Assembly (NCBI GenBank): GCA_001777575.1
Contig: MFEL01000010.1
Coordinates: 84,661 to 148,660 of the forward strand
Length of the DNA: 64,000 bases
Reading direction: 5' to 3'
DNA from: Candidatus Doudnabacteria bacterium RIFCSPHIGHO2_01_FULL_46_24
Lineage (GTDB): Bacteria > Patescibacteriota > Doudnabacteria > UBA920 > O2-02-FULL-48-8
How positions within the stretch are numbered: position 1 is the first letter of the stretch; every line of letters starts with the position of its first letter. This document shows, piece by piece, positions 1 to 64,000 of this stretch. The notes beneath the pieces are model-generated. The model made no database searches and was not told the origin of the DNA. It saw nothing but the letters and a program-made list of their open reading frames with translations. The translations under genes and the position numbers were made by a program.

Positions 1-165
1 TTTGGCTTTTTCAAAAAACAAATCCAAAAATTTCTTGCCTATGCCGTCAACGTCGAAAATATACTGGTTGAGGTCAATCGAAACCCGTGCGTTTTGGCAA
101 TCCGAAAGCATAGCCTCCCACGCCTCCATAGGGTTGTTCAGAAATCGCCAACCGGTTTCATTCAT
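1..165 (-). CDS. N-terminal fragment of a phospholipase D/cardiolipin-synthase-like protein; the gene continues past the window edge
   Basis: Minus-strand translation from the ATG near 165 gives MNETGWRFLNNPMEAWEAMLSDCQNARVSIDLNQYIFDVDGIGKKFLDLFFEKAK, resembling the N-terminus of the PLD/cardiolipin synthase family. Partial, so absent from the ORF track. Confidence 0.35.
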   Translation of the reverse strand, partial: MNETGWRFLNNPMEAWEAMLSDCQNARVSIDLNQYIFDVDGIGKKFLDLFFEKAK

Positions 166-183
166 GAGTTTATGCACTTAAAA

Positions 184-663
184 CTATGTTTTTCCTTTTA
201 GTTTTACCGCCACTTTGCGGGGAGCTTTGTCAGCCGCTTGCCTCACCAATTCCGAGCTCGATTGAATCTTGCCGCCGTGGCCGACGTTGAAGATCATCTT
301 TATATCAAGCTTCCTGCAAACCTCTACTTCAGGCACATTGCTTTTGACCCGGTCTCCGCCATTGGCAAAAATGTCAGGTTTTAGTTCTCGCAATTCCTTA
401 ATCACGCTCATATCCTGCGGATCCGGGGGATGATTGGTGATGACCACGTGATCCACGTATTTGATGGATTTGATAATTTCCTTGCGCTCGCGCTCATTCA
501 TGAAAATATAGCCCTTTTTCTTGTATAGCCAGTTATCGTTGTTAAGGATAACCACCAGCTCGTCTCCCAATTTTTTGGCGTCGTGAAAATAGCGGACATG
601 CCCGGCGTGAATTGGGTCAAATCCGCCGGAAACCGCTACTACCGTCTTTTTTTGCTCAGTCAT
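184..663 (-). CDS. Cytidylyltransferase-like nucleotidyltransferase (HIGH-motif family)
   Basis: The N-terminal VVAVSGGFDPIHAGHVRYF motif is the HxGH signature of the cytidylyltransferase/adenylyltransferase family (RfaE domain II / TagD-like). Confidence 0.6.
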   Translation of the reverse strand: MTEQKKTVVAVSGGFDPIHAGHVRYFHDAKKLGDELVVILNNDNWLYKKKGYIFMNERERKEIIKSIKYVDHVVITNHPPDPQDMSVIKELRELKPDIFANGGDRVKSNVPEVEVCRKLDIKMIFNVGHGGKIQSSSELVRQAADKAPRKVAVKLKGKT

Positions 664-1114
664 CTCGGTCAGTTTGTGAATAATAATTATTTTTTTCTAT
701 ATTGGCAATGGCCTCTCTGCTGTCGCGGGTTATATCGTCTGGTAAATCATTAATGTCGAACCACTTCAGTTCCGAACAAAGTTCAGGCTCTTTCAATGCA
801 ATTTCGCCACTCCACTTGCTAATAACGAAATACAAATGCAGGCGCGTGTGATCGGGGCTCAAGATACTGCGGACATGCTTCAGTTCGGTCGAATCCAAAG
901 CTATCTTTACCCCCAGTTCCTCTTCCGCCTCCCGCCTAAGTGTCTTAAGCGCCAGCTCATTGGGTTCCGCATGTCCCCCAAATAAATGGAACTTGCCGTC
1001 AGCCCAGCCCGTGTTCTGACGCCTGCCCAGCAAAATCTTGTCCCCCTCGCGCAACACAAGGTGAACAGCCAATACAACCTTAAATCTGTCGCCCGGACTT
1101 ATCATGTTCTTCAT
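656..1114 (-). CDS. NUDIX hydrolase
   Basis: Nudix box GGHAEPNELALKTLRREAEEELGV (GX5EX7REUXEEXGU). Confidence 0.7.
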   Translation of the reverse strand: MKNMISPGDRFKVVLAVHLVLREGDKILLGRRQNTGWADGKFHLFGGHAEPNELALKTLRREAEEELGVKIALDSTELKHVRSILSPDHTRLHLYFVISKWSGEIALKEPELCSELKWFDINDLPDDITRDSREAIANIEKNNYYSQTDRDD

Positions 1115-1162
1115 GTTCTTGTCGTCATCGCCTTTATTACTCCTAATATATCCTATCTCGAG

Positions 1163-1729
1163 CTATTTGACCTTTTCGATCAATTCGCGTACCAAGTCTT
1201 TTGGCAAACCGGCGATGCTGTCAATTGTGCCTTCAATCTTTTTTACATATGGCTGAAAAATCTCCGTTTCGGCCGCAAAACTCCCCGCGTGCTCAAGCGC
1301 TTCTGGGGTATCGACAAAGTTCTTAAATAAATTCTCATCAAACGGCTTAAACCAGACAGTTGCGATGTCAACGCCGGAAACTCTTCTGCCCGTAGCCGTA
1401 TTGGTTATCACCACGGCGCAGACCGTCTTTGCCGGCCTATCTCCAAAATCTTGAAGCACTTCCCTGGCCTCCTGCTTCGTTGCCGGCTTCTCCAGAACTT
1501 TGCCCTCAAACACCACAATCAAATCAGCGGTAACAAGCAGCGTATCATGGTCAAGTTTTGGAATCAAGGCGTCAGCTTTGGCATTGGCTATATCAAGGAC
1601 CATTTGATTTGGGTTTTCGTGCCTGATCGCCTTCTCGTCAATATCTGCCGTCATCACCTCAAACTTATACCCCATCTCCAGCAAAATCTGCCGCCTCCTT
1701 TTTGATGCTGATCCCAAGACTATTTTCAT
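1163..1729 (-). CDS. maf: Maf-like nucleoside triphosphate pyrophosphatase
   Basis: MKIVLGSASKRRRQIL N-terminus and overall Maf/YhdE family similarity. Confidence 0.8.
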   Translation of the reverse strand: MKIVLGSASKRRRQILLEMGYKFEVMTADIDEKAIRHENPNQMVLDIANAKADALIPKLDHDTLLVTADLIVVFEGKVLEKPATKQEAREVLQDFGDRPAKTVCAVVITNTATGRRVSGVDIATVWFKPFDENLFKNFVDTPEALEHAGSFAAETEIFQPYVKKIEGTIDSIAGLPKDLVRELIEKVK

Positions 1730-1759
1730 GTTAAATAATAATTTACAATCTTTAACTTC

Positions 1760-1790
1760 AATACTACATTACGATATAGTATTGTAGTAA
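1760..1790. promoter_or_regulatory. Imperfect palindromic box (TACTAC-ATTACGATATAGTATT-GTAGTA) downstream of TrpR-like paralog 1; a second copy lies upstream
   Basis: ACATTACGATATAGTATTGTAGTA occurs at 1762-1788 and again at 2259-2282, flanking the gene on both sides. Confidence 0.5.
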
Positions 1791-1796
1791 CCAGTG

Positions 1797-2246
1797 CTAG
1801 CTTCGAGCTGAGCGGCGCTTTCTGCCCTTTTTATAAACCTTGGTTAATTCCTTTGCTGTCCCAACCCAAAATTGCTGCGCCTGTCTTACCTGTCCCGTAA
1901 CCAATCGCCGTTTGAGCTCGCCGGGTTTATGATTAATCTTCCACAAGCGGTCAATTACCAATTTGTAGCCTTCGCCAAAGGATTGATATTGTTCGCTTAA
2001 CTTGGCTATTGTCACCTCGCTCATGTTTAGCTGTTTGCGAATATCAAAGTATCTATATCCTTCGTCGAGCATTCTAATTGCCTCCAAGCGCTTGGAGAGC
2101 ATTTTGATTTCGGTTCTGGTCAAAATGTTTCGGAGGAATTTCCTTACTTCGTCCTTCGTTTCAAGCAAAGTAACCGCCTGCCACAGCTGATTGAGCATCT
2201 GTTCATCACGCTCCAAGGGAAGTTTTTTTCTGGAAATTTTAGTCAT
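1797..2246 (-). CDS. TrpR-like DNA-binding protein (YerC/YecD family), paralog 1
   Basis: The track ORF 1797..2435 has an implausible hydrophobic N-terminal extension. The internal Met (MTKISRKKLPLERDE...) gives about 150 aa with the TrpR/YerC-like core (LSKRLEAIRMLDEGYRYFDIRKQLNMSEVTIAKLS). The other two paralogs also start MTKISRR/MAKFS. Confidence 0.6.
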   Translation of the reverse strand: MTKISRKKLPLERDEQMLNQLWQAVTLLETKDEVRKFLRNILTRTEIKMLSKRLEAIRMLDEGYRYFDIRKQLNMSEVTIAKLSEQYQSFGEGYKLVIDRLWKINHKPGELKRRLVTGQVRQAQQFWVGTAKELTKVYKKGRKRRSARS

Positions 2247-2255
2247 AATTCTTAA

Positions 2256-2282
2256 CCACATTACGATATAGTATTGTAGTAT
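2256..2282. promoter_or_regulatory. Upstream copy of the same box; likely operator in the TrpR-like paralog 1 promoter region
   Basis: Identical 24-nt sequence to 1762-1788, located 10-35 nt upstream of the start codon. Confidence 0.5.
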
Positions 2283-2705
2283 TAGTATAACATATCTTAG
2301 TTTAGCAAGATAAGAGCCGGCATAAATTAATAAAAATTCATCTTGACCAGGCGTTTTGCTTAAACTACCAAAAAGATATAAAATCAAGTCAATACCGGCG
2401 GTACAATTATCTGTGAAGTCACCGGATGATTGCAAGACCCGCCGCCTAGTATTCTAAAAGCACGGAGGAAGCGATTCTAGAACCGCCGCCCTTACCCGAA
2501 TAGGCACGCTCGTGCCGCAAAAATTCGGGCCAAGCGTGCTAGCCGCCTCTACTGACGTTCGTCAGCAAGCGGCTTTCTCTATCCCAATTTCACCATATTT
2601 TACCATTAATTTTTGATGTTCAACCTATCGCTTGAGATAATCGTTCCGCCAAGGCTTTACAAAGCTCAACAAGTCTGTTAAGATTTTTGCTCAAGGAGGA
2701 GTGCT

Positions 2706-2957
2706 TTGGCCTATTCTCATAATAAGAATTGGCGGCTTCGTAACCCTGACAAGCGATACAGCGGAAAAATGAGGTACTACAGGAAACACCGTGACGATCC
2801 TAGTAAGAAAAGAAACTCCGGGCAAAAGTGGGCCATCAACGACATCTACCTGATTACGGCCCCTGATCGACCTTGTGATGTCCAACTGGCTAATCAGCTA
2901 GGTAGATCATTAGAAGCTATACAGGTCATGAGAGCGAAACTTAAAAAACCTATTTGA
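2706..2957 (+). CDS. Small basic protein, possible HTH; TTG start
   Basis: AAGGAGG at 2694-2700 followed by TTG at 2706. C-terminal LITAPDRPCDVQLANQLGRSLEAIQVMRAKLKK looks HTH-like. It is the only plus-strand gene in this neighbourhood. Confidence 0.35.
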   Translation: MAYSHNKNWRLRNPDKRYSGKMRYYRKHRDDPSKKRNSGQKWAINDIYLITAPDRPCDVQLANQLGRSLEAIQVMRAKLKKPI

Positions 2958-2992
2958 ACGGTCAGCCTCAAGGCTAGACCTTTTTTTTTAAG
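2958..2992 (+). terminator. Rho-independent terminator (hairpin GGTCAGCCT..AGGCTAGACC followed by T9)
   Basis: Seen directly: stem-loop followed by tttttttttt immediately after the small plus-strand ORF, abutting the secA stop. Confidence 0.6.
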
Positions 2993-5561
2993 CCAATTTA
3001 GCCATATTTTGCTGGTGTTCCAGCGTGTTCACCAGCCCGCACTTCTTATATTTCTTTCCGCTGCCACAGGGACACGGGTCATTCCTTCCAATATTTTGAT
3101 CTTTGATATTTGAATTTTGATTTTGCGACGGAGTCGCCACCACATCCACCTTAAAAATCGTATAAACCACTTGCTTATCCACTTGCTTAAGCAACTGCTC
3201 AAAAAGCTTAAAGCCTTCATTTTTGAACTCAATCAGGGGATCCCGCTGTCCCCAGCCGCGGAGTCTGACCGAGTCGCGCAGATGCTCCATAGTGTCCAGA
3301 TGTTCTTGCCACAGCGTGTCTATGGAGCGAAGATAAACAAGTCTCTCGAGCTGATGAATTAAATCGTGCCCGAGCTTATCATGTTTGGCCTTATATTCCC
3401 GTTCCGCGATGCTGACCAAATGCGCAGTCAGCTGGTCTGGATTTTTCTCATCCGTCACATCCTCAGGCTTGAGCGGCATAATACTTGCGGCAACTTGATA
3501 TATTTCTTTAATGTCCTGCTTGTCCTCCGAAGCTTTAGCGAAGGAGGAACTAAAGTGAAAATCCACGATCTCCGCGATTTCTTTCTCGATTAAATCCAAG
3601 ATTTTCTGGGACAAATCTTCCTTAGCCTCCAAAAACTCCCTGCGCCTGGCATAGACCACGGTCCGGTGCTTGTTCATGACGTCGTCATACTCCAAAACGT
3701 GCTTGCGCATGTCAAAATTTAAGCCCTCAATCTTGCGCTGGGCGGATTCAATGGATTTGGAAACCAAGCCGTGCTCAATCGGCTGATCCGGAGGAATGCC
3801 AAGCGTATCCATAAGCTTGCCCACCCGTTCGCCGCCGAATAATCTCATCAAATCGTCTTCCAATGAAAGAAAAAACTGCGACTCGCCCGGATCGCCCTGG
3901 CGACCGGACCGGCCGCGGAGCTGGTTGTCGATGCGGCGGCTCTCATGCCGCTCCGTGCCGATGACCGCCAAACCGCCAAGCTCTCTCACTCCCTGGCCCA
4001 AAACAATGTCCACACCCCGGCCGGCGATATTGGTGGCCAGCGTCACCTTGCCCATCTGTCCGGCTGATGCGATGATGTGCGCTTCTTTCTCATGGTTCTT
4101 GGCGTTCAGAAGCTCATGCGGGACACCGGACTGTTCCAAAAGCCGGGAGAGCATCTCGTTCTTTTCAATCGAAATGGTGCCGATCAAAACCGGCTGGCCG
4201 GCTAAATGCTTTTGCTTGACCAGCTGGACCGCGGCCTGAAACTTTCCTCCCACTGTTTTATAAACCTGGTCGGCTAAATCTTTCCTGATCATCGGCTGGT
4301 GAGTCGGGATAACCACGACTTCCAGATTATAAATTTTATGAAATTCCTCAGCTTCGGTTTCAGCCGTGCCAGTCATGCCGGCCAATTTTTTGTACAAACG
4401 AAAAAGGTTCTGGAAAGTGATGGTGGCCAAAGTTTTGCTTTCCTGCTGGATTTTGACGCCTTCCTTGGCTTCAATAGCCTGGTGCAGACCTTCCGAATAG
4501 CGACGGCCGTACATGAGCCTGCCGGTAAATTCATCCACGATCACGATCTCTCCGCTTTTGACTACGTAATTTACGTCTTTTTTGAACAAAGTAAGCGCTC
4601 GCAAGGCGGCATCGGCCTGATGGCGAAGCTTGGGGTCAGTATAAATTTCCTGGCCGAATTTGCGCTCCAGCTTCTCGTTGCCCATGTCTGAATACGCGCT
4701 CTGGCGGTGCTTCTCATCCAAAATGTAATCTTCTTCGGTCAAGCTGGCGGCAAGTTTGGCAAATTCATAATATCGGTCAGTCGGCTCCGTGTCCGGCGCG
4801 GAAATAATCAGCGGCGTGCGCGCCTCGTCAATCAAGATCGAATCGACTTCGTCCACGATGGCGTAATGCAATTCTTTCTGAACCATTTGCTCCTTCTGCC
4901 AAACCATATTGTCGCGCAAATAATCAAAACCAAACTCGTTGTTCGTGCCATAAGTGATGTCTGCCGCGTAAGCCTGCCTGCGGCTGATAGGACGCATATG
5001 CTTAACATCCAAAACCAAGCCTTGGACTTGCGCTTCTACTTGTTTAACTTCTTCCGCTTCCGGCTCATAGGTTGAGTCATACAAAAAAGCCTGCTCGTGC
5101 TGAATGGAAGACACGGACAAACCAAGGTAATGATAAATCTGCCCCATCCACGAAGCTTGCCAGCGCGCCAAATAATCGTTCACGGTAATGAGATGAACTC
5201 CACGGCCGGTCAGAGCATTAAGATACAAAGGCAGTGTCGCAACCAAGGTCTTGCCTTCTCCGGTCTTCATTTCCGCAATCACTCCCTGGTGCAGCACAGT
5301 GCCGCCAATCAACTGGACATCATAGTGCCGCTGGCCGATCGTGCGCTTGGCCGCTTCTCTGACCGCGGCAAACGCTTGGGGGAGAATCTCGTCCAAATCC
5401 AAATCCGACTCTGACTTCCACTCCGCGGTCAGCGCCTTAAGCTCGTCCTGCGATTTTTTCTCAAACTCGGGTTCGAGTGAGTTGATTCTCTCAACCAGCT
5501 TACGATGCTTGCTTACAACCGCCTCATTCGACCCGCCAAAAATTTTGCCAAAGATAGACAT
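2988..5561 (-). CDS. secA: Preprotein translocase ATPase SecA
   Basis: 857 aa with DEAD-like motor motifs and the C-terminal zinc-binding CPCGSGKKYKKC. Confidence 0.95.
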   Translation of the reverse strand: MSIFGKIFGGSNEAVVSKHRKLVERINSLEPEFEKKSQDELKALTAEWKSESDLDLDEILPQAFAAVREAAKRTIGQRHYDVQLIGGTVLHQGVIAEMKTGEGKTLVATLPLYLNALTGRGVHLITVNDYLARWQASWMGQIYHYLGLSVSSIQHEQAFLYDSTYEPEAEEVKQVEAQVQGLVLDVKHMRPISRRQAYAADITYGTNNEFGFDYLRDNMVWQKEQMVQKELHYAIVDEVDSILIDEARTPLIISAPDTEPTDRYYEFAKLAASLTEEDYILDEKHRQSAYSDMGNEKLERKFGQEIYTDPKLRHQADAALRALTLFKKDVNYVVKSGEIVIVDEFTGRLMYGRRYSEGLHQAIEAKEGVKIQQESKTLATITFQNLFRLYKKLAGMTGTAETEAEEFHKIYNLEVVVIPTHQPMIRKDLADQVYKTVGGKFQAAVQLVKQKHLAGQPVLIGTISIEKNEMLSRLLEQSGVPHELLNAKNHEKEAHIIASAGQMGKVTLATNIAGRGVDIVLGQGVRELGGLAVIGTERHESRRIDNQLRGRSGRQGDPGESQFFLSLEDDLMRLFGGERVGKLMDTLGIPPDQPIEHGLVSKSIESAQRKIEGLNFDMRKHVLEYDDVMNKHRTVVYARRREFLEAKEDLSQKILDLIEKEIAEIVDFHFSSSFAKASEDKQDIKEIYQVAASIMPLKPEDVTDEKNPDQLTAHLVSIAEREYKAKHDKLGHDLIHQLERLVYLRSIDTLWQEHLDTMEHLRDSVRLRGWGQRDPLIEFKNEGFKLFEQLLKQVDKQVVYTIFKVDVVATPSQNQNSNIKDQNIGRNDPCPCGSGKKYKKCGLVNTLEHQQNMAKLA

Positions 5562-5652
5562 AAAAGCTTAGTAATTATATCGTTTTTAAGCCAAAAAGAA
5601 AAGGTAAAAAAAAGACGAGAATATCTCGCCTCGAACCATACAGTACTCGCTG

Positions 5653-6300
5653 CTACCACCGCATCGAAAGTCCTCGGTCAATCCGTGCCAGCAGTTGTTC
5701 TCGTTGCGGAAAAGCAGGCATCTTGGCCAAGAATTCCTTCGCCGCCTCAGTCCGACGCTGTGGAACCGAATCAATCACCATTTTCCTTAAATCCCCAACC
5801 ACGCCTGGTATGCGCTTCTCCCACCAATCCAGACTGTGCTGACCGCCCGTGAGTTCGTAACTGAAGAAATAGAACGCCGCCTCTGGATCAAGACGGATTG
5901 CCTGCCGAAACACGCCATGAGCCCAATACTCGCCCTGATAGTGGTCATACATGACCAGGGCCCAATATGGATCAGGGTGCATCGCCTCCAGCAACCTGTT
6001 CTCGACCCACGGCTGGTCCAGGAACGGCGCCACACATCGGAAAGCCTCACGAGGATTTTCGAAGATCTTTTCAGATACAGGCTGGCTGCCTTCGGCGCAG
6101 TTGTCGGGCATCAGCTTGAGCGCCTCGACGCGCGATTCTTCGAGCTTGCGCTGCGCGTTTCGGCTTGTCCTGAGCGCGAGAAAAGCAAAAACTACCAGTA
6201 GTGCCATGGCCAGGACCGTCACAATTCTCGCTCCCCGATCCATTGCCTGATGAACTGTCATACACACTCCTTGAGGTTGTCCAAGCCTAAACTCTAGCAA
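5653..6300 (-). CDS. Hypothetical membrane-anchored protein in a GC-rich island
   Basis: ORF with an N-terminal hydrophobic segment (IVTVLAMALLVVFAFLAL). No recognisable family. Local GC is clearly higher than in the flanking genes. Confidence 0.3.
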   Translation of the reverse strand: MLEFRLGQPQGVCMTVHQAMDRGARIVTVLAMALLVVFAFLALRTSRNAQRKLEESRVEALKLMPDNCAEGSQPVSEKIFENPREAFRCVAPFLDQPWVENRLLEAMHPDPYWALVMYDHYQGEYWAHGVFRQAIRLDPEAAFYFFSYELTGGQHSLDWWEKRIPGVVGDLRKMVIDSVPQRRTEAAKEFLAKMPAFPQREQLLARIDRGLSMRW

Positions 6301-6388
6301 ATCAACAGGAGCTGGTCAAGTCTGCGGTCTGCAGTTCGAAAAAAGCCGAGGCCACTCAAGGGGCGGCCCCGGCAGCACGGCGAGAGAA

Positions 6389-6898
6389 TCAGCGCTTCTT
6401 AGATCCGGTCGCCAGACTGCTCGAGTCCCAGTTGTCCGGGAACACATGAATGTCAAAAACCAGCCGGTACCCGAAGTGCGATACCTCAAGCGTACGCTCG
6501 ACAACCAGTGCCACAAACCGCATCGATCTGAATCCTCCCTGCGTCACGCCTCTGATGAGATCAAGCGCGGAATGGGGCTCCGAACCGTTCCACGACGTAT
6601 CGCCTGATCTCCAGAAGAAGCCCAGCAAGCCTTCGCACACGAGATGGAGACGCTCGTCGTATGCAAATTCCACTTTTCCAAGGCCATAGTGAGTATCCGA
6701 GTATGGAGCCGCCTTCTTCTCCAAATCAAACTTGACTTTGGAGAACCGACGAGCGGTTGCGTGATGGACCTCGGTTGACCACCACTTCTCAACGAACTCG
6801 ATCCTCTTCGCTTGAGATATCTTGGGTGTGGGCCCAAGCCTGCCGCTTAATCCTGCCTTAGTGATCTCATGCCCCCAGGACTGCCAAAGCAGATCCAC
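6389..6898 (-). CDS. Hypothetical protein in a GC-rich island (GTG start)
   Basis: ORF only. A good RBS+ATG lies at about 6936-6953 but in another frame, which hints at a frameshift or gene decay. Confidence 0.3.
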   Translation of the reverse strand: MDLLWQSWGHEITKAGLSGRLGPTPKISQAKRIEFVEKWWSTEVHHATARRFSKVKFDLEKKAAPYSDTHYGLGKVEFAYDERLHLVCEGLLGFFWRSGDTSWNGSEPHSALDLIRGVTQGGFRSMRFVALVVERTLEVSHFGYRLVFDIHVFPDNWDSSSLATGSKKR

Positions 6899-7690
6899 GA
6901 ACCAGGGGTACTTGACGTAGAGCGCGGTGCCTGTCGCGCCATTTCGGTCCTCCTTTGGGCCATTTAGGCGTTAGGGTTGTCTCGCTGCGGCCATCTGGGC
7001 GACAGCGGCTTTGGATAAGCTAATTATTATAGGCTGAAAATGATTCAAGAGTCAAAAAATAAGAAAAACATTCTACCTTTCTGCTCGTACGAGCAAAACA
7101 GTAGAATGTCATTACACTAAAAAATATCACCCAAGCCGAAACAGACGCAAAAACCTCAAGGGTTATTCCGTCTGTATTCGGTCAAGAGTTAGTCCACTGC
7201 CTCCGGCGGCAACATGCGCCTCAATACCGGCGGTACGCAGACGCAATTTGCGTCATGTGATAATTTACATATTTACGTTTACTATCACGTTACTAATCGT
7301 GGTAGTAAATGCACTATAAATATTTTTCGTATGTTCACGCTGTCGAAAAAAGAGATGAGGACGCCTCGTCGTGTTCAGATAGTGTAGGTCTGTTTCGGCT
7401 CCTGACGGTCCATGTAAATCCACCGGGAGCTTGCCCGTCGGTAGGTGAATCGGCTGTTGTCGAAGCCGTCGGCGATGCGAACCGCTCCATGAACTGGTCG
7501 TCACTGAGTTGTGCTCGATAGCATCGGCGCGGCGCCGGAGTGCCCTGGTCAATTCCAGCCTGGTTGGCGACGCATAATGTCTAAAAAATCTCATCCCGTC
7601 CCCGCGAGCTTGCTCGATTTTTTATATCCTTTTTCAACAACTTCGAACATGCCTCACGATATTATAAGTGAAAAGGGCTAACCTTAGCCA

Positions 7691-7730
7691 AAATAAACAC
7701 CTCAACCACGGTTGAGGTGTTTAGTGAATG
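7691..7730 (-). terminator. Rho-independent terminator of metK (AACACCTCAACC-gtgg-GTTGAGGTGTT then TTATTTTGG)
   Basis: Perfect 11-bp stem followed by a U-rich tract on the minus strand just after the metK stop. The same module recurs at 55243-55283. Confidence 0.7.
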
Positions 7731-7737
7731 GCCGCAT

Positions 7738-8709
7738 TCACTCGTCCCACTTAAAACCGTTGCCAAAATGGCCGTAGCGGGCTGTCTGTTCGTACTGAGG
7801 TTTGCGCAAGTCGAGAAAATCTATGATCCCCTTGGGCGTTAAGTCATAACCCTCAATGGGCATCTCTTTGCCGTCCACAATCACTGTGGCCTGCAAGGGC
7901 TCAGCCTTGCCGATGGCATAGGCCAAATACGCATAAACTTCCTTGGCATCGTGCTTGCGAAGGCAGTCCACGGCAATTTTCCTGGCCATGTAAGCGGCGC
8001 TCCTGTCGACCTTAGTCGGGTCTTTGCCGCTGAAGCATCCTCCGCCCACCGGGATTCTGGGTCCATAGTTGTCAATGATAATCTTGCGTCCGGTCAGTCC
8101 AGTGTCAGCATCAAAGCCGCCAATCTGCCAGTCCCCAGTCGGATTGCAATATATCCCGGTTTTCTCAAGACTTAACTGCCGGTTATTAGCCCATGCCTTC
8201 ACGTCAGCTGTCAGGATTTCTTTGCTGACGTTTTGAAAACTGGCTACAATTGCCGAAATCTGCCCGCTTTGGCTGTCCAAAGTAATCTGAGTTTTGCCGT
8301 CATTTGCACTGCCGTGTTTTTCGAAAATGCTCCTGTTTAATTCACGGGCCAGCATAACTTCCAGCGGCATCAGTTCCGGAGTTTCGCCGCAGGCGTAGCC
8401 GACCATAATACCCTGGTCTCCTGCACCGCCCGCGTCAACGCCGCGCGCGATCTGGGGCGATTGCTCGACGATGTTTACCTGCACTCCATATTTGTTCCCC
8501 AAAAGACGGTGGACAATTTCGCGGACATTGACGTAACCGGAAGTGGTGATCTCGCCCGTGACCGTGATGATGCCATGCCCGCCCATGGTTTCCACGGCCA
8601 CGCGCGAATGCGGGTCTTGCTCTAAGAGTTCATCCAAAACCGCGTCCGAGACTCGGTCGCAAATTTTGTCCGGGTGCAGGGGGGAAACTGATTCTGCGGT
8701 TCTGATCAT
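7738..8709 (-). CDS. metK: S-adenosylmethionine synthetase, compact 323-aa form
   Basis: ESVSPLHPDKICDRVSDAVLD and GGGCFSGKDPTKVDRSAAY motifs. Confidence 0.9.
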   Translation of the reverse strand: MIRTAESVSPLHPDKICDRVSDAVLDELLEQDPHSRVAVETMGGHGIITVTGEITTSGYVNVREIVHRLLGNKYGVQVNIVEQSPQIARGVDAGGAGDQGIMVGYACGETPELMPLEVMLARELNRSIFEKHGSANDGKTQITLDSQSGQISAIVASFQNVSKEILTADVKAWANNRQLSLEKTGIYCNPTGDWQIGGFDADTGLTGRKIIIDNYGPRIPVGGGCFSGKDPTKVDRSAAYMARKIAVDCLRKHDAKEVYAYLAYAIGKAEPLQATVIVDGKEMPIEGYDLTPKGIIDFLDLRKPQYEQTARYGHFGNGFKWDE

Positions 8710-9641
8710 GCCTTATTTTTCGCCGATAATTTTTGAGCGCAAAATTTATACAAGATCATTTTCATCAAAAGCTTGGCTGCCATGAAGTCCGGGCCTGGCA
8801 AGCCTTTGAATGGCGACAGCTCCACCAAATCCATGCCGACGATATTTTTTTTGGCGCAAACGGTTCTAATGATAGGCAAAATATCGTCCCACATTGGCCC
8901 CCCGGGCTCCGGAGTGCCGGTGGAAGGAATCATGGACATGTCAAAGCAATCAATGTCAAAACTGATGTAAACGTTCTCTCCAAGCGACGAGGCGATTTCT
9001 TCCGCCCGCCAACTCTTGCGGTCCTTGGCCAAAAAAACTTTCACTCGGTCAGGATTATTTTGCCAAAATTCGTATTCATTCTTGTTGAAATTTCTGATGC
9101 CGACCAGAGTCGCTTTTCTCAAATTGGGCAAATCCAAAGAATATTTCAGCCACGCCGCGTGGCTGAAATCACGGCCCGAAGAACGGTCATGCAAATCCAT
9201 GTGCGCGTCAAACACCAAGACCGAGACATCCTTAAATTTTTCGTTTATGGCCTGGGCAAAACCATAGCTGATGCCATGTTCCCCGCCGATCACGATTGGA
9301 AATTTGTTATCCGAATACAGCTGCAGAATAAGATTCTTAAGCAATGCGCAGGCCTCCATGGGATCAGCCGGCAAACGAGGCTGATCGCAAGTCCATATCT
9401 TGACTCGGTTGAAATAATCGTCCAACAGCTCATCGTCAAAACTTTCGACCTGATAAGACGCCTCGATCAAACCGCGAGGCCCGTTGGCCGCGCCATGACC
9501 AAAAGTCACTGTGCCTTCAAAGCCGAAAGGCACAATCATCGCTTCTGATGATTTGTAATCAGGCAAGACCGGAGGCAGCGGCGGCAATTCCGGGCCCAAA
9601 AACCCCATGGGCTTAAAGCCCTTAGTGAAATCAAAGTTCAT
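8706..9641 (-). CDS. speB: Agmatinase / ureohydrolase (arginase family)
   Basis: Metal-binding motifs GGEHGIS, FDAHMDL, SFDIDCFD and GMDLVE. Confidence 0.8.
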   Translation of the reverse strand: MNFDFTKGFKPMGFLGPELPPLPPVLPDYKSSEAMIVPFGFEGTVTFGHGAANGPRGLIEASYQVESFDDELLDDYFNRVKIWTCDQPRLPADPMEACALLKNLILQLYSDNKFPIVIGGEHGISYGFAQAINEKFKDVSVLVFDAHMDLHDRSSGRDFSHAAWLKYSLDLPNLRKATLVGIRNFNKNEYEFWQNNPDRVKVFLAKDRKSWRAEEIASSLGENVYISFDIDCFDMSMIPSTGTPEPGGPMWDDILPIIRTVCAKKNIVGMDLVELSPFKGLPGPDFMAAKLLMKMILYKFCAQKLSAKNKA

Positions 9642-10627
9642 TGATTCAAAACGTAAGCGAAAATAAGCGGTGCTACAATTGTGGCGTCTGACTCAATCAC
9701 AAACCGAGGCGTCGTGACATCCAGCTTGCCCCAGGTGATTTTTTCATTGGGCACCGCGCCGCTGTAAGAGCCGTAAGAGGTGGTGGAATCCGAAATCTGG
9801 CAAAAATATCCCCAGAGCTTGCAGTTAACCTTCAGGTCCTGTTGAATCAGGGGCACCACGCAAATAGGAAAATCTCCGGCAATGCCGCCGCCGATCTGGA
9901 AAAATCCGACTAATTTTTCCTTAGTATTTTCCAGATACCAGTCAATCAGCGCGGACATCTGCTCCAGGCCGGACTTGATGATGTTGATATTCTTAATGTT
10001 TTCACCGTAGTAATTCTGTCCGCGGCCGCGGGTTAAGGCGACAAAAATGTTGCCCAAGGTTGAATCCTCGGTGCCCGGCGTCCAAATCGGCAAGTTTTTT
10101 TCGCAAGCGGCCACGACCCAGGAATCCTTGGGGTCAATCTGGTAAAATTCTTTGAGCATGCCCTCGCGGATCATCTGATACACATATTCATAATGAAAAA
10201 AACGCTCGCCTTTGTCATCGGCGCGTTTCCAGAGCTTGATGATCTGCTTTTCTATCCGCCGCATGGCTTCCTCTTCCGGAATGGTAGTGTCAGTTACCCG
10301 GTTGAGCCCCTTTTTCAGAAGTGCCACTTCATCATCAGGAGATAATTGCCGATAATGCGGGACGCGAACATAATGGTCGTGGGCGACCAGATTAAAAATA
10401 TCTTCTTCCAAGTTAGCTGCGGTACAGGTAATGGCGTGAACCTTGTCCTGGCGGATCATTTCCGCCAAAGACAGCCCGAGCTCCGCCGTGCTCATGGCCC
10501 CGGCCAGAGTAACCATCATTTTGTTGCCATCATTTAGAAACTTATCGTAAGCTTCCGCGGCATCAACAACTACCGCGGCGTTGAAATGCCGGTAGTGATG
10601 TTTGATGAAATCTTTTATTGTTCCCAT
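9638..10627 (-). CDS. Deoxyhypusine synthase-like protein (homospermidine synthase-like)
   Basis: The MMVTLAGAMSTAELG and HAITCTAANLEED regions are typical of the DHS family; 329 aa. Confidence 0.8.
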   Translation of the reverse strand: MGTIKDFIKHHYRHFNAAVVVDAAEAYDKFLNDGNKMMVTLAGAMSTAELGLSLAEMIRQDKVHAITCTAANLEEDIFNLVAHDHYVRVPHYRQLSPDDEVALLKKGLNRVTDTTIPEEEAMRRIEKQIIKLWKRADDKGERFFHYEYVYQMIREGMLKEFYQIDPKDSWVVAACEKNLPIWTPGTEDSTLGNIFVALTRGRGQNYYGENIKNINIIKSGLEQMSALIDWYLENTKEKLVGFFQIGGGIAGDFPICVVPLIQQDLKVNCKLWGYFCQISDSTTSYGSYSGAVPNEKITWGKLDVTTPRFVIESDATIVAPLIFAYVLNQ

Positions 10628-10649
10628 GTGAGCGGTTAAAAGTTAATAT

Positions 10650-12062
10650 TTACCATCCAAACTGTCTGCCCACGTCCTCTGCCGTCTCTCTCCTGCGCGC
10701 CACTTTGATTTCCCCATTTTGAGCAATAAGTTTCGCAGGCGAAGACAATAAGCAATGATGCGAAGCCAAGGCGTCCTGATACGCGCCAGTGTCAAAAAAC
10801 GCCACAAACAGCTCGTCACAATCCTCCAGCCGCGGCATGGGAATGTAGTCACCTCCAGCCGTGTATTTGTCATCCGAATCACAAGAAGAGCCGGCAAACC
10901 ACACCGGCTGCAGCTTGCGCGAATTCATGCAGTTGACCGGCACCACATGCCATTTCTGGTGGATGGCCCAGGTGTCCAAAAGATCATTCATGAAACTGCC
11001 ATCCACGACATACCATTTTTTATGGTTTTTGACGCTGACGTCTTTTTCGGTAATGATTTTATATATCGTGATCTGCGCCGGCGCTGCCACGTAACTCCCC
11101 CACTCCACAATTAAGTTCGGATGCCGGATACCCAGCTTGTCGCACTCTTTTTTGGCGGTTTTGACAATCTGATGAATCAAGCTCTTGCCGGAATAAAAAT
11201 GCTTTTTCTTCTCAAACGGAATGCCAGCCCCGCCGCCGATATCCAAGATCATCAACCCCGGGTTTTTTTCTTTCATCCCGGCAAACAACCGTAAAGCCCG
11301 TTTCAGGGGCTTGGTAAACCCCTTAATAGTGATGATCTGTTTGGAAATATGATAATGCAAAGTGGAAAGATTGCGAACCTTGCCGATCTTAAGCAATTCT
11401 TCTTCGGTAAATCCGTAACGGTTAAACTTCTTATCCCAATGCGCCTGGACTTTGATATCCAAATTCACCCGGATCCCCACCTCGCCCTTAAATTTCTTCA
11501 ACCGCTCCAGCTCGTTGTAGTCCTCGATGATCGGCACGACGATCAAGCCTTTGCCTTTCAGCTCCTCAATTAAGCTGATGTATTTTTCCGTTTTGGGACC
11601 GTTACAGATGACCCTGATCTTGCGGTTAAACTTGTCCTGCTCAATCATCCTCTTTACCAGATACAGCTCATTGGCCGAAGCTACGTCCAAGTTTGCGCCC
11701 TCGGCCACGGCCGGCAGCACGAATTCCTTGGTCTGGTTGGCCTTCATGGCATAATGGTAATAAAACCGGCCCTTGTAGCCTAAAATTTTGATATAGGCGT
11801 TAAAAGTTTCGATCAGGTCCCGCACGCGGTTCTCCATGATAGTTGGAAACACGATCTCAGTCGGGCTGCCGTATTTTTTTACCAAGTCATGGACATTGTA
11901 CTGGTAATTACCTTCCCTCACGATCAATTCGCCGTCAGGACCAATATCAAAATTCTGGGTGTTGAATTCTTCCAGCCCCAGCCGCCAAAATTTTTTGAAA
12001 CCGTTCTTCTTTTTTCTCTTCCTAACCGTTTGGTTCTTTTTCACTCGTTTATGATAAAGCAA
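10650..12062 (-). CDS. speA: PLP-dependent decarboxylase, fold III; probable arginine decarboxylase
   Basis: YAMKAN PLP-lysine motif, ILDIGGGAGIPF, and CDSDD substrate motif. Adjacent agmatinase supports the arginine-to-agmatine step. Confidence 0.7.
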   Translation of the reverse strand: MLYHKRVKKNQTVRKRKKKNGFKKFWRLGLEEFNTQNFDIGPDGELIVREGNYQYNVHDLVKKYGSPTEIVFPTIMENRVRDLIETFNAYIKILGYKGRFYYHYAMKANQTKEFVLPAVAEGANLDVASANELYLVKRMIEQDKFNRKIRVICNGPKTEKYISLIEELKGKGLIVVPIIEDYNELERLKKFKGEVGIRVNLDIKVQAHWDKKFNRYGFTEEELLKIGKVRNLSTLHYHISKQIITIKGFTKPLKRALRLFAGMKEKNPGLMILDIGGGAGIPFEKKKHFYSGKSLIHQIVKTAKKECDKLGIRHPNLIVEWGSYVAAPAQITIYKIITEKDVSVKNHKKWYVVDGSFMNDLLDTWAIHQKWHVVPVNCMNSRKLQPVWFAGSSCDSDDKYTAGGDYIPMPRLEDCDELFVAFFDTGAYQDALASHHCLLSSPAKLIAQNGEIKVARRRETAEDVGRQFGW

Positions 12063-12085
12063 TCGCAGGCATTGTCAAGCGCTTT

Positions 12086-12424
12086 TTACCTTTTTTTCTT
12101 TGCCAAGCGCGCACCTCGGCGCTGTAAAGTATCGCGCTTGTTTTTGAACTTTGTGATTTGCTCCCGAAGCTTGGGCATAACCAAATCAATTGCCGCGTAC
12201 ATATCTTCACCCAAAGCATCGGCGCGCAAAACTTTCCCGCCGGCAAACATGGTTACTTCGGCGCGAAAGACCAGGCCGCTCTGATGGTGGCGGTCGCGCT
12301 CCAGCTCGACCTTGGCCTCAATCGGGCCAAAAATAATCTTGCCCAGTCCCCCGATTTTTTCCTCGACGTACTGCTTAATCGAAGGCGTTAAATCCAGATG
12401 CGTGGCTTTGATTGATATGTTCAT
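12086..12424 (-). CDS. hpf: Ribosome hibernation promoting factor (HPF/RaiA)
   Basis: MNISIKATHLDLTPSIKQYVEEKIGGL... matches the S30AE family. Confidence 0.8.
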   Translation of the reverse strand: MNISIKATHLDLTPSIKQYVEEKIGGLGKIIFGPIEAKVELERDRHHQSGLVFRAEVTMFAGGKVLRADALGEDMYAAIDLVMPKLREQITKFKNKRDTLQRRGARLAKKKR

Positions 12425-12537
12425 CCCGTTTAGAAATTTAATTAATTAGTTTAAATTAAATTAGCGTTATTATCCCGTTCGACTTCCATTTGCCTGGAAA
12501 GCGGCGCCTGTAAATTTCTAACGGGATTCATGATGTT

Positions 12538-12729
12538 TTAGCGTATATCTCTATTTATATTTTTTTTGGTCCGAGCATCGCGGATGACCACGGCACCGGC
12601 GATTTTCCTAACAATCAACCGCTGATGCTCGCGCCAGGCTAAAGCCGCGATAATCTCCGCGGGAATTACCACTGACATGGATCTGGCATCGCCCACGCGG
12701 GTTAATTTTCTGATTTTATTTTTCGCCAT
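12538..12729 (-). CDS. Small AbrB/SpoVT-like (swapped-hairpin) DNA-binding protein
   Basis: 63 aa; KLTRVGDARSMSVVIPAEIIAAL resembles the looped-hinge helix fold. A perfect palindrome lies just upstream. Confidence 0.35.
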   Translation of the reverse strand: MAKNKIRKLTRVGDARSMSVVIPAEIIAALAWREHQRLIVRKIAGAVVIRDARTKKNINRDIR

Positions 12730-12750
12730 AGACTTTTTTGCTCAGTTCTT

Positions 12751-12774
12751 TAGTCATGAGCATGCTCATGACTA
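12751..12774. promoter_or_regulatory. Perfect 24-bp palindrome TAGTCATGAGCATGCTCATGACTA
   Basis: Seen directly, about 25 nt upstream of the AbrB-like gene start and downstream of the murB stop. Confidence 0.5.
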
Positions 12775-12804
12775 ATTTAATTCTAAAGTCATTTTTTATT
12801 CGCG

Positions 12805-13836
12805 TCAATCGAATTCTCCCACAAACAGCACTTCCTCTTTCAAATTTATCCCAAATTTTCCAAAAACGTTGGTTTTGATCATATCCGCAAGCGCCCTGAC
12901 CTCGCTTGCCTTGGCCTCGTCTAAATTGACCAAAGACAGGGAGTGCTTGGGCGAGATGCCGACCCTGCCCGCTTGATATCCTTTAGGGAACCCGGCTTCT
13001 TGCAGGAGTTTTGCAGCGGCAACCTTAACTCTGCTGCCGGGCATCTCCCAAAACCAATTGTCAACATCTTTAATCTTGAATCTTAAATCTTGAAACTTTT
13101 CGCGGCTTACCACCGGATTTTTGAAAAATGACCCTGCAGTTTTGTAGCATTCATATCCCGGCATGATCACATAGCCTTTGGAGGCGCGAATCTCAATCAC
13201 AGCTTTTCTGGCCTCGGCGAGCGTGGGTTTTTGGCCCTCAAAACGCCTTTGCAAATCCTGATAGGCGATGAAGGGCGCCGCGCCGGAATTCAGCTCAAGC
13301 TCAAGGCTTGTGACAATAAATTTGCCTGGGTTTTTCTTAAAGTGGCTGCTGCGGTACTCAAACTCGCAAGCAGCGGCATCAAAAACTTCCTTTTTGCCAT
13401 CCTTAATCCTTAATCCTTCAACCTTAACAACTCGATCTCCCACGGTTTGCCCGTAAGCGCCGATATTCTGGACCACCGCGCCGCCAGCCGTTCCCGGCAC
13501 GCCGGATAAGCACTCAATCCCCTGCAAATTGCTTTCAACCGCCAGTGCCGCGACATCATCCCAGTTTTCCCCCGCCCCTACCTTAATTATTCCATCTTGT
13601 ATCTTTAATCTTAAATCTTTAATCTTATTCTGGATCACCAGTCCATCAAACCCTGCATCACTGAGCAATATATTGCTCCCGCCGCCCAAAACGAATATCG
13701 ACAAATTCTCTTGCAGCGCAAAATCCAACGCCTCACATGCCATTTGAGCCGTTTGAACTTCCACAAAATAGCGCGCCTGCGCATCGATTTCAAAAGTATT
13801 CAATGTTTTTAGAGAATAATTTTCTAGGATATGCAT
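12805..13836 (-). CDS. murB: UDP-N-acetylenolpyruvoylglucosamine reductase
   Basis: FAD-binding VLGGGSNILL motif and MurB-like C-terminal domain. Confidence 0.85.
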   Translation of the reverse strand: MHILENYSLKTLNTFEIDAQARYFVEVQTAQMACEALDFALQENLSIFVLGGGSNILLSDAGFDGLVIQNKIKDLRLKIQDGIIKVGAGENWDDVAALAVESNLQGIECLSGVPGTAGGAVVQNIGAYGQTVGDRVVKVEGLRIKDGKKEVFDAAACEFEYRSSHFKKNPGKFIVTSLELELNSGAAPFIAYQDLQRRFEGQKPTLAEARKAVIEIRASKGYVIMPGYECYKTAGSFFKNPVVSREKFQDLRFKIKDVDNWFWEMPGSRVKVAAAKLLQEAGFPKGYQAGRVGISPKHSLSLVNLDEAKASEVRALADMIKTNVFGKFGINLKEEVLFVGEFD

Positions 13837-15179
13837 ATTTTCCTCGCTAACAAATCTATATCGCCGGCGCCCATAAACATCACTATATCAAAATCCTTGA
13901 TTTTCGACTTTACAATTTGTTCTGTTTTGTCCAGGTCTTCTGCATACTCAGCTTTTACACCTAGCTTAACCAGCTCAACCACCAAATCCTTGGAGCTTAT
14001 CTGTTCGCCATGCTCGCGGCCTGCCACTTCAAAAATTTCCGGCACGATCACGTCTTGAGTATGACTCAAGGCCTCCACGAATTCGCCGAACAATTTCTTT
14101 GTCCGGTTTCTATGGTGTGGCTGAAAAACAAGCAACACTTTCTCTCCTGGATAAAATTCTTTGGCCGCCTCCAAAGTACCTAAAACAGCGGCTGGGTGGT
14201 GACCATAGTCCGAGATAACCATAGCGCTTCCCAACTTGCCGACAGTTTCAAATCTCCGCCAAGTGCCGGCAAAATCAGCCAGAACTCTCTGGATTACTTT
14301 TATGTCAACTCCCAGTTTGATTGCAGCCAGCGCTGCGCCTAGTGCATTAGAAATATTAAACAAGCCCGGCACTTGCATTTCAAAAATGGCGATTTTTTCA
14401 TCGTCATAATGCACGTCAAATGTCTGCCGGCCATTTTCAGTCTTCAAATTCAAAGCCTGTAAATCCGCGTAGTGGTGAATCCCGAAAGAAAACTTATGGC
14501 AACGGCAGTGATGAATGACGTCTACGGTATTGTGATCGTCAGCGTTAAAAACCACGATCCCGTCTGAAGGCAGTGACTTGATATATTCGATAAAAGCATT
14601 TTTGATGTCCTGCAAATCTTTGTAGCAATCCAGGTGGTCCTCTGCGACATTGGTCAGCACGATCATTTTTGGTTTGGTGGCCAGCATTTTTCTTTGATAC
14701 TCATCCGCCTCGGCCACTACATACTCCCCGCTTCCCAGACGGGCATTGGCCTTGAACTTTCCGGTTTCGTTGACCACTGACAGTTTGGTGCCAATGACCA
14801 CGGTCGGATCCACTCCCGCTCTGTCTAAGATCAGCCCCAAAAGCGCGGCTGTAGTGGACTTTCCATTTGTACCCGTCACCCCAATCCCGTATTTACCCTC
14901 CATTGCTTGCCCAATGGCCTCCCCTTGGCTCATCTTGGGCAATTTTATATCATTGAGCTCGCTCTCGGGAACGGCTGAACTGTAGATGACCAAATCCGGA
15001 TTGCCCACGATCCTGTTTGAGCCGATAAAAATTTGCAAACCCAGTTTTGCCAATTCATCGGTGATCTCGGATGCTTTCAGATCACAACCGCTGACTTGCT
15101 TGCCGGAAGCCAAATACAGCCGGGCCAGAGCCGACATGCCAATTCCTCCGATGCCAATTAAATAAATTTTATTCGCCAT
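13824..15179 (-). CDS. murC: UDP-N-acetylmuramate--L-alanine ligase
   Basis: GIGGIGMSALA and GTNGKSTT motifs. Confidence 0.9.
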   Translation of the reverse strand: MANKIYLIGIGGIGMSALARLYLASGKQVSGCDLKASEITDELAKLGLQIFIGSNRIVGNPDLVIYSSAVPESELNDIKLPKMSQGEAIGQAMEGKYGIGVTGTNGKSTTAALLGLILDRAGVDPTVVIGTKLSVVNETGKFKANARLGSGEYVVAEADEYQRKMLATKPKMIVLTNVAEDHLDCYKDLQDIKNAFIEYIKSLPSDGIVVFNADDHNTVDVIHHCRCHKFSFGIHHYADLQALNLKTENGRQTFDVHYDDEKIAIFEMQVPGLFNISNALGAALAAIKLGVDIKVIQRVLADFAGTWRRFETVGKLGSAMVISDYGHHPAAVLGTLEAAKEFYPGEKVLLVFQPHHRNRTKKLFGEFVEALSHTQDVIVPEIFEVAGREHGEQISSKDLVVELVKLGVKAEYAEDLDKTEQIVKSKIKDFDIVMFMGAGDIDLLARKICIS

Positions 15180-16140
15180 AACTTTCGATCAATTTCTTAA
15201 TTTGGGGCAAGGCTTGCTTCGCCGTCTTCCGACCTTCCAAATAAATCTTCTCCAGGCTCTTGAAGTTAATTTTACCATAGTGTTTGACTCTCGGCTCAAG
15301 CATCAGATCGCAGGCCATATCGGATTCTTGCCATTGCTTGGAGATGACCATGGCATGATCCAAGGCCTTGGTCAACACGGTCAAAACACCTGGAATCTTG
15401 ATATCAGTTTCTTCCAAAAGATCAGACTGGGAATCAAATTGAAAAAAAATCCTCGAAGAAAACTTGGTTAAAATTTTCTCCCGGATGTATTGCAACCCCA
15501 AAAAACGCGTTATGAATCTGTACCCCCGCCAAATTGGCAGCTTGTTCTCATAAATGAATTTATCGGCGGCCAAGTTGACGCCGATTACGATGTCAGCGCC
15601 CATTTCCTTCGTCGGAATGGTCGGCACGATATTGGCCAGCCCACCGTCAACTAAGATTTTATTGCCCCAAACCACGGGCTCAAACAGACCCGGCACCGCG
15701 ACCGAGGCCTTGAAGGCCTTAGTCATATCCCCCATGCTTAACGTCACCAGCTCGCCACTCTCCAAGTCCGTGGCGGTAAAGCCTAAGCGGGGGTAGACAT
15801 CTTCGAAATTCATCCCTTTGGTAAATTTCTTGATCTCGTCGTCCGCGTTATGCAAATGGAACAAACCGCCCTTGCTGTTCTTTGCCGACCAAAGCTTAAG
15901 CAGGCTGCGGAGATTGAGTTTGTAAAACAGGTCCTTGAGCTGTTCCATCGTCCCAGTCGCGTAGCTGACCGCGATCAGGGCCCCTGATGAACACCCAACC
16001 ATATAGTCAACCGGGATTTGATTTTCCCTCAAAACCTCCAAAATGCCAATATGGGCAATCGCCCTGCCCGAAGCGCCGGACAAGGCCACTCCGATTTTAG
16101 GCCTGGTCTTTTCCAACCCGTTAGAAATTTGTGAGGACAT
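15169..16140 (-). CDS. Patatin-like phospholipase
   Basis: Oxyanion hole GASGRA, nucleophile elbow GCSSGA (GxSxG), and a catalytic Asp region. Confidence 0.8.
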   Translation of the reverse strand: MSSQISNGLEKTRPKIGVALSGASGRAIAHIGILEVLRENQIPVDYMVGCSSGALIAVSYATGTMEQLKDLFYKLNLRSLLKLWSAKNSKGGLFHLHNADDEIKKFTKGMNFEDVYPRLGFTATDLESGELVTLSMGDMTKAFKASVAVPGLFEPVVWGNKILVDGGLANIVPTIPTKEMGADIVIGVNLAADKFIYENKLPIWRGYRFITRFLGLQYIREKILTKFSSRIFFQFDSQSDLLEETDIKIPGVLTVLTKALDHAMVISKQWQESDMACDLMLEPRVKHYGKINFKSLEKIYLEGRKTAKQALPQIKKLIESYGE

Positions 16141-16211
16141 AGATTAGAGCGATAAAAAATAAATTATTATTAGCCAGGTCAATAAAACTAGCGGCATCTG
16201 TAACGAGATTT

Positions 16212-17312
16212 CTAACGGGTTCCATTGACGGTTTTAATGATTAATTTCGCCAACCTTGCCGCGGCATCCTTGGGCATCAGTCTGGAGATATTTTCCGAAA
16301 GCAATTTCTGCCGCTGGGGATTGAATTTAAGGCTGTTGACAATGTTCGGCAGGTCAACGGGGTTGAACTCTCGCTCGTCTAAAACTACTGCGGAAACGGT
16401 ATGGCGCAAGATGGTGGCGTTTTCTTCTTGGTGCGTGCCGAACATGGGCACGATTAAGGCAATTTTGCCCAAAGCCGAAAGTTCGGTGATGGTCGAAAGC
16501 CCGCCGCGGGCAATAACTATATCAGCCAGTCTCAAAGCTGTCGCGTATTTATCGAATGGGGTAATCAATTCATATTGATGATAATCGGGATGGATAAAAT
16601 CAATGCTCTTGCCGGTTCCGGTTTGATGGACGACTTGGTGGGATTTCAAAAGCTCGGGCAGGCACGCCCGGATCACATCATTAATCTGTACCGCGCCGGT
16701 TGCCCCTCCGAGGATCAAAAGCAGGGGCAATTTGTCATGCAGATTCAACACTTTCCGGTCCGGGGCGGCATTTTTGGCAAATTCTGAGCGGAACGGGTTG
16801 CCGACCCACTCCGCGCGATTTTTGGGATTTTTGGCGAATAAACCCGAACCAACGTAAAAATTCTTGGCCGAATATTCAAACGCGGTAGTGATGATATCGG
16901 CTATTGGCGCGATCAATTTATTGGTCAGGCTAATTCTGACATCCTGCTGATGAATGATGATCTTGGCCTTATGCAATTTCGCAATCCAACAAATCGGCAC
17001 AGCCACAAACCCGCCGGCGCTGAAGACGGCATCAGGCTGAAAGGAATTGACAAGCCGCCAGGCGGAAATCAGCGAAGCGATAAACACCAAGGGAACAAAT
17101 AAGTTTTTCAGCGAAAAATACCGCCGAAACTTGGCTGCTGGCATGGCTCGAAAAGGAATCCCAAAATCCGAAACCAACTTTTGCTCCATTCCGCCTTTGG
17201 TGCCTATGAACAAAAATTCGCTCCTGGGCTTGAATTTTTTTATTTCTTGGGCCACGGCTAAGACCGGAGTCACCGGTCCGCCTGATCCGCCGCCCGCCAA
17301 TAATATTTTCAT
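16212..17312 (-). CDS. murG: MurG-like UDP-GlcNAc:lipid I N-acetylglucosaminyltransferase (GT28)
   Basis: MKILLAGGGSGGPVTP N-terminus and GT28 architecture, in a mur operon context. Confidence 0.8.
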   Translation of the reverse strand: MKILLAGGGSGGPVTPVLAVAQEIKKFKPRSEFLFIGTKGGMEQKLVSDFGIPFRAMPAAKFRRYFSLKNLFVPLVFIASLISAWRLVNSFQPDAVFSAGGFVAVPICWIAKLHKAKIIIHQQDVRISLTNKLIAPIADIITTAFEYSAKNFYVGSGLFAKNPKNRAEWVGNPFRSEFAKNAAPDRKVLNLHDKLPLLLILGGATGAVQINDVIRACLPELLKSHQVVHQTGTGKSIDFIHPDYHQYELITPFDKYATALRLADIVIARGGLSTITELSALGKIALIVPMFGTHQEENATILRHTVSAVVLDEREFNPVDLPNIVNSLKFNPQRQKLLSENISRLMPKDAAARLAKLIIKTVNGTR

Positions 17313-18415
17313 ATCACGTTTTCATATATCTTAATCGTATCCTCGGCCGCTTTTTTCCAGCTAAAATGCCGGATCCGGCTTAAGGCCAAATTCGCTAATT
17401 CTTCCCGTTTTTTTCCGTCAGATAAAATGTCCCTTATGACATCAGCCATGTTATCGGCGTTGTTTGGATCAAAGTATTCTGCCCCCTGCTCCATAACTTC
17501 GCGCAGGGTCGAAATGTCCGAACAAGCAATTGGCGTCCCGCAGGCCGCCGCTTCCAACACAGTCAAACCAAAACCTTCAGAGATCGAAGGTAAGACAAAA
17601 AGGTCAGCCGCATTATATAAGTATAGCAAGTCCTCGTCAGAAACCCGTCCCGGCATGATTAATGATTCGTGATACGTGATACGTGATACGTGATCCTTAA
17701 TTTCCGGATAATACAAGTCTGGCTCGCCGGCCAAAACAAGCTGGAAATCTAAGCCCCTCTCCTTAAGTTTATCGAATGCCAAAGCTAAATTGGGCAGGTT
17801 CTTATATCGCCGCCAAACCCCGACATACAATATATAGGGCTTGGAGATGCCGAATTTTTTCGAAACATATTCGAATGCCGCTTGTTTGTCCAGCATTTTG
17901 TAGCTTGGGTTTGCTGCTTCATAAACAACTTCGATTTTGGTTTCTGGAATCCTAAAAAATTTCGCTACTTGATTCTTGGTTGACTGGGAGACAGTAATAA
18001 TTTTCTTCGATGAACGAAGCGCGTTGAACATAACGAGGTTGTAAGCTAAGCGCTTAAACCATCGCGATTTTTTCTTGCCCGGGATCAAAGTGTGAGTCAA
18101 GTCGTGGATAGTCACGACAAAAGATTTGCGGTACAAAATCGGCACATTAAAATGCGGGAAGTGGACCAAATCAAGCTTTTCAGCTCTTAAAATTTGCGGC
18201 AGATGGAACTGCTCGGCGTATGAATAATGCGGAATGCCCGTGATGACGATCTGGTGGCCATATTGTCCGTAGTCAGCCGACTTATCAGCTTCTTTGAAGA
18301 ACAAAACATACTGATTACGCCTGTCCTGCCGTAAAATTTCATGCGAAAGCTCCGAGATATATCGATCTATCCCCGACCCCCCTCCCAGCATCCTCAAATC
18401 CAAGCCAATCTTCAT
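17309..18415 (-). CDS. Glycosyltransferase family 4
   Basis: EGFGLTVLEAAACGTPIACSD (EX7E-type GT4 motif). Contains a heptanucleotide tandem repeat at 17668-17694. Confidence 0.8.
   Translation of the reverse strand: MKIGLDLRMLGGGSGIDRYISELSHEILRQDRRNQYVLFFKEADKSADYGQYGHQIVITGIPHYSYAEQFHLPQILRAEKLDLVHFPHFNVPILYRKSFVVTIHDLTHTLIPGKKKSRWFKRLAYNLVMFNALRSSKKIITVSQSTKNQVAKFFRIPETKIEVVYEAANPSYKMLDKQAAFEYVSKKFGISKPYILYVGVWRRYKNLPNLALAFDKLKERGLDFQLVLAGEPDLYYPEIKDHVSRITYHESLIMPGRVSDEDLLYLYNAADLFVLPSISEGFGLTVLEAAACGTPIACSDISTLREVMEQGAEYFDPNNADNMADVIRDILSDGKKREELANLALSRIRHFSWKKAAEDTIKIYENVI
17668..17694. repeat. Heptanucleotide tandem repeat (CGTGATA) of about 3.9 copies inside the GT4 coding sequence
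   Basis: cgtgatacgtgatacgtgatacgtgat, which encodes HVSRITYH. Confidence 0.8.
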
Positions 18416-19530
18416 AGTTTCCCCTTATTCCCTTTATTCCCCTTAACCCCATTATACTTTTCCTCCACAAAAGCTTTTATCTTTTCTTGAAAAATTTTTT
18501 TATCAAACTGTAAAGCATGCTGGCGGATAATCTGATGGTTGTATTTTTTGGGATCAAAAGTCTCAAGTTTTGTTTTCAAAGCTTCCGGTGTTTGCTGGCT
18601 AAAAAACTCACCAGTAATGCTTTCTTTGACGGTTTCCAAAGCTCCACCGGCGCGATATGCGATCACCGGAGTGCCACAGGACTGGGCCTCAAGTGGCATA
18701 ATGCCGGCATCTTCTTCTGCCGGAAAAATAAATGCCAGGGCTTCGGAATATCTTTGCCTCAATTCCTCATCCGATATCCTACCCAAAAATTCTATGTTAG
18801 AACGGGCCAGTTTTCGCAACCGTCCCGAATCGGTTCCTGAACCCGCGACTTTCAGCGGCAGTCCCAGGTCGTTGAAAGCGCGAATCACCAGCTCTATTTT
18901 TTTATAAGGTTCAATCCGGGAGGCCACAAAAAAATAATTTTCCTTTTCGCCATGCGGATGGAAGAGTTCCGTGTCGACCGGCGGTGAAACGACTATGGAG
19001 TCACGACCGTAGTATTTTTTTATTCTGCGCTGAACATTGACAGAATTGGCAATGAAATAATCCGGCCGCTTGCTGGCCTTGTAATCCCAGCGCTTCAAAA
19101 ACGGCAGGATTGCCCGCGCGCCCCATTTTGCATAGGCTGGATACGGCTGAGAACTGATGTAATCATCAGACTCAGTCCACAAAAACCGCGTAGGGGTGTG
19201 GCAGTAGCTAACGTGCAGTTTGCCTTTTGTCTGAACTCCCTTGGCAAAAGATGAAGCGTCGGAAATCACCACGTCGTAATCCTCAAAATTGAATCTCTCG
19301 ACGGCGAATGGCATCAGCGGCAACAGCCAACGGTGGTGACTGTGGGCAAACGGCATACCATCGAGTAAGCTTAAATGTTTTTTATAAGCTTCAAAAATGC
19401 CGAATGTCTTCCCCCGGTCATAAATCAAAACGTGGACCGTGGCTTCCGGCCAAATCTCCAAAAAATTCTGCAAAACTCTCTCCGCCCCTCCCAACTGATT
19501 GAGAAACTCATGCACCAAAGCTATTTTCAT
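18412..19530 (-). CDS. Glycosyltransferase family 4
   Basis: MKIALVHEFLNQLGGAERV N-terminus typical of GT4. A 4-nt overlap with the downstream gene suggests translational coupling. Confidence 0.8.
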   Translation of the reverse strand: MKIALVHEFLNQLGGAERVLQNFLEIWPEATVHVLIYDRGKTFGIFEAYKKHLSLLDGMPFAHSHHRWLLPLMPFAVERFNFEDYDVVISDASSFAKGVQTKGKLHVSYCHTPTRFLWTESDDYISSQPYPAYAKWGARAILPFLKRWDYKASKRPDYFIANSVNVQRRIKKYYGRDSIVVSPPVDTELFHPHGEKENYFFVASRIEPYKKIELVIRAFNDLGLPLKVAGSGTDSGRLRKLARSNIEFLGRISDEELRQRYSEALAFIFPAEEDAGIMPLEAQSCGTPVIAYRAGGALETVKESITGEFFSQQTPEALKTKLETFDPKKYNHQIIRQHALQFDKKIFQEKIKAFVEEKYNGVKGNKGNKGKL

Positions 19531-19561
19531 AGGTAAGTTTAATTAAATCCAGAAAAAATTA

Positions 19562-19594
19562 ATACTTGCATACGGGACAGTATGAAAGTGTTAT
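19562..19594. promoter_or_regulatory. Inverted-repeat box CTTGCATAC-GGGACA-GTATG(a)AAG downstream of paralog 2
   Basis: Near-identical copy of the upstream box, with one mismatch. Confidence 0.5.
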
Positions 19595-19986
19595 AACCGC
19601 CCACCCTTGTACCATAGATTCCTTCGTTCCAGCCGGTTCTGTCTTTCCGTTCGCTTTTGTTGAAAAATTCTTTCTAACTCTAATAGCTTTTGTTCGGCGG
19701 CTCTAAATCCCTTGCCAGCCCGCTCCAGAATGTTGCTGACCGTGGAAATGGTTCGTTCGGTTACCTTAAGATGATTCATGATTGATTGATAAGTCTCACC
19801 AGCCAATAGCCGATGGACAATTTCCAGTCGTTTGGCAAACATCTTGTATTCTGTATGCGTAAACAAATCCTTAAACAGTAGTTTTATTTCTTCTTTGTCT
19901 CTGATCATGGCAAAAATTGACCAGAGGTTACTGACATAATTACCCATGAGCTCGGGGTCAACAGGCCTTCTCGAAATTTTTGTCAT
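19591..19986 (-). CDS. TrpR-like DNA-binding protein (YerC/YecD family), paralog 2
   Basis: Internal start MTKISRRP...; core FAKRLEIVHRLLAGETYQSIMNHLKVTERTISTVS. The track ORF extends 18 codons further upstream. Confidence 0.6.
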   Translation of the reverse strand: MTKISRRPVDPELMGNYVSNLWSIFAMIRDKEEIKLLFKDLFTHTEYKMFAKRLEIVHRLLAGETYQSIMNHLKVTERTISTVSNILERAGKGFRAAEQKLLELERIFQQKRTERQNRLERRNLWYKGGRL

Positions 19987-19995
19987 AGCGGTGTT

Positions 19996-20046
19996 GTTTA
20001 ATGACTTCGCAAGTATACTTGCATACGGGACAGTATGCAAGTATTA
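19996..20046. promoter_or_regulatory. Upstream operator-like region: GCAAGTATACTTGC palindrome overlapping CTTGCATAC-GGGACA-GTATGCAAG
   Basis: Perfect inverted repeats seen directly, immediately upstream of the paralog 2 start. Confidence 0.55.
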
Positions 20047-20078
20047 TTATTTCTCACCGGAAAACTATTCTAAGCTGG

Positions 20079-21491
20079 TTAGTAATCGACTTTAGGTTTC
20101 TTGCCAAGCAAAATCAAAAGCGTCTTGAAAATGATATATAAATCCAGCCAGAGGGACCAATTTTCGAGGTAAAACGTGTCCAGGCGGATTTCGTCCTCGA
20201 AGGACAGCTCAGGCTTCTGGACTTGGGTAATTTGAGTAAGACCGGTGGCCCCCGGCTTGATGGTAAAAATTTTCTTGTGCATGTCTTGAAATTTCACAAC
20301 CTCCTTGACCATATGCACCCGCGGCCCCACCAGGCTCATCTGCCCGCGTAGAATATGCCAAAGCTGGGGCATCTCATCGAGTTTGGTTCGCCGCAAGAAC
20401 CGCCCCAGCGGCATGACTCTGGGGTCATTTTTGATTTTTACAAACGGCCCCGGCCTCGCATTTTGCTTTTCCAACTCTTCCCGCAGTTTATCGCCCTGTG
20501 CCGTTCCTTCGCTCATCTCATAATACATGGTCCGGAATTTGTAGCATTCAAACGACGCCAAGCCCGCAGCGCGCGGCTGATGAAAAAACACAGGCCCCCT
20601 GGAAGTCAATTTGAGGGCAACGGCAATAAGGAAAAAAAACGGACTGAGCATGATTAGCGCCAAACTCGAAATCAAAACATCCAGCACCCGCTTCATAAAC
20701 TTGCCCCAACCCTCAAGCGGCGTGCCCTTCAAAATGATCACAGGCGTCCCCGAAATGGTTTCCATCTGGATATTCACCCGGGATGTTTCAAACACGTTTG
20801 GCACGAAATTGAACAGAATGCCGTAGTCGCGGCAAAATGCGAGCAATCGTTCGTTAACCTCCGACGGATACTTCGGATTAGCCACCATGATTTCGTCTAT
20901 GCCGCTGTTTTTGCGAATTTGTTCCAGTTCTTCCAAAAGTTTGTTTAGGTCAGTCAGTTTAAGCAGGGCCACAATTTTATAGCCCAGCTCCGGCCGTTTT
21001 TCGATCTCGTTAACCAACCCGTTGCCTGACTCGTCGTTAACCACCGCCAGCCGGTGCAGGCCAATCCCCTGCTTGAGCATGGCAATCTGCGTGCGGCGAA
21101 GTATAATCCGGCCGAGGCTGACTAAAACAATGGCCAAGCCCCAGGTCATCAAAATAATTAAGCGGGAGGGAAAAACCGTCTGGTTAAAAAAGAACAAGAT
21201 CACGACGCCGAGTAAACCAGAAGATACGGCCAGAAACACGCGGGAAAACTCAGAGACAAACCGGCGCGTGCCTTTGAGGTTATATAGCCCGGCCAAAGCC
21301 AGAAGCAAAACGACAATCGGGCTTATGAGGAACAAAATCTCCAAATAACCGGACAGGGACAAGCTGTAGATGATTGGACGGAATTCCGTCAGGCGGAGGC
21401 GGAAATAAAAAGCGCCGACTCCAGCCAGCATGATCATGACGAAATCAACGGCAATGGATATAAGGTTGAAGAAAAATTCCGAGCGTTTCAT
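20079..21491 (-). CDS. Exopolysaccharide/O-antigen polyprenyl-phosphate glycosyl-1-phosphate transferase (bacterial sugar transferase, WbaP/CpsE-like)
   Basis: Multiple N-terminal TM segments and a C-terminal catalytic domain with DEMPQLWHILRGQMSLVGPR. Confidence 0.85.
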   Translation of the reverse strand: MKRSEFFFNLISIAVDFVMIMLAGVGAFYFRLRLTEFRPIIYSLSLSGYLEILFLISPIVVLLLALAGLYNLKGTRRFVSEFSRVFLAVSSGLLGVVILFFFNQTVFPSRLIILMTWGLAIVLVSLGRIILRRTQIAMLKQGIGLHRLAVVNDESGNGLVNEIEKRPELGYKIVALLKLTDLNKLLEELEQIRKNSGIDEIMVANPKYPSEVNERLLAFCRDYGILFNFVPNVFETSRVNIQMETISGTPVIILKGTPLEGWGKFMKRVLDVLISSLALIMLSPFFFLIAVALKLTSRGPVFFHQPRAAGLASFECYKFRTMYYEMSEGTAQGDKLREELEKQNARPGPFVKIKNDPRVMPLGRFLRRTKLDEMPQLWHILRGQMSLVGPRVHMVKEVVKFQDMHKKIFTIKPGATGLTQITQVQKPELSFEDEIRLDTFYLENWSLWLDLYIIFKTLLILLGKKPKVDY

Positions 21492-21503
21492 CCGCTAAAG
21501 TAT

Positions 21504-21540
21504 AACAAAAAAGCCTCCTTTTTTGAAGGAGGCTTTCTGA
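21504..21540 (-). terminator. Rho-independent terminator after the RRM gene (AAGCCTCC-ttttttga-GGAGGCTT); U-rich on both strands
   Basis: Seen directly. Confidence 0.65.
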
Positions 21541-21555
21541 AGATACAAGCTAACT

Positions 21556-21840
21556 TTACCGGTCTCTAAAACCGCCGCCACGAGGGCCTTCGGTCTTAGG
21601 CCGAGCTTCATTCACGACGAGTTTGCGGCCGCCCATGTCTGAGCCGTTGAACATCTCGATCGCCTTGTCGGCTTCGTCATCGCTGGACATTTCGACGAAT
21701 CCAAAACCTTTGGATCGGCCGGAAAATTTGTCAGAGATGACCTGAGCGGATGCAACGTTGCCGGCAGCAGAAAAATGCTGCTTCAAATCGTCGCTTGTGG
21801 AGGCAAAAGGAATGCCCCCGACAAACAATTTCTTAGCCAT
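21556..21840 (-). CDS. RRM-type RNA-binding protein (glycine-rich C-terminus)
   Basis: RNP-2 LFVGGI and RNP-1 KGFGFVEM. Confidence 0.8.
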   Translation of the reverse strand: MAKKLFVGGIPFASTSDDLKQHFSAAGNVASAQVISDKFSGRSKGFGFVEMSSDDEADKAIEMFNGSDMGGRKLVVNEARPKTEGPRGGGFRDR

Positions 21841-21987
21841 TGTTCGCTTTCAAAACAAAGGGAAACTCACTAATTATTGAAACTAGGAACCCTTTGCGAC
21901 TTAATGAACTTCCCTTCGACTGAAAGGATCGTGATAATTATATAGCATCTTGACTTTCCCGTCAAGGCAGAGTATGATTATTTGGCT

Positions 21988-22362
21988 CTTTAAGTAAGCG
22001 AGCAGTCGCCCAGCCCCAGTTTGCAAAAACTGGAGCTGGGAGGAAAGTCCGAACACGTTTGTTGGATTGAGTCTCATGAGTTAATTCAGCATCAGGTAGC
22101 GGGTAACGCCCGCCAAAGGGTAACCTTAGAGTTGCGAACAGAAACGACCCGGTTAAGTCCGGCTGAAACGCGCTAAATACTTACCTGACAGTGCAATGTC
22201 GAATAGGTCCTGTACCGGAGCGAAAGCGACTGGTACCAGGGCGGGTAGACAGCTTGAGCCTAACAGCAATGTTAGGCCTTAGATAGATGATTGCTTCCCC
22301 AGCTCCAGTTTGCAAAAACTGGAGCTGGGTCAGACAGAATTCGGCTTACAGCTTGCTTAAAG
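21988..22362 (+). ncRNA. rnpB: RNase P RNA (bacterial type)
   Basis: P4 5' strand GGGAGGAAAGTCCGAACAC and P4 3' strand ACAGAATTCGGCTTACAG. A 12-bp P1 stem forms between 21988-21999 (CTTTAAGTAAGC) and 22351-22362 (GCTTGCTTAAAG). GGGTAACGCC and ACAGAAACGACCCGG elements are present. Confidence 0.8.
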
Positions 22363-22367
22363 AGCAT

Positions 22368-22398
22368 ATAAAAATCGCCATTCTTGGCGATTTTTGTT
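22368..22398. terminator. Bidirectional terminator (AAAAATCGCCA-ttct-TGGCGATTTTT) between rnpB and rpsI
   Basis: Perfect stem with A-run and T-run flanks. Confidence 0.7.
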
Positions 22399-22412
22399 CC
22401 AGTAGCGGATCT

Positions 22413-22934
22413 TTAACGCTTGGAAAACTGCGGAGCGCGGCGGGCTCTCTTCAAACCCGGCTTCTTTCGTTCTTTTACGCGCGGGTCGCGGGTCAGAAAG
22501 CCATGCTTTTTAAGGAGCCGGCGACTTTCCGGGTTCATGGCAATGATGGCGCGGGCAATGGCGTGGCGCATGCTTTCCGCTTGCGCGTGTATGCCGCCGC
22601 CATGGATCTTGCTTCGGACATTGATACTTTTAAGAATGCCTACCGCATTGAGGGGCTGCTGGACAATAACGCGCAGATCCTCAGTGGCAAAATATTTCTC
22701 AAAGGGCAGTTCATTGACGGTAATCGTGCCGTTGCCGCCTGACAGCAAAACTTGCGTGACCGCGGTCTTGCGGCGGCCGACTGCGTGAAAATGTTTGCCT
22801 GGAGCGATTTTGGGTACATGGGGCTTAGCTTCCTCAACAGCGATCGGCTGAACTGCGGTTTGAATTTGTAGCTTGGCCGCGACTCTCTTGCGGACAACTG
22901 GTTTTTTGTGCGCTGGTTTTTTAGCTATTGTCAT
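22413..22934 (-). CDS. rpsI: 30S ribosomal protein S9 with a roughly 40-aa Lys/Ala-rich N-terminal extension
   Basis: C-terminal ...GGGIHAQAESMRHAIARAI...GFLTRDPRVKERKKPGLKRARRAPQFSKR. Confidence 0.9.
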   Translation of the reverse strand: MTIAKKPAHKKPVVRKRVAAKLQIQTAVQPIAVEEAKPHVPKIAPGKHFHAVGRRKTAVTQVLLSGGNGTITVNELPFEKYFATEDLRVIVQQPLNAVGILKSINVRSKIHGGGIHAQAESMRHAIARAIIAMNPESRRLLKKHGFLTRDPRVKERKKPGLKRARRAPQFSKR

Positions 22935-23350
22935 ACTATTTCCTTTTGCACAGGATAATCATGCTTGTCCGACGCCACGACCTTCAGTCTTCGAAGAATG
23001 TCCTTGCGAAGACGGTTAGAATCAACCATGTTAAACACCGCGTCGCGGATGACCTTTTCCGGCTCAGACTTCATCCGGTCGGAAAGCTTCTTGGAATACA
23101 ACCCGCCCGGATATCCTGAAAAGCGGTGGTAGCGCTTCTGCTCAAGTTTGCGACCGGTAAACTTGATAAGACTTGCGTTTTTCACCACCACGAAATCGCC
23201 GACATCCATGTGGGGGGTGAAGGTGGTTTTATGCTTGCCGCGCAAAACCGAAGCGACTTTAGAAGCCAGCCTGCCCAAAGTAAACTTGCTGGCATCAGCT
23301 TCATACCAGATTCTCTGAATCTCTGAAGTTTTCGGCAAAAATGTTTTCAT
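22931..23350 (-). CDS. rplM: 50S ribosomal protein L13
   Basis: MKTFLPKTSEIQRIWYEADASKFTLGRLASKVASVLRGKHK... Confidence 0.9.
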   Translation of the reverse strand: MKTFLPKTSEIQRIWYEADASKFTLGRLASKVASVLRGKHKTTFTPHMDVGDFVVVKNASLIKFTGRKLEQKRYHRFSGYPGGLYSKKLSDRMKSEPEKVIRDAVFNMVDSNRLRKDILRRLKVVASDKHDYPVQKEIV

Positions 23351-23377
23351 AACGTTATGATCTTAGAACTCAGAACT

Positions 23378-23719
23378 TTAAACTAACTCAAGTTGGACTT
23401 TCGGCATGCCGTCTTTATACTTGCCGATTCTGACAATACGCGTATACCCGCCCGGCCGCGTCTTGTATCGCGGACCCAAAACTTCAATAACTTTGCGGGC
23501 GGCATTGTGAGGCAGGGCGGCAAAAATCTGCCGCTTATTGTGCAAATCATCTTTTTTGCCCTTACTAATCAGTTTTTCTACGACTACACGGGCAATTTTG
23601 GCCCGGGCTTCAGTGGTCTGGATTTTTTCGTAAACCACGGTTGAAGCCGCCAAACTTCGCAGGAGCTTGCGCTTCTGATCCCGCCCCTTGCCGATTTTCT
23701 TCTTCTTGAGGTGCCTCAT
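23378..23719 (-). CDS. rplQ: 50S ribosomal protein L17
   Basis: MRHLKKKKIGKGRDQKRKLLRSLAASTVVYEKIQTT... Confidence 0.9.
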   Translation of the reverse strand: MRHLKKKKIGKGRDQKRKLLRSLAASTVVYEKIQTTEARAKIARVVVEKLISKGKKDDLHNKRQIFAALPHNAARKVIEVLGPRYKTRPGGYTRIVRIGKYKDGMPKVQLELV

Positions 23720-23723
23720 GTTG

Positions 23724-23750
23724 CGTGATACGTGTTATGTGATATGTGAC
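23724..23750. repeat. Degenerate heptamer repeats CGTGATA CGTGTTA TGTGATA TGTGAC in the rpoA-rplQ spacer
   Basis: Seen directly. Related to the repeat inside the GT4 gene at 17668-17694. Confidence 0.6.
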
Positions 23751-24683
23751 CTATTTGCCGGCGTACGCCGCCAGCAATCTCTCTATCTCTTCTACCGACT
23801 TTTCCCCCAAGCCCTCCATATTGATCAAATCCTCGTGGGACAAAGCCTGAAGCTGGGAAATTCTGACAATGTTGTTCTTGGCCAAGGCATTGAAAGAGCG
23901 GTTGGACAAACCAAGCGATTTCAAGTCGTCCTCTTCCGGGGTTTTGATTCCTTCTTCTTTGGGTAATTCCAATTCCATAGCTTCTTCCTCGCGGGACAAA
24001 TTTTCCCCGCCCAACAGCGAAAAATGATCAAGCAAAACTCGACTGGCCTGGTCGAGCGCGTCCTTACCGGTAATAGTGCCATCGGTTTCGACCGTCATGA
24101 CCAGTTCATCGTAGTTGGTGATTTGACCCACGCGAACGTGTTTGATTTCGAAATTGACGTTTCTGATCGGAGTGTAAATGGCATCCACGGCGATCATACC
24201 GATTTCCAGTTTTTCGTTTTCCCGCTGTTCGACCGGCACGTATCCGCGTCCGGTGTTGACGATGACTTCCATTTCGAACTCAGCCAATTTGTTGTCCAAG
24301 GTCGCCAAATGCAACTCGGGGTTAACGATCTCCACGTCGCTGTTTTTCTTAAAATCAGCGGCCTTCACTTCTTTTTCACCCTTAACCTTTAGCTCGAGCC
24401 TAACAGGCTCATTTGCATGAACCTTCATGCGCAGCTGTTTGAGATTGAGGATGATCTCAATTACATCTTCCTTGACATTGGGAATAGTGGAAAATTCATG
24501 GTCAACCCCTTTGATCTTGACTGCGGTGGCAGCGGCCCCGGGCAGAGATGAAAGCAGGATTCGGCGCAATGCGTTGCCCAGCGTCATGCCGAAACCAGGA
24601 TACAACGGCTCCATGATTAACTGGTAATGGTTGCGCCCCTGTTCTTGAAACGAAACCTTGTTTGGCAGCGGTATTTTTTCCAT
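23751..24683 (-). CDS. rpoA: DNA-directed RNA polymerase alpha subunit
   Basis: N-terminal domain LGNALRRILLSS; C-terminal domain HEDLINMEGLGEKSVEEI. Confidence 0.9.
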   Translation of the reverse strand: MEKIPLPNKVSFQEQGRNHYQLIMEPLYPGFGMTLGNALRRILLSSLPGAAATAVKIKGVDHEFSTIPNVKEDVIEIILNLKQLRMKVHANEPVRLELKVKGEKEVKAADFKKNSDVEIVNPELHLATLDNKLAEFEMEVIVNTGRGYVPVEQRENEKLEIGMIAVDAIYTPIRNVNFEIKHVRVGQITNYDELVMTVETDGTITGKDALDQASRVLLDHFSLLGGENLSREEEAMELELPKEEGIKTPEEDDLKSLGLSNRSFNALAKNNIVRISQLQALSHEDLINMEGLGEKSVEEIERLLAAYAGK

Positions 24684-24699
24684 AAGATTAAAAAATTAA

Positions 24700-25308
24700 T
24701 TATCTTGAATAATGTTCGACTATAAGCTGGGTATTGATGAGGTTTTCCATCTGCTCTCGGCTGGGATTGGACAAAACCTTGCCGGAAAAATTCTTGGTGT
24801 CAAGGGACAACCACTCGACGACTTTGGCGTTTACTAAAACCGGAGTCAAAATTTTTAAGTACTGCGAATTTTGCTTATTTTCGGCAATGGAGATCTCATC
24901 ACCAACCTTGAGCGCAAGAGACGGAATGTTGACCTTTTTGCCGTTGACTTTGAAAAATCCGTGATTGACCAGCTGCCGCGCTTGCGGCCTGGTCTGGGCA
25001 AAGCCCAGACGGTAAACCACATTGTCCAGCCGGGTTTCGAGCATCTGAAGCAGGGCATCGCCCGTCACCCCGACTTTTTTGCTGGCTTTCTCATAATAGC
25101 GGCGGAATTGGCGCTCCATAATGCCATAAATCGCTTTGGCTTTTTGCTTTTCGCGAAGCTGGAGGCCGAATTCAGAAATCCGCTGCGGATTCTGGCCGTG
25201 CATGCCGGGGCGATAGTTCCTTTTGGCCAAATATTTATCGGCTTTCGGCGTCAAGGCGGCGCCGAATTTTCTGGAAAGCTTGATTTTGGGTCCTGTATAT
25301 CTAGCCAT
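24700..25308 (-). CDS. rpsD: 30S ribosomal protein S4
   Basis: MARYTGPKIKLSRKFG... Confidence 0.9.
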   Translation of the reverse strand: MARYTGPKIKLSRKFGAALTPKADKYLAKRNYRPGMHGQNPQRISEFGLQLREKQKAKAIYGIMERQFRRYYEKASKKVGVTGDALLQMLETRLDNVVYRLGFAQTRPQARQLVNHGFFKVNGKKVNIPSLALKVGDEISIAENKQNSQYLKILTPVLVNAKVVEWLSLDTKNFSGKVLSNPSREQMENLINTQLIVEHYSR

Positions 25309-25351
25309 AACTAGTAATTAGTAAATAGTAAGCAGTAATTAGAATTAAAAA

Positions 25352-25801
25352 TTAAACCCTGCGGGCTTTTTTGGGTCGCACGCCGCCGTGTGGAATCGGC
25401 GTCTGATCCTTAATGCTTAAAATAGTCAAACCCGAGCCTTGCAAGGCCCGAACTGCGGATTCGCGGCCTGTGCCAATGCCTTTGACCATCACATCAACCT
25501 CCATAAGTCCCACATCCTTCAGCCGCGCGAGCGTATCTTCCATGGTTTTTTGTGCGGCGTAAGGGGTGGATTTTTTCGAACCCTTGAATCCCGTCTTGCC
25601 GCTTGATCCCCAACCGATGACATTGCCGTTTTGGTCTGTGACAGTCACGATTGTGTTGTTGTAAGTCGACTGGACATAAATGCGGCCGCGGGCCATGCGG
25701 ACCTTTTCTTTCTTTTTCTTCTTCGGAGCAATGTCAGCAACAGCATCCTGTTTAATGCTTAGATCATCTCCCTTAATTGTCGTGGCCTTCTGTTGTCCCA
25801 T
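25352..25801 (-). CDS. rpsK: 30S ribosomal protein S11 with an N-terminal extension
   Basis: RIYVQSTYNNTIVTVTDQNGNVIGWGSSGKTGFKGSKKSTPYAAQ. Confidence 0.9.
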   Translation of the reverse strand: MGQQKATTIKGDDLSIKQDAVADIAPKKKKKEKVRMARGRIYVQSTYNNTIVTVTDQNGNVIGWGSSGKTGFKGSKKSTPYAAQKTMEDTLARLKDVGLMEVDVMVKGIGTGRESAVRALQGSGLTILSIKDQTPIPHGGVRPKKARRV

Positions 25802-25919
25802 ATATATGATGCTACTTTGCGAATCTTATGCCAATCTGGCGAATTGCCAATGTCTTAATCCTTAGGGTTTGGTTATTCGAAATTTGTAGATTGGCATTAT
25901 ATTTGTAGATTCGCATCGT

Positions 25920-26315
25920 CTATGTTTTTTCTGCTGACGCTCGGCGGCCTGACCCCGCGGTCTTTCGCACATTGCCGCGCCTTGTCCTGGAATTGGTCTT
26001 GGTACGCTGGCCTCGAACCGGCAGACCCTTGATGTGGCGCAACCCCTGCCAGCTCCCGATTTCTTTTTTCAGCTTAATGTTGCCGCTCACCTGCTGCCGA
26101 AGCGCGCCTTCCACCATATAATTCTTTTCAATGAATTCCCTAATCCGGGCAATTTCAGGCTCAGACAGTTCTTGAGTCCGTTTATTCGGGTCAACTTTGA
26201 CCGCAGCCAAGATGCGCCTGGATGCAGACCAGCCAACGCCGTATATGTACGGGAGCGAGGCTTCGATTCTTTTTTGCTGCGGGAGGGTTACTCCAGCGAT
26301 TCTGACTAATGCCAT
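25920..26315 (-). CDS. rpsM: 30S ribosomal protein S13
   Basis: MALVRIAGVTLPQQKRIEASLPYIYGVG... Confidence 0.9.
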   Translation of the reverse strand: MALVRIAGVTLPQQKRIEASLPYIYGVGWSASRRILAAVKVDPNKRTQELSEPEIARIREFIEKNYMVEGALRQQVSGNIKLKKEIGSWQGLRHIKGLPVRGQRTKTNSRTRRGNVRKTAGSGRRASAEKT

Positions 26316-26465
26316 AAGAATTAATTAACAATTTGCATTTTTCAATTTGCAATTAATTTTCAATAAGCCAACTATCAAAGGCTTACGGGCCTAATCTTTG
26401 AATTTTACTTGAAAATTGATCATTGAGATTTATTTGTAAATTGAGAATTGAAACTTGAGAATTAT

Positions 26466-26579
26466 CTAGCCTTGGCGCTGCTTATGCTTGGGATTGTCGC
26501 AGATAATAAAAACGCGTCCTTTTCTTCGGACTACTTTACACTTCTTGCAAAATGGCTTAACTGATGCGCGTACTTTCAT
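26466..26579 (-). CDS. rpmJ: 50S ribosomal protein L36 (37 aa; missed by the ORF track length cutoff)
   Basis: Minus-strand translation gives [37 protein letters not shown], with the zinc-ribbon CxxC...C...H pattern. Confidence 0.8.
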
Positions 26580-26597
26580 AACTTTATGAACTTTCAA

Positions 26598-26807
26598 CTA
26601 TCTTAAGCGTCTAGTCACGCGCCCGCGCGTCAGGTCATACGGCGTGACTTCCACGATCACCCTATCCCCCGGCAAAATTCGAATTTTATTAACTCGCAAT
26701 TTGCCTGCAATATGGGCCAAAATCACCTGCCCCGAGGCGATTTGCACGCGAAAACTAGCGCCAGGCAGAGTCTCTATGACCTTGCCCTCGAGCTCAATGA
26801 CATTCTT
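26598..26807 (-). CDS. infA: Translation initiation factor IF-1; 5' end unresolved (no in-frame ATG/GTG/TTG before the conserved core)
   Basis: Minus-strand translation gives ...[70 protein letters not shown], stop at 26598-26600. The only nearby ATG (about 26801-26803) is in the +1 frame. Confidence 0.65.
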
Positions 26808-26906
26808 AGATTGTGGAATAGACTTCCCTAAGTCTTGTGGAGCAGTGATAGGCGTGTTTCTAATTGCTCGAAAATATTAGCAAATCCAAACATCCCTGTC
26901 AAACGG

Positions 26907-28457
26907 CTAGAACTGGGAAAGGACAGTTTCTATCTGTATCCGGCCATTGAAACGAGGGGCTTTGCGGACGAAAAATGGCGAAAATTTCACGTCCACGCGG
27001 TCTATTTCCGGCTTGGAGAGCAAAATCTCCTTGATTTCCGAAGCTTTTTTGCCGGATAAAATCCGGCTAAGATTGGTCTGGTCAATTTTGTAAGCCACGA
27101 GCGTCTCGAAATGGACAGCCAAAGTCCCTATTCCAACACCAAGATCCAGGGATTTGAATGAAGTTGTGAGTTTCTGTTCAGCGCCTTCCACCAAATATTT
27201 ATCTTCCGAAAGCAAGGAGTTGATCTGCTGGCTGATCAAGCCGGAGGCGTCGCTTTGCTTAAAAACCAGTCCGCTTATCCTGGCGATGACTGTGAAGTCA
27301 AAATTTTCCGCCGCGTCTCCCAAATTCTTGTTCGCGGTTTGAGCCAGAACCTCAACTTTTGCGCCGGAAGAAATAAAACTGTGGCCGGGTGTTTCAGCAT
27401 TCAGTTCGGTCTCGGCGGTTTTGATCAAGTCTTCAGTTGACTGAATTAGGGCCTTGTCCAAATCTTCCCGGGACAACGCCAACTGAGCCGAGGAGGTGCC
27501 GCCGGTTATCTCACCGGAGACAGCATAAACCTCTGGCCGGTTTCCCAATGCCGCGTTTTTGATCTCCAGCCGAGTTTGAGAGGACAAATTATAACGCTCC
27601 CCGCCCTCAGCTGCAACTATGGGCACTGGCTGGTTGGGATTGGAATTTTGGGAAGAAGGTTTGATATCAGTCACGTCTCTGGTGAAATGGTAATTTTTGC
27701 CGTCCACCGTAAATGTCGTGGTCGAAGCCAAAAGTTTTAAGGTATTGTTAGTGCCGTTGTAAATCACCACTTCTCCAGAAGCTTTCTCCCCAGCCACTCT
27801 CGTGCCGGTCACTGGATAATTTTTGGTTTGGGACAGCTCGCGCACAATAAGCTTGCCCGGAACAGTCAAAGTGTCTGGATTAAATTCGCTAGCACTTTTG
27901 TCCACGCGCAAATCAATGTCGCGGGAAATCGGCTCTGATCGGGCATACACCACCACATTGGCCTGAGGCAAGCCAATCAAAACCACGCCGACAATAATGG
28001 CCAGGGCCAGCAGACTGATAAGGCCCGTTTTGTAAACCTTTGCAAACCGGGGTTTAGGCAACCCTTTGGTCAAATATTTAGCCAAAGGAGAAGCATCAAC
28101 TTTGAGGACGGATTTCGGCAGGGTTCTTTTGGCCCGCAAATCTCCAACTCCGGTTCGTTTGGTTTGGCTAAACATCCTAGCTCGCGGCGCTATCCGCTTA
28201 ACATCCTCTTCGGTTTGGTCCAAAAGCACGCCGGCTTTGATGGCCAACAGTCTGCCCAATTCGTCATCAGTCGTCACCGAAACTTTCTTGCCCAAAGTTT
28301 CGCCCGTGCGCTTAATAAGTTTAAGGTTGGCCGAGCTCGACAACAGTAAAGAGCCTTTTTCCAATTCAAAGACCACCTCTTTGTCCTTGAGGTCTTTGAT
28401 GCGCCGGATGACTGAAACAATATCATCTTTTTTGCCGAGTTTGATAACCGTAGCCAT
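26907..28457 (-). CDS. Hypothetical membrane-anchored protein (cytoplasmic N-domain, one TM, large extracytoplasmic domain)
   Basis: ORF with a single hydrophobic segment LISLLALAIIVGVVLIGL. No recognisable catalytic motifs. Confidence 0.4.
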   Translation of the reverse strand: MATVIKLGKKDDIVSVIRRIKDLKDKEVVFELEKGSLLLSSSANLKLIKRTGETLGKKVSVTTDDELGRLLAIKAGVLLDQTEEDVKRIAPRARMFSQTKRTGVGDLRAKRTLPKSVLKVDASPLAKYLTKGLPKPRFAKVYKTGLISLLALAIIVGVVLIGLPQANVVVYARSEPISRDIDLRVDKSASEFNPDTLTVPGKLIVRELSQTKNYPVTGTRVAGEKASGEVVIYNGTNNTLKLLASTTTFTVDGKNYHFTRDVTDIKPSSQNSNPNQPVPIVAAEGGERYNLSSQTRLEIKNAALGNRPEVYAVSGEITGGTSSAQLALSREDLDKALIQSTEDLIKTAETELNAETPGHSFISSGAKVEVLAQTANKNLGDAAENFDFTVIARISGLVFKQSDASGLISQQINSLLSEDKYLVEGAEQKLTTSFKSLDLGVGIGTLAVHFETLVAYKIDQTNLSRILSGKKASEIKEILLSKPEIDRVDVKFSPFFVRKAPRFNGRIQIETVLSQF

Positions 28458-28476
28458 TCTTAAGCGTATTCTAGCA

Positions 28477-29277
28477 TTAAGAAGTGATTCCGGCCAATTC
28501 CATGATGTATTTCTCGGGATTGTTCAAAAAATCCAGGCTTTCAGGGTTCGTCACTCCGGTCTGGTACATAGGCTGGCTGCCGCTGATGGCCAGTTTCGAC
28601 ATAAATTTGGTGTCAATCATGCGCACTGGCGGCAAGTCTTGATAATTGGAATTTGGCACAAACTTAAACAGTTCAACCTCGTCAGAGACGACATAGTAGG
28701 CCATACCGTGATGGATCTTGATCGGCTCGTATAAAGAAACAAACTTATCAGCGCACCAATTGGCCGTGACCAAAACTTCTGAGGCGGTGTTGACCATGAT
28801 ATGCCCGTAATTCGGGGGGTAAATTATTTTGTCTCCTGCCTTGCCGCGGATGGCCAAGACATTCAGCACCTTGTGATAGTCTGGTTCGGTTTTCTGGAGT
28901 AGAAACAGCGCTTCGCCATGCAAGACCTCATAAACTTCCGGGTAAGCAATCGGTTGCGTTAACCCGGGTTTGTACGGATGGTAATGGCCGAGCATTTTGT
29001 TGAATTCCTGCCCCAGCATCGTCGGCGGCGTGACGGTAATGTCATATCTGATGTTGTTGTCGCGGATGGTTTGCACATGTTCGGGCATGTGGATGTTGCG
29101 GTACATGTAATACATTTCCTTGCGCTCTGATTGGAAAGAAGGATCCATAAGTACCGGCACCATTTCGGCAAGAGTGCGCACTGCCGGCTGGATGTCCCTA
29201 AGCGGCGGGTTAAACTTGAGGCGAAAGTCGTTAGTCACTTCAATTGGCAAACTCGAAATTTGTTCAAGGTTTATCAT
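28477..29277 (-). CDS. Cupin-type glucose-6-phosphate isomerase-like protein (archaeal cPGI family)
   Basis: PTMLGQEFNKMLGHYHPY...YPEVYEVLHGEA matches the cPGI signature (...GxEF..TxGHxH...ExY..L.G) seen in Pyrococcus/Thermococcus PGIs. Confidence 0.55.
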   Translation of the reverse strand: MINLEQISSLPIEVTNDFRLKFNPPLRDIQPAVRTLAEMVPVLMDPSFQSERKEMYYMYRNIHMPEHVQTIRDNNIRYDITVTPPTMLGQEFNKMLGHYHPYKPGLTQPIAYPEVYEVLHGEALFLLQKTEPDYHKVLNVLAIRGKAGDKIIYPPNYGHIMVNTASEVLVTANWCADKFVSLYEPIKIHHGMAYYVVSDEVELFKFVPNSNYQDLPPVRMIDTKFMSKLAISGSQPMYQTGVTNPESLDFLNNPEKYIMELAGITS

Positions 29278-31175
29278 ATGGTAGTCGCCTTAATTCTTCG
29301 GACCCCGGCGGACACAGCTTCTTCTTTCTTAATCTTAAATTGGCCAAGCTCGCCGGTGTGCGCAACATGCGGGCCACCGCAGAATTCGCGGGAAAAAACC
29401 GAACCGTCTTTATTATATATGCTATACACGCTTACGACCTCGCCATACTTGGCCCCAAACTCGGCCAAGGCGCCCGATTTCTCAGCCTCGGCTTTAGGCA
29501 TCTCTTCCCTCTTGACCTCAAGGTTCTCTGAAATTTTTTGATTGACGATTTTTTCAGCTTGCTCCAATTGCTCTTTCGTCATTTTCTCGGGATGCGAAAA
29601 ATCTATTCGCAGCCGCTCGGAGCTGACATTTGATCCCCTCTGAAGCACATGGCTGCCCAAAACCTGACGCAATGCCGCCAAAAGCAGATGATGTGCCGTA
29701 TGATGCTTAATAGTCTGCGGTTCGTGGTCCACCAGCCCGCCCTTGAACATGCCACTTGATGCTGTCTGTGAAAGCTTTCTATGTTTTTCTTTGTATTTCT
29801 CCAATTCCACTTCAAATCCTTGAAGTAAACCAATATGCAAATACCCTCTTGATTCCGCAACTTCTTTCGTTAACTCCAACGGGTATCCGAAAGTCTGAAA
29901 TAAATCAAAAGCATCCTTTCCTGAAAGACCGTTATGCTCCTTAATCCTTTTCTCAATCTCTTTTTCACCTCTTTCCAAAGTTTCCATAAATTTCATTTCT
30001 TCCGCTTCAAAAACTTCCTGTATTTTTTTTGTTTGTTGTGAAAGCTCCGGATAAGCGTCATTATAGATGTCAGTAACAACCCGGACTAACGGGTAAAGAT
30101 TTGAAAATCCTGGTGCAAATTTATAGGCATTAAATATGGATCGGCGTAAAAGTCTTCTGAGAACGTAACCGCGTTCTTTATTGCTAGGCAATACTCCGTC
30201 TCCAATCATAAAAACAGCCGCCCTGACATGATCAGCCACAATCCTCATTCGGGATTTTTGATCAATTTCAACTGAACCATAATCCCAGCTGTAATTCTTA
30301 CGAAGTGCGTCAAAAACCCCCTTTAATACATCAACCTCAAAAATATCCGGATCATTATTCGATGCCGCAGCTAACCTCTCCAGTCCGCCGCCGAAATCCA
30401 CATTTTGCTGCTTTAGCTTCTCGAAACCTCTCTCGGTCTTTACATATTCCATAAAAACCGAGTTTCCAATTTCCAAAAAACGGCCGCAATCGCAATTAGG
30501 GTGGCAATTTTTGCCGAATTTTGGGTCGTGGGGCGTTCCAAAATCATAAAACACTTCAGAATCAGGCCCTCCCGGCTCCCCAACCGGCATGTTCGCAGGA
30601 ACGCCGGTTCTGCTCCACCAGTTCTTTTTTGCTCCGTAATAAAAAATTCTGCCTTCCTGCATTCCTTCTTCGCTCCCCTTTTCTTCTGTAATCAGTTCAA
30701 CAATTGGGGCAGGGATTCCGCCTGTCTCGAACAAATTTTGCCAAATCGCCGGGGATTCTTCATCTCGGGGAATGTTATTCTCTGGATCTCCGACAAACAC
30801 CGACACATACAGACGATCGGCAGGCAAACCGACACCTGTTTCTTTATTTGTCAAAAACTCAAAAAACCAGGCAAGCTGGTCTTTTTTCCAATAATCGCCG
30901 AGAGACCAATTGCCAAGCATTTCAAAAAAAGTTGTGTGCCTGTTGTCGCCGACTTCTTCTATATCTTCTGCGCGAAAACTTTTCTGTGAATTAACCAGTT
31001 TCGTACCGTCCGGATGCTTTTCTCCAAGCAAATATGGAACGAGTGGCTGCATTCCTGATCCAATAAACAAGGTGCTCGAGTCTCCTTCAGGGATCAGTGG
31101 CGCGGAAGGGATTACCTTGTGGCCCCTTGCTTGGAAAAATTTAAGATATTTTTCTCTAAGCTCGTGCGATGTCAT
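29274..31175 (-). CDS. alaS: Alanine--tRNA ligase, compact 633-aa form lacking the C-Ala domain
   Basis: N-terminal MTSHELREKYLKFFQARGHKVIPSAPLIP...; editing-domain HTAHHLLLAALRQVLGSHV and ...CGGPHVAHTGELGQFKIKKEEAVSAGVRRIKA at the C-terminus. Confidence 0.9.
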   Translation of the reverse strand: MTSHELREKYLKFFQARGHKVIPSAPLIPEGDSSTLFIGSGMQPLVPYLLGEKHPDGTKLVNSQKSFRAEDIEEVGDNRHTTFFEMLGNWSLGDYWKKDQLAWFFEFLTNKETGVGLPADRLYVSVFVGDPENNIPRDEESPAIWQNLFETGGIPAPIVELITEEKGSEEGMQEGRIFYYGAKKNWWSRTGVPANMPVGEPGGPDSEVFYDFGTPHDPKFGKNCHPNCDCGRFLEIGNSVFMEYVKTERGFEKLKQQNVDFGGGLERLAAASNNDPDIFEVDVLKGVFDALRKNYSWDYGSVEIDQKSRMRIVADHVRAAVFMIGDGVLPSNKERGYVLRRLLRRSIFNAYKFAPGFSNLYPLVRVVTDIYNDAYPELSQQTKKIQEVFEAEEMKFMETLERGEKEIEKRIKEHNGLSGKDAFDLFQTFGYPLELTKEVAESRGYLHIGLLQGFEVELEKYKEKHRKLSQTASSGMFKGGLVDHEPQTIKHHTAHHLLLAALRQVLGSHVLQRGSNVSSERLRIDFSHPEKMTKEQLEQAEKIVNQKISENLEVKREEMPKAEAEKSGALAEFGAKYGEVVSVYSIYNKDGSVFSREFCGGPHVAHTGELGQFKIKKEEAVSAGVRRIKATTI

Positions 31176-31187
31176 ATGATTGACTAA

Positions 31188-32396
31188 TTACCTCAACAAC
31201 TCCAAGGCTTTGTCCATTTGGGGATCACGGTCAGCTTCGATGTCTTCTCTGGTCATCTCAACTTTGATGTCCGGCTCCAAGCCGTTTTTGTTAATATCCC
31301 GCCCTTTTGGCGTGCGCCATTTGCCGGTGGTGATTTTCAAATCCGAGCCGTCTTTCATAAGGTTAAGCTCCTGCACCGAGCCTTTGCCAAAAGTTTTATC
31401 GCCAACCAATGTTGCCTTCTTATGATCCTGCAGCGCCCCGGCCAAAATTTCCGCAGCCGAAGCCGAGCCGCCGTTTATTAAAACCACGGTTTTTAACTCT
31501 TTCAGCCTAGCCAACCCGCTTGATGGATAAGATTTCTCCTCGTCATTAAACCGAACTTCTTTGACCACAACTTTCCCTGAATCCACCCAATTCGAGGCGA
31601 TCTCGATGCTGGTCTCCAAGTATCCGCCCGGGTTATTTCTCAAATCCACAATCAGTCCGTCATAATTGCCGGCCATGACCACATCCACCACATGATCAAA
31701 CAAGCCTTTGGTATCGTCCCCAAAACGATTTAATTTGATAATGCCAATCTTTTTCCCGTCAATCTCGTTGGTTTCGAATTTCAAGCTTTTGATCTCGATG
31801 CGGGCGCGCTGAATAATTTTCTCTTCCGGCTGCCGCTCATCTTTATGCAAAATGCTCAACGTGACTTCGCTGCCGGCAGGGCCGCGGATTTTGGACACTG
31901 CCTGGTCAACTGTCAGTCCGTTGGTCGGCTCGCCATTTATGGCTAATATCCCATCTCCGGGCAGAAGGCCGGCTTTCGCCGCCGGAGTGCCTTCCAGAGG
32001 CGCTATGACCACGAGCTGGTCATTTTTGATGCCAATCTCCGCGCCGATGCCATTAAAACTCCCGGAAAGTTCTTCATCGAATTCTTTCGCTTCTTTCGGA
32101 TCAAGGAAAACCGTATAAGGATCACCAACGGCCCTGACCAATCCGGCAACTGCGCCATATAAAAGCTCCTGTTGGTCAAGCGGTCGGTCCACATATTTCC
32201 GGTTAAGCAAATCCAAAGTCTCCCAAAGCAGCGAGTAATCCCCGTTGGTGGGAACATTGCCGCGCTGGATGGTGATGTTGCTGCCCTCAAGCCTAATCTT
32301 TTGACTACCAACGCCATAGCCAATACCAAACACCAGCCCCAAAATAAGAACTGAGGCAATTAAATTGAGACTTTTTTTCTGGTCCATTATTGTCAC
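31188..32396 (-). CDS. ctpA: Carboxyl-terminal processing protease (peptidase S41, PDZ-containing)
   Basis: N-terminal TM, PDZ region, and catalytic GGSASAAEILAGALQD. Confidence 0.85.
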   Translation of the reverse strand: MTIMDQKKSLNLIASVLILGLVFGIGYGVGSQKIRLEGSNITIQRGNVPTNGDYSLLWETLDLLNRKYVDRPLDQQELLYGAVAGLVRAVGDPYTVFLDPKEAKEFDEELSGSFNGIGAEIGIKNDQLVVIAPLEGTPAAKAGLLPGDGILAINGEPTNGLTVDQAVSKIRGPAGSEVTLSILHKDERQPEEKIIQRARIEIKSLKFETNEIDGKKIGIIKLNRFGDDTKGLFDHVVDVVMAGNYDGLIVDLRNNPGGYLETSIEIASNWVDSGKVVVKEVRFNDEEKSYPSSGLARLKELKTVVLINGGSASAAEILAGALQDHKKATLVGDKTFGKGSVQELNLMKDGSDLKITTGKWRTPKGRDINKNGLEPDIKVEMTREDIEADRDPQMDKALELLR

Positions 32397-32443
32397 TTTA
32401 ACAAATTATATCTCGCAAGTAAAATGATAGTCCTTAATAGACG

Positions 32444-32472
32444 TTGACAAACATTTATGGCAGTTTTATACT
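32444..32472 (+). promoter_or_regulatory. Consensus sigma70-type promoter TTGACA-17nt-TATACT reading into a GC-rich non-coding island
   Basis: TTGACA at 32444-32449 and TATACT at 32467-32472 with a 17-nt spacer, followed by AAGGAGG at 32486-32492. Confidence 0.5.
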
Positions 32473-33126
32473 CGTTTTATCACACAAGGAGGTACCAATA
32501 GCCCGTCGTCACCACCGTTACCCTCTGCGGCGCTCGCGATCGCTCTATCGTTACTGGATCGCCCGCCGCGCGCTCGTGGCCGTTCTTCTCTGTCGCCGGA
32601 GGTGCAACGCTTAGTTCGGCAAGCCTAGCAAGCTTGCGTGGCCTGTAACAGATCCATCAAGATGAAGGAGGTCTGGCATGGCCCGCATCACGCTTGACGG
32701 TTTCGGCCCCGAGGTACGGCCGCCGTGATCTAACTTCCTCTTCAGGCTCCGTCCACGAGACCAATGGCCTGATGGTTGTGAACAGCCTGTAGCTGTTCCA
32801 ATTTCGGCAGTGGCACAGCGCTGCATCAGTCCGTTGCCTCAGACGCAACAACCACGGATTTCGTGAAAGGAGCAGCTATAGCCAGCTAACCCTCCTCAAC
32901 TGGCGAACACTGAACAGCGCGAGCCCGAGCCTCGACTCGGGCGACCAAATCGGCTGCCACTGGGCGGCCGAAGGCAACTGCCTTGGACAGACTTAAGAGC
33001 ACGAACTAAGTGCTGGACTGAAGTCCGGGACAGGAAGCCAAACGACGATGGGAAACCGGGGGTAGGAGCAACCGACGGCACAAGCTGCCATCAACCGCTC
33101 CTCCCCCCATCCCTCTCTCAACGTTC

Positions 33127-33978
33127 TCAATGGACGCTTTTTTTGTTTCTAAACAAATTCACGACAAGAACCAAGAACATTCGCAGATTTATACCAAGAT
33201 AAACCAGCTGGTTAAAAAGCCGGTTATATTTTTGTGCGTAATGCTTGCGGTAAAAAATTTTCATGGCATCATGCGCCAACTTGATGGTACGAAACGGAAC
33301 CAATTGTGCTGAACCGTATTTGTAATGCGTAATCACGACCTGGGGATAATACATTACCTTGTACCCGGCTTCCTTGACGCGCCAGCACCAGTCCAAATCC
33401 TCGCCATACATGAAAAAATCCTCGTCGAGTAATCCGATTTGGTCCATTACGGATTTTCTGATCATCAGATATGCACCCATGACTGAATCAACTTCGGTTT
33501 CCTGGTCAATAGGCCTCGTGATATTGTAATTACTGAATTTTCGCAGTCCAAACAAGCGCAAAAAAGCATTCCGGGGATTGGGAAATTTCCTGCGACAAGC
33601 TTCATCTAATTCCCCATTTGGCAGCAAAACTTTGCAGCCCATAGCCCCGGCTTCCGCATGCAAGTTCATGTATCTGATAGACAGATCAAAAGTATTGGAC
33701 TTAACTTCTGTGTCAGAGTTCAAAAGCAATGAATATCGTCCTTGGGCAAGGCGCAGGGCCGCGTTATTCCCTTTTGAAAATCCCAAATTCGCGTTATTTT
33801 CAATCAATTTCACTTCCGGAAATTCCGCCCCGATCATTTCCTGGCTGCCGTCTTGCGACTCATTGTCCGAAACTAAAACCTCAAACTGAAAATTCGTATG
33901 CGAAGCAAACACCGACTTCAGACATTTTCGCAGAAGATCTTTGGTATTGTAATTAAGAATAATAATTGTTAAATCCAT
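33127..33978 (-). CDS. Glycosyltransferase family 2
   Basis: MDLTIIILNYNTKDLLRKCLKSV...DNESQDGS (DxD region), from the internal start. The track ORF extends 12 codons upstream. Confidence 0.75.
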   Translation of the reverse strand: MDLTIIILNYNTKDLLRKCLKSVFASHTNFQFEVLVSDNESQDGSQEMIGAEFPEVKLIENNANLGFSKGNNAALRLAQGRYSLLLNSDTEVKSNTFDLSIRYMNLHAEAGAMGCKVLLPNGELDEACRRKFPNPRNAFLRLFGLRKFSNYNITRPIDQETEVDSVMGAYLMIRKSVMDQIGLLDEDFFMYGEDLDWCWRVKEAGYKVMYYPQVVITHYKYGSAQLVPFRTIKLAHDAMKIFYRKHYAQKYNRLFNQLVYLGINLRMFLVLVVNLFRNKKSVH

Positions 33979-34028
33979 GATATTATATAAGATGAATCTG
34001 GATACTTTTGCCAAGGAGGAAAGGATAC

Positions 34029-34322
34029 ATGCACTCAGGCATGGTCCCGCGCTTGACGCCGATCGGGTCTGAAATCCAAACTATGATCGACCGTGCCGCA
34101 TTGGCTCCCGTGGTCGATCTGACACTAAGCGTCTTGGATGAACTGGCCAAGTGGCACCGACACTACTTGGAATACCTGCGATACTATGACCAGAGAAAAG
34201 CAGCTATGGCCGAAACTCTGGCCTTTTACAAGACGTTGAAGATCCGGGTCTGCCCACTAGCCATCCATAAGAAGATCAAGCGAATTATTGCGGAGTTGTC
34301 CGCGATACCCCTTAAACCCTGA
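34029..34322 (+). CDS. Hypothetical protein (GC-richer, plus strand)
   Basis: AGGAGGAAAGG RBS at 34014-34024, then ATG at 34029. No recognisable family. Confidence 0.35.
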   Translation: MHSGMVPRLTPIGSEIQTMIDRAALAPVVDLTLSVLDELAKWHRHYLEYLRYYDQRKAAMAETLAFYKTLKIRVCPLAIHKKIKRIIAELSAIPLKP

Positions 34323-34338
34323 TGCCGTAAAGCTCTTC

Positions 34339-35349
34339 CTAGCCTCGGTGCAAAACTGCGGCTCTTTTTTTTAATATTCTGGGAACTTGTCGTAACAACA
34401 GGGGAATCACTTTTAATGTACTAATCTCAAACAGCAGTATATACCCAAGCATGGCGATTTCCCGAACGATAAAAAACGGCAGCCACCGCAACGGGGCATT
34501 TTTAATATACATCAAAATGTGGTTCTTGTAATTTAGTTGCCGAACAACAGGTGAAAGCTGCTTGTGGTGCTTGATAAAATTCCAGACTTTCAGATAACCA
34601 CCCCTGGATGAACCGGCTGCCCGACCGTGATAAGCCACCGCTTCCGGCACGTAAACGTTCAGAAGCCCCGCGCGGTTCAAGCGCCAGGACAAATCCACGT
34701 CTTCCCAGTAAGACCCAAAATCTTCATCAAAGAACTCACACAAATCATCTTCTCCCCTTGCGGGAGAAGATGTCGCCCCAGCGACAGATGAGGGGGAACA
34801 ATACTTCACAGCATCCAAGGTGTTTCGCCGATACATAGGCCCTGCACCGCTGACGCCAAAAACCTTCAAGGTTCGACCTTGATCAAATTGGCCTTGATCA
34901 ACTTGGTTCTGGCCCCGATCACGCCCTCGGCCTGACACTGACATTACAACCCCAGTTGAATCTATAATACCGGTCTTTTGGTTATGCTCGAAATCATAAC
35001 GCAAAAGTTTCCCGGTTGCCGCAGCTATCTTGGGGTCTTCAAAAGCTTTAAGCATTTTTTCGATATAATCAGGCTCCAAAATCAAATCCGGATTCACAAG
35101 CTGGATAAATTCGCCGGAAGAATTCTTTATCCCCAAATTGTTCCCTCCGGCAAACCCAAGATTTTTTCCAGGATCCAAAATCTTAACCTGTGGATAATCC
35201 TTTTGAAGCATTTCCCTGGCCCCGTCATCAGCATTGATCACCGTAATCACTTCCAAGTCTTTGTGAGTCTGCCCCAAGACCGCATCCATCACTGGCTTAA
35301 GATATTTCTTGCTGTTCCAAAGGATAACAATTACGCTAACTTTTGGCAT
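34339..35349 (-). CDS. Glycosyltransferase family 2
   Basis: MPKVSVIVILWNSKKYLKPVMDAVLGQTHKDLEVITVINADDG... from the internal start (approximate to within 1 nt). Confidence 0.75.
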   Translation of the reverse strand: MPKVSVIVILWNSKKYLKPVMDAVLGQTHKDLEVITVINADDGAREMLQKDYPQVKILDPGKNLGFAGGNNLGIKNSSGEFIQLVNPDLILEPDYIEKMLKAFEDPKIAAATGKLLRYDFEHNQKTGIIDSTGVVMSVSGRGRDRGQNQVDQGQFDQGRTLKVFGVSGAGPMYRRNTLDAVKYCSPSSVAGATSSPARGEDDLCEFFDEDFGSYWEDVDLSWRLNRAGLLNVYVPEAVAYHGRAAGSSRGGYLKVWNFIKHHKQLSPVVRQLNYKNHILMYIKNAPLRWLPFFIVREIAMLGYILLFEISTLKVIPLLLRQVPRILKKRAAVLHRG

Positions 35350-36235
35350 TTCGTTCGAGATATTTAATGCCGGTTGCAAATTTCTTTTCGTCCTGATTAT
35401 CGATGCCATGAAACAGATCTACCAAGGCGCTTACGTTCCAAAAAAACATCAATTTTTTCTTGAGCATGCCAGGATTCGGATGCTGATAATATTGCAAAAA
35501 CTCATCCAGAAAATCCGGGGTAAAATCATCGGGATCAACCATCCAGCGGAGATCCAAATCAGGATCGGAAATTGCAATATCGCCGAAATCTATTATTCCC
35601 TCAATTTTCTGGTTGTCCCAATTGTAAATTATATGGTCCGGACTGAGGTCTTGGTGCACCAAAACTGCGGGAGATTCAAACTCGGCAAGTTCCTGAAAAT
35701 AAAACCTAAATTGGGATTCCAAATAGCCGATCAAACGCTGCGGTATTCTGCCTTGAAGCTCGGGGAGACGCTGATGCTTTTTTGTGTAAATTTCTTTTGA
35801 GGTTTCTTCCCATGCTACGCACTGCCGCGCTACATCAAGAGGGAAACTGTGCAGCTTTGAGACAAAATCCGCCAAATCCTTAGCCGCCCTTGTCTTGGCG
35901 GAAGCTGAAAGCGTCCCGAAAAGATCCGGCTTCAAAGGAACCCCAACTATCTGCGAGTAGCCCACAAACGGCAGATCCTTGTGCTTGCCCACGTATTGAA
36001 AATTGGGAATCGCTAAATTGAAAAAATCCTGCAGCTTAGGCATCAAGCATATCTCGGCTTGTATTTGCTTTATTAAATAGTCGCGGCCATCTTGCGGAAA
36101 TCGAAACTCTAAACCCCCATTCGCCAAAAAAGCAAAGTTATCCCACCCTTCGCCTATTTTCTCAATGCTTTTAACCTTAAGGCCGGAAAAGTTTTCTTCG
36201 ATAACTTTTTTATATTCCTCAATTCCCGTAAGCAT
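35336..36235 (-). CDS. Aminoglycoside-phosphotransferase-like kinase (APH/choline-kinase fold)
   Basis: VLVHQDLSPDHIIY (Brenner HxDhxxxN motif) and IDFGD. Confidence 0.65.
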   Translation of the reverse strand: MLTGIEEYKKVIEENFSGLKVKSIEKIGEGWDNFAFLANGGLEFRFPQDGRDYLIKQIQAEICLMPKLQDFFNLAIPNFQYVGKHKDLPFVGYSQIVGVPLKPDLFGTLSASAKTRAAKDLADFVSKLHSFPLDVARQCVAWEETSKEIYTKKHQRLPELQGRIPQRLIGYLESQFRFYFQELAEFESPAVLVHQDLSPDHIIYNWDNQKIEGIIDFGDIAISDPDLDLRWMVDPDDFTPDFLDEFLQYYQHPNPGMLKKKLMFFWNVSALVDLFHGIDNQDEKKFATGIKYLERNAKS

Positions 36236-36246
36236 AAAATTTTAGT

Positions 36247-36283
36247 AAATACTAAAATACTGTAAAGTATTTAAGTATTGTAA
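36247..36283. promoter_or_regulatory. Inverted-repeat box AAATACT-GTAA-AGTATTT(AAGTATT) downstream of paralog 3
   Basis: Identical to the upstream copy. Confidence 0.5.
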
Positions 36284-36804
36284 TTACTCGCTAAAAGCTT
36301 ATCTAATTCCGAATATAACTTGCGCTTAGCACCCAACTTCTCCAAAATTTCTTTCATCTGGCGTTTTTCTTTCTGGGAAGACGACTTTGCCCAGTGCTCC
36401 AGCATGATCTGCGGCCAGAAGTACATCGGGTACTTGCGTTTGAGAGCTGATAATCTTACCGGCTTTTCCGCTTCGCCTAAATTCTTTCTTTTTTGCCTTG
36501 TTCTCTCCAAAACCAGCCTGTATCCTTCTCCCGACTGCTGCGTCCAATGGTTTACCCGGGCAATAGTTGGCTCGCTCACCTTCAACGCTTCTCTGATGTT
36601 CTGATACGTCTCGCCGTTGAGCAGTAGTTCGGCGATCTTAAGCCTCTTGGCAAGCATTTCCATTTCCTGCTTGCCCAAAAGGTCTGTGAGCAATTGCGCG
36701 GCCTCACGCGTATTTTGAATCGCCGCAATAGCTGTGCACAAACTCATAATCATTTCCTGAGTATCTTTATAACTCAATTTTGCTTTCAACGAAAACTTGG
36801 CCAT
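36271..36804 (-). CDS. TrpR-like DNA-binding protein (YerC/YecD family), paralog 3
   Basis: LAKRLKIAELLLNGETYQNIREALKVSEPTIARVN core. Confidence 0.6.
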   Translation of the reverse strand: MAKFSLKAKLSYKDTQEMIMSLCTAIAAIQNTREAAQLLTDLLGKQEMEMLAKRLKIAELLLNGETYQNIREALKVSEPTIARVNHWTQQSGEGYRLVLERTRQKRKNLGEAEKPVRLSALKRKYPMYFWPQIMLEHWAKSSSQKEKRQMKEILEKLGAKRKLYSELDKLLASNYNT

Positions 36805-36816
36805 ATAATTACTTTA

Positions 36817-36853
36817 GCAATTTACTTAAATACTGTAAAGTATTTAAGTATTT
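36817..36853. promoter_or_regulatory. Upstream copy of the paralog 3 box (AAATACTGTAAAGTATTTAAGTATT)
   Basis: Perfect 7-4-7 inverted repeat immediately upstream of the start codon. Confidence 0.55.
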
Positions 36854-36880
36854 TTACTTCAAGAAATATTCAATCAATTT

Positions 36881-37450
36881 CTAAGATTCCAAGACAATAA
36901 ATTGACCTTCGGATAGTTTGTAAATCGGCAGGTCTTCGCCGATGTTTTTTAGCTGGTCAAGAATGTCGTGCTTGCTTTGGTCCCAATGAGCCAAGCCTTT
37001 AATGGGCAGAATGCCTAAGCCTTGCTCGAACTGTTTTCTGTCATTGGAATAATAATGTTTGCAGAGCAAATACATGCCGGCGGAACTGCCGGCATAGACC
37101 TTGCCTTTGATCAAATCGGCGAAATCAGGTGTTTGATTTATTTTGGCCAAAAGTTTTTTCGTATCCCCGCCCCTGACATAAATCACATCAGCATTTTCGA
37201 TCTGCTTACGGAATGTATCCTGATCTTCGCTGGCGATTTCCAGCTCTATATCCTTGTCGGGAGAAGTCGATCGAAAGTTATTTGTATCATCCTGCAATAA
37301 TTCAAAAAAATCTGTTTCCGGCCGCGCGTAGTAAATCAAAAGCACCCTGACTTTTTGCGGCAAGCCCGTGAGTATTTCTTTAAAGAAGCCTCTATTGCCC
37401 TCTAGCTCAAACCTTCTGGTTGCGCCGCCATGAAGAACAAATTTTGTCAT
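36881..37450 (-). CDS. Peptidase S51 family (dipeptidase E / cyanophycinase-like)
   Basis: LHGGA... and nucleophile motif YAGSSAGMYLL. Confidence 0.6.
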   Translation of the reverse strand: MTKFVLHGGATRRFELEGNRGFFKEILTGLPQKVRVLLIYYARPETDFFELLQDDTNNFRSTSPDKDIELEIASEDQDTFRKQIENADVIYVRGGDTKKLLAKINQTPDFADLIKGKVYAGSSAGMYLLCKHYYSNDRKQFEQGLGILPIKGLAHWDQSKHDILDQLKNIGEDLPIYKLSEGQFIVLES

Positions 37451-37457
37451 ACTATAT

Positions 37458-38831
37458 TTATGCTATATTTGTGCTATATCCAGGTATAACTTTTTTACTA
37501 ACGGCCAAGTGGATTGCCAGCAGCAAAAATAAATCCAAATACATCTCTGCTCGGACCGTAAATGACAGGTAAATAGTCATGATAATGAAAAAGCAGGCGT
37601 AGGCGTAGAGGTTTAATGATAGGAAATTTGGACTTGATTGCCAATAGCGCCAGACTGCAGCCAAGATACCAGCAAGCAGGAATGGCACGAAGACAAAAGC
37701 GGCCTTGCCGAAATCCTGAACAAATGGGAAGAGGTACGTGCCCGTGTTCCACCAGCATTTGAAGATGGCGCAAAGGTCGAAGTCAGACTTGTATTTGTTG
37801 AGCGTGGGAATCGCTTTGCCAAAAATGTTCGTGAACGGATCAAGAGAAACTTTGCCACGCTGCAAATCATTTGTCTCATAATATTCCGTGACGTGCAAAA
37901 GCGCCTGCTGGTTGAAAGAAACGCCGACATAAATCGGCAGCAAGGCCTTGCCTATGGGATTGAAGCCCGAAGAATCAATGCTGGTCACTCCGGCCAAATA
38001 ATCAGTTGTGCCATAGCTTTTATACTGCCGATAAAGCGGCACGGCGGCCAGAACCAGAACGGAAATCAAAAGAAAAATCGGATAAAACTTGAGCGCTTGC
38101 TTGAGGTTGGGTTTGCGCATCAAAAGATACAGGGCCATGACCCAAAGATCTACAAAAAATATCTGGGTGCGTGAGGCAAAGAGGGTGAGGCTTATAGCGC
38201 CGATGAGAATTATGAGTATAAGATCCCACTTTGTAGCGTTCCGATTTATCGGCTCTGGGTTTGAGCTCATAAATGGGCGCGCTACATAAAAAATCAGAAA
38301 AAAACTAAGCGGGATAAACAGCCGGGCAAACTGGGCTGTGTAATTGATTAAGCCCGGCACTTGCTCATCGGCCACGAATCGGAAGACGTCGGTGTCAGGA
38401 GCGAGCAGCGGAAAGTTGCCAGCACGGGTATAGAACATTGCAAGGGCAATAAGTGAAATGAAAAATAAGGCATAAATTATTACTCTTAAACTGTTAATTT
38501 TTAACTGTTGGCTGCTAACTCCGCTGTAGCCCGCTGATTTATCAGCGCCCATAAATGGGCGGGTTACATTTTTGCGCCAAATCCAATCAAACACATAAAA
38601 TCCAATCACAAACATACACAAAGACACGATTAAAAGCAGCCAAAAGGCCGGATACCAGTCTTTTTCAATACGCGACAGATGAAGCTGCGGCACGCCAAGT
38701 CCGATCATCCACGTCGAAAGCATGAGCCACAACGGGCTGAACTGATGTTTTCGGTCGCGCAGAAAAAGATAGAAAAACACTGCGAATAAGATTAGGAAAA
38801 TTGAGAATAAAAACATATAATATGCTCCCAT
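37458..38831 (-). CDS. Polytopic membrane protein; O-antigen/oligosaccharide-repeat polymerase (Wzy)-like
   Basis: About 11 predicted TM segments; sits between flippase and GT genes. No soluble-domain motifs. Confidence 0.45.
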   Translation of the reverse strand: MGAYYMFLFSIFLILFAVFFYLFLRDRKHQFSPLWLMLSTWMIGLGVPQLHLSRIEKDWYPAFWLLLIVSLCMFVIGFYVFDWIWRKNVTRPFMGADKSAGYSGVSSQQLKINSLRVIIYALFFISLIALAMFYTRAGNFPLLAPDTDVFRFVADEQVPGLINYTAQFARLFIPLSFFLIFYVARPFMSSNPEPINRNATKWDLILIILIGAISLTLFASRTQIFFVDLWVMALYLLMRKPNLKQALKFYPIFLLISVLVLAAVPLYRQYKSYGTTDYLAGVTSIDSSGFNPIGKALLPIYVGVSFNQQALLHVTEYYETNDLQRGKVSLDPFTNIFGKAIPTLNKYKSDFDLCAIFKCWWNTGTYLFPFVQDFGKAAFVFVPFLLAGILAAVWRYWQSSPNFLSLNLYAYACFFIIMTIYLSFTVRAEMYLDLFLLLAIHLAVSKKVIPGYSTNIA

Positions 38832-38881
38832 CCCCGCTGAAAATTTCTTAAAGTTGAGCGGGGATCTTACAAAAGCCTTTA

Positions 38882-40036
38882 CTAAGATCCCCGATTACTT
38901 GTCATGATTCTTGCCTCGGGATGATTAAGGGCTTTCAAACTCTCAAACAACGACAAAGTTTTTCTTGCTGTATTCTCCCACGAAAACCTCTTGGCTTGCT
39001 CCAAACCTTTCGCAATCATTTGCAAACGTAATTCTTTATCTGTCAAAACCTGCAGCAGGCCTTCGGCCACCGAATCAACAGAATTGGGATCCACGAGGAG
39101 TCCGGCATCCCCTACCACTTCCGGAAGTGACGAAACATCTGAAACCACTACTGGCACTCCGGACTTCATGGCCTCCAGCGGCGGCAGGCCAAAGCCTTCA
39201 TAAAGCGCCGGCAAAGTCAAAAGCGAAGCTCCGGCAAACAAAAACGGCAAATCTTCATCCGTGACATAATCTAAAACCTGCACCGCTTGACCAAGTCCGC
39301 TTTCCTTAATTTTTTGCTCGATCGGCTCCCACAGCCAGCCTTTTTTACCCACAATCACCAGTTTCTCCTCCATATGATTATCTTTCTTAATCTTGATAAA
39401 TGCTTCAACTAAGCGGGGAATGTTTTTGCGCGGCTGCATGGTGCCGACAAACAAAATGTATTTTTGATAGACCAAGCCGAACTTATCCAGCGTTGGCTGG
39501 CAATCTGAATAATTTCGCGGCCTAAACTGCTCTCCCACTGCCAAATGGATAACTTCTATCTTTTGAGGATCAACTTGGTAGTGCTTGATTAAGTCGTTTT
39601 TGGTCGATTGGGAAACGGCGACAACTTTGGCCGCTTGTTTGACCGCGTGCCTGGTGGACCAATCCAGATAATGCCGCATAAATGGCGTGAACGCCTCAGG
39701 AAATAATTTCCAGGCCACATCGTGGACCGTGACCACAGACCTTCTAGGATGCCAAATCGGCAGCGCTGAAGCCAAAATCGCCAACACGTCAACTGCATGA
39801 GTGAGCATTTCCCAGGAAATCCGCAACTGAGTCCAAAATTTTGGGAATGGAATGACTTTAAGCTTAAAATTTGGCCCAAGATGGTAAAACCATTCCTGGG
39901 GCTGGGTTCGAAAGTATAAAACGTATTGATTTTTCGCGTCGAGCCTTGCCAAATGCCTGATGAGATGGGCGGCATAAACCTCCACTCCGGTTTTTTGCGG
40001 TAAATTGGCCCGCTCTGCTTCGATGCCTATGGTCAT
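38882..40036 (-). CDS. Glycosyltransferase family 4
   Basis: YEGFGLPPLEAMKSGVPVVVSDVSSLPEVVG. Confidence 0.8.
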   Translation of the reverse strand: MTIGIEAERANLPQKTGVEVYAAHLIRHLARLDAKNQYVLYFRTQPQEWFYHLGPNFKLKVIPFPKFWTQLRISWEMLTHAVDVLAILASALPIWHPRRSVVTVHDVAWKLFPEAFTPFMRHYLDWSTRHAVKQAAKVVAVSQSTKNDLIKHYQVDPQKIEVIHLAVGEQFRPRNYSDCQPTLDKFGLVYQKYILFVGTMQPRKNIPRLVEAFIKIKKDNHMEEKLVIVGKKGWLWEPIEQKIKESGLGQAVQVLDYVTDEDLPFLFAGASLLTLPALYEGFGLPPLEAMKSGVPVVVSDVSSLPEVVGDAGLLVDPNSVDSVAEGLLQVLTDKELRLQMIAKGLEQAKRFSWENTARKTLSLFESLKALNHPEARIMTSNRGS

Positions 40037-40057
40037 ATTTACTAATGATACTAATTA

Positions 40058-41503
40058 CTAGACCGTTTCCGTTTTTACATCAACTGACTTTCTTATATTC
40101 ACCGCGGCTTTGAACAAATCCCAATCCTGGCGATGGAAAAATTTAAGCAGTAAAAGTGATACCGAATAAGCCAAGGCGCCAACTGCGATAAGCAGCCAGA
40201 CATTGCGGCCGGCAAGCAGAATCAAAGCAACAGCCATAATGCCCCCGGCAATCAAGGGCTTGATAAAGTACCGAAAAAAATTGTACCGGATAATTTTTTT
40301 GTTAACCACATAGGTGTAGGCAAGCAATTGGATGATCTCGCTGCCCACAGTTATGGCCGCGGATGCCACAAACCCGAATCGCGGCAACAAAATAATATTG
40401 GCGGCTAGGTTATAAAAAAGATTGAAGCCCGTGATTTTCATGGCTGTCTTGGTCATCTGCGAAATAATCAGGCTGTTGACCGGCGAGTAAATGATGAGCA
40501 GTGAGACTGCCAGCACCAGAAGCCATAAGGCATTTGCTGCCGGCATAAAAGTTTCGCCGTAGAAAGCCAAAGTTATGGGCTTGGCCAAGATAAACGCGCC
40601 AATGGATAAAGGCACGGCCAGGGCAATCATATAGCGCGAATAGGTTTCCAGGCCCTCTTTGGCGTAATCCTTCAAATTCTTGCTCAAGGCCTCGGCAAAA
40701 AACGGATACAGCGACACGCCGACCACAGCCGGCAAAAACGCCAGCACATCCCAAAATTTATACGCCGCCGTATAATATCCGGTTTCCACGAAATCACGGA
40801 ATTTGGGCAGCAGGAGCGTGTCGATTCGGTTATAGATGCTAAAAAAGGTCAAAAAGATAAAAGGCGCGTTCATCAAAATAAGCTGCTTCCAAAACTGAAA
40901 GTCAAAAGCCGGCTTCAGCCTGACATATCGCTTGTTAACCAAAATCGAATAGACGATCAAATCAAACAAGCCCACTGCAACGCTGATTAAGGACAAGAAG
41001 AACAAGTTTTGCCGGAAGACAATGGCCAAAACCATCATGGAGGCGTTGATGAGGGAATTGAAAAAATTAATCCCGGCCATGATGGTCAGGCGCTGGAACG
41101 CGCTGACCACGGAGCGCAGCGGCAGGCTGAGGGTAGACAGGAACAACCCGAGGCTGGCCATGTATAAGGCATTTTTGACATCCACGGGGTAATCGTTGAT
41201 AAACACCACGGCATTCATAATACCGACGAACACCACGGCCAAAATTGTCTGGATGACAAAATAATTGCCCAGATACTTTTCAGCATGGGCGCGATCCTCG
41301 CTGATTTTTTTGATAACCAGCTGCGACATGCCAAGATCAATAAAAAAATTAAACACCGTAACATAGGCAGCCAGCAAGCCATACTGCCCGGTCACGGTCG
41401 GGCCCAAATACTGCGCCAGCTGGGTATAAACTAAAAACAGGATAACCCCGGCAATTATCCTGGAAACAATCAGGCTCAAAATATTGCGTCCAATCTGCAG
41501 CAT
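40058..41503 (-). CDS. Polysaccharide biosynthesis protein; Wzx-type flippase (MOP superfamily)
   Basis: About 14 TM segments; N-terminus ...RIIAGVILFLVYTQLAQYLGP... typical of Wzx/RfbX. Confidence 0.7.
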   Translation of the reverse strand: MLQIGRNILSLIVSRIIAGVILFLVYTQLAQYLGPTVTGQYGLLAAYVTVFNFFIDLGMSQLVIKKISEDRAHAEKYLGNYFVIQTILAVVFVGIMNAVVFINDYPVDVKNALYMASLGLFLSTLSLPLRSVVSAFQRLTIMAGINFFNSLINASMMVLAIVFRQNLFFLSLISVAVGLFDLIVYSILVNKRYVRLKPAFDFQFWKQLILMNAPFIFLTFFSIYNRIDTLLLPKFRDFVETGYYTAAYKFWDVLAFLPAVVGVSLYPFFAEALSKNLKDYAKEGLETYSRYMIALAVPLSIGAFILAKPITLAFYGETFMPAANALWLLVLAVSLLIIYSPVNSLIISQMTKTAMKITGFNLFYNLAANIILLPRFGFVASAAITVGSEIIQLLAYTYVVNKKIIRYNFFRYFIKPLIAGGIMAVALILLAGRNVWLLIAVGALAYSVSLLLLKFFHRQDWDLFKAAVNIRKSVDVKTETV

Positions 41504-41636
41504 AGCTCAAACATTATAAAGTAAAATAAACATTTATGAAAGTTTGATTTTATTGAAAAAATTAAAATTTTAACGACACTCAGAACGCCTTTTTCGCGAT
41601 CGCGAAATTTGCGTTTTATCTAACTTAGTATTACCA

Positions 41637-42824
41637 CTACTCTTTACTTCTTTTCAAATACTTCTTACCCTTTAGTTTTTCAGGCAGATAGCTTTCCTGG
41701 TCATACATTTCATAATCCTTGCCATAGTCCAAATCTTTCATGAGCTTAGTTGGGGCATTGCGGATGTTTAGCGGAATCGGCAGGTTGCCGTGTTCCCTGA
41801 CATCCTCCACAGCTGCGAAGTAAGCATTGTAGGAATCCCGGCTTTTGGGAGCCAGGGCAAGATACGCCGCACCATGCGCCAAATTGATGGCGCATTCGGG
41901 GTAGCCAATGGTTTCGCAGGCGCGAAACACGTCATTGGCCACCATCAGCGCCTTGGGATCAGCCAGGCCCACATCTTCAGACGCAAACACGACCATACGC
42001 CGGGCGATGAATTTGGGATCCTCCCCAGCCTCCACCATGCGCGCCAAATAATAAAGCACGGCATCCGGCTGGCTGGCGCGCATGGATTTGATAAAAGCGG
42101 AAATAGTATTGTAGTGCTCGTCAGCTTGCTTGTCATAGCGCAGATGCTTGCTCTGTAAAGTGTTTTTGAGATTTTCAACCGTGATGTCCTTGTAAAACTT
42201 AACGGTATTTTCCAGCATGGTAATCGCCTGCCTGGCATCGCCATTGGCCATTCGTATTAGCCATTCCTTGGCGTCTTTGGAAAGCTGGAAGCCTGTCCGG
42301 TCAATGATCCGGTTCATCTCTTCCCCGTTCAGTTCATTCAACACAAACACGCGGCAGCGGGAAAGCAAGGGTGAAATGACTTCAAAACTCGGGTTTTCCG
42401 TTGTGGCGCCGATCAAGGTCAACTTTCCGGATTCCACGGAAGGGAGCAAATAATCCTGCTGCGCTTTGTTAAACCTGTGAATTTCATCAAGGAACAAAAC
42501 CTTAGGCTGGTCGAGGAGAGGCACTCTCCCAGCAGAGCGCTCGTCTTGGAGGGTGCCTCTCCAACCTTTCGACTCCACAATCTTCCGAATATCATCTTTA
42601 CCCGCGGAAACCGCGGACAACTCAAAATATTCCGCGCCCAAAGCGTTAGCATAAATCCTCGCCAAAGTAGTTTTGCCCACTCCCGGCGGACCCCAAAGAA
42701 TAAACGAAAACAAGTACCGACCTTTGATGGCAATGCGCAGGGGTTTGTCTTTCCCAACAAGGTGTTCCTGTCCCACAAACTCCTCCAAGCTCTTGGGCCT
42801 GATTTTTGAGGCTAGTGGTTCCAT
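41637..42824 (-). CDS. rarA: Replication-associated recombination protein A (AAA+ ATPase)
   Basis: Walker A GPPGVGKTT, Walker B LFLDEIHRFNK, and the MgsA C-terminal domain. Confidence 0.85.
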   Translation of the reverse strand: MEPLASKIRPKSLEEFVGQEHLVGKDKPLRIAIKGRYLFSFILWGPPGVGKTTLARIYANALGAEYFELSAVSAGKDDIRKIVESKGWRGTLQDERSAGRVPLLDQPKVLFLDEIHRFNKAQQDYLLPSVESGKLTLIGATTENPSFEVISPLLSRCRVFVLNELNGEEMNRIIDRTGFQLSKDAKEWLIRMANGDARQAITMLENTVKFYKDITVENLKNTLQSKHLRYDKQADEHYNTISAFIKSMRASQPDAVLYYLARMVEAGEDPKFIARRMVVFASEDVGLADPKALMVANDVFRACETIGYPECAINLAHGAAYLALAPKSRDSYNAYFAAVEDVREHGNLPIPLNIRNAPTKLMKDLDYGKDYEMYDQESYLPEKLKGKKYLKRSKE

Positions 42825-42855
42825 GGCTTAAATAATAAACAGAAATCAGCAAACA

Positions 42856-42890
42856 GGCAAAAAAACAAAGCGGCTTTTTTGCCGCCTTGG
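42856..42890 (-). terminator. Rho-independent terminator (GGCGGC-aaaaaa-GCCGC then TTTGTTTTTTTG on the minus strand)
   Basis: Seen directly, about 40 nt after the stop (42933) of the out-of-frame continuation of the 43105-43317 gene. Confidence 0.6.
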
Positions 42891-43104
42891 CTATTATAGC
42901 ACAATGTCTCACCCGAGGTACAGTTTGTTATTCAACTCTGGTTTAACCTATCAATTTGTTCAATAATTCCCGTTAATTTCTGCTGCACATGCTCCATCCC
43001 ATCATTGAGTTCCTTTTCAACTCGCTTCCAAACAGGATGGTTGTCTATGGCCGCCTTGACATCGTCTTCGTATCGAACAGGGGTGCGGCCGACAGGTCTT
43101 GGGT

Positions 43105-43317
43105 TTAATAACCTGTAAGCTTTGACAAATTCTTCCGCTGATCGCGAAGTTTCTTTGCCATTGTCTCTAACGCCTGCAGTGCTGATTCTTTTTCTTTCTC
43201 CAACGCCTGAAGTTCTCTCGGTTTTTGATCTCCATTTTCAACCCGACCTTCTGACACCCTCATCATAGCCTGATCTCTTTCGGACATGCCCCCTATATCT
43301 TCTTCTGGTCTTGGCAT
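43105..43317 (-). CDS. Hypothetical coiled-coil protein; possibly the N-terminal part of a frameshifted gene that continues to 42933
   Basis: ORF1 is MPRPEEDIGG...KLRDQRKNLSKLTGY. The -1 frame continues protein-like without a start (...EEFVKAYRLLNPRPVGRTPVRYEDDVKAAIDNHPVWKRVEKELNDGMEHVQQKLTGIIEQIDRLNQS), stopping at 42933-42935. Confidence 0.3.
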   Translation of the reverse strand: MPRPEEDIGGMSERDQAMMRVSEGRVENGDQKPRELQALEKEKESALQALETMAKKLRDQRKNLSKLTGY

Positions 43318-43501
43318 AAAAAATAAAACTTAATTGGTTAACCTTATAGTAGTCTCTCTCTGGATGTTAAGCGCCAAAAATTGAGGCCTACCTAAATGTG
43401 CCATGGCACAAATAGGTCATTTAACGCCTCACATGCATTTAAGGCGTTAAAATCCCGCCTGCCTACCGGCTCAACTCAAAGGAATTCTTAGCGGGGATGG
43501 G

Positions 43502-45232
43502 TCAGGGTATAACATTTCCTTTTTCGTAAGCTTCAACCTCGGCTTGCGGCAGGATCGTGGCTTTGGGGTAGCGGGCTTTTTTGTAGGAGACAGCTGTGAA
43601 CATGCTCAATACGCCATTTTCGACTTTGTAAATCGCAGTTGACTGGTCGCCCTTAAGCACGGTGCCGTCTTTGGGCGGGAAGGGCACGCCCGTTGGGATT
43701 TGGTTGAATTCTTCCGCCCCGATCATCAGGCGCGGGAAGTTGCCCACGCTTCTTTGTTGGAACACGAACGCGGACACAAACTGTTTTTGCCCATTCTTAA
43801 ACCAAAAGATGCCGGTGTCCCCTTTCAGGCTGATGGAAATCGATTCCGGCGGGTAAACAAACTGGCCCGAAGGAATACCCAAGACTTCGGCGTCTGTCAA
43901 TTTCATCAGCTTGGCAAACGAAAACTTGCGCGCCACAAACACTTCGTAAGAAATCGGGCGCTTCAAGCCGGCGTCAACCAGATACACGGTCAAATCGGTT
44001 TCGCCCGTGATGAGCGTGCCGTCAACCGGGGCAACAAACGAACCGGTTTCGTAAGAGTCAACTTCAGCTTGGGGCAGGGTCACGACATTGGCAAACGAAA
44101 ATTTGCGCTGGACGAATACCGGATAAGAAATGGCGTGCTTTTTGGTGTCTTCAATCAGATAAACGGCCGGACTGACATCACCTTTGATGAGAGTGCTGTC
44201 AAGCGGCGGCATGGGTTTTTCCGAAATATAGGAATCGAACTCGGTCTGCGACACGCTGATGACATTATTCGTGTTGATTTTGCGCTGTGTCGCCACGAAT
44301 TGAGAAAACGGCCGTTTGGCGCCATTGTCAATGACGTAGAAATTCGGATCGCCGACTAACTGGATGACTGTGCCATTGGGATACTTAAACCACAGCGAAT
44401 AATATCGCCAAAAATTGTAATTGCCGTTGAAGACGTGCGGTGTATAACGGTAAAGCGCGGCTGTGGCAAAATTGCCCAAAGAAAGGCTTTGGGTTGCGGC
44501 CACGTTGTCAAAGCCGCCTAAAGTGTTGTCCAAGATGATCGTATCCCCTTTCCGCGCGGTTCTGGCAATGGGCCTGCCAAAAGTCTGGCTGGAGGCATCC
44601 ACGCCCGGGCCGCGGCCCACACGCACGCCGCCGACTTCAGTGCGGAACGATTTCATTAGAGAAGCAGCCGCGCCCAGCCACCGGCTGCCGGAAGAATCAA
44701 AACTGCCGAACAGCTGCCGGTAAAAACCCAAAAAGATTTCGCCGCAGCCTTCGTAATCCGGGCAACCAAACCCCAAGGCGCGGTCCAGGCGGTTCTGCAA
44801 ACTGTTGCCGTTAAAATTGCCCAAAATCAGGCTTTGCTCTTTTTGCAGCATGACCAGCATCACCTGCGGATTTAACCCCTTGGAAACCGAGGCGTCATAA
44901 ATCAACTCGGAGGCAGTGCGCAGCCGGCCCAAATTGGGACTGGGGTCCTCGAGCGCGACCTTGGTCAGGGTGTCCGGCTCTTTGAGTTTGAGCAAAAAAT
45001 CCTGGCTGGTGTCGGCCAGCAAAGAGTTGTGCTGCTCGAAAAATTTCTGAATGCCGGCAGCCGAGCCAAAAGTGCCAACATCGGCAAAAGCCTCGTCAGG
45101 GATCAAAAGGCTGGGATTGAAAGCCGGATCAATCGCGCCCTGTCCTAAGGCAACGAGAGGCGCGGAAATCACAAATCCTAAAGTCAGAACTACCAATATT
45201 TTGGCTTTTGAATTTTGACTTTTTAATTTCAT
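43502..45232 (-). CDS. Secreted protein with four C-terminal tandem repeats of about 45-50 aa, shared with the adjacent S8 protease
   Basis: Signal peptide MKLKSQNSKAKILVVLTLGFVISAPLVALG. Repeats such as YLVDAGLKRPISYEVFVARKFSFAKLMKLTDAEVLGIPSG. 4-nt overlap with the upstream gene. Confidence 0.5.
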   Translation of the reverse strand: MKLKSQNSKAKILVVLTLGFVISAPLVALGQGAIDPAFNPSLLIPDEAFADVGTFGSAAGIQKFFEQHNSLLADTSQDFLLKLKEPDTLTKVALEDPSPNLGRLRTASELIYDASVSKGLNPQVMLVMLQKEQSLILGNFNGNSLQNRLDRALGFGCPDYEGCGEIFLGFYRQLFGSFDSSGSRWLGAAASLMKSFRTEVGGVRVGRGPGVDASSQTFGRPIARTARKGDTIILDNTLGGFDNVAATQSLSLGNFATAALYRYTPHVFNGNYNFWRYYSLWFKYPNGTVIQLVGDPNFYVIDNGAKRPFSQFVATQRKINTNNVISVSQTEFDSYISEKPMPPLDSTLIKGDVSPAVYLIEDTKKHAISYPVFVQRKFSFANVVTLPQAEVDSYETGSFVAPVDGTLITGETDLTVYLVDAGLKRPISYEVFVARKFSFAKLMKLTDAEVLGIPSGQFVYPPESISISLKGDTGIFWFKNGQKQFVSAFVFQQRSVGNFPRLMIGAEEFNQIPTGVPFPPKDGTVLKGDQSTAIYKVENGVLSMFTAVSYKKARYPKATILPQAEVEAYEKGNVIP

Positions 45233-47235
45233 AGTATTGGGCTCCCGGGGGCAATGACCTCAATCTCTGCTTGCGGCAGAATTTTAATGCTCGAAAACTT
45301 GTAGCCGCGGGAAACGAAAGCATTATAAGACAGCGGCCGACGCGTACCGTTTTCAATCACCGAAACTTCAGCAGATGCGGCTGATTTGACCAAAGTACCC
45401 TCCAACGGCGGCAGCCAGTATGAATCGCCGGGTGCCGGAATATGTAAAAATTCATCCTGAGTCACGGAGATGACTTTGGCGAACGAAAGTTGGCGCTGGG
45501 TAAAGATAAAATAAGTCACCGCTCGTCTCACTCCTTGGTTCATAACATATACCGTAGGATCGCCCTTAATCAACACCATGGTGCCATCATAAGGGGCAGC
45601 CCACTCGCCGGTTAGGACATCCGCCACTTCAGAGCTGGAAAGCGTATAGACATTGGCAAAACTGTAGCCGCGGGTTATAAACACCAAATAAGTCAACGGC
45701 CGCTTGAATTCCTGTTCAATGACATACACCGTCGGGTCAGTCTCATTTTTTATCAACGTGCCCTCAAGCGGCGGCAGAGCGGGACCGGCTGGGAAGGCAG
45801 CGAGCTGATTTGAGACCTCATTGGTTATTGAAGTCTCGCTAAAGCCGCGCTGATTGAAGACAAAGCTCGAGATGAAACGTTTGGTGGAACCCGAGATGAG
45901 ATAAATCCTCCCCGTGACGGATTCACGAATAAGCGAGCCCTCGCTTGCCGGCAGGGGTGATAGCGCTTTCAGCGCATTGATTCTCCCTTTCCCCAAAAAA
46001 CCGTTGCAGGAAGAGCCAAGGCAGTTGTCTTGGTTTACGGCATCAATATTATCGGTAGAGCGAAGCAAAACGTTACGCAGTTCGACATTGCTTAAATTGG
46101 GGCTTGCGGATTTGACCAGCGCCGCCATTGCCGAAACTATGGGGGTGGCCAGTGAGGTGCCTGAGCCATAAATTAAGACATTGTTGGCGGGATCCGAAGG
46201 CAGATAGGCGGTGGTTAAAATCTTTTTGCCGGGAGCTGAAACATCCACGCAATTGATGCCAAAGTTGGAAAAGTTAGCCTTGCGATCGGAAACATCAGTG
46301 GCGGCAACTCCCAAAACCATGTTTGAGCCGAGATCCGAACAAATGGGGTAAACCGGCTTGGTGTCCAAATTGCTGCCTTGATCAGCTAAATCATTGCCGG
46401 CCGCGGACACGATCAAAACACCCCGATTAAAGGCATAGGAAATCGCATTGTTCAAAGCCGCGTCAGCGCCAAATCCGGGACCCCCGAGGCTTAAATTGAT
46501 AATCTGAGCACCATGGTCTGAGGCCCAAACAATCCCGGCGGCGACCGCGGCGACGGTGCCTGTACCGTCGGCATGCAAAGCTTTGATCGGCATAATTTTC
46601 ACACTTTGGTTTACCCCGGCGATGCCTCGGCCGTTGTTGGGAATAGCGCCGATCACTCCGGCAACCGCCGTGCCGTGGCCGTTATCATCAGAGTTGGAAT
46701 TCGCCGGGATGGTTTCATTTTTTATTGTGTCGTAGCCTTCGATAATGCGGCCATCATTAAGTTCGATGTGCGAAGCATGAATGCCGGTATCTATAACCGC
46801 AATTGTGACATTGGAACTGCCCCGCGACAACTCCCAAGCCTCAGGAATTTTTACCCTCGCCAAATACCATTGCTTTTCATCCTGAGTCGAATCAACCGTG
46901 AAATAAGGATCGTTGGTGATGATGGTCGCGGCTGCAAGTTGACGATTGGGTTGGACATACTCAAAAACATTATCCGATTGCATCGCTTTGACTAGATAAC
47001 GGCTGATCCTCCCGCTGTAAACGGTTTGCAAGCCATTGTGAGCCTCATACACAAGCTGGTGGCTCTGAAACGGGTACTTCGCCAAAACCGTCTGGCTATT
47101 CCCTGGGTCCTTGAGTCCAAAAACAATATCGACTCGCTGTTCGTTAAAAAATACGAATACGGCACCAAATAAAAAAATCGGCAGAATAAGCGCTGCAAAA
47201 ATTTTCCAGTTCAATTTGTGAAGTGTAAAAGTCAA
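45229..47235 (-). CDS. Subtilisin-like serine protease (peptidase S8) with the same C-terminal tandem repeats
   Basis: Catalytic triad motifs VAVIDTGI (Asp), HGTAVAGVIGA (His), GTSLATPIVSAMAAL (Ser). N-terminal TM/signal. Four C-terminal repeats, e.g. YVIEQEFKRPLTYLVFITRGYSFANVYTLSSSEVADVLTG. Confidence 0.8.
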   Translation of the reverse strand: MTFTLHKLNWKIFAALILPIFLFGAVFVFFNEQRVDIVFGLKDPGNSQTVLAKYPFQSHQLVYEAHNGLQTVYSGRISRYLVKAMQSDNVFEYVQPNRQLAAATIITNDPYFTVDSTQDEKQWYLARVKIPEAWELSRGSSNVTIAVIDTGIHASHIELNDGRIIEGYDTIKNETIPANSNSDDNGHGTAVAGVIGAIPNNGRGIAGVNQSVKIMPIKALHADGTGTVAAVAAGIVWASDHGAQIINLSLGGPGFGADAALNNAISYAFNRGVLIVSAAGNDLADQGSNLDTKPVYPICSDLGSNMVLGVAATDVSDRKANFSNFGINCVDVSAPGKKILTTAYLPSDPANNVLIYGSGTSLATPIVSAMAALVKSASPNLSNVELRNVLLRSTDNIDAVNQDNCLGSSCNGFLGKGRINALKALSPLPASEGSLIRESVTGRIYLISGSTKRFISSFVFNQRGFSETSITNEVSNQLAAFPAGPALPPLEGTLIKNETDPTVYVIEQEFKRPLTYLVFITRGYSFANVYTLSSSEVADVLTGEWAAPYDGTMVLIKGDPTVYVMNQGVRRAVTYFIFTQRQLSFAKVISVTQDEFLHIPAPGDSYWLPPLEGTLVKSAASAEVSVIENGTRRPLSYNAFVSRGYKFSSIKILPQAEIEVIAPGSPIL

Positions 47236-47237
47236 TT

Positions 47238-47969
47238 CTATTGATGGTTATATGGGGCGTACTTCCCAGTCAAGGCTCTCCACTTAATAATAAACAAATC
47301 GCGCAGAGATTCCAAAAAGGCGGTTGGAGGGACAGTGCTTTCCCCGGGATCGTTGCGGATAATGGGCACGGCTTTTATTCTATAACTGAATTTCAAGGCA
47401 ATTGCAAGCAATTCCATGTCAAACGCCCAACCGTGGATAGTCAGATTTCGAAAGATCTGCCTCGCGGCTCCAGCGCGAAAAGCTTTGAACCCAGCCTGCG
47501 TATCGTGAATATGGGTAACCAGCACGATCTGAATCAAATAATTGCTGAGTCGAGAGAGTATGGTTCTAAACCAAGGCTGGTGCGAATGGTGGACGGGATC
47601 CAAATAACGATCGCCTATCACGACTTCCACCCCGGATTCCAAATACGGCCAAAACTTTTCGATTTCGGAAATCGGCGTGGCATCGTCGGCATCCATAAAC
47701 ATTATATACTGACCCGTAGCTTCCGAAACGCCACGCTGGACAGCCGCTCCCTTGCCCTTGCTCCATTCCTCCAGAATCCTTGCGTTCTGGACAGACGAGC
47801 TTTCCATTTCCTTTACAACCCTGGCAGTATGATCGCGGCTGTTGTTGTCCACGACAATGATTTCGTAACCGTAATTTTGTTTCTCGAGATATTGATCCAC
47901 ATCCTCCAGCGTTTTTCTAATCCGTTTCTCTTCGTTGAAGGCTGGGATGATTACTGAGAGTTTTATCAT
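47238..47969 (-). CDS. Glycosyltransferase family 2 (polyprenol-phosphate sugar synthase, DPM1/GtrB-like)
   Basis: MIKLSVIIPAFNEEKRIRKTLEDV...IIVVDNNSRDHT...FMDADD, from the internal start. Confidence 0.75.
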   Translation of the reverse strand: MIKLSVIIPAFNEEKRIRKTLEDVDQYLEKQNYGYEIIVVDNNSRDHTARVVKEMESSSVQNARILEEWSKGKGAAVQRGVSEATGQYIMFMDADDATPISEIEKFWPYLESGVEVVIGDRYLDPVHHSHQPWFRTILSRLSNYLIQIVLVTHIHDTQAGFKAFRAGAARQIFRNLTIHGWAFDMELLAIALKFSYRIKAVPIIRNDPGESTVPPTAFLESLRDLFIIKWRALTGKYAPYNHQ

Positions 47970-48960
47970 ATCCAATATTATAACACACTTTGTGCCAATT
48001 CCAGGCAGTCGAGACAATGGTATTCAAATCCGAATATTGGGCGGAAAAATTCAGATCTTGTTTGATTTTGGCCACATCCGCCATCAGTTGGGCTGGATCG
48101 CCAGGGCGCCGGTTACTATATTCGATCATGACCATTTTGCCCGTCACTTCCATGACCGCATCCACCATTTGCTTAACCGAATAGCCCACTCCAGTCCCGA
48201 CGTTGTAGGTAAAACAGCCGGAATCTTCATCCAGTTTTTTCAGGGCCAAAACGTGGGCTGCGGCCAAATCGACGACGTGAATGTAATCGCGGACTGCGGT
48301 TCCGTCCGGCGTGTTATAATCGCTGCCGTATATTTTAAGCATCTCGTCCTGCCTCGCGGCGACACGCAAAATCTTCGGAATCAAGTGGGTAACAAATGGC
48401 CGCTTCTCGCCCAAGGTGCCGTCTAAACTTGCACCGCAGGCATTGAAATAGCGCAGGCTGACTGAGGAAAGTTCGTGGGCGGATCCATACCAGCCTAAAA
48501 TTTTCTCAAACATGAGCTTGGTCTCGCCGTAGGGGTTGGTCGGCCTCAAGATGGAAGTTTCTGAAATAGGCAGCCGCTCTGGCTCGCCGTAAACAGCCGC
48601 GGAAGAGGAAAAAATAATTTTCTTGACCCCATGCCTGACCATGACATTCAAAAGGTTAAGCCCGTTGACCACGTTGTTTTGGAAATATTTTTCCGGATAC
48701 AACACTGACTCCTCCACGATGATGGAGCCGGCAAAGTGGACGACTGCGCCAATGTTGTGTTGGGCGAAGATCTTGTCCAAAAGAACCGCGTCGGCTAAAT
48801 CGCCGACAATAAGCTGGCAATTGACCGAATCAGCCGAGCCTGTCGACAGATTGTCCAACACCAAAACATCGAAACCTGCCTTCTGCAGTTCTCTGACGGT
48901 CTGCGAGCCGATGTAGCCGGCGCCCCCGGTCACCAAAATTTTCTTCTTGCCTAAACCCAT
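47917..48960 (-). CDS. galE: UDP-glucose 4-epimerase
   Basis: ILVTGGAGYIGSQTV Rossmann motif and the YxxxK SDR motif (YGETK). Confidence 0.85.
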   Translation of the reverse strand: MGLGKKKILVTGGAGYIGSQTVRELQKAGFDVLVLDNLSTGSADSVNCQLIVGDLADAVLLDKIFAQHNIGAVVHFAGSIIVEESVLYPEKYFQNNVVNGLNLLNVMVRHGVKKIIFSSSAAVYGEPERLPISETSILRPTNPYGETKLMFEKILGWYGSAHELSSVSLRYFNACGASLDGTLGEKRPFVTHLIPKILRVAARQDEMLKIYGSDYNTPDGTAVRDYIHVVDLAAAHVLALKKLDEDSGCFTYNVGTGVGYSVKQMVDAVMEVTGKMVMIEYSNRRPGDPAQLMADVAKIKQDLNFSAQYSDLNTIVSTAWNWHKVCYNIGYDKTLSNHPSLQRRETD

Positions 48961-49120
48961 AAGACCAGTAATAAATGAAAAAACCGAATCGCTTTCGGTT
49001 TTTGTTTGGGTTTGTGTTATTTCAATTTAAGAATAAAAAATAAAAACCAGCTTGGCAAATCAGCCGTTTTAAGCTCATTTACCAAGCTGGGTCTGTTTTA
49101 TCCCCATGACGCGGCCTATA

Positions 49121-49744
49121 TTATATTATGCTTCGTTTGAAACGGTAGATGGAAACAGAAAGTGTTATGCCTAAGGCTAGAATGAAGCTTAGCCAGCCAG
49201 ACGGGCCGCTTTGCGGGGCGTATGCCCCTGCCACATTGCCTGGAGTTTCCCCGGGACTGCCGCCAGCGCTTGATGGCGAAGGGGTTGGCGTCAAAGCCTG
49301 CGCTCTGGCCACTGCCACGCTAGTTTCATTCCCGAACCTCAACTTCATTACCAAATCAGAAGAAGCAGGCAAGTCGTTTTTGACCCTCACCGTGATTTTC
49401 TTCTGGATGGACCCGTTAGCCGGCACGTCCAGCGGCGTCCAAACCAGCGAGCCGGTAGCCGAGTTATAATTAGCCCCTTGGGCATCCACAAGCGTGGATA
49501 ATTCCTGCAAGTCCATAATGCTGGCCTCCACGATATATCCGGCCAGAATCTCTTTGCCAGGATTCTCCACTGTGAGAGCGTAAACCACACTCTCGCCGGG
49601 CTGGACCAAAGCAGCCGAAGGAGAGACGGAAGTCATAGCCTGCGGAAGAGATTTGCTCTTTTGCCGTTGGAGGAAATAAACACCGCCTAGAATCAAGAGC
49701 AAAACCACCAAACCGGCAACGGTTTTCGCAATGTTATTGGGCAT
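49121..49744 (-). CDS. Small DUF11-type surface protein with an N-terminal TM and a C-terminal sorting-signal-like YAPQSG + TM + basic tail
   Basis: ...NVAGAYAPQSGPSGWLSFILALGITLSVSIYRFKRSII at the C-terminus. Confidence 0.5.
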   Translation of the reverse strand: MPNNIAKTVAGLVVLLLILGGVYFLQRQKSKSLPQAMTSVSPSAALVQPGESVVYALTVENPGKEILAGYIVEASIMDLQELSTLVDAQGANYNSATGSLVWTPLDVPANGSIQKKITVRVKNDLPASSDLVMKLRFGNETSVAVARAQALTPTPSPSSAGGSPGETPGNVAGAYAPQSGPSGWLSFILALGITLSVSIYRFKRSII

Positions 49745-52700
49745 GATTTCGAAGCTTAAATCTGAATTTCTCTTTTCTTAAGGCATATGATGCCACGGTC
49801 AGCGAGGCAAACAAGAGGCTTAGGGCCAAGGTCGCTCCGGTTTTGGGCGCTATGAATTCCCCGCCCACTCGGGGCACGCGCACATCTACGCGATTGCCGT
49901 AGAAGTTGGTCATGACGAAATCCGACGCGGACGGAAACGCGGACCGGACGCGGACTGTAAAGACTTTATCCACCTTACTGCCAGCGGGAACCGTTACTGC
50001 CGGCCAAGACAACTTGTACAAGCCAAGGTTGAAAGTGGCATCGCCAAAAGAGGTTAATTCCGCCAGCTCCAGGATGTCCCTAATGTCATCTTCCACCACG
50101 AAATTTGTAGCCGCTTGATTGCCGCGATTTTCCACCGAGAGAGTATAGACAATGATATCGCCGCTTTGGGCCGTAACAGTCGTCGCATCCACTCCCCTGG
50201 TCTGGTTAAACGCGCGTTTGCTTTGAAGCAAATCAATGTTGCCGCCCAAGACCCGCCCGATTACCGTTACACTCGCCGTGTCAGTCATGGACGTGGCATT
50301 GTCGGCAAACACGGTTGCGGCATTAATGTATGTGGTGTCAACAGACACATTCACAACGGTAACTTCAAAGGTGATATTTCGGCTCGCCCCAATGGCCATA
50401 TCACCCAGACGCAAATCGGTGTTGAATAAATCACCGCTGAAAGAAGTCGAGCCGTCCAGCCTGACAGAACCGCTGTTCAAGCTTAAGGCTGATGGCAAAG
50501 AATCAATCACCCGGACATTGCGGGCTGTTTCTGTGCCGTTGTTGGTCACGGTCATCCTAAACTCCACGCGCTCAGAAGCCCTGGCTGAAACCGAATCAAA
50601 GAATGAGGTGCCGGCGGTCAAGTTCCGAACTTGCTTGTTAAGCGATAGTGAAGCGAGATTGCCGCCCACTCCCTCGCGAGAGACAATGACAATGGCGTTA
50701 TCCGTCACTGATTGAGTGTTGGATGACGAGGCTGTCGCGGTGTTAACCCAGGAACTGGAGCCAACCGGGAAATTGGAAGCGGAAGCCGCGGTCGCAGAAA
50801 TCCTGATTGTCCGGCTGCCGCCGGCTGACATATTGCCCAAACTGAAGGTCAAAGAACCGGTTTGGGTCGTCCCGCTGTCAGGCGTGACGAAGTTGAGATT
50901 GAAGTTCTGAGGCAAGATGTCGGTCATCGTGACATTGTTGGCAGTTGAATTATTAGCGATGACTATGACACGGAATTCCACCTGCTCGCCAGGACGGGCT
51001 GAAATCGATTCAGTGAAAATGGTCTGGCCCTGCGTGGCGTTACGGACGGTTTTCTCAATGCCTAAGATCGGAGGAGGGGGAGGTGGCGGTGGAGGAGGTG
51101 GCGGTGGCGGTGGAGGCGGCGCAACGCCTCGGTTTACAACCACATGCGCGGTATCCGACACCGGACTTACCTCAACAGCCGCTGCTGTGGCCAGGTTAGT
51201 CCAGGTAGATGTGCCGATTGGGAAATTGGACTCAGAAGCGGCAACTGCAATTAGCCGGACGCTTTTGCTGCTTCCTGACGCCATATTCCCCAAATTGAAG
51301 GACAAGGCAGTGGGACCTGAAGTTACCCCTGTATCAAGCACGACAAAAGCCAAGCTGAAGTTGTTCGGTAGGACATCGTTCAAACCAACGCCATTGGCGG
51401 TCACTGACCCAACAGAGGATACCACAACCCTAAATTCTACTTGTTCGCCAGGCGCAGCAGCCACGGAGTCGATAAATCTGATCTGGCCTTGGGAAATGTT
51501 TCTGACGGTTTTTTGAATGCTCAGCGCAGGCAATCCGGGCGGCGGAGGGGGTGGAGGAGGAGGAGGAGGAGGCGCAGTTGTTCTGGTGACTACAACCTGG
51601 GCATTATCCGTAATGGAATTAACATTGGAGGCTGAGGCTGTGGCAACATTGACCCAGGTGGAAGAGCCGACTGGGAAGTTTGCTTCAGAAGCGGCAATCA
51701 CCCGTAAGAAGATGGTCTTGCTCGCTCCCCCGGGCATGTTGCCTAAATTAAATGAGGTCGGAGTGGGACCGGCAGTTACTCCTGAATCAAGCACCACGAA
51801 ATTGAGAGCAAAGTTGTTCGGCAAGGTATCGCTCAAAACCACGTTCTGAGCCGCAGCTGAGCCAGTGGATGTAACTGTGACCCGGAACTCCACGTGCTCT
51901 GCAGGCAACGCGGCCACGGAATCAATGAAAGTGGTTTGACCCTGCGACACGTTTCTCACGGTTTTTTCAATGCTCAAAGCCGGCACGCCAGGCGGCGGTG
52001 GAGGCGGCGGAGGGGGAATAAAAATATCATTATTGGTTGCCGTGCAGGTTTTATGGTCGCCCGCTGCCAAGTTGATTCTACCATTTGAGTCGCACTGCCC
52101 GCTCCAACCAATAAATTCATAACCGGAGCGGTTAGTTTCCGTGGCAAAGTAAATGCCCGGTGATAAAGTCACAGTCTGGCCGCTGCGCAACTCAAGCCCG
52201 CCGACGAACAGTGGAAAATCGGCAGGTTGGGCAGTGCCGCCGTTGTCATTGATGACTTGTTTGAACAAAGTGACTGAAGCTACTCCTGGCGGCGGAGGAG
52301 GTGGCGACGGCACCGGTGTTGGCGGCGGAGGAGGTGGCGGCGGCACAGGTGTTGGCGGCGGAGGTGGCGTTATCGGCGTGACAACCCTTAATTCAAAAGT
52401 CACGAACCGCAAAAATTCATAACAGCCGTTCATATCGCCCAAAGACGCCCCGCTCGAAACCACACTGTCGGAAAATCCGCCAAGCAAAACCGGGCCGCGG
52501 GCATACACTTGTGCCGAGCCGGGAATGTATTCCAGATAATCGCTGATTCCCATGCCCACGAACACGTCGCCGCCTTTCTGGCCGCTGGTGATGGTGGAGT
52601 GATTATTGGCCCAAGCAGAAGCGGCAAGTGTCGCAAATCCTCTGGAAGAAGGAATGTTCGCGGCAATCATGACATTACGCGCCACGTTTTCCGGAAAATC

Positions 52701-53990
52701 CAGATTGCCGTTATGGACATACAGTCTGACGCGGATAACATCGCCTGAGACAGCGGCAACATCACGCGTATAACCGGAGCCTCGCGTGAGATTTTTGGCT
52801 CTCAAAAGCGGGTAGTCGGTGCAGTCTGCCCCTGATTCGGAAATCGGCCAAATGTTTAGAAGCGGCTGCCCTCTGGGCGGGGTTGGGAAACAGCCTGATG
52901 GCGGAGGCGGGGTCGGGCCTGGCGGAGGCGGAGGAGGAGCTGGAGGTGTAACCAAGGGAATCAAAGACGCGTCAAGTTGGGTATTTGAATCAAGGGTAAT
53001 GTGATAATCGCGGCCATAATAATTCGGGTGGCGAAATTCAACGTTGAAGCCGCCATCATGGACATTGGAAAAATTGACCGTGCCGTTGCCGCCAGTAGTG
53101 CCGCGTGTGCCGTGGGAAGGGTTGCTGCGGTCATCAGCCACGAGCAGCACATCCACGCCTGATATCCGCAAGTCAAGCGACGGATCGCCTTCAAAGACTC
53201 TCACGAAAAGCGTGTGGCTTGAACCAGGAGGCGGCGGGGTCGGACCTGGAGGAGGAGGGACAGGTCCTGGCGGAGGTGTGGGGCCCGGAGGCGGAGTCAA
53301 AAAATTCAAAGACGCATCCAGTTGGGTATTGGAATCCAAAGTAATGTGATAATCCCTACCGTCATATCCGGTTTTCCTAATCTCAACATTGAAGCCGCCG
53401 GCATTGACATTGTCAAAATTAAAAGTACCGTCAGAACCGGTAGTCCCGCGCCATCCGTGCGATGGATTGCCGCGGTCATCAGCGACAAGCAGAATGTCGG
53501 CACCGCTTACCCGCCTGTTTAAAGACGGGTCGCCGTCAAAAACGCGGACAAACAAATCGTAAGTGGCATCTGAAGGAGACGGAGGAGGCGTTGGCCCAGG
53601 CGGCGACGCAATTACAAAAATCGAGGCGTCAAGCTGAGTATTGGAATCCAAAGTAATGTGATAATCCCTACCGTCATAGCCAGACTTCCGAACTTCAACG
53701 TTGTAACCGCCTTCATAAACGCCGCTGAAGTAATATGTGCCGTCTCCGCCCGAAGTTCCCCGGACTCCATGCGACGGGCTGTCGCGGTCATCGGCCACGA
53801 GTAAAATATCAGCGCCGGAAAGCCTCTGATCCAAGGACGGATCGCCCTCAAACACGCGCACAAACAAATCGTGCTGGTTGCCGGTTATAGCCGAGCTCGA
53901 CCCAACGAAAGAAACCACGGATGCCAAAACCAAAGCCGCGCCCATGATGCGCGCGATGTTTGATCTGGAAATGTTCTTGATATATTGCAT
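49734..53990 (-). CDS. Giant (about 1420 aa) proline-rich surface protein: three N-terminal beta-sandwich repeats, three DUF11 repeats separated by poly-Pro linkers, and a C-terminal IAPKTG sorting signal
   Basis: Likely start at MQYIKNISRSNIARIMGAALVLASVVSFVGSSSA (signal peptide). The track's extra 145 upstream codons overlap the neighbouring GC-rich gene. C-terminus is ...FIAPKTGATLALSLLFASLTVASYALRKEKFRFKLRNHAQ. Confidence 0.7.
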   Translation of the reverse strand: MQYIKNISRSNIARIMGAALVLASVVSFVGSSSAITGNQHDLFVRVFEGDPSLDQRLSGADILLVADDRDSPSHGVRGTSGGDGTYYFSGVYEGGYNVEVRKSGYDGRDYHITLDSNTQLDASIFVIASPPGPTPPPSPSDATYDLFVRVFDGDPSLNRRVSGADILLVADDRGNPSHGWRGTTGSDGTFNFDNVNAGGFNVEIRKTGYDGRDYHITLDSNTQLDASLNFLTPPPGPTPPPGPVPPPPGPTPPPPGSSHTLFVRVFEGDPSLDLRISGVDVLLVADDRSNPSHGTRGTTGGNGTVNFSNVHDGGFNVEFRHPNYYGRDYHITLDSNTQLDASLIPLVTPPAPPPPPPGPTPPPPSGCFPTPPRGQPLLNIWPISESGADCTDYPLLRAKNLTRGSGYTRDVAAVSGDVIRVRLYVHNGNLDFPENVARNVMIAANIPSSRGFATLAASAWANNHSTITSGQKGGDVFVGMGISDYLEYIPGSAQVYARGPVLLGGFSDSVVSSGASLGDMNGCYEFLRFVTFELRVVTPITPPPPPTPVPPPPPPPPTPVPSPPPPPPGVASVTLFKQVINDNGGTAQPADFPLFVGGLELRSGQTVTLSPGIYFATETNRSGYEFIGWSGQCDSNGRINLAAGDHKTCTATNNDIFIPPPPPPPPPGVPALSIEKTVRNVSQGQTTFIDSVAALPAEHVEFRVTVTSTGSAAAQNVVLSDTLPNNFALNFVVLDSGVTAGPTPTSFNLGNMPGGASKTIFLRVIAASEANFPVGSSTWVNVATASASNVNSITDNAQVVVTRTTAPPPPPPPPPPPPGLPALSIQKTVRNISQGQIRFIDSVAAAPGEQVEFRVVVSSVGSVTANGVGLNDVLPNNFSLAFVVLDTGVTSGPTALSFNLGNMASGSSKSVRLIAVAASESNFPIGTSTWTNLATAAAVEVSPVSDTAHVVVNRGVAPPPPPPPPPPPPPPPPPILGIEKTVRNATQGQTIFTESISARPGEQVEFRVIVIANNSTANNVTMTDILPQNFNLNFVTPDSGTTQTGSLTFSLGNMSAGGSRTIRISATAASASNFPVGSSSWVNTATASSSNTQSVTDNAIVIVSREGVGGNLASLSLNKQVRNLTAGTSFFDSVSARASERVEFRMTVTNNGTETARNVRVIDSLPSALSLNSGSVRLDGSTSFSGDLFNTDLRLGDMAIGASRNITFEVTVVNVSVDTTYINAATVFADNATSMTDTASVTVIGRVLGGNIDLLQSKRAFNQTRGVDATTVTAQSGDIIVYTLSVENRGNQAATNFVVEDDIRDILELAELTSFGDATFNLGLYKLSWPAVTVPAGSKVDKVFTVRVRSAFPSASDFVMTNFYGNRVDVRVPRVGGEFIAPKTGATLALSLLFASLTVASYALRKEKFRFKLRNHAQ
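52950..53900. repeat. Three tandem repeats of about 310 nt (roughly 90% nt identity between copies 2 and 3) inside the giant protein gene, plus several GGN/CCN runs encoding poly-Pro
   Basis: Near-identical stretches such as ccaaagtaatgtgataatccctaccgtcata at about 53335 and 53648. Poly-G/GGN runs at about 51061-51120, 51521-51575, 52281-52380 and 53225-53290. Confidence 0.7.
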
Positions 53991-54000
53991 AGTTTGGAAA

Positions 54001-54063
54001 AAAGAGTTGTGGTGACGAAATCCGCCGGCTGGCAGAAAGCTATCGCCACCACGATCCCTTGCG
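54001..54063 (-). terminator. Rho-independent terminator after the GC-rich secreted-protein gene (GGTGGCGA...TCGTCACC then CTCTTTTTTCC)
   Basis: Seen directly on the minus strand. Confidence 0.55.
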
Positions 54064-55020
54064 TTATGGCGACCCGCCCGGATTGGTGGGCCGACCATCT
54101 CCTCCTTTGATGGGCTCCCGGTTAATCCGCCTAAAACCTCGATCCTTATCCAGGAGCGCCCAGGCAACGCCGGCCCCAAGCGGCGGGACCCAGCAGCGCC
54201 AGGCATACTTGCCGCAGACACTGCCTCTGCGCTCGTTGACGTACGAGTCACGGATCCGGTACACCTCAGGTGCGCCTTCCGGGATCCGGACAACCAAGCG
54301 TTGCGTCTGGTCGCGGAAGCCCTTGACTTCTCCGAGTTCCCTGATGACAAGCGCGGATCCAGGCTCGACGCCGACGAAGGTGATCTTCGTGCCGTCGAAA
54401 TGGCCACGGATCTTGTCTCTTTCACTCGGCTGGCCGATGAAGGTAACTGAGCTCCACCCCTTGGGCGGATCCAGTTCCTTGTCGCCCTTGAGCCAGAGTT
54501 TGGGGATGAGCACGGTTACGAGCCTCTGAGGCTCAGGAGGCGGCGGTGGCACGAGCGGCGGAGGAACCACGATTGGCTCCTCTCGGATGACTACTGGCTC
54601 CGGCTTGACCGGAATGCTGACCGGCCGCGAATTGCCGCACTGCTTGCCGTTTGACGACCCATAATCGAACAGGTCGCGGCCTTGGGCGTCCTGCGCCACT
54701 TGGGTCCCTTTCGGCCGCAGCACCCAGCGATCCCCATTGCGAGTCCGCATCCAGGTACACTCGTCGTACTCTTGGGTGCGAACCGAAGCGACCTTGACGC
54801 GGCTGGTGTACCGCATCAAATGGACATCGAGCGGCTCGTAGTATTCCTGCGCCACGCATGCCTTGAGATCAGGCAGCGACGGCGGAAAACTGACGAGGCT
54901 CGACGGATAGCCGCGGTAACGGTCATCCGGCGCGATATCCGAAGACTGCGCTAGCGCGAGAACGGGCAGCAGTGCGAACAGCACTGCAGCCGCGACGATC
55001 AACCGTACATGCTGTCGCAT
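54064..55020 (-). CDS. Secreted hypothetical protein, markedly GC-rich relative to the flanking genes
   Basis: Signal peptide MRQHVRLIVAAAVLFALLPVLALAQS; Pro-rich linker PPPLVPPPPPEP. No family recognised. Confidence 0.45.
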   Translation of the reverse strand: MRQHVRLIVAAAVLFALLPVLALAQSSDIAPDDRYRGYPSSLVSFPPSLPDLKACVAQEYYEPLDVHLMRYTSRVKVASVRTQEYDECTWMRTRNGDRWVLRPKGTQVAQDAQGRDLFDYGSSNGKQCGNSRPVSIPVKPEPVVIREEPIVVPPPLVPPPPPEPQRLVTVLIPKLWLKGDKELDPPKGWSSVTFIGQPSERDKIRGHFDGTKITFVGVEPGSALVIRELGEVKGFRDQTQRLVVRIPEGAPEVYRIRDSYVNERRGSVCGKYAWRCWVPPLGAGVAWALLDKDRGFRRINREPIKGGDGRPTNPGGSP

Positions 55021-55242
55021 CTGTGCCCCTCCAAGGTCAGAAATCTAACTTAGGTTGTGAAAATGCCCCGCTCAAAGATACCTGAGCAGAACAGCCTATC
55101 ATACACTAACAATGCTCCTTTTGTCAACCCGCGAATTTAGCATATTGGCCTGATTGCTTATGCTCAATGGCTGAAGGCCACATATTAGCTGGCGTTTTTA
55201 GCTCTTTTTAGACAAATCGTCAATAAATTGTGGATGTAATAA

Positions 55243-55283
55243 CAAAACACCTCAACCGGAGTTGAGGTGTTTATTTTGGCTAA
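55243..55283 (-). terminator. Terminator module AACACCTCAACC-ggag-GTTGAGGTGTTTATTTTGGCTAA; near-identical to the metK terminator
   Basis: About 40 nt near-identical to the reverse complement of 7691-7735, differing only in the loop. U-rich on both strands. Confidence 0.65.
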
Positions 55284-55284
55284 T

Positions 55285-56733
55285 CTAAGCCTTTTTTGCT
55301 TTCTTCAAACGCCGCTGGCCAAAGATCACCCCGCTGCCCACAGTCAGGGCTGCCAGGATAAGGCTCAAGATAGACGAGGGGCCGGTTCTGGGAGCCACAA
55401 ATTGGGTGCTGGCTACGACAGAGGTGCCGGCCACAGCGGCAACATTAATGTTCGTGATGTTTCCAAAGTTGTTAGTCATCACGCGGTCGGTGGCTGAAGT
55501 GTTTCGAACTTTGATTGAGAATCTTTTTTCCATCTTGCTGGAAGCAAGAATATCCGCCGGCTGCCATTTGAGCTTCAAAGTTCCCAGAAAAAATTCCGCG
55601 CCGTTGAAATCCACCAGGTTGGAAAGCTGCAAGACATCTGACAAATCATCCCAAACGACATACGCCTGGGCCGTGCCGTTCCCGGTATTCTGGGCGGTGA
55701 GGGTATAGACGATGAGGTCATTCGGTTGGGCCGTCACTTCTGTGGCATTGCGGTTCTGCGTTTGGTTGAAAGCCTTGTGGCTGAGTACGATATTGATCGA
55801 AGTTCCGGCAACTGATCCGCCGCTCATCGCACCCTGGATGGAAACCTGGGCGCCGTCAGCCCGAACCGACCCGTTATCCATAGTCAGAGTCACAGTATTG
55901 GTAATCATGCTGCCGGTATCTATGCTTGGGATAATAATAACTTCATAGGTAATAACTCTGGTCTGGTTTTTGGCCAGATCACCTAACAGGAGATGGGAAT
56001 TGAACAAATCGCCAAAGAACGTATCCATACCCGCAACCTTCAGGGTGCCGGGAACAAACTTAAGGTTAATCGGCAGAATTTTATTGATGGCTTTAAGGTT
56101 GACTGCGGTGTCGCCGGTATTGCTGATGGCGGTTCTAAATTCCAGCTTATCGCCCAGGCGGGCTGGAATCAATTTGCCAAAAGCCGTGCCTTGCGTGACG
56201 TTGCGGCCTTCCATGGCGACCGCAATCAGCGGGTTGGCATCCCTGGTCACCTGAATCGCCACTGAGTTTATCAGCGGCAGTGTTGATTGAATTATATTGT
56301 CAGCCGTAGCGCTGGCAGTGGATGCATAAACGTTTTGCCCCGTGGGGAAATTGTCCGCGGTCCCTATGCGGGCCAGGAAAGTGCTGAAGCTGTTTGCCCC
56401 GACGGCTAAATTGCCAAAGTTGGTCAGATCGGTCCCGGAAACGCGGGTGATGCCGGCGGGCAAAGAAATTTGCACTCTGGCATTGGTCGCCACATTCCCG
56501 CCCGCATTGCTCAACTGTACGCGAAACTCAAGCTGATCGCCGGGTTTGCCTCCAATGCCAAAGTCAAACTCGGTCTGACCAAAAGTGACGTTTCTGGCCT
56601 GATACTGCAGGAATAATTTTGTTTGCGGGGCGGTTTGGGCGCCTGCCAAGCTGAAGCTGCCGGCTACGGCGAGGATTAATGCCAGACCAACCGGGATGGC
56701 GATTTTGTTTTTGAGTGGCTGAGTCTTAATCAT
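55285..56733 (-). CDS. DUF11-repeat surface protein with a signal peptide and a C-terminal VAPRTG sorting signal
   Basis: N-terminal MIKTQPLKNKIAIPVGLALILAVAGSFSLAGAQTA; C-terminal ...FVAPRTGPSSILSLILAALTVGSGVIFGQRRLKKAKKA. Confidence 0.6.
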   Translation of the reverse strand: MIKTQPLKNKIAIPVGLALILAVAGSFSLAGAQTAPQTKLFLQYQARNVTFGQTEFDFGIGGKPGDQLEFRVQLSNAGGNVATNARVQISLPAGITRVSGTDLTNFGNLAVGANSFSTFLARIGTADNFPTGQNVYASTASATADNIIQSTLPLINSVAIQVTRDANPLIAVAMEGRNVTQGTAFGKLIPARLGDKLEFRTAISNTGDTAVNLKAINKILPINLKFVPGTLKVAGMDTFFGDLFNSHLLLGDLAKNQTRVITYEVIIIPSIDTGSMITNTVTLTMDNGSVRADGAQVSIQGAMSGGSVAGTSINIVLSHKAFNQTQNRNATEVTAQPNDLIVYTLTAQNTGNGTAQAYVVWDDLSDVLQLSNLVDFNGAEFFLGTLKLKWQPADILASSKMEKRFSIKVRNTSATDRVMTNNFGNITNINVAAVAGTSVVASTQFVAPRTGPSSILSLILAALTVGSGVIFGQRRLKKAKKA

Positions 56734-56791
56734 AAGTTTTCTCCATCCCCGCGAAAGCCGACCTATCGGCGGGCAGGCGGGGGTCTAATTA

Positions 56792-57988
56792 TTATAAACT
56801 TTGCAAAATAGCGGTCACAACCAACCTGTCCTTGGCGGTGCCGATAGGCCAGCAGGTAGAGAGGTTGAGCTTGGCCGCGGAATTGTCAACAAACTGGGTT
56901 TGGTCATCGGGCCGATAGATGTTTTCCGAAACCACCTGGTAACGGTAGTTGTAAAGCTTGCCGTCAATGCCGTAGATATCAACGAACACGTCATCCCCCG
57001 GCTCAAGCGCATTAAGCCTGGCGAAGACTTGCTTGTACGGGTGCTTTTTCCAAGGGTAGTCCGAGGAGTGGCCGGAAATATAAACAGTCCCCTGCTCGCC
57101 GGGCATGGCCGTGCCGGGATAATGCACCACCCCTTTAGTTAAGTCAACCTCAAAATCTTTGGGGTCCTTGGTCCAGACAATAGGCACTTGCAAATTGAGT
57201 TTGGGGACGGACAGCCGGCCTTCTTTATTTACATCATACGAAATTTTGGTGGAACCCAAAACGTTCGGCGCTGTGGCGGGCATGAAATTAGTCGCGACAT
57301 TGAAGCTTAAGCGGTTGGAAATTTTGATCAAATCCAGCGCAGCCGCCAGCTTGCTTTGTTTGTCCGTCACCGCTCCCTCTCCCCAAAAATTGGTGCCATT
57401 GAGCACTTCCACTCCGTCTGTCATGCCGTCATTGTCCGAATCGGCCACGATCGGATTGGTACGAACCAAAAATTCGTCCAAATTGGAAAGTCCGTCGCGG
57501 TCAATGTCCTCAGTCGGCTCCAGCGCTTGCCGGTTGCCGACGGCAAAATAATATCCGCCCATCCACGCATAATATTCGCTCAGATCTTCTCCCAAAATCT
57601 GCTCGTCTTCCGGGGGCGCAAACCATCCCTGGACTTGGCTTACCAGGGCCGGGAAATTGAGAGCAGAATAAAAAAACAAAAAAGCGGCGATAAAGATGAT
57701 CGGATAAAATACGAAACTGGAACGCAGTAAGTTGGCTAGCAGCGAGCGGTCAGTCTTGATTGAAACGTGCAGGAGTTCTGGCTGCTCCTCAACCGCTTCC
57801 TGCTCCACAGGTCTGGGTAATCCCTCAGGGGCTTTTTCTGCGGCTTTCCCGCCCACTGTCAAATTTTCGCCGATGTTCAACAATCGGTGGATTTCTGAGG
57901 GGTAATACTCGGGAATGGGTAAATCGTTCATCATAAAATTAAATGTAGCGCAACGTATAAGGTTAGCACAAAAGCTTGAGTTTGTCAA
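56792..57988 (-). CDS. Sortase-family transpeptidase with an N-terminal TM and thrombospondin-type-3-like Ca-binding repeats
   Basis: Catalytic His (TVYISGHSS), Cys (LNLSTCWP, the TLxTC motif) and Arg (KDRLVVTA). DxDxDG repeats DIDRDGLSNLDEF / DSDNDGMTDGVEV. Confidence 0.75.
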   Translation of the reverse strand: MTNSSFCANLIRCATFNFMMNDLPIPEYYPSEIHRLLNIGENLTVGGKAAEKAPEGLPRPVEQEAVEEQPELLHVSIKTDRSLLANLLRSSFVFYPIIFIAAFLFFYSALNFPALVSQVQGWFAPPEDEQILGEDLSEYYAWMGGYYFAVGNRQALEPTEDIDRDGLSNLDEFLVRTNPIVADSDNDGMTDGVEVLNGTNFWGEGAVTDKQSKLAAALDLIKISNRLSFNVATNFMPATAPNVLGSTKISYDVNKEGRLSVPKLNLQVPIVWTKDPKDFEVDLTKGVVHYPGTAMPGEQGTVYISGHSSDYPWKKHPYKQVFARLNALEPGDDVFVDIYGIDGKLYNYRYQVVSENIYRPDDQTQFVDNSAAKLNLSTCWPIGTAKDRLVVTAILQSL

Positions 57989-58034
57989 TACTAGAGCAAA
58001 TAGGTTAATATTTATATGGGTGAAGCTGATAAAA

Positions 58035-59267
58035 ATGCGCCTGAAATACTACCTTTTAGCAAACGAAGAAAATGACTACCAACCATGGATTCTGCGTTCC
58101 AGCGCGTTGGCGATATTTTGTTTGACCCTTTGGGGGCTTAGGATATTAATCCCCCTTTCCTTCACTTATGCTTCTCCCGGCATTGATCCCGTGGATTTGA
58201 TGAACCGGATAAACGCCGAGCGCACCAACCGTTTTGTTCCCGCTCTTATAACCAACCAAAAGCTCATTTCCGCCGCAGCAAGCAAGGCGGGAGACATGAT
58301 AGACCGCGGTTACTTCGCCCACGTCGACCCGGACGGCAATTACGTCTGGCCGCGGATTGAAGCGGCCGGCTATAACCCCTACCTGACTCTGGGAGAAAAT
58401 CTGGCCATGGATTTCAACTCAGCAGCTCCGCTTATGGAAGCTTGGATGAATTCACCCACTCACCGCGCCAACATCGTCAACGAAAAATTCCAGGACCAGG
58501 GCTTGGCTGTGGCTGAAGGCTTGTTTGAGCCTGGGCACAATACGATTACAGTCGCCAGCTTGTTTGGAACCCTGCTGAAACCGGCAACTCCGACCCCACA
58601 GCCAACACCAGCGCCATCATCCGGTCCCGCTCCTTCGCCGGTTCCGACTCCAGTCCCCGCTCCGGCTCCGACTACTCCAGGACCGCAGCCTCAGCCAGCG
58701 CTTCTTCCTGCCAAAACACCACCCCCGCCGCCTGCTCCCCAACTCCCCTTACCCCCCCAACCCACTATAAGCATCAATCCCGACATCAAACTTAACCAAA
58801 AATTCATCGGCGACAACCAAATCCTGGAACTGGACGTAATTATCTCCGGCAACCCCAAAACCGCGACCGCCGCTATCAAAGACAAAAAAATCCAACTTCT
58901 GCCCTCAGCCATCATCGGGCAATACCTGGGAGTTTTGACCTTTCCCGCAGCCGCCAACTTGTCAGAAGAAAAATTAACAATTGCGGCGGATGGCATCAGC
59001 AGCCAATTTGACCTCAATCATTTGAAAGAAAAAAAACCAACAGCCGAAAACTCGGTTGTCGGCGGGCCTGCGGGTCAGGAAACCGCATTTCCCATAATTC
59101 TTAAAATTGTCTTCACCGTCTTTGCCGCCGTCTATTTGACTTTCCTTGTCGTTGATTCAATAATTATCCATCGGTCAAGAATAAAACGGGTCAACCCCCA
59201 TTCGAGCTCGCACTCGCTGTTATTGATGCTGATTATTGCCTTGAATTTCATCTCAATCTGGCTCTGA
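58035..59267 (+). CDS. CAP/SCP/PR-1 domain protein with a Pro/Thr-rich linker and a C-terminal TM
   Basis: From the internal start MRLKYYLL (the track ORF starts 40 codons earlier). CAP motifs ...RINAERTN...GYFAHVDPDG...GENLA...MNSPTHRANIVN. Linker PTPQPTPAPSSGPAPSPVPTPVPAPAP. Confidence 0.65.
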   Translation: MRLKYYLLANEENDYQPWILRSSALAIFCLTLWGLRILIPLSFTYASPGIDPVDLMNRINAERTNRFVPALITNQKLISAAASKAGDMIDRGYFAHVDPDGNYVWPRIEAAGYNPYLTLGENLAMDFNSAAPLMEAWMNSPTHRANIVNEKFQDQGLAVAEGLFEPGHNTITVASLFGTLLKPATPTPQPTPAPSSGPAPSPVPTPVPAPAPTTPGPQPQPALLPAKTPPPPPAPQLPLPPQPTISINPDIKLNQKFIGDNQILELDVIISGNPKTATAAIKDKKIQLLPSAIIGQYLGVLTFPAAANLSEEKLTIAADGISSQFDLNHLKEKKPTAENSVVGGPAGQETAFPIILKIVFTVFAAVYLTFLVVDSIIIHRSRIKRVNPHSSSHSLLLMLIIALNFISIWL

Positions 59268-59274
59268 TAGAACT

Positions 59275-60189
59275 TTAATCTATCCGCGGGGCAAAATCTG
59301 AACCGGCGATCAGGAAAGACAACACCAAAACCATCATGGCCAGATACTCCAAGGCCATTTTTTTTGTGAGCGTTTTTTCCAGATGATGATGCAATAAGGC
59401 CCAAAGGCTGTTATATACAGCCAACAAGGCCAGGCCAGCGGTCAGATAATTTCTGTCCCAATACTGATCCAAGACCAGGCTTCCCGCTGCCATCACCGCT
59501 GCAATTCCAAATATCCAGGGGTAAACCTTGGGCCATAACAATTTATGCTGGAATAATGATTGGTAGACCAAAATAAAAGCCAGGCTAAAGATCCCCAAAA
59601 CCAGCAAGCGGACTTCCAGGCCAAAATACCAAATCACCCCGAAAGTAGCGGAAAAAATAAGGAACGCGGCGAATAATTTCACCAAAAAAAGAGCCTTGAC
59701 TCCGAATTCGTGCATTTCCAATTTCTTGCTCAAAAAATCCTTAAAATACCAGTACGCCACGGTTTGGGCCAAACTAGCCGAAACCACGATCAGCTGCTTG
59801 ATCTCTTCCCGGAAAGGATTGAGAAACAGCAAAATGACCACGGCCCAATAAATGATGGCGGGCAAAACCAAAAAATTCTGGAAATGGCGGATGTAGTGCC
59901 AGTTGAAAACATGCTCAAACCTCTCCTTAAGGGCCTGACGAATGAGTCCTCTGTCCAGCTCCCCGCTCAGATAAGCCCCCAAGACGCTGCGCTTTTTGGC
60001 ATGCAGATCAAAGATAAAGGTCAGCCAGAAGACATGAAAAAAATAAATGTAAAAGGAAACATAAACGTAGGTCTTGATCTGGTAAATTCCGGCAATGAAA
60101 CTGAGGGCCTCAAACCCCAAAAACGCCCCGATTGAGACGATCAGCGTAGAAAGAAACTTATGCTTTGATTCGCTCATGAGCTTTCTCAT
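59275..60189 (-). CDS. Hypothetical integral membrane protein (about 8 TM segments)
   Basis: ORF and hydrophobicity only. Confidence 0.4.
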   Translation of the reverse strand: MRKLMSESKHKFLSTLIVSIGAFLGFEALSFIAGIYQIKTYVYVSFYIYFFHVFWLTFIFDLHAKKRSVLGAYLSGELDRGLIRQALKERFEHVFNWHYIRHFQNFLVLPAIIYWAVVILLFLNPFREEIKQLIVVSASLAQTVAYWYFKDFLSKKLEMHEFGVKALFLVKLFAAFLIFSATFGVIWYFGLEVRLLVLGIFSLAFILVYQSLFQHKLLWPKVYPWIFGIAAVMAAGSLVLDQYWDRNYLTAGLALLAVYNSLWALLHHHLEKTLTKKMALEYLAMMVLVLSFLIAGSDFAPRID

Positions 60190-60914
60190 AAACCTCGAAA
60201 TGTAGCCTTCTTTCTCGCTAACTCTGCGGCTCTAAATAATGACTCAAACGTTCCCGCATCAATCCATTCGCCTTTTAATATTTCCGCCTGGAGTTGGTCT
60301 TTGGCTAGATACCAATTGTTCAGGTCTGTAATCTCAAGCTCTCCTCTAGCTGAGGGTTTCTGTGCCTTGGCCGCTTCAACCACCTGGCTGTCATAAATAT
60401 AGATGCCGGTTTGCGCAAAAGGTGATTTGGGGATTTGTGGCTTCTCTTCAATGCTGATGACCTTATTATCTTTCCCAAACTCCACTATGCCAAGCCTGGT
60501 TCTATCTTCCTTGGGAACTTCTTTGACGAAAATTTTTGCACCGCCGGAGAAACTATTAAGGCTTTCAGTAATGTCGTCCTCGAAAATATTATCTCCCAAA
60601 ATCATGCACACACTGTCGTTCTCGATAAAATGCTCGCCGATAATAAAGGCTTGGGCCAGGCCTTCCGGTTTATCCTGCACTTCGTAGGCAAACCTTGCGC
60701 CGAACTCTTTCCCGCTCCCTAAAAGTTTCAAATAATCACCGGCATGATCAGGCGCGACAATAATCAAAATATCTTTAATGCCGGCGTTTAACAAAGCCCG
60801 CAGCGGATACATAATCATGGGCTTGTCATAAACCGGCAAAAGCTGTTTGCTGGTGACGCGAGTCAGCGGCAGCAAGCGTGATCCATGCCCACCGGACAAA
60901 ATTATTCCCTTCAT
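60186..60914 (-). CDS. rmlA: Glucose-1-phosphate thymidylyltransferase (short form)
   Basis: MKGIILSGGHGSRLLPLTRVTSKQLLPVYDKPMIMYPL; located in an rmlBCDA cluster. Confidence 0.8.
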   Translation of the reverse strand: MKGIILSGGHGSRLLPLTRVTSKQLLPVYDKPMIMYPLRALLNAGIKDILIIVAPDHAGDYLKLLGSGKEFGARFAYEVQDKPEGLAQAFIIGEHFIENDSVCMILGDNIFEDDITESLNSFSGGAKIFVKEVPKEDRTRLGIVEFGKDNKVISIEEKPQIPKSPFAQTGIYIYDSQVVEAAKAQKPSARGELEITDLNNWYLAKDQLQAEILKGEWIDAGTFESLFRAAELARKKATFRGL

Positions 60915-60952
60915 GTTTAGAAATTAGAGCTTGCCCCGTACTTGGTACGGGG

Positions 60953-61786
60953 TCAATTAGAAATTAGAAATTCTTTTAAGGCCTCAGTCCACGGACGAAG
61001 CTCGATAAATTTCGTGTTGTTCAAAATGCCATACTTTGGCCTTTTGGCGAGACGCTTAAGCTGGTCAGAAGAAACTTGGGTAAGCTTCACCTGGATTCCT
61101 TTGATGGTAAGAATCTCATTGGCCCAATCATACCAGCTGGTTTGCCCCGAATTGGTCAGATGATAAATGCCAAACGGTTTCTTTTGCTCAACAAGAGCTG
61201 CCGCGGCTTGTGCCAGATCAACTACGTATGTAGGGTTGCTAAACTCATCATCAATTGCGTCAATACTCTCGCCTTTTTCGGCCTTCTCAAGCATCAGATC
61301 AATGAAACTTCTTTTCCCCGCCCCTTTCCCGCCATACAACCAGGCGGTCCTGACAAGGTAATATTTTTCGCAATTCTTATTAAGCTCTATCTCCCCCATC
61401 AACTTGGATTTGCCGTAAGCATTCAAGGGGTTGGGCAAGTCATCCTCATTATACCCCTCACTTTTGTTTCCATCAAAGACATAGTTGCTGCTGAAGTGAA
61501 CCAGAGTTGCCCCGATGGCATTACAAGCATGGGCAATGTATCCGACCGCAGCGCCATTGATATTTTCCGCCAACAGCCGGCCCTCGCCTTCGGCCTTATC
61601 AACGGCATTATAAGCCGCACAATTAAAAATTAAATCCGGCTTGAGCCCGCTGATTTTTTGCATCACTGCCGCCTCGTCAGTAATATCCAGCTCTTCCCGA
61701 TCCCAAAGCGTGGGCTTGGCGGCCTTGTAAACCTTCCCCAACTCCGGCCCCAAATTCCCCTTGCTTCCAATAATTAAAACCTTCAT
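60953..61786 (-). CDS. rmlD: dTDP-4-dehydrorhamnose reductase
   Basis: MKVLIIGSKGNLG Rossmann fold; RmlD-like YxxxK (YGKSK). Confidence 0.85.
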   Translation of the reverse strand: MKVLIIGSKGNLGPELGKVYKAAKPTLWDREELDITDEAAVMQKISGLKPDLIFNCAAYNAVDKAEGEGRLLAENINGAAVGYIAHACNAIGATLVHFSSNYVFDGNKSEGYNEDDLPNPLNAYGKSKLMGEIELNKNCEKYYLVRTAWLYGGKGAGKRSFIDLMLEKAEKGESIDAIDDEFSNPTYVVDLAQAAAALVEQKKPFGIYHLTNSGQTSWYDWANEILTIKGIQVKLTQVSSDQLKRLAKRPKYGILNNTKFIELRPWTEALKEFLISN

Positions 61787-62241
61787 TTTACGAGGCCTTG
61801 TTCTAATTCTTCCTGCATATATTCTACTTGCTCATCTTTTAATTCCGGATCGTAAGCCGGGTCCGGATAATTGATAAGCCATCCTTCCTCATCGCCGATG
61901 TTTTCCAGACCAGTGGCAACATTGTTGGGAATGAAAAGTCTTTCCGGTTTACCGGCTTCCAAAGTATGCTCTGACCTCACCCATTTTTCCCCTTCCTCCC
62001 CTTTTTCCCTTTGATAAGTAATAATTCTCATTTTTCCCTTCAGGCAAACATACCGCGCCGCGCGAACGCGGTGGAGGTGATAACCCTTAAACGCGCCAGG
62101 CAAGGCCGCCGAAAGATAAACCTCGGTTTTTTTGCCGTCAGGCGACTTAAACATTTCCATGAGCCAGCCATTTGAATTTCCGAAATGGTCCTTGGTTTCG
62201 ATTTTCTCCGCCTGCTCTAACCGAACTTTATCTTCAGACAT
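61783..62241 (-). CDS. rmlC: Cupin-fold dTDP-sugar epimerase/isomerase (RmlC-like)
   Basis: Small cupin with HLH (FKGYHLHRVRAARY), in an rml operon context. Could alternatively be a WxcM/FdtA-type 3,4-ketoisomerase. Confidence 0.5.
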   Translation of the reverse strand: MSEDKVRLEQAEKIETKDHFGNSNGWLMEMFKSPDGKKTEVYLSAALPGAFKGYHLHRVRAARYVCLKGKMRIITYQREKGEEGEKWVRSEHTLEAGKPERLFIPNNVATGLENIGDEEGWLINYPDPAYDPELKDEQVEYMQEELEQGLVK

Positions 62242-62314
62242 ACGATTATATTAAGGTTAAAATACGTTAAAATATTTTAACTATTATACCATGCATAAAA
62301 AACGAAATTATCCG

Positions 62315-63316
62315 TTACCGGCCGAGCTTGAAGTAAAATTTTTCGACTCCGGCTTTCAGCGGCTTCCACCAGGATTCATTTTTTACATACCATTCAACGG
62401 TTTTGGAAAGCCAATCCTCAAAACTATGCTGCGGCGCCCAACCTAATTCCTTTTTCAGTTTGCTCCAATCAACGGCGTATTTTACGTCATGCCCCGGCCT
62501 GTCGGCGACTTCCTTCAACATTGATTCATCCTTGCCCATGATTTGCAAAATCTTCATCGCAACTTGCTTGTTGCTGATTTCGGAGGTCTGTCCGCCAACG
62601 CAATAAGTCTCGCCTGCCTTGCCTTTTTGCAGCACCAGATCGATGGCCTTGCAGTGGTCTTCCACGTGCAGCCAGTCGCGGATTTGATTGCCTGGTTTAT
62701 AAATGGGAACGGGTTTACCTTCTAAAACGTTGGTAATGGCACGCGGTATAAATTTTTCCGGATTCTGGTAAGGACCGAAATTATTGGAGCAATTGCTAAT
62801 GGTCGCTTCCAAACCGTACGTGTTGTAATAGGCTGAAACCAAATGGTCTGACGCGGCTTTGGAGGCGGCATACGGGCTGCGGGGATCAAATTTGGTTTGC
62901 TCATCAAATTTATAATGCTCATCAAGCGGAATATGGCCGAATACTTCGTCAGTAGAAATGTGATGGAAACGTTTTTTGTGCTTTTCCGCCGCATCCAGCA
63001 GCACCTGCGTCCCCACGACATTGGTTTGGATAAATTCATCAGGGCCGAGAATGGAGCGGTCCACGTGACTTTCCGCCGCAAAGTTAACTACAATATCTAC
63101 GTCCCGCATTGCTTCCTCAACCGCTTTCGGATTCGCAATATCGCTGTGGATAAAAGTATAACGAAGATCACCTTCGTAAGCCTTCAGGTTGTCTAAATTG
63201 CCGGCGTAAGTCAATTTGTCCAGATTGACAATTTCGCAATCCGGATATTTGCCAAAAAGATAATGGATAAAGTTAGAGCCAATAAATCCAGCCCCGCCAG
63301 TGATTAGATACTTCAT
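62315..63316 (-). CDS. rmlB: dTDP-glucose 4,6-dehydratase
   Basis: MKYLITGGAGFIGSNF and the YAASKAASD catalytic motif. Confidence 0.9.
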   Translation of the reverse strand: MKYLITGGAGFIGSNFIHYLFGKYPDCEIVNLDKLTYAGNLDNLKAYEGDLRYTFIHSDIANPKAVEEAMRDVDIVVNFAAESHVDRSILGPDEFIQTNVVGTQVLLDAAEKHKKRFHHISTDEVFGHIPLDEHYKFDEQTKFDPRSPYAASKAASDHLVSAYYNTYGLEATISNCSNNFGPYQNPEKFIPRAITNVLEGKPVPIYKPGNQIRDWLHVEDHCKAIDLVLQKGKAGETYCVGGQTSEISNKQVAMKILQIMGKDESMLKEVADRPGHDVKYAVDWSKLKKELGWAPQHSFEDWLSKTVEWYVKNESWWKPLKAGVEKFYFKLGR

Positions 63317-63331
63317 AATAAGCTCATAATA

Positions 63332-64000
63332 CTAGATTACCTTATACTTGCGCAAAAAGCCGACTGCCACAAGTCCGCTTAGGAAAAACAGGATCCCGCT
63401 TAAAAAAAACGCGGTTTGGATCGAATAAGCATCCGCCGCCCAGCCGACAAACGGCCCGACTATGGCAAATATCAGTCGAGCTATCAGGTTTTTTATCGAA
63501 AGCACAGTCGCCCGAATATCGGATGATATTAACCGGTTCACGTAATCCTTAAGCACCGGGGTATTAATGCCGCGGACAAAGTAAAAAATCAAAAATGCAG
63601 GAATGATCCAAATTGCCCCGAACTTTGCAACCAGCATGTACCCAGTCAGTGTCAAAAATGTCAAAGAAACGAGCGAGGCAGTTTTGCCGAAAAATGACTC
63701 AATCCTGTGCGCATAAAAAGCGGTGACAGCCGTGGCAAATTGCAGGATGGCCCAAGCAATGCCAAACAGCGCCAGTGGCAAGCCAACTTGGGCCAGGAAA
63801 GGCTGAATAAACCAAACCACGCCAATTCCCGATGCTGAGATCAGGGAAGAATATATAATCAGCCATTTGACTTCAGCATGTTCGTGCAGGGAAAATTTAA
63901 CCACGCGCCAAAGCGTTTTGAAATTGCCTTCGATGTTATTCAGCGTGCTGCGTGCTGGCTCCACCAAACTGAGGGCGATTGGGATTGAAAAAAATACCAA
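63332..64000 (-). CDS. MFS-type transporter, C-terminal half (gene continues past the window end)
   Basis: Six TM segments; partial ORF open at the window edge. Confidence 0.5.
   Translation of the reverse strand: MVFFSIPIALSLVEPARSTLNNIEGNFKTLWRVVKFSLHEHAEVKWLIIYSSLISASGIGVVWFIQPFLAQVGLPLALFGIAWAILQFATAVTAFYAHRIESFFGKTASLVSLTFLTLTGYMLVAKFGAIWIIPAFLIFYFVRGINTPVLKDYVNRLISSDIRATVLSIKNLIARLIFAIVGPFVGWAADAYSIQTAFFLSGILFFLSGLVAVGFLRKYKVI

Follow-up and report, generated by a model that had tools for sequence, protein, structure and literature searches.

Three TrpR/HisR-family genes, each bracketed by a candidate cognate operator, in the genome of a Candidatus Doudnabacteria bacterium

Why would a small DNA-binding protein be encoded between two copies of one palindrome, three times over in 64 kb? 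The question is raised by a 64,000-nt stretch of a Candidatus Doudnabacteria genome (hereafter the window), from the candidate phyla radiation (CPR), a group whose gene regulation is, to our knowledge, almost unknown. An earlier note on this DNA had described three paralogous TrpR-like genes, each enclosed by an inverted-repeat box of its own, and had proposed that the boxes are operators of the enclosed gene.

The three genes established their family membership readily (Table 1): their products score above the 27-bit cut-off of the Pfam Trp_repressor family (PF01371), and a profile of the three paralogs run against the six-frame ORFs of the window found no fourth TrpR/YerC-like ORF (next best E = 1). 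Paralogs 1 and 3 also score above the 42.2-bit cut-off of TIGR02531 (yecD_yerC; 56 and 53.6 bits), and paralog 2 falls below it (36.4 bits). Pairwise identity among the three is only 30–31%, and their recognition helices begin differently: MSE-V78-TI in paralog 1, VTE-R78-TI in paralog 2 and VSE-P79-TI in paralog 3. Paralog 2 is a shortened version of a common 163-aa type, while an AF2 model of paralog 3 has a TrpR-like core with an additional C-terminal helical region (residues 118–173; pLDDT 79). The best Foldseek matches of this model are 3KOR, 3FRW and 3G1C, followed by E. coli TrpR, with TM scores (normalised by target length) of up to 0.90 to YerC/HisR-like structures; the E. coli TrpR matches include 1TRR, a tandem half-site complex. 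The best reading is that the regulators belong to a branch of the TrpR/HisR family that has expanded in the CPR.

The box coordinates first given were right to within a few bases; Table 1 lists the corrected ones. All six boxes are 28 bp long and follow an 11-6-11 plan, (T/C)ACTnnnATAC-N6-GTATnnnAGT(A/G); a repeat-family search recovered it in the form TACTnnnnTAC-N6-GTAnnnnAGTA, which fits all six. As the three paralogs are minus-strand genes, the box with the higher coordinates stands before the regulator in every pair, reversing the upstream and downstream labels first given, and the lower-coordinate boxes lie where the regulator ends, ahead of the next gene's ATG (at 1729, 19530 and 36235). 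The two copies of a pair, at first taken to be identical, are near-identical (26/28 for boxes 1, with both mismatches within the gene-proximal arm, 26/28 for boxes 2 and 27/28 for boxes 3). The three types do differ from each other, at positions 5–7, positions 22–24 and the 6-nt centre, but all are variants of the one scaffold. The extra palindrome noted beside paralog 2 was also found: GCAAGTATACTTGC, at 20009–20022, consists of the first 7 nt of box 2U and, directly adjoining them, the same outer arm in inverted form, which is possibly an additional half-site.

Table 1. Regulator genes, boxes and next genes in the window (box sequences on the gene strand)
Feature	Position	Strand	Product or sequence	Remarks
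Paralog 1	1797–2246	minus	TrpR/YerC-like, 149 aa	PF01371, 50.4 bits
Box 1U	2254–2281		TACTACAATAC-TATATC-GTAATGTGGTT	in front of paralog 1; ends 7 nt before ATG
Box 1D	1762–1789			starts 7 nt past paralog 1 stop; ends 32 nt before maf ATG
Next gene, module 1	1163–1729	minus	Maf-like nucleotide pyrophosphatase	PF02545, 145 bits; presumed target of box 1D
Paralog 2	19591–19986	minus	TrpR/YerC-like, 131 aa	PF01371, 44.9 bits
Extra outer half-arm	20009–20015		GCAAGTA (+ strand)	abuts box 2U
Box 2U	20016–20043		TACTTGCATAC-TGTCCC-GTATGCAAGTA, perfect 11-6-11 palindrome	29 nt before paralog 2 ATG
Box 2D	19563–19590			directly after paralog 2 stop; ends 32 nt before first GT4 ATG
Next gene, module 2	18412–19530	minus	GT4 glycosyltransferase	presumed target of box 2D
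Paralog 3	36271–36804	minus	TrpR/YerC-like, 177 aa	PF01371, 56.6 bits
Box 3U	36823–36850		TACTTAAATAC-TTTACA-GTATTTAAGTA, perfect palindrome	18 nt before paralog 3 ATG
Box 3D	36250–36277			overlaps last 7 nt of paralog 3; ends 14 nt before APH-like kinase ATG
Next gene, module 3	35336–36235	minus	APH-family phosphotransferase	presumed target of box 3D

Could such boxes simply be a generic repeat of the REP or MITE kind that lies between genes, or chance occurrences, with no relation to the genes they flank? At up to two mismatches the scaffold occurs six times in the 64-kb window against 0.01 expected, and at up to three mismatches the same six stand against 0.54; all flank the only three TrpR-like ORFs, with no scaffold match elsewhere in the 64 kb and no lone 11-nt arm elsewhere in the window save one 1-mismatch match at 42106. 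The earlier note had regarded boxes at unrelated loci as the mark of a generic repeat, and same-type boxes do stand alone, intergenic and before diverse genes, at many unrelated metagenome loci in other genomes (59 of 127 sampled boxes). However, they are sparse (just two exact matches on a 553-kb contig), 89% of the sampled boxes lie outside called genes where the coding fraction is 78% (p = 8e-59), and the arms are perfectly palindromic in 124 of the 127 (1/8 by chance). Sparse, intergenic and palindromic, the solo boxes follow the pattern of trans targets and not that of a generic repeat. Viral contigs, used as a negative control, look different: they gave 32 matches, mostly single and mostly without palindromic arm triplets, including two loci with clusters of loose matches, apparently tandem repeats, and had no TrpR-like ORF near any of the 32. 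We therefore hold a generic repeat to be extremely improbable.

The box-gene-box layout is established well beyond the window. Among 33 CPR homolog loci, both boxes were found at 26 (up to three mismatches), a relaxed search recovered five more, and the other two loci end at the gene, giving 31 of 31 evaluable CPR loci. Of the distinct genes counted overall (74), 51 carry two boxes, 15 a single one and eight none at all. No box was present at eight loci of 100-aa Firmicutes YerC (that is, HisR); the Firmicutes homologs retrieved have a single TTTC-N6-GAAA site within their own promoter. Paralog 1 has an ortholog (in L004) that is 78% identical and has the same arm type; the paralog 2 ortholog (L024), 72% identical, lies in another gene context and matches paralog 2 exactly in box arms and centre. 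At the strain level, defined by contigs encoding an identical copy of the adjacent gene, 67 of 67 contigs retain the module with identical boxes, and none shows presence/absence polymorphism. The flanking copies, whose loss in close relatives would have counted against the earlier proposal, are kept in every close relative sampled.

Related genomes either have the complete unit or lack all of it, which lends something to the earlier idea of tiny duplicated cassettes. One form of that idea casts the boxes as the core sites recognised by a tyrosine (Xer-like) recombinase, the unit as a small mobile or shufflable cassette, and the TrpR-like protein as cargo or an accessory DNA-binding factor. Several features would fit: firstly, the 28-bp 11-6-11 plan, whose centre is asymmetric and almost always the same in both flanking copies; secondly, hybrid arms in some boxes (L011, L032, L025); thirdly, shifting context, in that a conserved glycosyltransferase cluster has or lacks the unit as a whole and, depending on the genome, has it on one side of GT4a or the other, orthologs of paralog 3 (60–65% identical) occupy entirely different neighbourhoods, and same-type boxes can bracket another single gene (def in L033, a 647-aa ORF in L034); and lastly, a downstream box that follows the stop codon of the regulator almost directly (median 1 nt). 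By contrast, one recombinase would want one consensus, whereas three arm types occur within 64 kb and track the adjacent recognition helix; the doubly flanked cargo is nearly always the same gene family; and the strain-level contigs are uniform. Were the unit excised or integrated at a box, a box should persist there, yet empty sites in relatives are without any box, so that the downstream 'target' operator comes with the regulator and is not part of the target gene. The two copies of a locus agree more closely in the centre than in the arms, and in some loci (L120, L163, L038, L036) the centre is inverted in one copy relative to the other, an arrangement that would lead to inversion and not excision; neither property is predicted by a simple dimer-operator model. 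Because the unit is gained or lost whole between genera and fixed among strains, a mobile cassette retains some probability, but we consider it unlikely.

What ties box to protein is covariation, and it is seen at residue 2 (x2) of the recognition helix. This residue shares 0.98, 0.80 and 0.61 bit of mutual information with box positions 5, 6 and 7, respectively (permutation p ≤ 0.0005, a statistic that ignores kinship), and the neighbouring residues x1 and x3 have weak mutual information with the box. Histidine at x2 goes with TGC/TGT arms in eight of eight cases, across the 163-aa and 177-aa subfamilies, and arginine with TTCAT or TGCAT arms, a pairing that recurs in separate clades of a neighbour-joining tree of homologs (about 100 aligned residues). 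In L146/L153 and L095/L157 the upstream and downstream boxes are of different arm types and each is nonetheless perfectly palindromic, a sign that palindromy is under selection. The invariant box positions (AC at 2–3, TAC at 9–11, GTA at 18–20, GT at 26–27) yield ACT/AGT motifs 8 bp apart, at positions 2–4 and 10–12 and at 17–19 and 25–27, and inner and outer triplets resemble each other slightly more than by chance (1.27 vs 0.98 of 3, p = 0.0002). The proposal of a cognate site at both ends of each gene thus gains from the 31 of 31 CPR loci, from the covariation of arms with x2 and from retention in relatives, with binding itself a prediction.

These same patterns bear on whether the boxes act as RNA, as hairpins that terminate, stabilise or process a small mRNA at its 5' and 3' ends. 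The arms could form an 11-bp stem with a 6-nt loop, a T-run follows box 2D on the gene strand, and a terminator scan flags box 2U on the + strand. Most downstream boxes, however, have no T-run; non-Watson-Crick arm pairs show no G.U bias (GT 22 vs AC 25 of 90); the AC, TAC, GTA and GT blocks are conserved as sequence, beyond pairing; box orientation is able to flip; no Rfam family matches; and covariation with an HTH recognition helix would be left unexplained. An RNA role is very improbable.

We conclude that the 28-bp box is probably the cognate operator of the adjacent TrpR/HisR-family protein, controlling the regulator and the next gene. Each box may be two overlapping 20-bp (7-6-7) HisR/TrpR-type palindromes, at positions 1–20 and 9–28; with this 8-bp stagger it would bind two dimers in tandem, like E. 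coli TrpR. Helix residue 2 (V78, R78 or P79) would read the variable triplet at positions 5–7, which would keep the paralogs orthogonal. The upstream box, overlapping the regulator's own promoter or 5' end, would provide autoregulation, the second box, by the stop codon, would place the next gene under the same control, and the unit would form a self-contained operator-regulator-operator switch within a co-directional gene array. Additional solo boxes in other genomes would be trans targets. We infer repression rather than activation, perhaps responsive to a ligand.

The position of the boxes is consistent with an operator role. On the gene strand, a promoter scan matched TTTACA (the box centre)-17 nt-TAAAGT at box 3U and TTTACA-16 nt-TAAAAT at box 3D (10/12 matches); at box 2U, TTGCAT-17 nt-TATACT is a weak sigma-70-like match by eye that the scan did not flag. 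At homolog loci the median distance from the end of the upstream box to the ATG of the regulator is 18.5 nt, and the downstream box lies 9–144 nt (median 32) before the next gene. Promoter-box geometry is heterogeneous, the end of the box falling anywhere between -9 and +130 nt with respect to the ATG, and no single repression mechanism can be read from it. Control of the next gene (maf, GT4, APH) is suggested by position: the GT4 gene is the first of a GT4-GT4-murG-like array, and a GT2 gene comes after the APH-family gene. Genes downstream of modules are unrelated housekeeping genes (e.g. enolase, GltX, def, LepA, FtsQ-type, Ham1, Maf, GT4), an oddity that counts against ligand-sensing pathway repressors.

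Might the two boxes instead loop the DNA and serve autoregulation of the enclosed gene alone, with its downstream neighbour no target? A repressor gene between two like sites some 550 bp apart (median 551) recalls lambda OL/OR, and the C-terminal helical region of paralog 3 could mediate higher-order assembly. Against this, the spacings show no helical phasing (Rayleigh p = 0.2–0.9 for periods of 10–10.7 bp, 0.075 at 11 bp), although phasing matters little at about 550 bp, and boxes standing before one gene after another downstream of the regulator (L021, L033, L034, L120), together with the solo boxes before other genes, show that the sites are used away from it. Looping as the sole function is quite unlikely. 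The compact box-gene-box unit recurs across the evaluable CPR loci; no unit of this kind was found in the literature searched.

The known systems that come nearest differ instructively. In phage lambda, cI lies between OL and OR, tripartite operators 2.4 kb apart that govern divergent promoters and engage in long-range looping. The analogy, and it is only that, is of a repressor gene between its own operators, controlling outward transcription and its own promoter; the modules here are co-directional with one 28-bp box per side, and looping is hypothetical. In the Xer/dif sites and pdif modules of Acinetobacter plasmids, small gene modules are bracketed by sites of 28 bp in which 11-nt arms surround a 6-nt centre. 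The units here are similar in overall layout, being small modules that are enclosed by 11-6-11 sites and differ in position between replicons. Unlike in those systems, a single genome contains more than one arm type, and the type covaries with the HTH protein between the boxes; most of the sites are in direct orientation, and no box is present at empty sites. In REPtrons, genes for RAYT transposases, which are HUH nucleases, are flanked by cognate REPs that number tens to hundreds per genome. The likeness is that palindromes on both sides of a gene covary with the DNA-binding protein it encodes; the difference is that the boxes here occur in few copies and that their protein lacks a catalytic domain.

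E. coli TrpR, itself autoregulated, is a single protein acting on several operons in trans. It shares the fold, and ACT/AGT half-sites at an 8-bp stagger recall its tandem binding (PDB 1TRR), GNACT half-sites with 8-bp spacing being described for TrpR (as cited in PMC9413887). However, the half-site spacing within a dimer site is the HisR-type 7-6-7 and not the TrpR pattern, and a local set of paralogs replaces one regulator with trans operons. HisR (YerC), the TrpR-family histidine repressor of Firmicutes, has fewer than 100 aa, is single-copy and often autoregulated, and with L-histidine as corepressor uses a 20-bp site before his genes with the motif cacTTTA-N6-TAAAgtg (PMC9413887). The proteins described here belong to the same Pfam family, have HisR/YerC-like proteins (3G1C, 3FRW, 3KOR) as their nearest solved structures, and have boxes that, like the HisR operator, are palindromic around 6 central nt and framed on the outside by cACT...AGTg. 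They differ in being 131–177 aa long with a C-terminal extension, in numbering three paralogs in 64 kb, in having a 28-bp box with paralog-specific arm types on both sides of the gene, and in neighbouring genes unrelated to histidine metabolism.

The three small regulators of the window are TrpR-like. Each passes the curated gathering score of Pfam PF01371 (Trp_repressor, 27 bits), paralogs 1 and 3 also exceed the 42.2-bit cut-off of NCBIfam TIGR02531 (yecD_yerC), and paralog 2 falls just under it. They share 30–31% pairwise identity, and a search of all six-frame ORFs in the window with a three-paralog profile found no fourth copy; the earlier note had named three such regulators here. The AF2 monomer model of paralog 3 (pLDDT 79), a protein 100% identical to one of Candidatus Doudnabacteria, which is a CPR (Patescibacteria) lineage, has a TrpR-like, all-helical fold with a helix-turn-helix formed by helices 67–74 and 78–91; Foldseek matched this model to 3FRW (TM 0.88–0.90, normalised by target length; rmsd 1.5 Å) and to E. 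coli TrpR in its tandem half-site complex (1TRR, TM 0.74). The CPR proteins carry a C-terminal helical extension, which spans residues 118–173 in the paralog 3 model. Judged by profile matches, the regulator family looks large: 4426 clusters at 50% identity match at E ≤ 1e-3, from all phyla and with Firmicutes HisR included.

Coordinates of the regulators, their boxes and other features of the window (U, box in front of the regulator; D, box at its stop codon)
Feature	Coordinates	Strand	Description
Paralog 1	1797-2246	minus	149 aa; PF01371 50.4 bits; TIGR02531 56.0 bits
Paralog 2	19591-19986	minus	131 aa; PF01371 44.9 bits; TIGR02531 36.4 bits
Paralog 3	36271-36804	minus	177 aa; PF01371 56.6 bits; TIGR02531 53.6 bits
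Boxes 1D / 1U	1762-1789 / 2254-2281		around paralog 1; 26/28 positions alike
Boxes 2D / 2U	19563-19590 / 20016-20043		around paralog 2; 26/28 positions alike
Boxes 3D / 3U	36250-36277 / 36823-36850		around paralog 3; 27/28 positions alike
Single-arm match	42106		11-nt arm, 1 mismatch
Stretch between secA and box 1U	2283-2987		~700 nt
Longest ORF in that stretch	2706-2957	plus	83 aa; basic protein
RNase P RNA	21990-22364	plus	bacterial class A, 119.6 bits
32-nt repeat pair (family D6)	22009-22040 / 22298-22329		inside RNase P RNA
1563-aa ORF	49734-54425	minus	possibly a large surface protein
Three 250-nt repeats	52966-53872		in the 1563-aa ORF; ~70% identity
29-nt hairpins	7695-7723 / 55245-55273		AAACACCTCAACC...GGTTGAGGTGTTTA; 90% identical, 47 kb apart

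A repeat search aligned six segments of 28–30 nt in a single register (family D3), and all six boxes share the scaffold TACTnnnnTAC-N6-GTAnnnnAGTA. This scaffold has six matches in the window at up to two mismatches (0.01 expected) and the same six at up to three (0.54 expected). All six lie at the three regulator genes, so that the bracketing of each regulator by a pair of boxes is confirmed; the window holds no boxes beyond these, and no single 11-nt arms elsewhere except for one match with a single mismatch. The earlier note had also described the three boxes as different from one another and the two copies of each as identical: the arm types are indeed distinct (ACA, TGC and TAA), while one 11-6-11 scaffold is common to all six, and the copies are nearly but not fully alike. 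Since the genes lie on the minus strand, each regulator is preceded by the box at the higher coordinate, and the upstream and downstream labels used previously have to be exchanged.

Read on the gene strand, box 1D begins 7 nt past the stop codon of paralog 1, box 2D follows that of paralog 2 directly, and box 3D overlaps paralog 3 by the gene's final 7 nt. From the box end to the ATG of the next gene there are 32, 32 and 14 nt, respectively; this gene is maf after paralog 1, a GT4 glycosyltransferase gene after paralog 2 and an APH-family kinase gene after paralog 3. In two independent Logan assemblies, contigs start exactly at an upstream box, 2U in one (L202, position 2) and 3U in the other (L209, position 3); the box palindromes may break assemblies, so modules could be under-recovered. 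Among the other features of the window, the RNase P RNA is the only plus-strand one noted in its part of a gene array that otherwise runs on the minus strand. The stretch between secA and box 1U, which has neither a tRNA nor, at E ≤ 1, a match in Rfam, is unusually long for so compact a genome. The 1563-aa ORF has long GGnGGn runs on the plus strand, being Pro-rich on the coding strand, and the two 29-nt hairpins look like shared terminator-type stem-loops.

The arrangement recurs in relatives. A degenerate-pattern scan with one genome per species yielded 41 loci, 33 from Patescibacteria-type MAGs and 8 from Firmicutes. Both boxes were present at no more than three mismatches in 26 of the 33 CPR loci and were recovered in five others when these were searched with the locus's own box; in the remaining two the sequence ends at the gene. 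None of the eight Firmicutes loci, with genes of 100 aa, has a box or a flanking repeat of any kind; they have a single TTTC-N6-GAAA site located within their own promoter. In these eight YerC/HisR loci (L008, L012, L013, L017, L020, L022, L029 and L041) the promoter TTGCTT-17 nt-TAAAAT is conserved, its spacer contains the palindrome TTTCCAGTGTGAAA, and a conserved gene starting MAMDGIALGAVIHEL follows.

Pooling all loci gave 74 distinct TrpR-like genes, 51 with both boxes, 15 with a single box, in many cases where a contig ends, and 8 with none. The upstream box ends a median of 18.5 nt before the regulator's ATG (range −9 to 130), the downstream box follows the regulator's stop codon at a median of 1 nt (70% within −8 to +8) and ends a median of 32 nt before the next ATG (9 to 144), and the two boxes lie a median of 551 bp apart; the previous gene's stop codon lies a median of 16.5 nt from the upstream box, a looser link than that between stop codon and downstream box. 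At L042, an ortholog resembling paralog 3 (60% identity), this layout is retained while the site architecture has changed, the gene being flanked on either side by another palindrome, AGTACAATAGTTT...AAACTATTGTACT (5950-5985 and 6528-6560). At strain level, we collected contigs encoding an identical GT4, APH or Maf protein (24 + 24 + 19 = 67): the module is present at every distinct place shown, the boxes are unchanged in all 19 loci fetched, and no presence/absence polymorphism of modules occurs among the 67 contigs. The earlier note had held that loss of the flanking copies in close relatives would speak against its reading; module and boxes are kept among strains, so no such loss is seen.

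Several observations tie each box to the protein beside it. Aligned in gene orientation, 70 boxes gave a logo in which A2 C3, T9 A10 C11, G18 T19 A20 and G26 T27 are invariant and positions 5–7 and 22–24 vary; the gene-strand centre is rich in pyrimidines. We read the start of the recognition helix in the protein alignment as V-T/S-x1-x2-T-I, corresponding to helix 78–91 of the paralog 3 model; residue x2 is V78 in paralog 1, R78 in paralog 2 and P79 in paralog 3. Mutual information between residue x2 and box positions 5, 6 and 7 is 0.98, 0.80 and 0.61 bit, as against null values of 0.33, 0.29 and 0.16 (p ≤ 0.0005, with kinship ignored), and x1 and x3 share little information with box positions. 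An H at x2 goes with TGC or TGT arms (8/8, with cases from both subfamilies, that of 163 aa and that of 177 aa), AR or SR with the arm (A/C)TTCATAC (4/4), ER with TTGCATAC (2/2, paralog 2 among them), EKP with TTGCTTAC (3/3), PV or PP with TATA(A/T)TAC (4/4), and a G at x2 mostly with TTCAAT or TTCCAT (16/19). In a neighbour-joining tree, both H and R turn up in more than one clade, each keeping its own arms, and within the glycosyltransferase-cluster clade four arm types have evolved, helix and both boxes having changed jointly in each case. At two pairs of loci (L146/L153 and L095/L157) the arm type differs between upstream and downstream box and yet every box is a perfect palindrome, which points to selection for symmetric binding, and not to recent duplication alone. 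We consider it highly probable that the boxes are the cognate binding sites of the adjoining TrpR-like proteins.

Boxes also occur away from regulators. A metagenome scan for two arm classes (pattern TACTKSMATAC-N6-GTATKSMAGTA) found at least 118 loci; among the matches listed, the arms are perfectly palindromic in 124 of 127 boxes (chance, 1/8). Of these matches, 35 have a TrpR-like ORF no more than 150 nt away, 59 are solo, and 30 are too near a locus end to be assigned to either class. Among the same matches, 89% of boxes lie outside genes, as compared with a coding fraction of 78% (p = 8e-59, from crude gene calls), and the adjoining genes are highly diverse. Four loci (L021, L033, L034 and L120) contain gene trains in which a box of the same type precedes each gene and the regulator comes first. 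At another, L045, the 150 nt of intergenic sequence in front of an RmlD-like gene (8122-8274) hold three boxes, each of a different arm type, an arrangement that suggests combinatorial control by several paralogs, and a second intergenic region contains an additional solo box (1540-1567).

REP/RAYT-type repeats occur in tens to hundreds of copies per genome. The boxes differ from these in being sparse: the window has six copies in 64 kb, all beside regulators, and one 553-kb contig has two exact matches, with the same centre in both. As a negative control we scanned viral contigs with the generic scaffold, which gave 32 matches, mostly single and most of them lacking palindromic arm triplets; two viral loci have clusters of loose matches that are apparently tandem repeats, and there is no TrpR-like ORF near any of the viral matches. 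In view of shuffles, this control and the sparse intergenic distribution we rejected a generic repeat or a chance origin, and the distribution is that of a putative transcription factor with a few trans targets, not that of a REP-like repeat. A role as RNA hairpin or terminator was likewise rejected: arm mismatches have no G.U bias (GT 22, AC 25) and a T-run is missing from the majority of downstream boxes, which makes such a role unlikely, and an Rfam scan of the window returned RNase P as its sole match, with none at the boxes.

The placement of whole modules raises the question of mobility. The module behaves as a single piece. In the conserved Bac_transf-GT4a-GT4b cluster, it stands before GT4a in the window and at L018, L021, L023 and L028, and between GT4a and GT4b at L007 and L016. 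The empty junctions (L007, L018, L023, L028 and the window) have no box; the junction is 63 nt long at L007, and elsewhere the genes abut or overlap. At L023, a solo box of another type, CACTTCGATAC-TACGTC-GTATCGTAGTG (4648-4675), lies within the 3' end of GT4a about 80 nt before the start of GT4b, the junction that holds the whole module at L007 and L016. AAnTAT-like strings on both sides of the module at L007 and L016 were considered as a target-site duplication and set aside, as they reflect a single event and the coding and RBS context confounds them.

Neighbourhoods vary among orthologs: those of paralog 3 (60–65% identity) are located before CofD-like, DedA/GT2 or rmlBCDA genes, one of paralog 1 (78%) is not followed by maf, and one of paralog 2 (72%) has an identical box in a different neighbourhood. 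The downstream genes are unrelated housekeeping genes, encoding Maf, APH, GT4, FtsQ-type POTRA, Ham1, enolase and GltX and also inositol monophosphatase, def, Fpg, SDR and LepA (the last judged by N-terminal sequence only). Boxes can also enclose other genes: a peptide deformylase gene (168 aa) lies between two same-type boxes at L033 (2361-2941), and a 647-aa ORF between same-type boxes takes its place at L034 (3462-5493). The flanking genes of these two loci are homologous on both sides, so this looks like a cassette-style gene replacement.

Could the boxes then be Xer/dif-type recombination sites, or the module a pdif module? The boxes do have the form of a dif site: 28 bp, made up of two 11-nt arms around 6 central nucleotides. 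However, Xer/dif would lead one to expect a single arm consensus per genome, whereas the window has three arm types that track the adjacent HTH protein, and excision or integration would leave a single site at an empty locus, whereas the empty junctions have no box; the flips of the centre between flanking copies and the absence of strain-level polymorphism among 67 contigs also count against it. The centre is more strictly conserved than the arms between a locus's two copies, and it is reverse-complemented between them at L120, L163, L038 and L036; a simple operator model explains neither of these features, nor the one-piece behaviour of the unit, nor the unrelated downstream genes. The 11-6-11 boxes may also serve as substrates of recombination, and exchange between the copies, whether by recombination or by gene conversion, would keep their centres identical. 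The behaviour of the centres, the placement of whole units and the unrelated downstream genes keep alive the idea of a plug-in regulatory cassette, possibly mobile, in which one HTH protein and two sites would enter co-directional operons as a unit, even where neighbouring genes are translationally coupled, and bring an outward-facing regulated promoter on which essential downstream genes would come to depend. We regard this as an improbable reading.

We return to the boxes as operators. Each lies about 0–50 nt from a start codon. In a promoter scan, boxes 3U and 3D have a −35-like TTTACA in the box centre and a −10 element 16–17 nt downstream; the scan passed only these two, and by eye TTGCAT-17 nt-TATACT spans box 2U. 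A promoter element fixed within the box was rejected, as the distance from box to ATG runs from −9 to 130 nt with no single geometry, and −35/−10-like hexamers occupy different parts of the box in different box types. Box spacing has no helical phasing of the kind that would indicate looping. The most economical mechanism, we infer, is that box occupancy would occlude the promoter or transcription start and so repress both the regulator and the next gene.

Each box may be occupied in tandem. It contains ACT at positions 2–4 and 10–12, YGT at 17–19 and AGT at 25–27, and can be interpreted as two overlapping 7-6-7 sites (1–20 and 9–28) offset by 8 bp; from this offset comes our proposal that two dimers would bind each 28-bp box. 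The centre would then be group-specific because the inner half-site triplets sit there. Inner and outer triplets are alike at 1.27 of 3 positions, as against 0.98 by chance (p = 0.0002), which lends weak support to tandem binding. The mechanism as a whole, tandem occupancy included, we consider rather more probable than otherwise.

CPR (Patescibacteria) make up a large share of bacterial diversity, and to our knowledge almost nothing is known of their gene regulation. Each of these genes carries two copies of its own putative operator, and the binding sites are therefore apparent from genome sequence itself; with a recognition table at hand that relates residue 2 of the recognition helix to box positions 5–7, this offers a route towards regulon prediction in uncultivated organisms. 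Dozens of putative natural, mutually orthogonal repressor/operator pairs (~150 aa, 28 bp) could serve synthetic biology. The TrpR/HisR family, with its single amino-acid repressors, would gain a system of local switches with many paralogs, and the cassette, if real, would be a new way of inserting regulation into operons.

Of the characterised relatives, HisR (YerC) from Firmicutes is the closest, a usually single-copy, histidine-dependent repressor of fewer than 100 aa, autoregulated in about half of genomes, whose 20-bp operator is cacTTTA-N6-TAAAgtg; that study covered Firmicutes, Actinobacteria, Proteobacteria and Synergistetes only, and restates that TrpR recognises GNACT half-sites at 8-bp spacing (PMC9413887). 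By contrast, the CPR proteins described here are longer (149, 131 and 177 aa; the Firmicutes homologs that we fetched have 100–106 aa), carry a C-terminal extension and occur as three paralogs in 64 kb, and while the HisR operator stands before his and histidine-transport genes, the 28-bp box stands beside maf, GT4 and APH genes. In full-text literature searches, neither a box-gene-box module nor any CPR regulator of the TrpR type was found described. The proposed plan itself is of a known kind, an HTH repressor that acts on its own gene through a palindromic operator; what sets it apart is its expansion into many putatively orthogonal paralogs, the operator-gene-operator packaging and the proposed double-length tandem site.

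Follow-up and report, generated by a model that had tools for sequence, protein, structure and literature searches.

A predicted agmatine-dependent homospermidine gene cluster with a SpeY-like member of the deoxyhypusine synthase family in a CPR bacterium

Agmatine-Dependent Homospermidine Synthesis and Related Systems

In the agmatine-dependent SpeY pathway an arginine decarboxylase (ADC) supplies agmatine, the deoxyhypusine synthase (DHS) homologue SpeY converts two agmatine molecules to G44G, and a SpeB-like ureohydrolase forms homospermidine from it, the partner being SpeB for Thermus thermophilus CdmS and DUH or DIH for bacterial SpeY (Kobayashi, 2024, PMC10981699; Li, 2026, PMC13625781). 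CdmS was shown to use agmatine, but not putrescine or spermidine (PMC10981699). Every SpeY tested by Li et al. led to accumulation of G44G in agmatinase-deficient E. coli, with homospermidine appearing only in the presence of a ureohydrolase. The purified SpeY-associated SpeBs hydrolyzed G44G, but no activity of theirs on agmatine could be detected; an enzyme acting as a canonical agmatinase would deprive SpeY of its substrate (PMC13625781). An AguA/AguB module was reported as an alternative to the ureohydrolase, and the assayed SpeY of Caldilinea aerophila occurs in the arrangement PvlArgDC, agmatinase, SpeY (Li, 2026, PMC13625781). The cluster of Winogradskyella algicola comprises an ancestral alanine racemase (AR)-fold ADC, a SpeY that makes G44G and a G44G-specific SpeB (Li, 2026, PMC13625781), and in Anabaena sp. 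PCC 7120 the DHS homologue is described as essential for homospermidine synthesis (Burnat, 2018, as cited in PMC13625781). Eukaryotic DHS forms homospermidine from putrescine and spermidine (PMC13625781). In an unproven model for aIF5A of Haloferax volcanii, an ADC and DHS act together with an agmatinase-like protein that is essential, agmatine is the proposed donor and a protein lysine the acceptor, and the genes are clustered with aIF5A (Prunetti, 2016, PMC5178350).

Here we describe a locus in a 64 kb stretch (hereafter the window) of a Candidatus Doudnabacteria genome. It probably forms a four-gene transcription unit, the first three genes of which would lead from arginine to sym-homospermidine by the agmatine-dependent SpeY route. 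As such it is most likely a further example of a known, recently described pathway, here in an ultra-small (CPR) bacterium, and not a new system.

Organization of the Locus

Direct reading of the sequence confirmed four open reading frames on the minus strand between positions 7738 and 12062, and all peptides quoted in an earlier note on this DNA were found (YAMKAN, CDSDD, GGEHGIS, FDAHMDL and MMVTLAGAMSTAELG). In the direction of transcription these are a short ADC-like gene (10650..12062; Pfam PF02784, Orn_Arg_deC_N, and PF00278, Orn_DAP_Arg_deC), a DHS-family gene (9638..10627; DS, PF01916, E 6e-41), an arginase-family ureohydrolase gene (8706..9641; Arginase, PF00491, E 3e-56) and a short metK of 323 aa (7738..8709), which has three S-AdoMet synthetase Pfam domains and scores 291.5 against TIGR01034, under the cutoff of 309.4. 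A 22-nt spacer separates the ADC-like and DHS-like genes, and an ATGA overlap is found at the DHS-like/ureohydrolase junction and again at the ureohydrolase/metK junction. On sequence grounds, the DHS-like and ureohydrolase genes are predicted to be translationally coupled, and metK is probably co-transcribed with the polyamine genes.

The set is flanked by a promoter-like site on the minus strand (12051..12078; TTGACA, 16 nt, TATCAT; 11 of 12 consensus positions), lying past the HPF stop codon and ahead of the ADC gene, and by a terminator-like hairpin on the same strand (7694..7723; a stem of 13 bp with a T run behind it) 15 nt beyond the metK stop codon. Both are consensus matches only, and promoter-like sites are no more numerous in the region than in shuffled sequence. 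The upstream neighbor, also on the minus strand, encodes the ribosome hibernation factor HPF/YfiA (12086..12424; PF02482 and TIGR00741).

The Decarboxylase and the Ureohydrolase

The likely start of the ADC-like gene is the GTG at 12044, which gives a protein of 464 aa and agrees with the call in L001; the TTG at 12062, which falls within the promoter-like site, is less likely. The protein scores under the NCBIfam cutoffs for both speA and lysA. Aligned with long SpeA, it lacks an internal insertion of ~105 aa and a C-terminal extension of ~75 aa, and retains the SpeA motifs CDSDxK, GAYQD and LDxWAIxQ. Homologues with 75–89% identity are found throughout CPR lineages, most of them named "arginine decarboxylase" by JGI and some "diaminopimelate decarboxylase." The gene product is a candidate short ("ancestral-form") AR-fold ADC, with motifs of the SpeA and not of the LysA type. 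By description, the short ADC of W. algicola, which has no four-helix bundle, is of the same type and belongs to the same gene set, although in a different phylum. The Anabaena SpeA, SpeY and SpeB likewise combine a DHS homologue with an AR-fold ADC and SpeB, but the ADC there is of the long form, and the SpeY is of the cyanobacterial type (NF001980, on which CsSpeY scores 588 bits), a different subfamily with a long C-terminal tail.

The ureohydrolase narrowly passes the agmatinase equivalog TIGR01230 (175.6, cutoff 174.3), and its translation contains the Mn-ligand motifs GGEHGIS, FDAHMDL and SFDIDCFD. Extrapolating its substrate preference from Li (2026), we predict a G44G ("diagmatine") ureohydrolase, not a plain agmatinase.

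The DHS-Like Protein Resembles SpeY

The assignment of the middle gene to the DHS family, made from the sequence in the earlier note, holds at the level of both the Pfam domain and the fold: an AlphaFold2 model (pLDDT 82, pTM 0.85) superimposes on DHS structures (PDB 1DHS, 7CMC, 8PUT) with TM ~0.7, confirming the DHS fold for the modeled product. In alignments the catalytic Lys (K301), E295, W299, D188, the GGG motif and the NAD motifs are all kept, so that the NAD-binding and catalytic Lys region is intact. With bona fide DHS of eukaryotes and archaea the protein has in common the glycine motif for NAD binding, the equivalent of Glu323 and, within W-G-K, the catalytic Lys. Its catalytic Lys and Glu are also those of the SpeY enzymes. 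It differs from the human, Pyrococcus and Sulfolobus DHS, and agrees with CdmS and Cylindrospermum SpeY (CsSpeY), the two SpeYs compared, in having T[GA]AN in place of TAGG or TGGT, R[IV]xD in place of RIGN and DS[ST] in place of DGS, in an insertion of 8–9 residues after the GGG motif, and in the loss of His288. The acidic patch "IPEEE," likewise missing from these DHSs, corresponds to "IDEEE" at the entrance of CdmS, a proposed binding site for the second agmatine (PMC10981699).

Several positions are particular to the window protein: the site of human His288 (position 252) is Asp, compared with Asn in CdmS and CsSpeY, and that of D316 is Tyr (Y288), compared with Leu in both, while the equivalents of human Lys287 and D243 are Gly and N193, respectively. 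Identity is 27.6% to CdmS, 24.8% to CsSpeY and 18.8–22.7% to the DHSs; the protein is further from the two SpeYs than these are from archaeal DHS. It stays under the cutoff of every NCBIfam equivalog tried and misses both SpeY models widely (NF001980, 119.6, cutoff 450; NF002699, 91.6, cutoff 500), whereas CdmS and CsSpeY reach 545 and 588 on their own models. A comparison with true DHS by phylogeny, as had been suggested, was carried out by neighbor joining only (200 bootstraps), and the tree has a long branch. In this tree true DHS is split from all other sequences with 100% bootstrap, CdmS and CsSpeY are placed between true DHS and the window clade, and the DHS-like protein sits on the SpeY side. 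From these features it is predicted to be a SpeY-type agmatine-coupling (G44G, or "diagmatine") synthase.

The clade is large, slowly evolving and unusually conserved, with ~65% identity across many bacterial phyla, where the ureohydrolase partner retains only 32–35%, and 76–77% identity between CPR and DPANN archaeal proteins. The last value is a counterpoint to the SpeY assignment, since an aIF5A-acting DHS is expected in DPANN archaea.

Neighborhood in Relatives

HPF, short ADC, DHS-like and arginase-family genes occur in the same order in three CPR contigs (L166, L167 and L169), and the last three of these in a partial CPR contig (L168). The clustering is not due to chance, given this recurrence, and the description of the locus as a coherent polyamine operon is supported. 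A Saccharibacteria locus (L006) retains the short ADC together with the DHS-like gene but has AguA and AguB in place of the agmatinase, the alternative module described by Li (2026). Genes of agmatine metabolism are the sole recurrent functional neighbors of the clade and are present in 27 of the 146 usable loci, the other 119 having no agmatine neighbor beside the DHS-like gene. Ten of the 27 show the arrangement AguA, DHS-like, long SpeA, AguB, and eight have an agmatinase, two of these together with PvlArgDC. EF-P and SpeD were found among the clade neighbors in none of the 146 loci. In a Caldilineaceae and a Chloroflexia locus (L022 and L020) a DHS-like member of the window clade occurs with PvlArgDC and agmatinase, the arrangement reported for the assayed SpeY of C. 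aerophila (Li, 2026, PMC13625781). An assayed enzyme may fall within the clade, the sequences compared being those of CdmS and CsSpeY only.

A Predicted Route to Homospermidine and Its Alternatives

In the favored scheme the short PLP-dependent AR-fold decarboxylase would convert L-arginine to agmatine. The DHS-family enzyme, using NAD+ and Lys301, would oxidize one agmatine and hold the 4-guanidinobutyl group as an enzyme-imine, pass it on to another agmatine at the primary amine, and reduce the adduct, yielding N1,N9-bis(guanidino)homospermidine (G44G, caldomycin or diagmatine) and ammonia. Eventually, the Mn-dependent arginase-family enzyme would strip off both guanidino groups as urea to give homospermidine. 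Such a pathway would involve neither putrescine as an intermediate nor SAM; the genes are identified at the level of families, and every substrate and product in it is predicted. Because SpeYs make G44G and their partner SpeBs cleave G44G but not agmatine, the ureohydrolase most likely acts downstream of the DHS-like step, so that putrescine is bypassed. The earlier note had placed putrescine formation before an aminobutyl transfer, an order that is probably wrong on the published enzymology (PMC10981699, PMC13625781). Its expectation of homospermidine rather than spermidine is probably right, and the composition of the locus matches SpeY clusters; the reported absence of speD and speE holds for the 64 kb window, where Pfam and tblastn searches found neither. 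The predicted end product is also that of bacterial HSS (EC 2.5.1.44), which, however, has an unrelated saccharopine dehydrogenase fold and uses putrescine; the window contains no HSS gene.

An unlikely alternative is that the ADC and a true agmatinase do supply putrescine, and that the DHS-like enzyme makes homospermidine from two putrescines or from putrescine and a spermidine donor, in the manner of eukaryotic DHS or plant HSS. Besides the eukaryotic precedent and the narrow agmatinase score, a Patescibacteria locus (L013) points this way, in which a bona fide, putrescine-dependent HSS immediately precedes a DHS-like gene belonging to the window clade. Since an HSS adjoins a clade member here, putrescine chemistry near the clade is conceivable, and the pairing does not fit the picture of "mutually exclusive pathways." By contrast, the specificity of CdmS, the G44G produced by the tested SpeYs, the lack of detectable activity of their SpeBs on agmatine and the depletion of agmatine expected from a canonical agmatinase all speak against a putrescine route (PMC10981699, PMC13625781). 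Furthermore, a source of spermidine, such as speD or speE, is absent from the window, and the acidic residues of human DHS that bind spermidine, D243 and D316, are replaced.

Modification of a translation factor, which the earlier note had also raised, is very improbable. The DHS-like enzyme would here attach an agmatine-derived 4-guanidinobutyl or 4-aminobutyl group to a lysine of EF-P (in CPR) or aIF5A (in DPANN), with the ureohydrolase trimming the adduct to a deoxyhypusine-like residue. The H. volcanii model unites the same three enzyme families (PMC5178350), and the identity to proteins of aIF5A-containing DPANN archaea, the stronger conservation of the DHS-like protein relative to the ureohydrolase and the ribosome-associated HPF as a conserved neighbor are in line with it. 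However, searches of the window and of 171 related loci, with queries checked against PDB entries, turned up neither EF-P nor aIF5A, the clade is split from true DHS and lacks its motifs, and free guanidino or carbamoyl amines fit the small-molecule agmatine enzymes next to the clade, including AguA/AguB, better than a protein adduct. We know of no report of deoxyhypusine in bacteria. Least likely is a LysA-like or other AR-fold decarboxylase in place of the ADC, with a different amine as the product of the cluster. The lysA model TIGR01048 scores 163.5 bits, compared with 178.1 and 161.2 for the speA models, and the top PDB sequence matches, like some of the JGI names, are diaminopimelate decarboxylases; but the alignment with long SpeA covers the SpeA-specific motifs and an N-terminal segment of the SpeA type, "CDSDDK" stands where LysA has "CESxD," most JGI names indicate arginine decarboxylase, and in CPR a DHS-like gene and a guanidino-hydrolase always accompany the gene.

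Flanking Genes

The adjacency of metK, to which the earlier note had drawn attention, is real in the window, but is not conserved in L166, L167 and L169, where SecA follows. As part of the agmatine-dependent reading, which has no SAM-dependent step, metK is likely an operon passenger outside the pathway. HPF keeps its position as the upstream neighbor in the same three contigs, and any functional link is putative.

A probable SpeY-type operon in the window

The operon is real and conserved, and is best read as a CPR (Patescibacteria) example of the known route through SpeY, a deoxyhypusine synthase (DHS) homologue that couples two agmatines to N1,N9-bis(guanidino)homospermidine (diagmatine, G44G). 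Its genes all lie on the minus strand and encode an AR-fold decarboxylase of the Orn/Arg/DAP decarboxylase family (10650..12062, 470-aa ORF, Pfam), a DHS family protein (9638..10627, 329-aa ORF, PF01916 E 6e-41), an arginase family protein (8706..9641, 311-aa ORF, PF00491 E 3e-56) and the S-adenosylmethionine synthetase MetK (7738..8709, 323-aa ORF, Pfam); every peptide string quoted from this region in the earlier note is present in the translated ORFs. At the decarboxylase/DHS-like junction the sequence has a 22-nt spacer, while ATGA overlaps are found at both the DHS-like/ureohydrolase and the ureohydrolase/metK junctions. Upstream of the operon, directly past the HPF stop codon, lies a promoter-like TTGACA-16 nt-TATCAT element (12078..12051, minus strand; 11/12 matches, to the consensus only), and directly past metK a terminator-like hairpin of 13 bp followed by a T run (7723..7694, minus strand; likewise a consensus match only). 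The overlaps, together with the promoter-like and terminator-like sites, suggest a single four-gene transcription unit. Since TTG 12062, the longest-ORF start of the decarboxylase, falls within the promoter-like site, this start is probably wrong and GTG 12044 is the likely one, which gives a protein of 464 aa, as also called on a public contig of identical sequence. The -10 box stops 6 nt ahead of GTG 12044 on the minus strand, so that the mRNA of the arginine decarboxylase (ADC) may be leaderless or nearly so. No riboswitch was detected in or near the operon by an Rfam scan.

The DHS-like protein and its placement

The DHS-like protein is a true DS superfamily member. It scores 141 bits over residues 15-325 on the Pfam DS model (PF01916), which has a cutoff of 27, and the top Foldseek matches of its AlphaFold2 model (pLDDT 82.4, pTM 0.85) in the PDB are all DHS structures (E 6e-12 to 1e-9, TM 0.64-0.72). 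Aligned with a human DHS reference that was verified as identical to the PDB chains, human K329, E323, W327 and D238 correspond to K301, E295, W299 and D188, and the GGG motif to G246-248. The four residues are invariant in 35/35 aligned sequences of the window clade, the lineage of the window protein, and the GGG glycines are kept in 33-34 of the 35. The NAD-binding and catalytic lysine region, on which the earlier note had made its DHS assignment depend, is thus present on alignment (K301, D188 and GGG). None of the curated equivalog cutoffs is reached, neither those for DHS (NF002006, 111.5 vs 434; NF002630, 97 vs 364; TIGR00321, 94 vs 304) nor those for SpeY (NF002699, 91.6 vs 500; NF001980, 119.6 vs 450); the scores on all DHS and SpeY equivalogs span 67-120 bits, the best NCBIfam score being that on NF001980 (“homospermidine biosynthesis protein”). 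The controls CdmS and CsSpeY (the Cylindrospermum SpeY), with sequences taken from the supplement of Kobayashi 2024, pass their own models (545 bits on NF002699 and 588 bits on NF001980, respectively) and reach 180-320 bits with the models of archaeal DHS. With the window protein below all curated cutoffs and the two SpeYs above theirs, its lineage is, by profile scores, a third and more divergent one in the DS superfamily.

Alignment, identity and tree place this lineage with SpeY and not with true DHS, as supportive evidence rather than proof. The SpeY comparison set comprised two characterised sequences only, CdmS and CsSpeY, and true DHS was represented by the human, Pyrococcus (7CMC) and Sulfolobus (8PUT) enzymes. 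The clade, CdmS and CsSpeY have T[GA]AN (TAAN in the window protein) where true DHS has TAGG or TGGT, R[IV]xD (RVTD) in place of RIGN, and DS[ST] (DST) in place of DGS. All three also carry an insertion of 8-9 residues past GGG that is absent from true DHS, and have lost the catalytic His288 of human DHS, which is D252 in the window protein. An acidic stretch, DTTIPEEE in the window protein and DTYIDEEE in CdmS, is likewise absent from true DHS; it includes the entrance residue that, as has been proposed, binds the second agmatine through its guanidinium group (Kobayashi 2024, PMC10981699). Human D243 and D316 (N193 and Y288 in the window protein) were also considered as discriminators and rejected, since archaeal true DHSs lack one or both of them (T and L in Sulfolobus, D and L in Pyrococcus). 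The identity of the window protein is 27.6% to CdmS, 24.8% to CsSpeY and 18.8-22.7% to the DHSs. In a neighbor-joining (NJ) tree (Poisson distances, 200 bootstraps), a distance method applied here to a long branch and two characterised SpeYs, both the split of true DHS from all other sequences and the split of all references from the window clade received 100% support, with CdmS and CsSpeY on the path between true DHS and the window clade. The phylogeny of the DHS homologue that the earlier note had called for thus separates it from true DHS with 100% NJ support, and supports its placement without proving it.

The decarboxylase and the ureohydrolase

The decarboxylase matches PF02784 (86 bits) and PF00278 (26 bits), and its translation contains the PLP-lysine motif HYAMKAN. 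It falls below the cutoffs of the speA models NF003763 (178 vs 369) and TIGR01273 (161 vs 624), both of which describe the long form, scores alike on speA and lysA models, and has LysA as its best sequence matches in the PDB. When it is aligned with two long SpeAs by MAFFT, ~105 internal and ~75 C-terminal amino acids are missing from it, and the N-terminal segment of SpeA and the motifs CDSDxK, GAYQD and LDxWAIxQ are common to both forms. The long SpeA carries a four-helix bundle of ~100 amino acids, and the enzyme without it has been termed the “ancestral form” (PMC8503589, PMC13625781). The window decarboxylase fits this ancestral AR-fold ADC and is predicted to be arginine-specific.

The ureohydrolase is matched by PF00491 with 191 bits, barely passes the agmatinase equivalog TIGR01230 (175.6 vs a cutoff of 174.3) and contains the Mn-ligand motifs GGEHG, DAHMD and DIDCFD in its translation. 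Its sequence does not separate a preference for agmatine from one for G44G, and we know of no published sequence signature for a diagmatine ureohydrolase (DUH). G44G, and not agmatine, is its predicted substrate because of the operon link and because a canonical agmatinase would starve SpeY of its substrate (an argument of Li 2026, PMC13625781).

Conservation of the block in CPR and its neighbors

The DHS-like protein (84-92% identity) and the decarboxylase (75-89%) both have their closest homologues in MAGs of Patescibacteria/CPR, namely Nomurabacteria, Doudnabacteria, Parcubacteria, Gracilibacteria, Peregrinibacteria and Kerfeldbacteria. The genes run murC, HPF, short decarboxylase, DHS-like, arginase-family and then SecA in three long CPR contigs (L166, L167 and L169), and a partial contig (L168) shows the decarboxylase, DHS-like and arginase-family genes only, these being the final three members of the block. 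Conservation thus extends to the three genes together with the HPF gene ahead of them. Compared with these relatives, the DHS-like protein of the window has 76-89% identity, the decarboxylase 63-73% and the ureohydrolase 69-76%, and HPF and MurC have 66-72% and 59-63%. The gene of HPF, a ribosome hibernation factor (12086..12424, minus strand), lies immediately upstream of the ADC gene and keeps this position in L166, L167 and L169, which may reflect plain vertical synteny or a link between ribosome and polyamines.

By contrast, the adjacency of metK, which the earlier note had mentioned, is peculiar to the window genome, where metK and two ORFs without a Pfam match (5653..6300 and 6389..6898, between metK and SecA) separate the block from SecA. 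A functional role of metK in the pathway was rejected for this non-conserved adjacency and for the lack of a SAM-dependent step. Its product, a shortened MetK of 323 aa, aligns to 365 of the 377 positions of TIGR01034 (291.5 vs a cutoff of 309.4), the gaps falling in the N-terminal and central domains. The region 5653..7737 also contains ~840 nt without a long ORF and has a raised G+C content (0.52); relatives carry a shorter, different insert at this place.

Distribution and genomic context of the clade

Scanning the species genomes of GTDB gave at least 589 matches with ~65% identity to the window DHS-like protein; they belong to Acidobacteriota, Planctomycetota, Bacteroidota, Gemmatimonadota, Verrucomicrobiota, Chloroflexota, Myxococcota, Chlamydiota, Gammaproteobacteria and others. 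Of the clusters in a 50%-identity library, 334 reach E <=1e-30, and the representative-library matches are mostly fragments of the same clade, with no named references. Among the matches listed in a metagenome scan with the window protein, through the motif NEKITWGK, the ~65% clade predominates and not close CPR relatives, and tblastn of plasmids returned only haloarchaeal DHS at 25% identity. CPR and DPANN proteins (Woesearchaeota or Nanoarchaeota; contigs L002-L005 and L035) are 76-77% identical, which exceeds the ~65% identity to other bacterial phyla and suggests gene transfer between domains. GCA_043813525.1 is one of the DPANN genomes with such a homologue. The DPANN contigs have clearly archaeal neighbors, e.g. 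diphthamide synthase and Cdc6, and in one of them (L005) the DHS-like gene adjoins a pyruvoyl arginine decarboxylase (PvlArgDC). Gene exchange between CPR and DPANN had already been suggested, and speY was reported to cluster with speB and a neofunctionalised speD in Woesearchaeota and Diapherotrites (Li 2023, PMC10407285).

Agmatine enzymes are the only recurrent functional neighbors of the clade, being present within 3 kb in 27 of the 146 loci with usable flanks. Ten of these 27 combine AguA, the DHS-like protein, a long SpeA and AguB, and another eight have an agmatinase together with a long or short AR-fold ADC or PvlArgDC. Linkage to an ADC and a ureohydrolase is also seen in the window and in L166-L169, and linkage to an ADC and AguA/AguB in a Saccharibacteria MAG (L006:4249-9008, CAYHKM010000011.1), whose short ADC and DHS-like protein have 72% and 81% identity to those of the window. 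This MAG has AguA-like and AguB-like genes, encoded on the other strand, in place of the agmatinase, which corresponds to the module swap reported for SpeY systems. Two loci, from a Caldilineaceae (L022) and a Chloroflexia (L020) genome, have PvlArgDC, agmatinase and the DHS-like gene in a row, matching the PvlArgDC, SpeB and SpeY arrangement of the assayed SpeY of Caldilinea aerophila (Li 2026, PMC13625781). By this analogy, an assayed SpeY likely belongs to the window clade; a homologue search and cluster look-up with the L022 protein returned only MAG proteins named “Caldilineaceae bacterium” and none from Caldilinea aerophila. A bona fide bacterial homospermidine synthase (HSS) homologue stands beside a clade gene in only 1 of ~170 loci, a Patescibacteria group bacterium (RA.bin60; L013:4535-6969, JAKLHJ010000006.1), where it lies 20 nt upstream on the same strand. 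This HSS has 481 aa (342 bits to PDB 2PH5, 309 bits to 4PLP), and the DHS-like protein beside it is of the window clade, with 66% identity to the window protein. The pair is at odds with the published scheme in which HSS and SpeY are “mutually exclusive,” and it is possible that the lineage has a function other than agmatine homocoupling.

Proposed pathway and alternative readings

Taking together the observed family assignments, operon and conserved catalytic residues, we consider it probable that the operon provides an agmatine-dependent SpeY route to homospermidine, with all substrates and products predicted. The decarboxylase would convert arginine to agmatine; the DHS-like protein, using NAD+ and an imine at K301, would couple two agmatines to G44G, releasing ammonia; and the ureohydrolase would take off two ureas, turning G44G into homospermidine. 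The DHS homologue CdmS of Thermus thermophilus uses agmatine only (Kobayashi 2024, PMC10981699). In an agmatinase-deficient E. coli, SpeYs from several phyla all made G44G, while human DHS, plant DHS and bacterial HSS made none, and purified SpeY-associated SpeB homologues hydrolysed G44G and not agmatine (Li 2026, PMC13625781). The source genomes of these SpeYs encode ADCs of three folds, with agmatinase or AguA/AguB as partners, and the Winogradskyella algicola cluster, an ancestral AR-fold ADC without the four-helix bundle plus SpeB and SpeY, has the same composition as the window (Li 2026, PMC13625781).

The earlier note had the same enzymes act in another order, with agmatine first hydrolysed to putrescine. 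This order conflicts with the published enzymology and would find no spermidine source in the window, where speD, speE, HSS, pot and efp genes are all absent from the 64 kb and no HSS (saccharopine-dehydrogenase fold, PF03435 and PF16653) is found among ORFs of at least 150 aa, so that we regard it as unlikely. Still lower is the probability we give to the reading that this third DS lineage natively catalyzes a reaction other than simple agmatine homocoupling, as hinted at by the tandem of HSS and DHS-like genes in L013 and by the unusually slow evolution of the DHS-like protein, which keeps ~65% identity across phyla vs 32-35% for the adjacent ureohydrolase. On this reading the lineage is, among the bacterial ones, both the best conserved and the most widely distributed, is common to CPR and DPANN, and could pass a guanidinobutyl or aminobutyl group on to the lysine of a protein (EF-P in CPR, aIF5A in DPANN) or to a different amine, for example homospermidine.

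The modification of EF-P or an aIF5A-like protein was also raised in the earlier note; it would be analogous to the unproven Haloferax model (PMC5178350), and the same slow evolution as well as the close similarity to DPANN homologues would suit it. However, the DHS hallmarks are missing from the DHS-like protein, AguA/AguB partners occur in clade loci and a translation factor is not linked: a gene for EF-P or aIF5A turned up neither in the window nor among 171 loci, and none of the 146 loci has EF-P or SpeD within 3 kb of the clade gene, as searched with queries verified against PDB entries. Modification of a translation factor is thus very improbable. Least probable of all is that the decarboxylase is not an ADC; its similar scores on speA and lysA models and its LysA matches could be read in this way, and the motifs it has in common with the long SpeAs point to an ADC. 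The preferred reading remains the coupling of two agmatines on the way to homospermidine.

Implications

If this assignment holds, the newly defined diagmatine pathway extends to Patescibacteria, and many CPR make their triamine along a route for which PLP and NAD+ suffice; being independent of S-adenosylmethionine and putrescine, such a route would suit a minimal metabolism. The short ADC alone has 75-89% identity across Doudna-, Gracili-, Peregrini-, Kerfeld- and Parcubacteria. In public annotations the CPR short ADC is a “hypothetical protein” and the DHS-like protein a “deoxyhypusine synthase (family protein),” and this very large clade is covered by no NCBIfam equivalog, so that metabolic reconstructions overlook or misname the pathway in CPR, DPANN and many soil phyla. 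The most useful by-product of the analysis is this very large and highly conserved lineage beyond the curated models, common to CPR and DPANN. Whether archaea have agmatine-dependent DHS homologues has been asked (Li 2026, PMC13625781), and the close relationship between the CPR and DPANN proteins makes this question directly testable with these sequences.

Other features of the window

A bacterial class A RNase P RNA is encoded at 21990..22364 on the plus strand (119.6 bits vs a gathering score of 100), opposite to almost every gene in the window, and overlaps a spurious plus-strand ORF (22287..22742). Three paralogous genes of the Trp-repressor family (PF01371), all on the minus strand (1797..2435, 19591..19986 and 36271..36804), are found within 64 kb of this small genome. 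At 28477..31175 (minus strand), a gene for a cupin-type glucose-6-phosphate isomerase (PF06560), a type known from archaea, adjoins that of a short alanyl-tRNA synthetase (633 aa). Genes for cell-surface proteins cluster at 43502..59267, where the G+C content is raised (up to 0.555); they encode, among others, three DUF11 proteins, one of them a DUF11-repeat protein of 1563 aa (49734..54425), a sortase (56792..57988), a subtilase (45229..47235) and a CAP-domain protein on the plus strand.

What the first reader, a model, noticed from the sequence alone, without database searches (positions are those of the whole stretch)
32440..33126. GC-rich (about 60% by eye) non-coding island of about 650 bp downstream of a perfect sigma70 promoter; candidate structured RNA or degraded foreign insert
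TTGACA-17-TATACT (32444-32472) fires into a stretch much more GC-rich than the roughly 45% background. It has no ORF of at least 60 aa on the plus strand. It carries two strong RBS-like sequences: AAGGAGG at 32486, and GAAGGAGG followed by ATG for a 16-codon peptide MARITLDGFGPEVRPP at 32678-32728. Dense local stems include GGACTGAAGTCC and GCAAGCTTGC. No tmRNA, SRP, 6S, rRNA or tRNA signatures were recognised by eye. It lies between ctpA and a GT2 gene. Possibilities are a novel ncRNA or ribozyme, a leader-peptide-controlled element, or a decayed horizontally acquired gene.
Basis: seen in the sequence. Interest (0 to 1): 0.65.

Follow-up and report, generated by a model that had tools for sequence, protein, structure and literature searches.

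The report
Stand-alone RNA gene with stalling-type mini-ORF
The GC-rich gap is most likely a lineage-specific RNA gene of Candidatus Doudnabacteria with its own promoter and terminator, and its best-conserved part is a tiny ribosome-loaded reading frame ending in prolines; no such RNA is catalogued, and its function is unknown.

Summary
A near-perfect promoter at 32444-32472 is followed by about 666 nt with no long reading frame. This stretch is 58.9% GC against 48.5% for the window and ends in a terminator hairpin plus seven T (33122-33144).

It is not a decayed foreign gene. The same gap between the GT2 gene and ctpA holds an equivalent unit in seven other Doudnabacteria lineages and is nearly empty in three.

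The RNAs vary from 337 to 666 nt and differ greatly in sequence, but all share these features:
- a consensus promoter;
- an AAGGAGG (ribosome-binding, Shine-Dalgarno or SD type) near the 5' end with no ATG/GTG/TTG after it;
- one mini-ORF with its own SD and start codon, ending (R/A/S)(A/P)P(P/Q/L)-stop.
- a G-rich/C-rich helix near the 3' end, a pyrimidine tract and a terminator.

GGAGG occurs four times more often than expected, and GC is held at 53-60% whatever the genome's GC. Six of the eight RNAs fold much better than shuffled copies. There is no match in Rfam, Pfam, phage or plasmid collections.

Best reading: a stable RNA that engages ribosomes and is built around a RAPP-like stalling peptide. 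Transcription, translation and function are all inferred, not shown.

The parts
32444..32472 (+). Sigma-70-type promoter TTGACA-17-TATACT. The predicted transcription start is near 32479.
   Evidence: 11 of 12 matches. It is one of three near-consensus promoters in the window. An equivalent TTGACA-17/18-TAnnnT promoter sits at the same relative place in all seven homologues.
32486..32492 (+). AAGGAGG near the 5' end with no ATG/GTG/TTG within 12 nt downstream. Candidate ribosome or 30S docking site acting as a 5' stabiliser of the STAB-SD type.
   Evidence: Present in all eight RNAs. In the short (A-type) RNAs it is unpaired or lies in a hairpin loop in the predicted folds. The stabiliser role is inferred.
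32498..32614 (+). Open, arginine-rich frame directly after the 5' SD (IARRHHRYPLRRSRSLYRYWIARRALVAVLLCRRRCNA*). Its only possible start is the near-cognate codon ATA. It may be a small basic peptide; this is uncertain.
   Evidence: Similar R-rich frames occur in L180, L182 and L097, with ATC or ACG at the equivalent place. L097 and L182 differ by in-frame indels of 6 and 3 nt. The frame is not kept in A-type L188, and BLASTP finds no similarity between distant members.
32665..32672 (+). Shine-Dalgarno sequence GAAGGAGG of the mini-ORF.
32678..32728 (+). Mini-ORF MARITLDGFGPEVRPP-TGA. This is the conserved core of the element and a candidate RAPP-like ribosome-stalling peptide.
   Evidence: Every homologue has one SD-plus-start ORF of 7-24 codons ending P-(P/Q/L)-stop. 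The pattern appears in 0-6 of 500 shuffles per sequence and never on the reverse strand. RPPPQ-stop is kept with synonymous codon changes in L097, L182 and L180. MSRSAP(L/Q) is kept with Arg codons CGA, AGG and CGG in L094, L188 and L189.
32729..33057 (+). Variable, GC-rich structured body with many local hairpins, including GGACTGAAGTCC at 33015-33026.
   Evidence: This part diverges fastest between relatives: it is barely alignable between L097 and L182, and full of indels.
33058..33108 (+). Long 3' hairpin closed by a G-rich strand (GGGGGTAGGAGC) pairing with a C-rich strand (GCTCCTCCCCCC, 33097-33108).
   Evidence: (spurious miRNA-precursor hits reflect this hairpin). An equivalent G-rich/C-rich helix, with a different sequence, occurs in every homologue.
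33109..33119 (+). Single-stranded pyrimidine tract ATCCCTCTCTC just before the terminator.
   Evidence: A comparable C/U tract precedes the terminator in L097, L182, L180 and L178. It is one of the few stretches that blastn aligns between the window and L097.
33122..33144 (+). Intrinsic terminator: hairpin CGTTC-TCAAT-GGACG followed by T7. It overlaps the stop codon of the convergent GT2 gene.
   Evidence: All homologues end in a hairpin plus a T-run of at least six, and the stem sequences differ while pairing is kept.

Best explanation
Positions 32479-33144 (+) most likely form a separate, strongly expressed RNA gene restricted to a subclade of Candidatus Doudnabacteria (candidate phyla radiation, CPR). 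It is not a relic and not a leader of a neighbouring gene.

Proposed working:
1. A consensus promoter drives a transcript whose first bases carry a perfect Shine-Dalgarno sequence with no start codon. This would dock 30S subunits or ribosomes at the 5' end.
2. About 190 nt into the transcript, a second SD and an AUG load ribosomes onto a 16-codon frame ending Arg-Pro-Pro-stop. Relatives end theirs in RPPPQ, QAPP or SAP(L/Q).
3. This ending belongs with the RAPP-like sequences that stall bacterial ribosomes at the peptidyl-transferase centre. The ribosome is therefore expected to pause at the end of the mini-ORF.
4. A parked ribosome would have two effects. It would shield the RNA from decay that starts at the 5' end. 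It would also hold open the helices that overlap or follow the mini-ORF, so that translation status sets the fold of the GC-rich 3' body. That body comprises the G-rich/C-rich helix, the pyrimidine tract and the terminator.
5. The 3' body is presumed to be the effector, for example by pairing with SD regions or binding a protein.

What is shown from sequence comparison: the locus, its boundary signals, the conserved mini-ORF, the excess of SD motifs, the constrained base composition, and folding energies below shuffles.

What is inferred: transcription, translation, stalling, the stabiliser role and the effector role.
For: Organism and conserved gene order:
- ctpA of the window is encoded identically on Rifle aquifer contigs, including GCA_001779995.1.
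- Its nearest relatives, at most 70% identical, are named Candidatus Doudnabacteria by their sources.
- The order GT2, small ORF, GT2, gap, ctpA, alaS, GPI is kept in all relatives examined.
- The gap holds an equivalent unit in L097, L182, L180, L178, L094-096, L187/188 and L189. It is only 32-176 nt in L091, L183/184 and L185/186.

Shared anatomy in all eight RNAs: promoter, 5' AAGGAGG, mini-ORF, G/C-rich 3' helix, and terminator with differing but pairing stems.

Mini-ORF:
- It is the first, and usually the only, ORF with an SD and a canonical start in each RNA.
- The pattern occurs in 0-6 of 500 dinucleotide shuffles per RNA and never on the opposite strand.
- RPPPQ-stop is written CGC CCG CCG CCG CAG TAA/TGA in L097 and L182, and CGT CCT CCG CCG CAA TAG in L180.
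- In MSRSAP(L/Q)-stop the arginine codon is CGA, AGG or CGG while the rest of the block is nearly invariant.

Stalling motifs in the literature:
- QAPP, RAPP, RPPP, RAPQ and RAP-stop are among the RAPP-like C-terminal motifs used to define or search for arrest peptides. Stalling occurs with the third motif residue in the P site (PMC10987492).
- RAPP-like motifs are depleted from proteomes and enriched at the C-termini of small regulatory ORFs (PMC12992588).

Ribosome-binding motifs: GGAGG occurs 20 times against 5.0 expected (z = 7.3). Its complement CCTCC is not enriched (11 against 8.2).

Structure:
- RNA GC is 53-60% while the genomic background ranges from 41 to 57%.
- The minimum-free-energy z-score is -3.5 to -4.2 in six of eight RNAs.
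- In the A-type consensus fold, 88.5% of cells are paired, against 38-49% when partners are slid. Ten pairs show compensatory changes, against 0-5 in slid controls and reached by 1 of 500 shuffles.
- Between strains, a U-to-C change turns a G-U pair into G-C in a long-range helix (L180 vs L181), and a 1-nt insertion falls in a hairpin loop (L094 vs L095).
Against: - There are no expression data of any kind.
- Only eight lineages were recovered (about five independent), all found by gene order. Direct sequence similarity between the window and the others is limited to the 3' end (45 nt at 78%, E = 5e-4) and a 14-mer.
- nhmmer does not link the long (B-type) members. The A-type covariance model does not detect B-type RNAs. 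No common structural core has been demonstrated.
- L097 and L182 fold hardly better than shuffles (z = -1.5 and -1.1).
- The mini-ORF pattern was defined after seeing the sequences, so the shuffle test overstates significance.
- The proline codons could be a by-product of C-rich RNA motifs such as CCUCC or CCGCCG.
- The peptides are 7-24 aa. That is shorter than known RAPP-type arrest peptides, whose upstream residues also matter, and most RAPP-like sequences tested did not stall (PMC10987492).
- No downstream ORF or target has been identified.
- The covariation evidence rests on three sequences and on a structure predicted from that same alignment.
Confidence: 0.5

Rival explanations
1. A purely non-coding structured RNA, either a regulatory RNA or a protein-binding scaffold. 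Under this reading the SD-like and C-rich motifs serve RNA-RNA or RNA-protein contacts, and the mini-ORF is an untranslated by-product of those motifs.
For: - Folding energies lie well below shuffles in six of eight RNAs.
- GC is held constant against varying genome GC.
- The A-type fold shows compensatory changes.
- Several PP-stop endings coincide with CCUCC next to a GGAGG that can pair with it, for example GGAGGCCUCCAUGA in L182 and GGGAGGCCCCUCCAUGA in L097.
Against: - SD, spacing, AUG or GUG, an open frame and an in-frame stop right after the proline codons co-occur in all lineages.
- Synonymous codon replacement occurs, including AGG vs CGA or CGG for Arg and three different stop codons.
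- GGAGG is enriched but its complement is not, so the motif is not there merely to build helices.
- No consistent intramolecular partner for the end of the mini-ORF was seen in the predicted folds.
Confidence: 0.2
2. An mRNA for one or two very small proteins, with a long structured 3' UTR. The products would be an arginine-rich peptide of 30-40 aa started at a near-cognate codon (ATA, ATC or ACG) after the 5' SD, plus the mini-ORF peptide. The peptides themselves would be the functional products.
For: - In B-type RNAs the frame 5 nt after the 5' GGAGG is open for 26-40 codons. It has a similar RR..Y.RR - hydrophobic - RRR make-up in the window, L180, L182 and L097.
- L097 and L182 differ there by in-frame indels (6 and 3 nt) and by several third-position changes.
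- In L097 this frame ends in an ATGA overlap with the mini-ORF start.
Against: - No canonical start codon is present in any member.
- The frame is not kept in A-type RNAs: L188 has a stop after four codons.
- BLASTP finds no similarity between distant members beyond the mini-ORF end.
- Arginine richness is expected from any CG-rich sequence read in that frame.
- The peptides have no Pfam or NCBIfam match.
- Only the last 3-5 residues of the mini-ORF are conserved, which fits a cis-acting nascent peptide better than a folded product.
Confidence: 0.12
3. A cis-acting control element for its neighbours. One version is a leader-peptide attenuator whose read-through past the terminator makes antisense RNA against the convergent GT2 operon. 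Another is a strong convergent or divergent promoter that modulates GT2 or ctpA transcription by interference.
For: - Position and orientation are invariant: divergent from ctpA and convergent with GT2, with the terminator overlapping the GT2 stop codon.
- On the minus strand the terminator hairpin is not followed by a T-run, so GT2 transcripts may run antisense through the element.
- A-type RNAs contain three mutually complementary segments (GGGACC, GGUCCC, GGGACC) after the mini-ORF. These can form alternative helices, as in attenuators.
Against: - Relatives lacking the element keep the same gene order, so the neighbours do not need it.
- ctpA appears to have its own short promoter, conserved with or without the element.
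- The alternative helices lie 200 nt upstream of the terminator and do not involve it.
- 340-670 nt of GC-constrained sequence is far more than an attenuator needs.
Confidence: 0.1
4. A decaying remnant of a foreign or duplicated protein gene (pseudogene), or a mobile-element scar with no present function.
For: - GC is above the local background.
- The element is present or absent among relatives at the same site.
- The body diverges rapidly and is rich in indels.
- Several assemblies break inside it.
Against: - No frame in any homologue has protein similarity.
- There is no match to phages or plasmids, no repeat elsewhere in the window, and no inverted or direct terminal repeats were noticed.
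- Promoter, SD sites, mini-ORF and terminator are kept intact at ctpA distances of 30-35% amino-acid divergence. Neutral decay would not preserve them.
Confidence: 0.04

Closest known systems
RAPP-like (RQH family) ribosome arrest peptides: ApdA, ApdP, ApcA, SecM, YwcI, CruR (PMC7897499, PMC10987492, PMC10951233, PMC12992588)
   Same: A short ORF with its own SD whose only conserved part is a C-terminal (R/Q/H)-(A/G/P)-P-(P/G/Q/stop) type motif placed at or next to the stop codon. Exact QAPP and RAPP endings occur in L178, RPPP in L097, L182 and L180, and RPP-stop in the window. The N-terminal sequences are unrelated between lineages, as reported for that class.
   Different: - Known members are upstream ORFs of a regulated gene (secA, secDF, yidC, sacT, bfrG). 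Here no ORF follows before the terminator.
- Known members are usually longer, and many carry an export signal. These are 7-24 aa.
- A-type endings (SAPL, SAPQ) lack the Arg/Gln/His at motif position 1.
- Stalling has not been tested.
Dual-function regulatory RNAs such as Staphylococcus aureus RNAIII/hld, SR1/SR1P and SgrS/SgrT (reviews PMC12612679, PMC12310071; details from general knowledge)
   Same: An independent transcription unit of several hundred nt with its own promoter and terminator. It is highly structured, carries one small SD-preceded ORF inside it, and has C-rich, anti-SD-like sequence in the 3' part, as in RNAIII and the Rsa RNAs.
   Different: - No sequence or structural homology.
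- No target has been identified.
- The conserved part of the ORF here is a stalling-type C-terminus rather than a functional peptide.
- The RNA body evolves much faster than in those families.
STAB-SD and ribosome-stall 5' stabilisers of Gram-positive mRNAs (Bacillus thuringiensis cryIIIA STAB-SD; ermC leader stall; from general knowledge)
   Same: A perfect SD close to the 5' end that is not followed by a start codon, and a short leader ORF on which a ribosome can pause. Both are known to protect downstream RNA from 5'-end-dependent decay.
   Different: Those elements stabilise protein-coding mRNAs, whereas here the protected part has no long ORF. The presence and role of RNase J-type decay in this organism were not examined.
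Large GC-rich structured ncRNAs found as long GC-rich intergenic regions (OLE, ROOL, GOLLD, HEARO/omega RNA, raiA)
   Same: A long, GC-rich, ORF-poor intergenic region in a genome of lower GC, with strong predicted structure and promoter and terminator signals.
   Different: - No Rfam model matches, even at E <= 10.
- Those families have conserved cores with extensive covariation across phyla. This one has no core detectable by nhmmer or a covariance model beyond close relatives, and it carries a conserved mini-ORF.
tmRNA (ssrA)
   Same: A stable RNA of 350-600 nt that contains a short reading frame and engages ribosomes.
   Different: - ARAGORN and Rfam find no tmRNA here.
- There is no tRNA-like domain and no CCA-type 3' end.
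- The frame here has an SD and an AUG, whereas a tmRNA tag frame has neither.
- The peptide ends in Pro rather than in the Ala/Leu-rich degradation tag.
Leader-peptide transcription attenuators (trpL, hisL; proline-codon leaders mgtP and mgtL; from general knowledge)
   Same: A short SD-preceded ORF with a run of codons for one amino acid (Pro), followed in A-type RNAs by segments that can form alternative helices, and a terminator downstream.
   Different: No structural gene lies downstream on the same strand. The alternative helices do not include the terminator, and the distance from the mini-ORF to the terminator is 230-420 nt.

Membership tests
Any Rfam 15 family (4227 models, including OLE, ROOL, GOLLD, HEARO, raiA, 6S, SRP, tmRNA, group I/II introns and riboswitches) | Score at or above the family's gathering threshold with its covariance model | tested here: not met
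   the only hit in the window at gathering threshold is RNase P at 21990-22364. (E <= 10 over 32300-33250): only miRNA-precursor models at 16-25 bits against thresholds of 60-97, caused by the 3' hairpin; no hit inside the element in any of seven homologous loci.
tmRNA | tRNA-like domain formed by the 5' and 3' ends, and a tag reading frame without SD or start codon | tested here: not met
   ARAGORN finds no tRNA or tmRNA in the window or in L189, and there is no Rfam tmRNA hit. The mini-ORF has an SD and an AUG.
RAPP-like / RQH arrest peptides | C-terminal (R/Q/H)-(A/G/D)-(P/G/S)-(P/G) motif, or a listed variant (RPPP, RAPQ, RAP-stop), near the end of a small ORF | tested here: inconclusive
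   Exact QAPP-stop and RAPP-stop occur in L178, RPPPQ-stop in L097, L182 and L180, and VRPP-stop in the window. A-type RNAs have SAPL or SAPQ, without the R/Q/H. The motif list comes from PMC10987492.
RAPP-like / RQH arrest peptides | Encoded as an upstream ORF of the gene it regulates, on the same transcript | tested here: not met
   There is no further SD-plus-start ORF with a stop before the terminator in the window. The next gene is convergent.
RAPP-like / RQH arrest peptides | Demonstrated elongation or termination arrest (toeprint, or accumulation of peptidyl-tRNA) | not testable with these tools
   This needs in vitro translation. Most RAPP-like sequences taken from ordinary proteins did not stall (PMC10987492).
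Dual-function small RNA (RNAIII type) | Own promoter and terminator, not part of a neighbouring mRNA | tested here: met
   Consensus promoter and intrinsic terminator in the window and in all homologues. These are sequence signals only; no transcript data are available.
Dual-function small RNA (RNAIII type) | A conserved small ORF inside the RNA | tested here: met
.
Dual-function small RNA (RNAIII type) | Base-pairing regulation of target mRNAs | not tested
   No target search was attempted. A C-rich, anti-SD-like tract would match most SD sites and so would not discriminate.
Leader-peptide transcription attenuator | Leader ORF, then alternative antiterminator and terminator helices, then structural genes on the same strand | tested here: not met
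   No downstream same-strand gene before the convergent GT2 gene. The alternative helices in A-type RNAs do not involve the terminator.
STAB-SD type 5' stabiliser | SD complementary to the 16S 3' end near the 5' end of the transcript, not used for initiation | tested here: met
   AAGGAGG lies 7-60 nt from the predicted 5' end in all eight RNAs, with no ATG, GTG or TTG within 12 nt. The effect on stability cannot be tested here.
Type I toxin-antitoxin mRNA (hok type) | Hydrophobic toxin ORF of 20-60 aa and an antisense RNA gene | tested here: not met
   None of the conserved frames encodes a membrane-type hydrophobic peptide. No antisense promoter was found inside the element.
Protein-coding gene or pseudogene | A frame, or frameshifted frames, with similarity to known proteins or conserved between relatives | tested here: not met
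   No Pfam or NCBIfam match for the frames. Six-frame comparison between distant members finds only the end of the mini-ORF.

The most novel reading that the evidence does not exclude
These RNAs may be a previously undescribed class: stand-alone RNA genes that engage ribosomes in candidate phyla radiation (CPR) bacteria. Under this reading, a stable, fast-evolving structured RNA is built around an SD decoy with no start codon and a RAPP-like stalling mini-ORF that regulates no downstream gene. The paused ribosome itself would be the signal or the protecting cap. The RNA would then report or buffer translation capacity (EF-P, Pro-tRNA or release-factor status), or switch its 3' effector domain. 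That would be the first use of an arrest peptide outside upstream-ORF control of a gene.
Probability: 0.25. Interest if true: 0.75.

Novelty: new variant of a known kind. Interest (0 to 1): 0.55.

Why it matters
Arrest peptides are known only as upstream ORFs that tune a downstream gene. CPR bacteria, with very small genomes and no cultures, have almost no described regulatory RNAs.

A conserved, probably abundant RNA whose core is a stalling-type mini-ORF with nothing downstream would extend what nascent-peptide stalling is used for. It would also give a concrete, testable RNA for Doudnabacteria: the mini-ORFs are short enough for immediate in vitro toeprinting.

The case also shows that long GC-rich intergenic regions can hide translated micro-frames, and that a family can keep its modules while its sequence and fold turn over. 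Homology-based RNA catalogues miss such families.

If expression data show no transcript, the locus is merely a curiosity of one clade.

Tried and rejected
- **Rfam.** Scanned at gathering threshold and at E <= 10 on the region and on seven homologous loci. Nothing relevant.
- **ARAGORN.** No tRNA or tmRNA.
- **Repeats within the window.** blastn of the region against the window found no second copy.
- **Genome-collection scan with ctpA.** The patterns picked up only distant S41 peptidases (at most 60% identity), none with the element.
- **Metagenome scan with a ctpA alignment.** The patterns chosen were universal S41 motifs.
- **nhmmer.** Run with each RNA against all 177 loci. Only self and near-identical copies were found.
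- **Covariance model of the A-type core (R1).** Finds the three A-type RNAs at 144-157 bits but no B-type RNA and no second copy in the window. A shared structural core is therefore rejected for now.
- **Phages and plasmids.** blastn in distant mode found no match. One viral-contig pattern scan with the A-type core found no match.
- **Pfam and NCBIfam.** No hits on the candidate peptides at E <= 10.
- **Six-frame BLASTP between homologues.** Uninformative for close pairs, where all frames match. For distant pairs only the mini-ORF end matches.
- **CsrA-type GGA sponge.** Considered and dropped: counted by eye, GGA in the window's RNA was close to the number expected from base composition. The enriched motif is the full SD.
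- **Literature.** Searches for CPR or Patescibacteria structured RNAs returned nothing relevant.
Full report
**1. The observation.**

- The promoter TTGACA-17-TATACT lies at 32444-32472 and matches 11 of 12 consensus positions. It is one of only three near-consensus promoters in the 64-kb window.
- AAGGAGG lies at 32486-32492.
- GAAGGAGG at 32665-32672 is followed by ATG at 32678 and TGA at 32726-32728, giving MARITLDGFGPEVRPP.
- The two quoted stems are present, and no plus-strand ORF reaches 60 aa.

The flanking genes are a peptidase S41/PDZ protease (ctpA, minus strand, 31188-32387) and a family-2 glycosyltransferase (minus strand, 33127-33978).

Two corrections are needed. First, the window averages 48.5% GC, not 45%. 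The region is 58.9% GC, about 2 SD above the mean of 300-nt windows, and some coding stretches are GC-richer.

The plus strand folds 4-5 SD better than dinucleotide shuffles. Nearly all genes in the window are on the minus strand. This unit and the RNase P RNA gene run against them.

**2. It matches nothing catalogued.**

Rfam 15 gives nothing at gathering thresholds, and only spurious miRNA-hairpin hits at E <= 10. ARAGORN finds no tmRNA or tRNA. No second copy exists in the window. There is no match in phage or plasmid collections.

**3. Organism and relatives.**

The ctpA protein is encoded identically on contigs from the Rifle aquifer, including GCA_001779995.1. The element is 100% identical in all of them. 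The next closest ctpA proteins are at most 70% identical, and their sources name them Candidatus Doudnabacteria.

The gene order GT2, small ORF, GT2, gap, ctpA, alaS, GPI is conserved, but the size of the gap varies.

| Locus | Gap between GT2 and ctpA | Element present |
|---|---|---|
| L091 | 32 nt | no |
| L183/184 | 89 nt | no |
| L185/186 | 176 nt | no |
| L094-096 | 490 nt | yes |
| L188 (and L187) | 505 nt | yes |
| L189 | 576 nt | yes |
| L178/179 | 668 nt | yes |
| L182 | 671 nt | yes |
| window | 739 nt | yes |
| L180 | 760 nt | yes |
| L097 | 799 nt | yes |

More distant Patescibacteria fetched through the genome and metagenome scans show nothing comparable.

**4. Shared anatomy.**

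Read on the strand opposite to ctpA, every long gap contains the following, in order:
- a TTGACA-17/18-TAnnnT promoter;
- an AAGGAGG-type Shine-Dalgarno (SD) sequence 7-60 nt from the predicted 5' end, with no ATG, GTG or TTG after it;
- a second SD followed by ATG or GTG and a short frame;
- a GC-rich body;
- a long helix made of a G-rich and a C-rich strand;
- a pyrimidine tract;
- a hairpin followed by six or more T.

There are two size classes. The A-type is about 340 nt (L094, L188, L189). The B-type is 538-666 nt (window, L097, L182, L180, L178).

Sequence similarity is low. nhmmer does not connect the B-type members. blastn links the window to L097 only at the 3' end and through a 14-mer. 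L097 and L182, whose ctpA proteins are both close to P0005 (82% and 85% identity), align well only from the promoter to the end of the mini-ORF. Their 3' bodies are riddled with indels.

RNA GC stays at 53-60% while the surrounding genomes range from 41% to 57%.

**5. The mini-ORF is the conserved core.**

| RNA | Mini-ORF peptide and stop codon |
|---|---|
| window | MARITLDGFGPEVRPP-TGA |
| L097 | MMTNRGRQRTTTPDTNQDRPPPQ-TAA |
| L182 | MRYRRCKFSDTDQDRPPPQ-TGA |
| L180 | MARRVRHRTTNVQEPEATGRPPPQ-TAG |
| L178 | VHLHRLSLALVSARALQAPP-TGA |
| L094, L188 | MSRSAPL-TAG |
| L189 | MSRSAPQ-TAG |

In each RNA this is the first, and usually the only, ORF that has both an SD and a canonical start. The pattern tested was an SD, a 3-10 nt spacer, ATG or GTG, 6-30 codons, and an ending of P-[PQL]-stop. 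It occurs in 0-6 of 500 dinucleotide shuffles per RNA and never on the reverse strand. The pattern was defined after inspecting the sequences, but it recurs in about five independent lineages.

Codon usage points to selection on the reading frame. RPPPQ-stop is written CGC CCG CCG CCG CAG TAA/TGA in L097 and L182, and CGT CCT CCG CCG CAA TAG in L180. In the A-type block ATG AGC xxx AGC GCG CCG CWG TAG, the arginine codon is CGA, AGG or CGG while its neighbours are invariant.

Only the last few residues are conserved, which is the signature of a nascent peptide acting inside the ribosome. The endings fall in or beside the RAPP-like class. QAPP, RAPP, RPPP, RAPQ and RAP-stop are among the motifs used to define or search for arrest peptides, with stalling when the third motif residue occupies the P site (PMC10987492). 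Such motifs are depleted from proteomes and enriched at the C-termini of small regulatory ORFs (PMC12992588).

It is established knowledge, not tested here, that C-terminal prolines slow termination and that consecutive prolines need EF-P.

**6. Ribosome-binding motifs.**

GGAGG occurs 20 times in the eight RNAs against 5.0 expected (z = 7.3). The broader SD set occurs 46 times against 12.8 expected. The complement CCTCC is not enriched.

The 5'-proximal SD without a start codon resembles the STAB-SD stabilisers of Gram-positive mRNAs; this is a resemblance from general knowledge. In A-type folds this SD is unpaired or displayed in a hairpin loop.

**7. Structure.**

Six of eight RNAs fold 3.5-4.2 SD better than shuffles on the RNA strand. 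L097 and L182 do not.

For the three A-type RNAs the consensus fold has two domains and a terminator. In it, 88.5% of cells are paired, against 38-49% when partners are slid. Ten pairs carry compensatory changes, against 0-5 in slid controls, and only 1 of 500 shuffles reaches ten. Three sequences are few, and the structure was predicted from the same alignment, so this is supportive only.

Strain-level differences agree with the folds. A U-to-C change turns a G-U pair into G-C in a long-range helix (L180 vs L181), and a 1-nt insertion lies in a hairpin loop (L094 vs L095).

A-type RNAs have three segments (GGGACC, GGUCCC, GGGACC) just after the mini-ORF that can pair in two exclusive ways. 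The individual minimum-energy folds choose differently.

A covariance model of the A-type core finds only A-type RNAs. The two classes therefore share modules, not a demonstrable common fold.

**8. The arginine-rich frame.**

In B-type RNAs the frame that begins 5 nt after the 5' GGAGG, at ATA, ATC or ACG, stays open for 26-40 codons. Its composition is similar in four lineages. L097 and L182 differ there by in-frame indels.

Against this, it lacks any canonical start, is not kept in A-type RNAs, and shows no detectable similarity between distant members. I treat it as an open question.

**9. Interpretation.**

The decayed-gene reading fails. Nothing protein-like is present, and the boundary signals and the mini-ORF are maintained at distances where neutral sequence would be scrambled.

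The classical leader reading fails for lack of a downstream gene. The next gene is convergent, and relatives without the element keep the same neighbours.

The best-supported reading is a stand-alone RNA that engages ribosomes. An SD decoy at the 5' end and a stalling-type mini-ORF would park ribosomes on the 5' part. This would protect the RNA and couple the fold of the fast-evolving 3' body to translation status. That body comprises the G/C helix, the pyrimidine tract and the terminator.

What the 3' body does is unknown. Its turnover in sequence and length suggests either a scaffold with loose constraints or a rapidly changing partner. All functional steps are inferred; no expression, translation or stalling data exist.

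**10. Comparison and novelty.**

- It works most like a RAPP-type arrest upstream ORF fused into a dual-function RNA of the RNAIII kind, with a STAB-SD-like 5' end.
- It fails the upstream-ORF criterion of the arrest-peptide family.
- It fails every Rfam model and the tmRNA criteria.

I found no description of it in Rfam or in the searched literature. I rate it a new variant of known kinds, confined so far to one subclade of Doudnabacteria, with moderate interest. The interest would rise if transcription and stalling are shown.

Noticed in passing
window 21990-22364 (+), repeats at 22016-22040 and 22305-22329: The RNase P RNA gene (Rfam RF00010, 119.6 bits) contains an exact 25-nt direct repeat, CCAGTTTGCAAAAACTGGAGCTGGG. 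The same hairpin-forming sequence therefore occurs near both the 5' and the 3' end of the RNA, with none expected by chance.
   Followed up: partly
L005, L008, L009, L010 (window-type element) and L181 (L180-type): Contigs from independent assemblies end inside the element at different positions (389, 555, 448, 42 and 384 nt into the RNA). This suggests strain-level variability or poor coverage of this GC-rich stretch.
   Followed up: partly
L007 1745-2317 (-), equivalent to window about 32424-32996 (+): The JGI record 3300002529 carries a called gene of 573 nt, with a recorded product of only 25 residues, on the RNA strand and overlapping the element. What that call represents is unexplained.
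   Followed up: no
L189, about 1545-1640 (minus strand of the locus), between the element's terminator and GT2: A stretch of about 60 nt looks tRNA-like (GGAGCTA ... GGTGTGTTCAAGTCCACC ... TAGCTCC) and is followed by its own hairpin and T-run. ARAGORN does not call it, and Rfam has no hit.
   Followed up: partly
window 6900-7740 (-): Another long gap lies downstream of the S-adenosylmethionine synthetase gene. It holds a near-consensus promoter (7055-7026) about 85 nt ahead of an SD and ATG at 6942, and a GC-rich stretch (7340-7600) that may encode a small protein. There is no Rfam hit, and its fold is no better than shuffles (z = -0.3).
   Followed up: partly
window 32394-32403 (+ strand CACTTTAACA), just upstream of the ctpA start at 32387: On the ctpA strand a conserved TAAAGT lies 7 nt before the ATG, with no SD. 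It is conserved also in relatives that lack the element. ctpA may be transcribed as a leaderless mRNA from its own promoter, back-to-back with the RNA's promoter.
   Followed up: no
window 32556-32569 and the mini-ORF ends of L097 and L182: An exact 14-mer, GGATCGCCCGCCGC, is shared between the window's arginine-rich frame region and the DRPPP-coding end of the mini-ORF in L097 and L182, in a different frame and position. It may be chance in C/G-rich sequence or a trace of module duplication.
   Followed up: no
L180 3922-4039, L182 3065-3182, L097 5051-5174 (antisense, inside ctpA): Sub-threshold Rfam hits to Rickettsia sRNA47 (31-41 bits against a threshold of 60) lie antisense within the ctpA coding sequence. 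They probably arise because that Rfam model overlaps a conserved S41 peptidase gene.
   Followed up: no
3' G-rich strand of L097, L182, L094 and L189 (RNA positions about 230-500): The G-rich strand of the 3' helix often carries an SD-like GGGGAGG or GGGAG followed by ATG or TTG. The resulting frame runs to the end of the terminated transcript without a stop codon, because the C/U-rich tail has no stops in any frame. If exposed, it would give non-stop translation. This is not conserved in all members.
   Followed up: no
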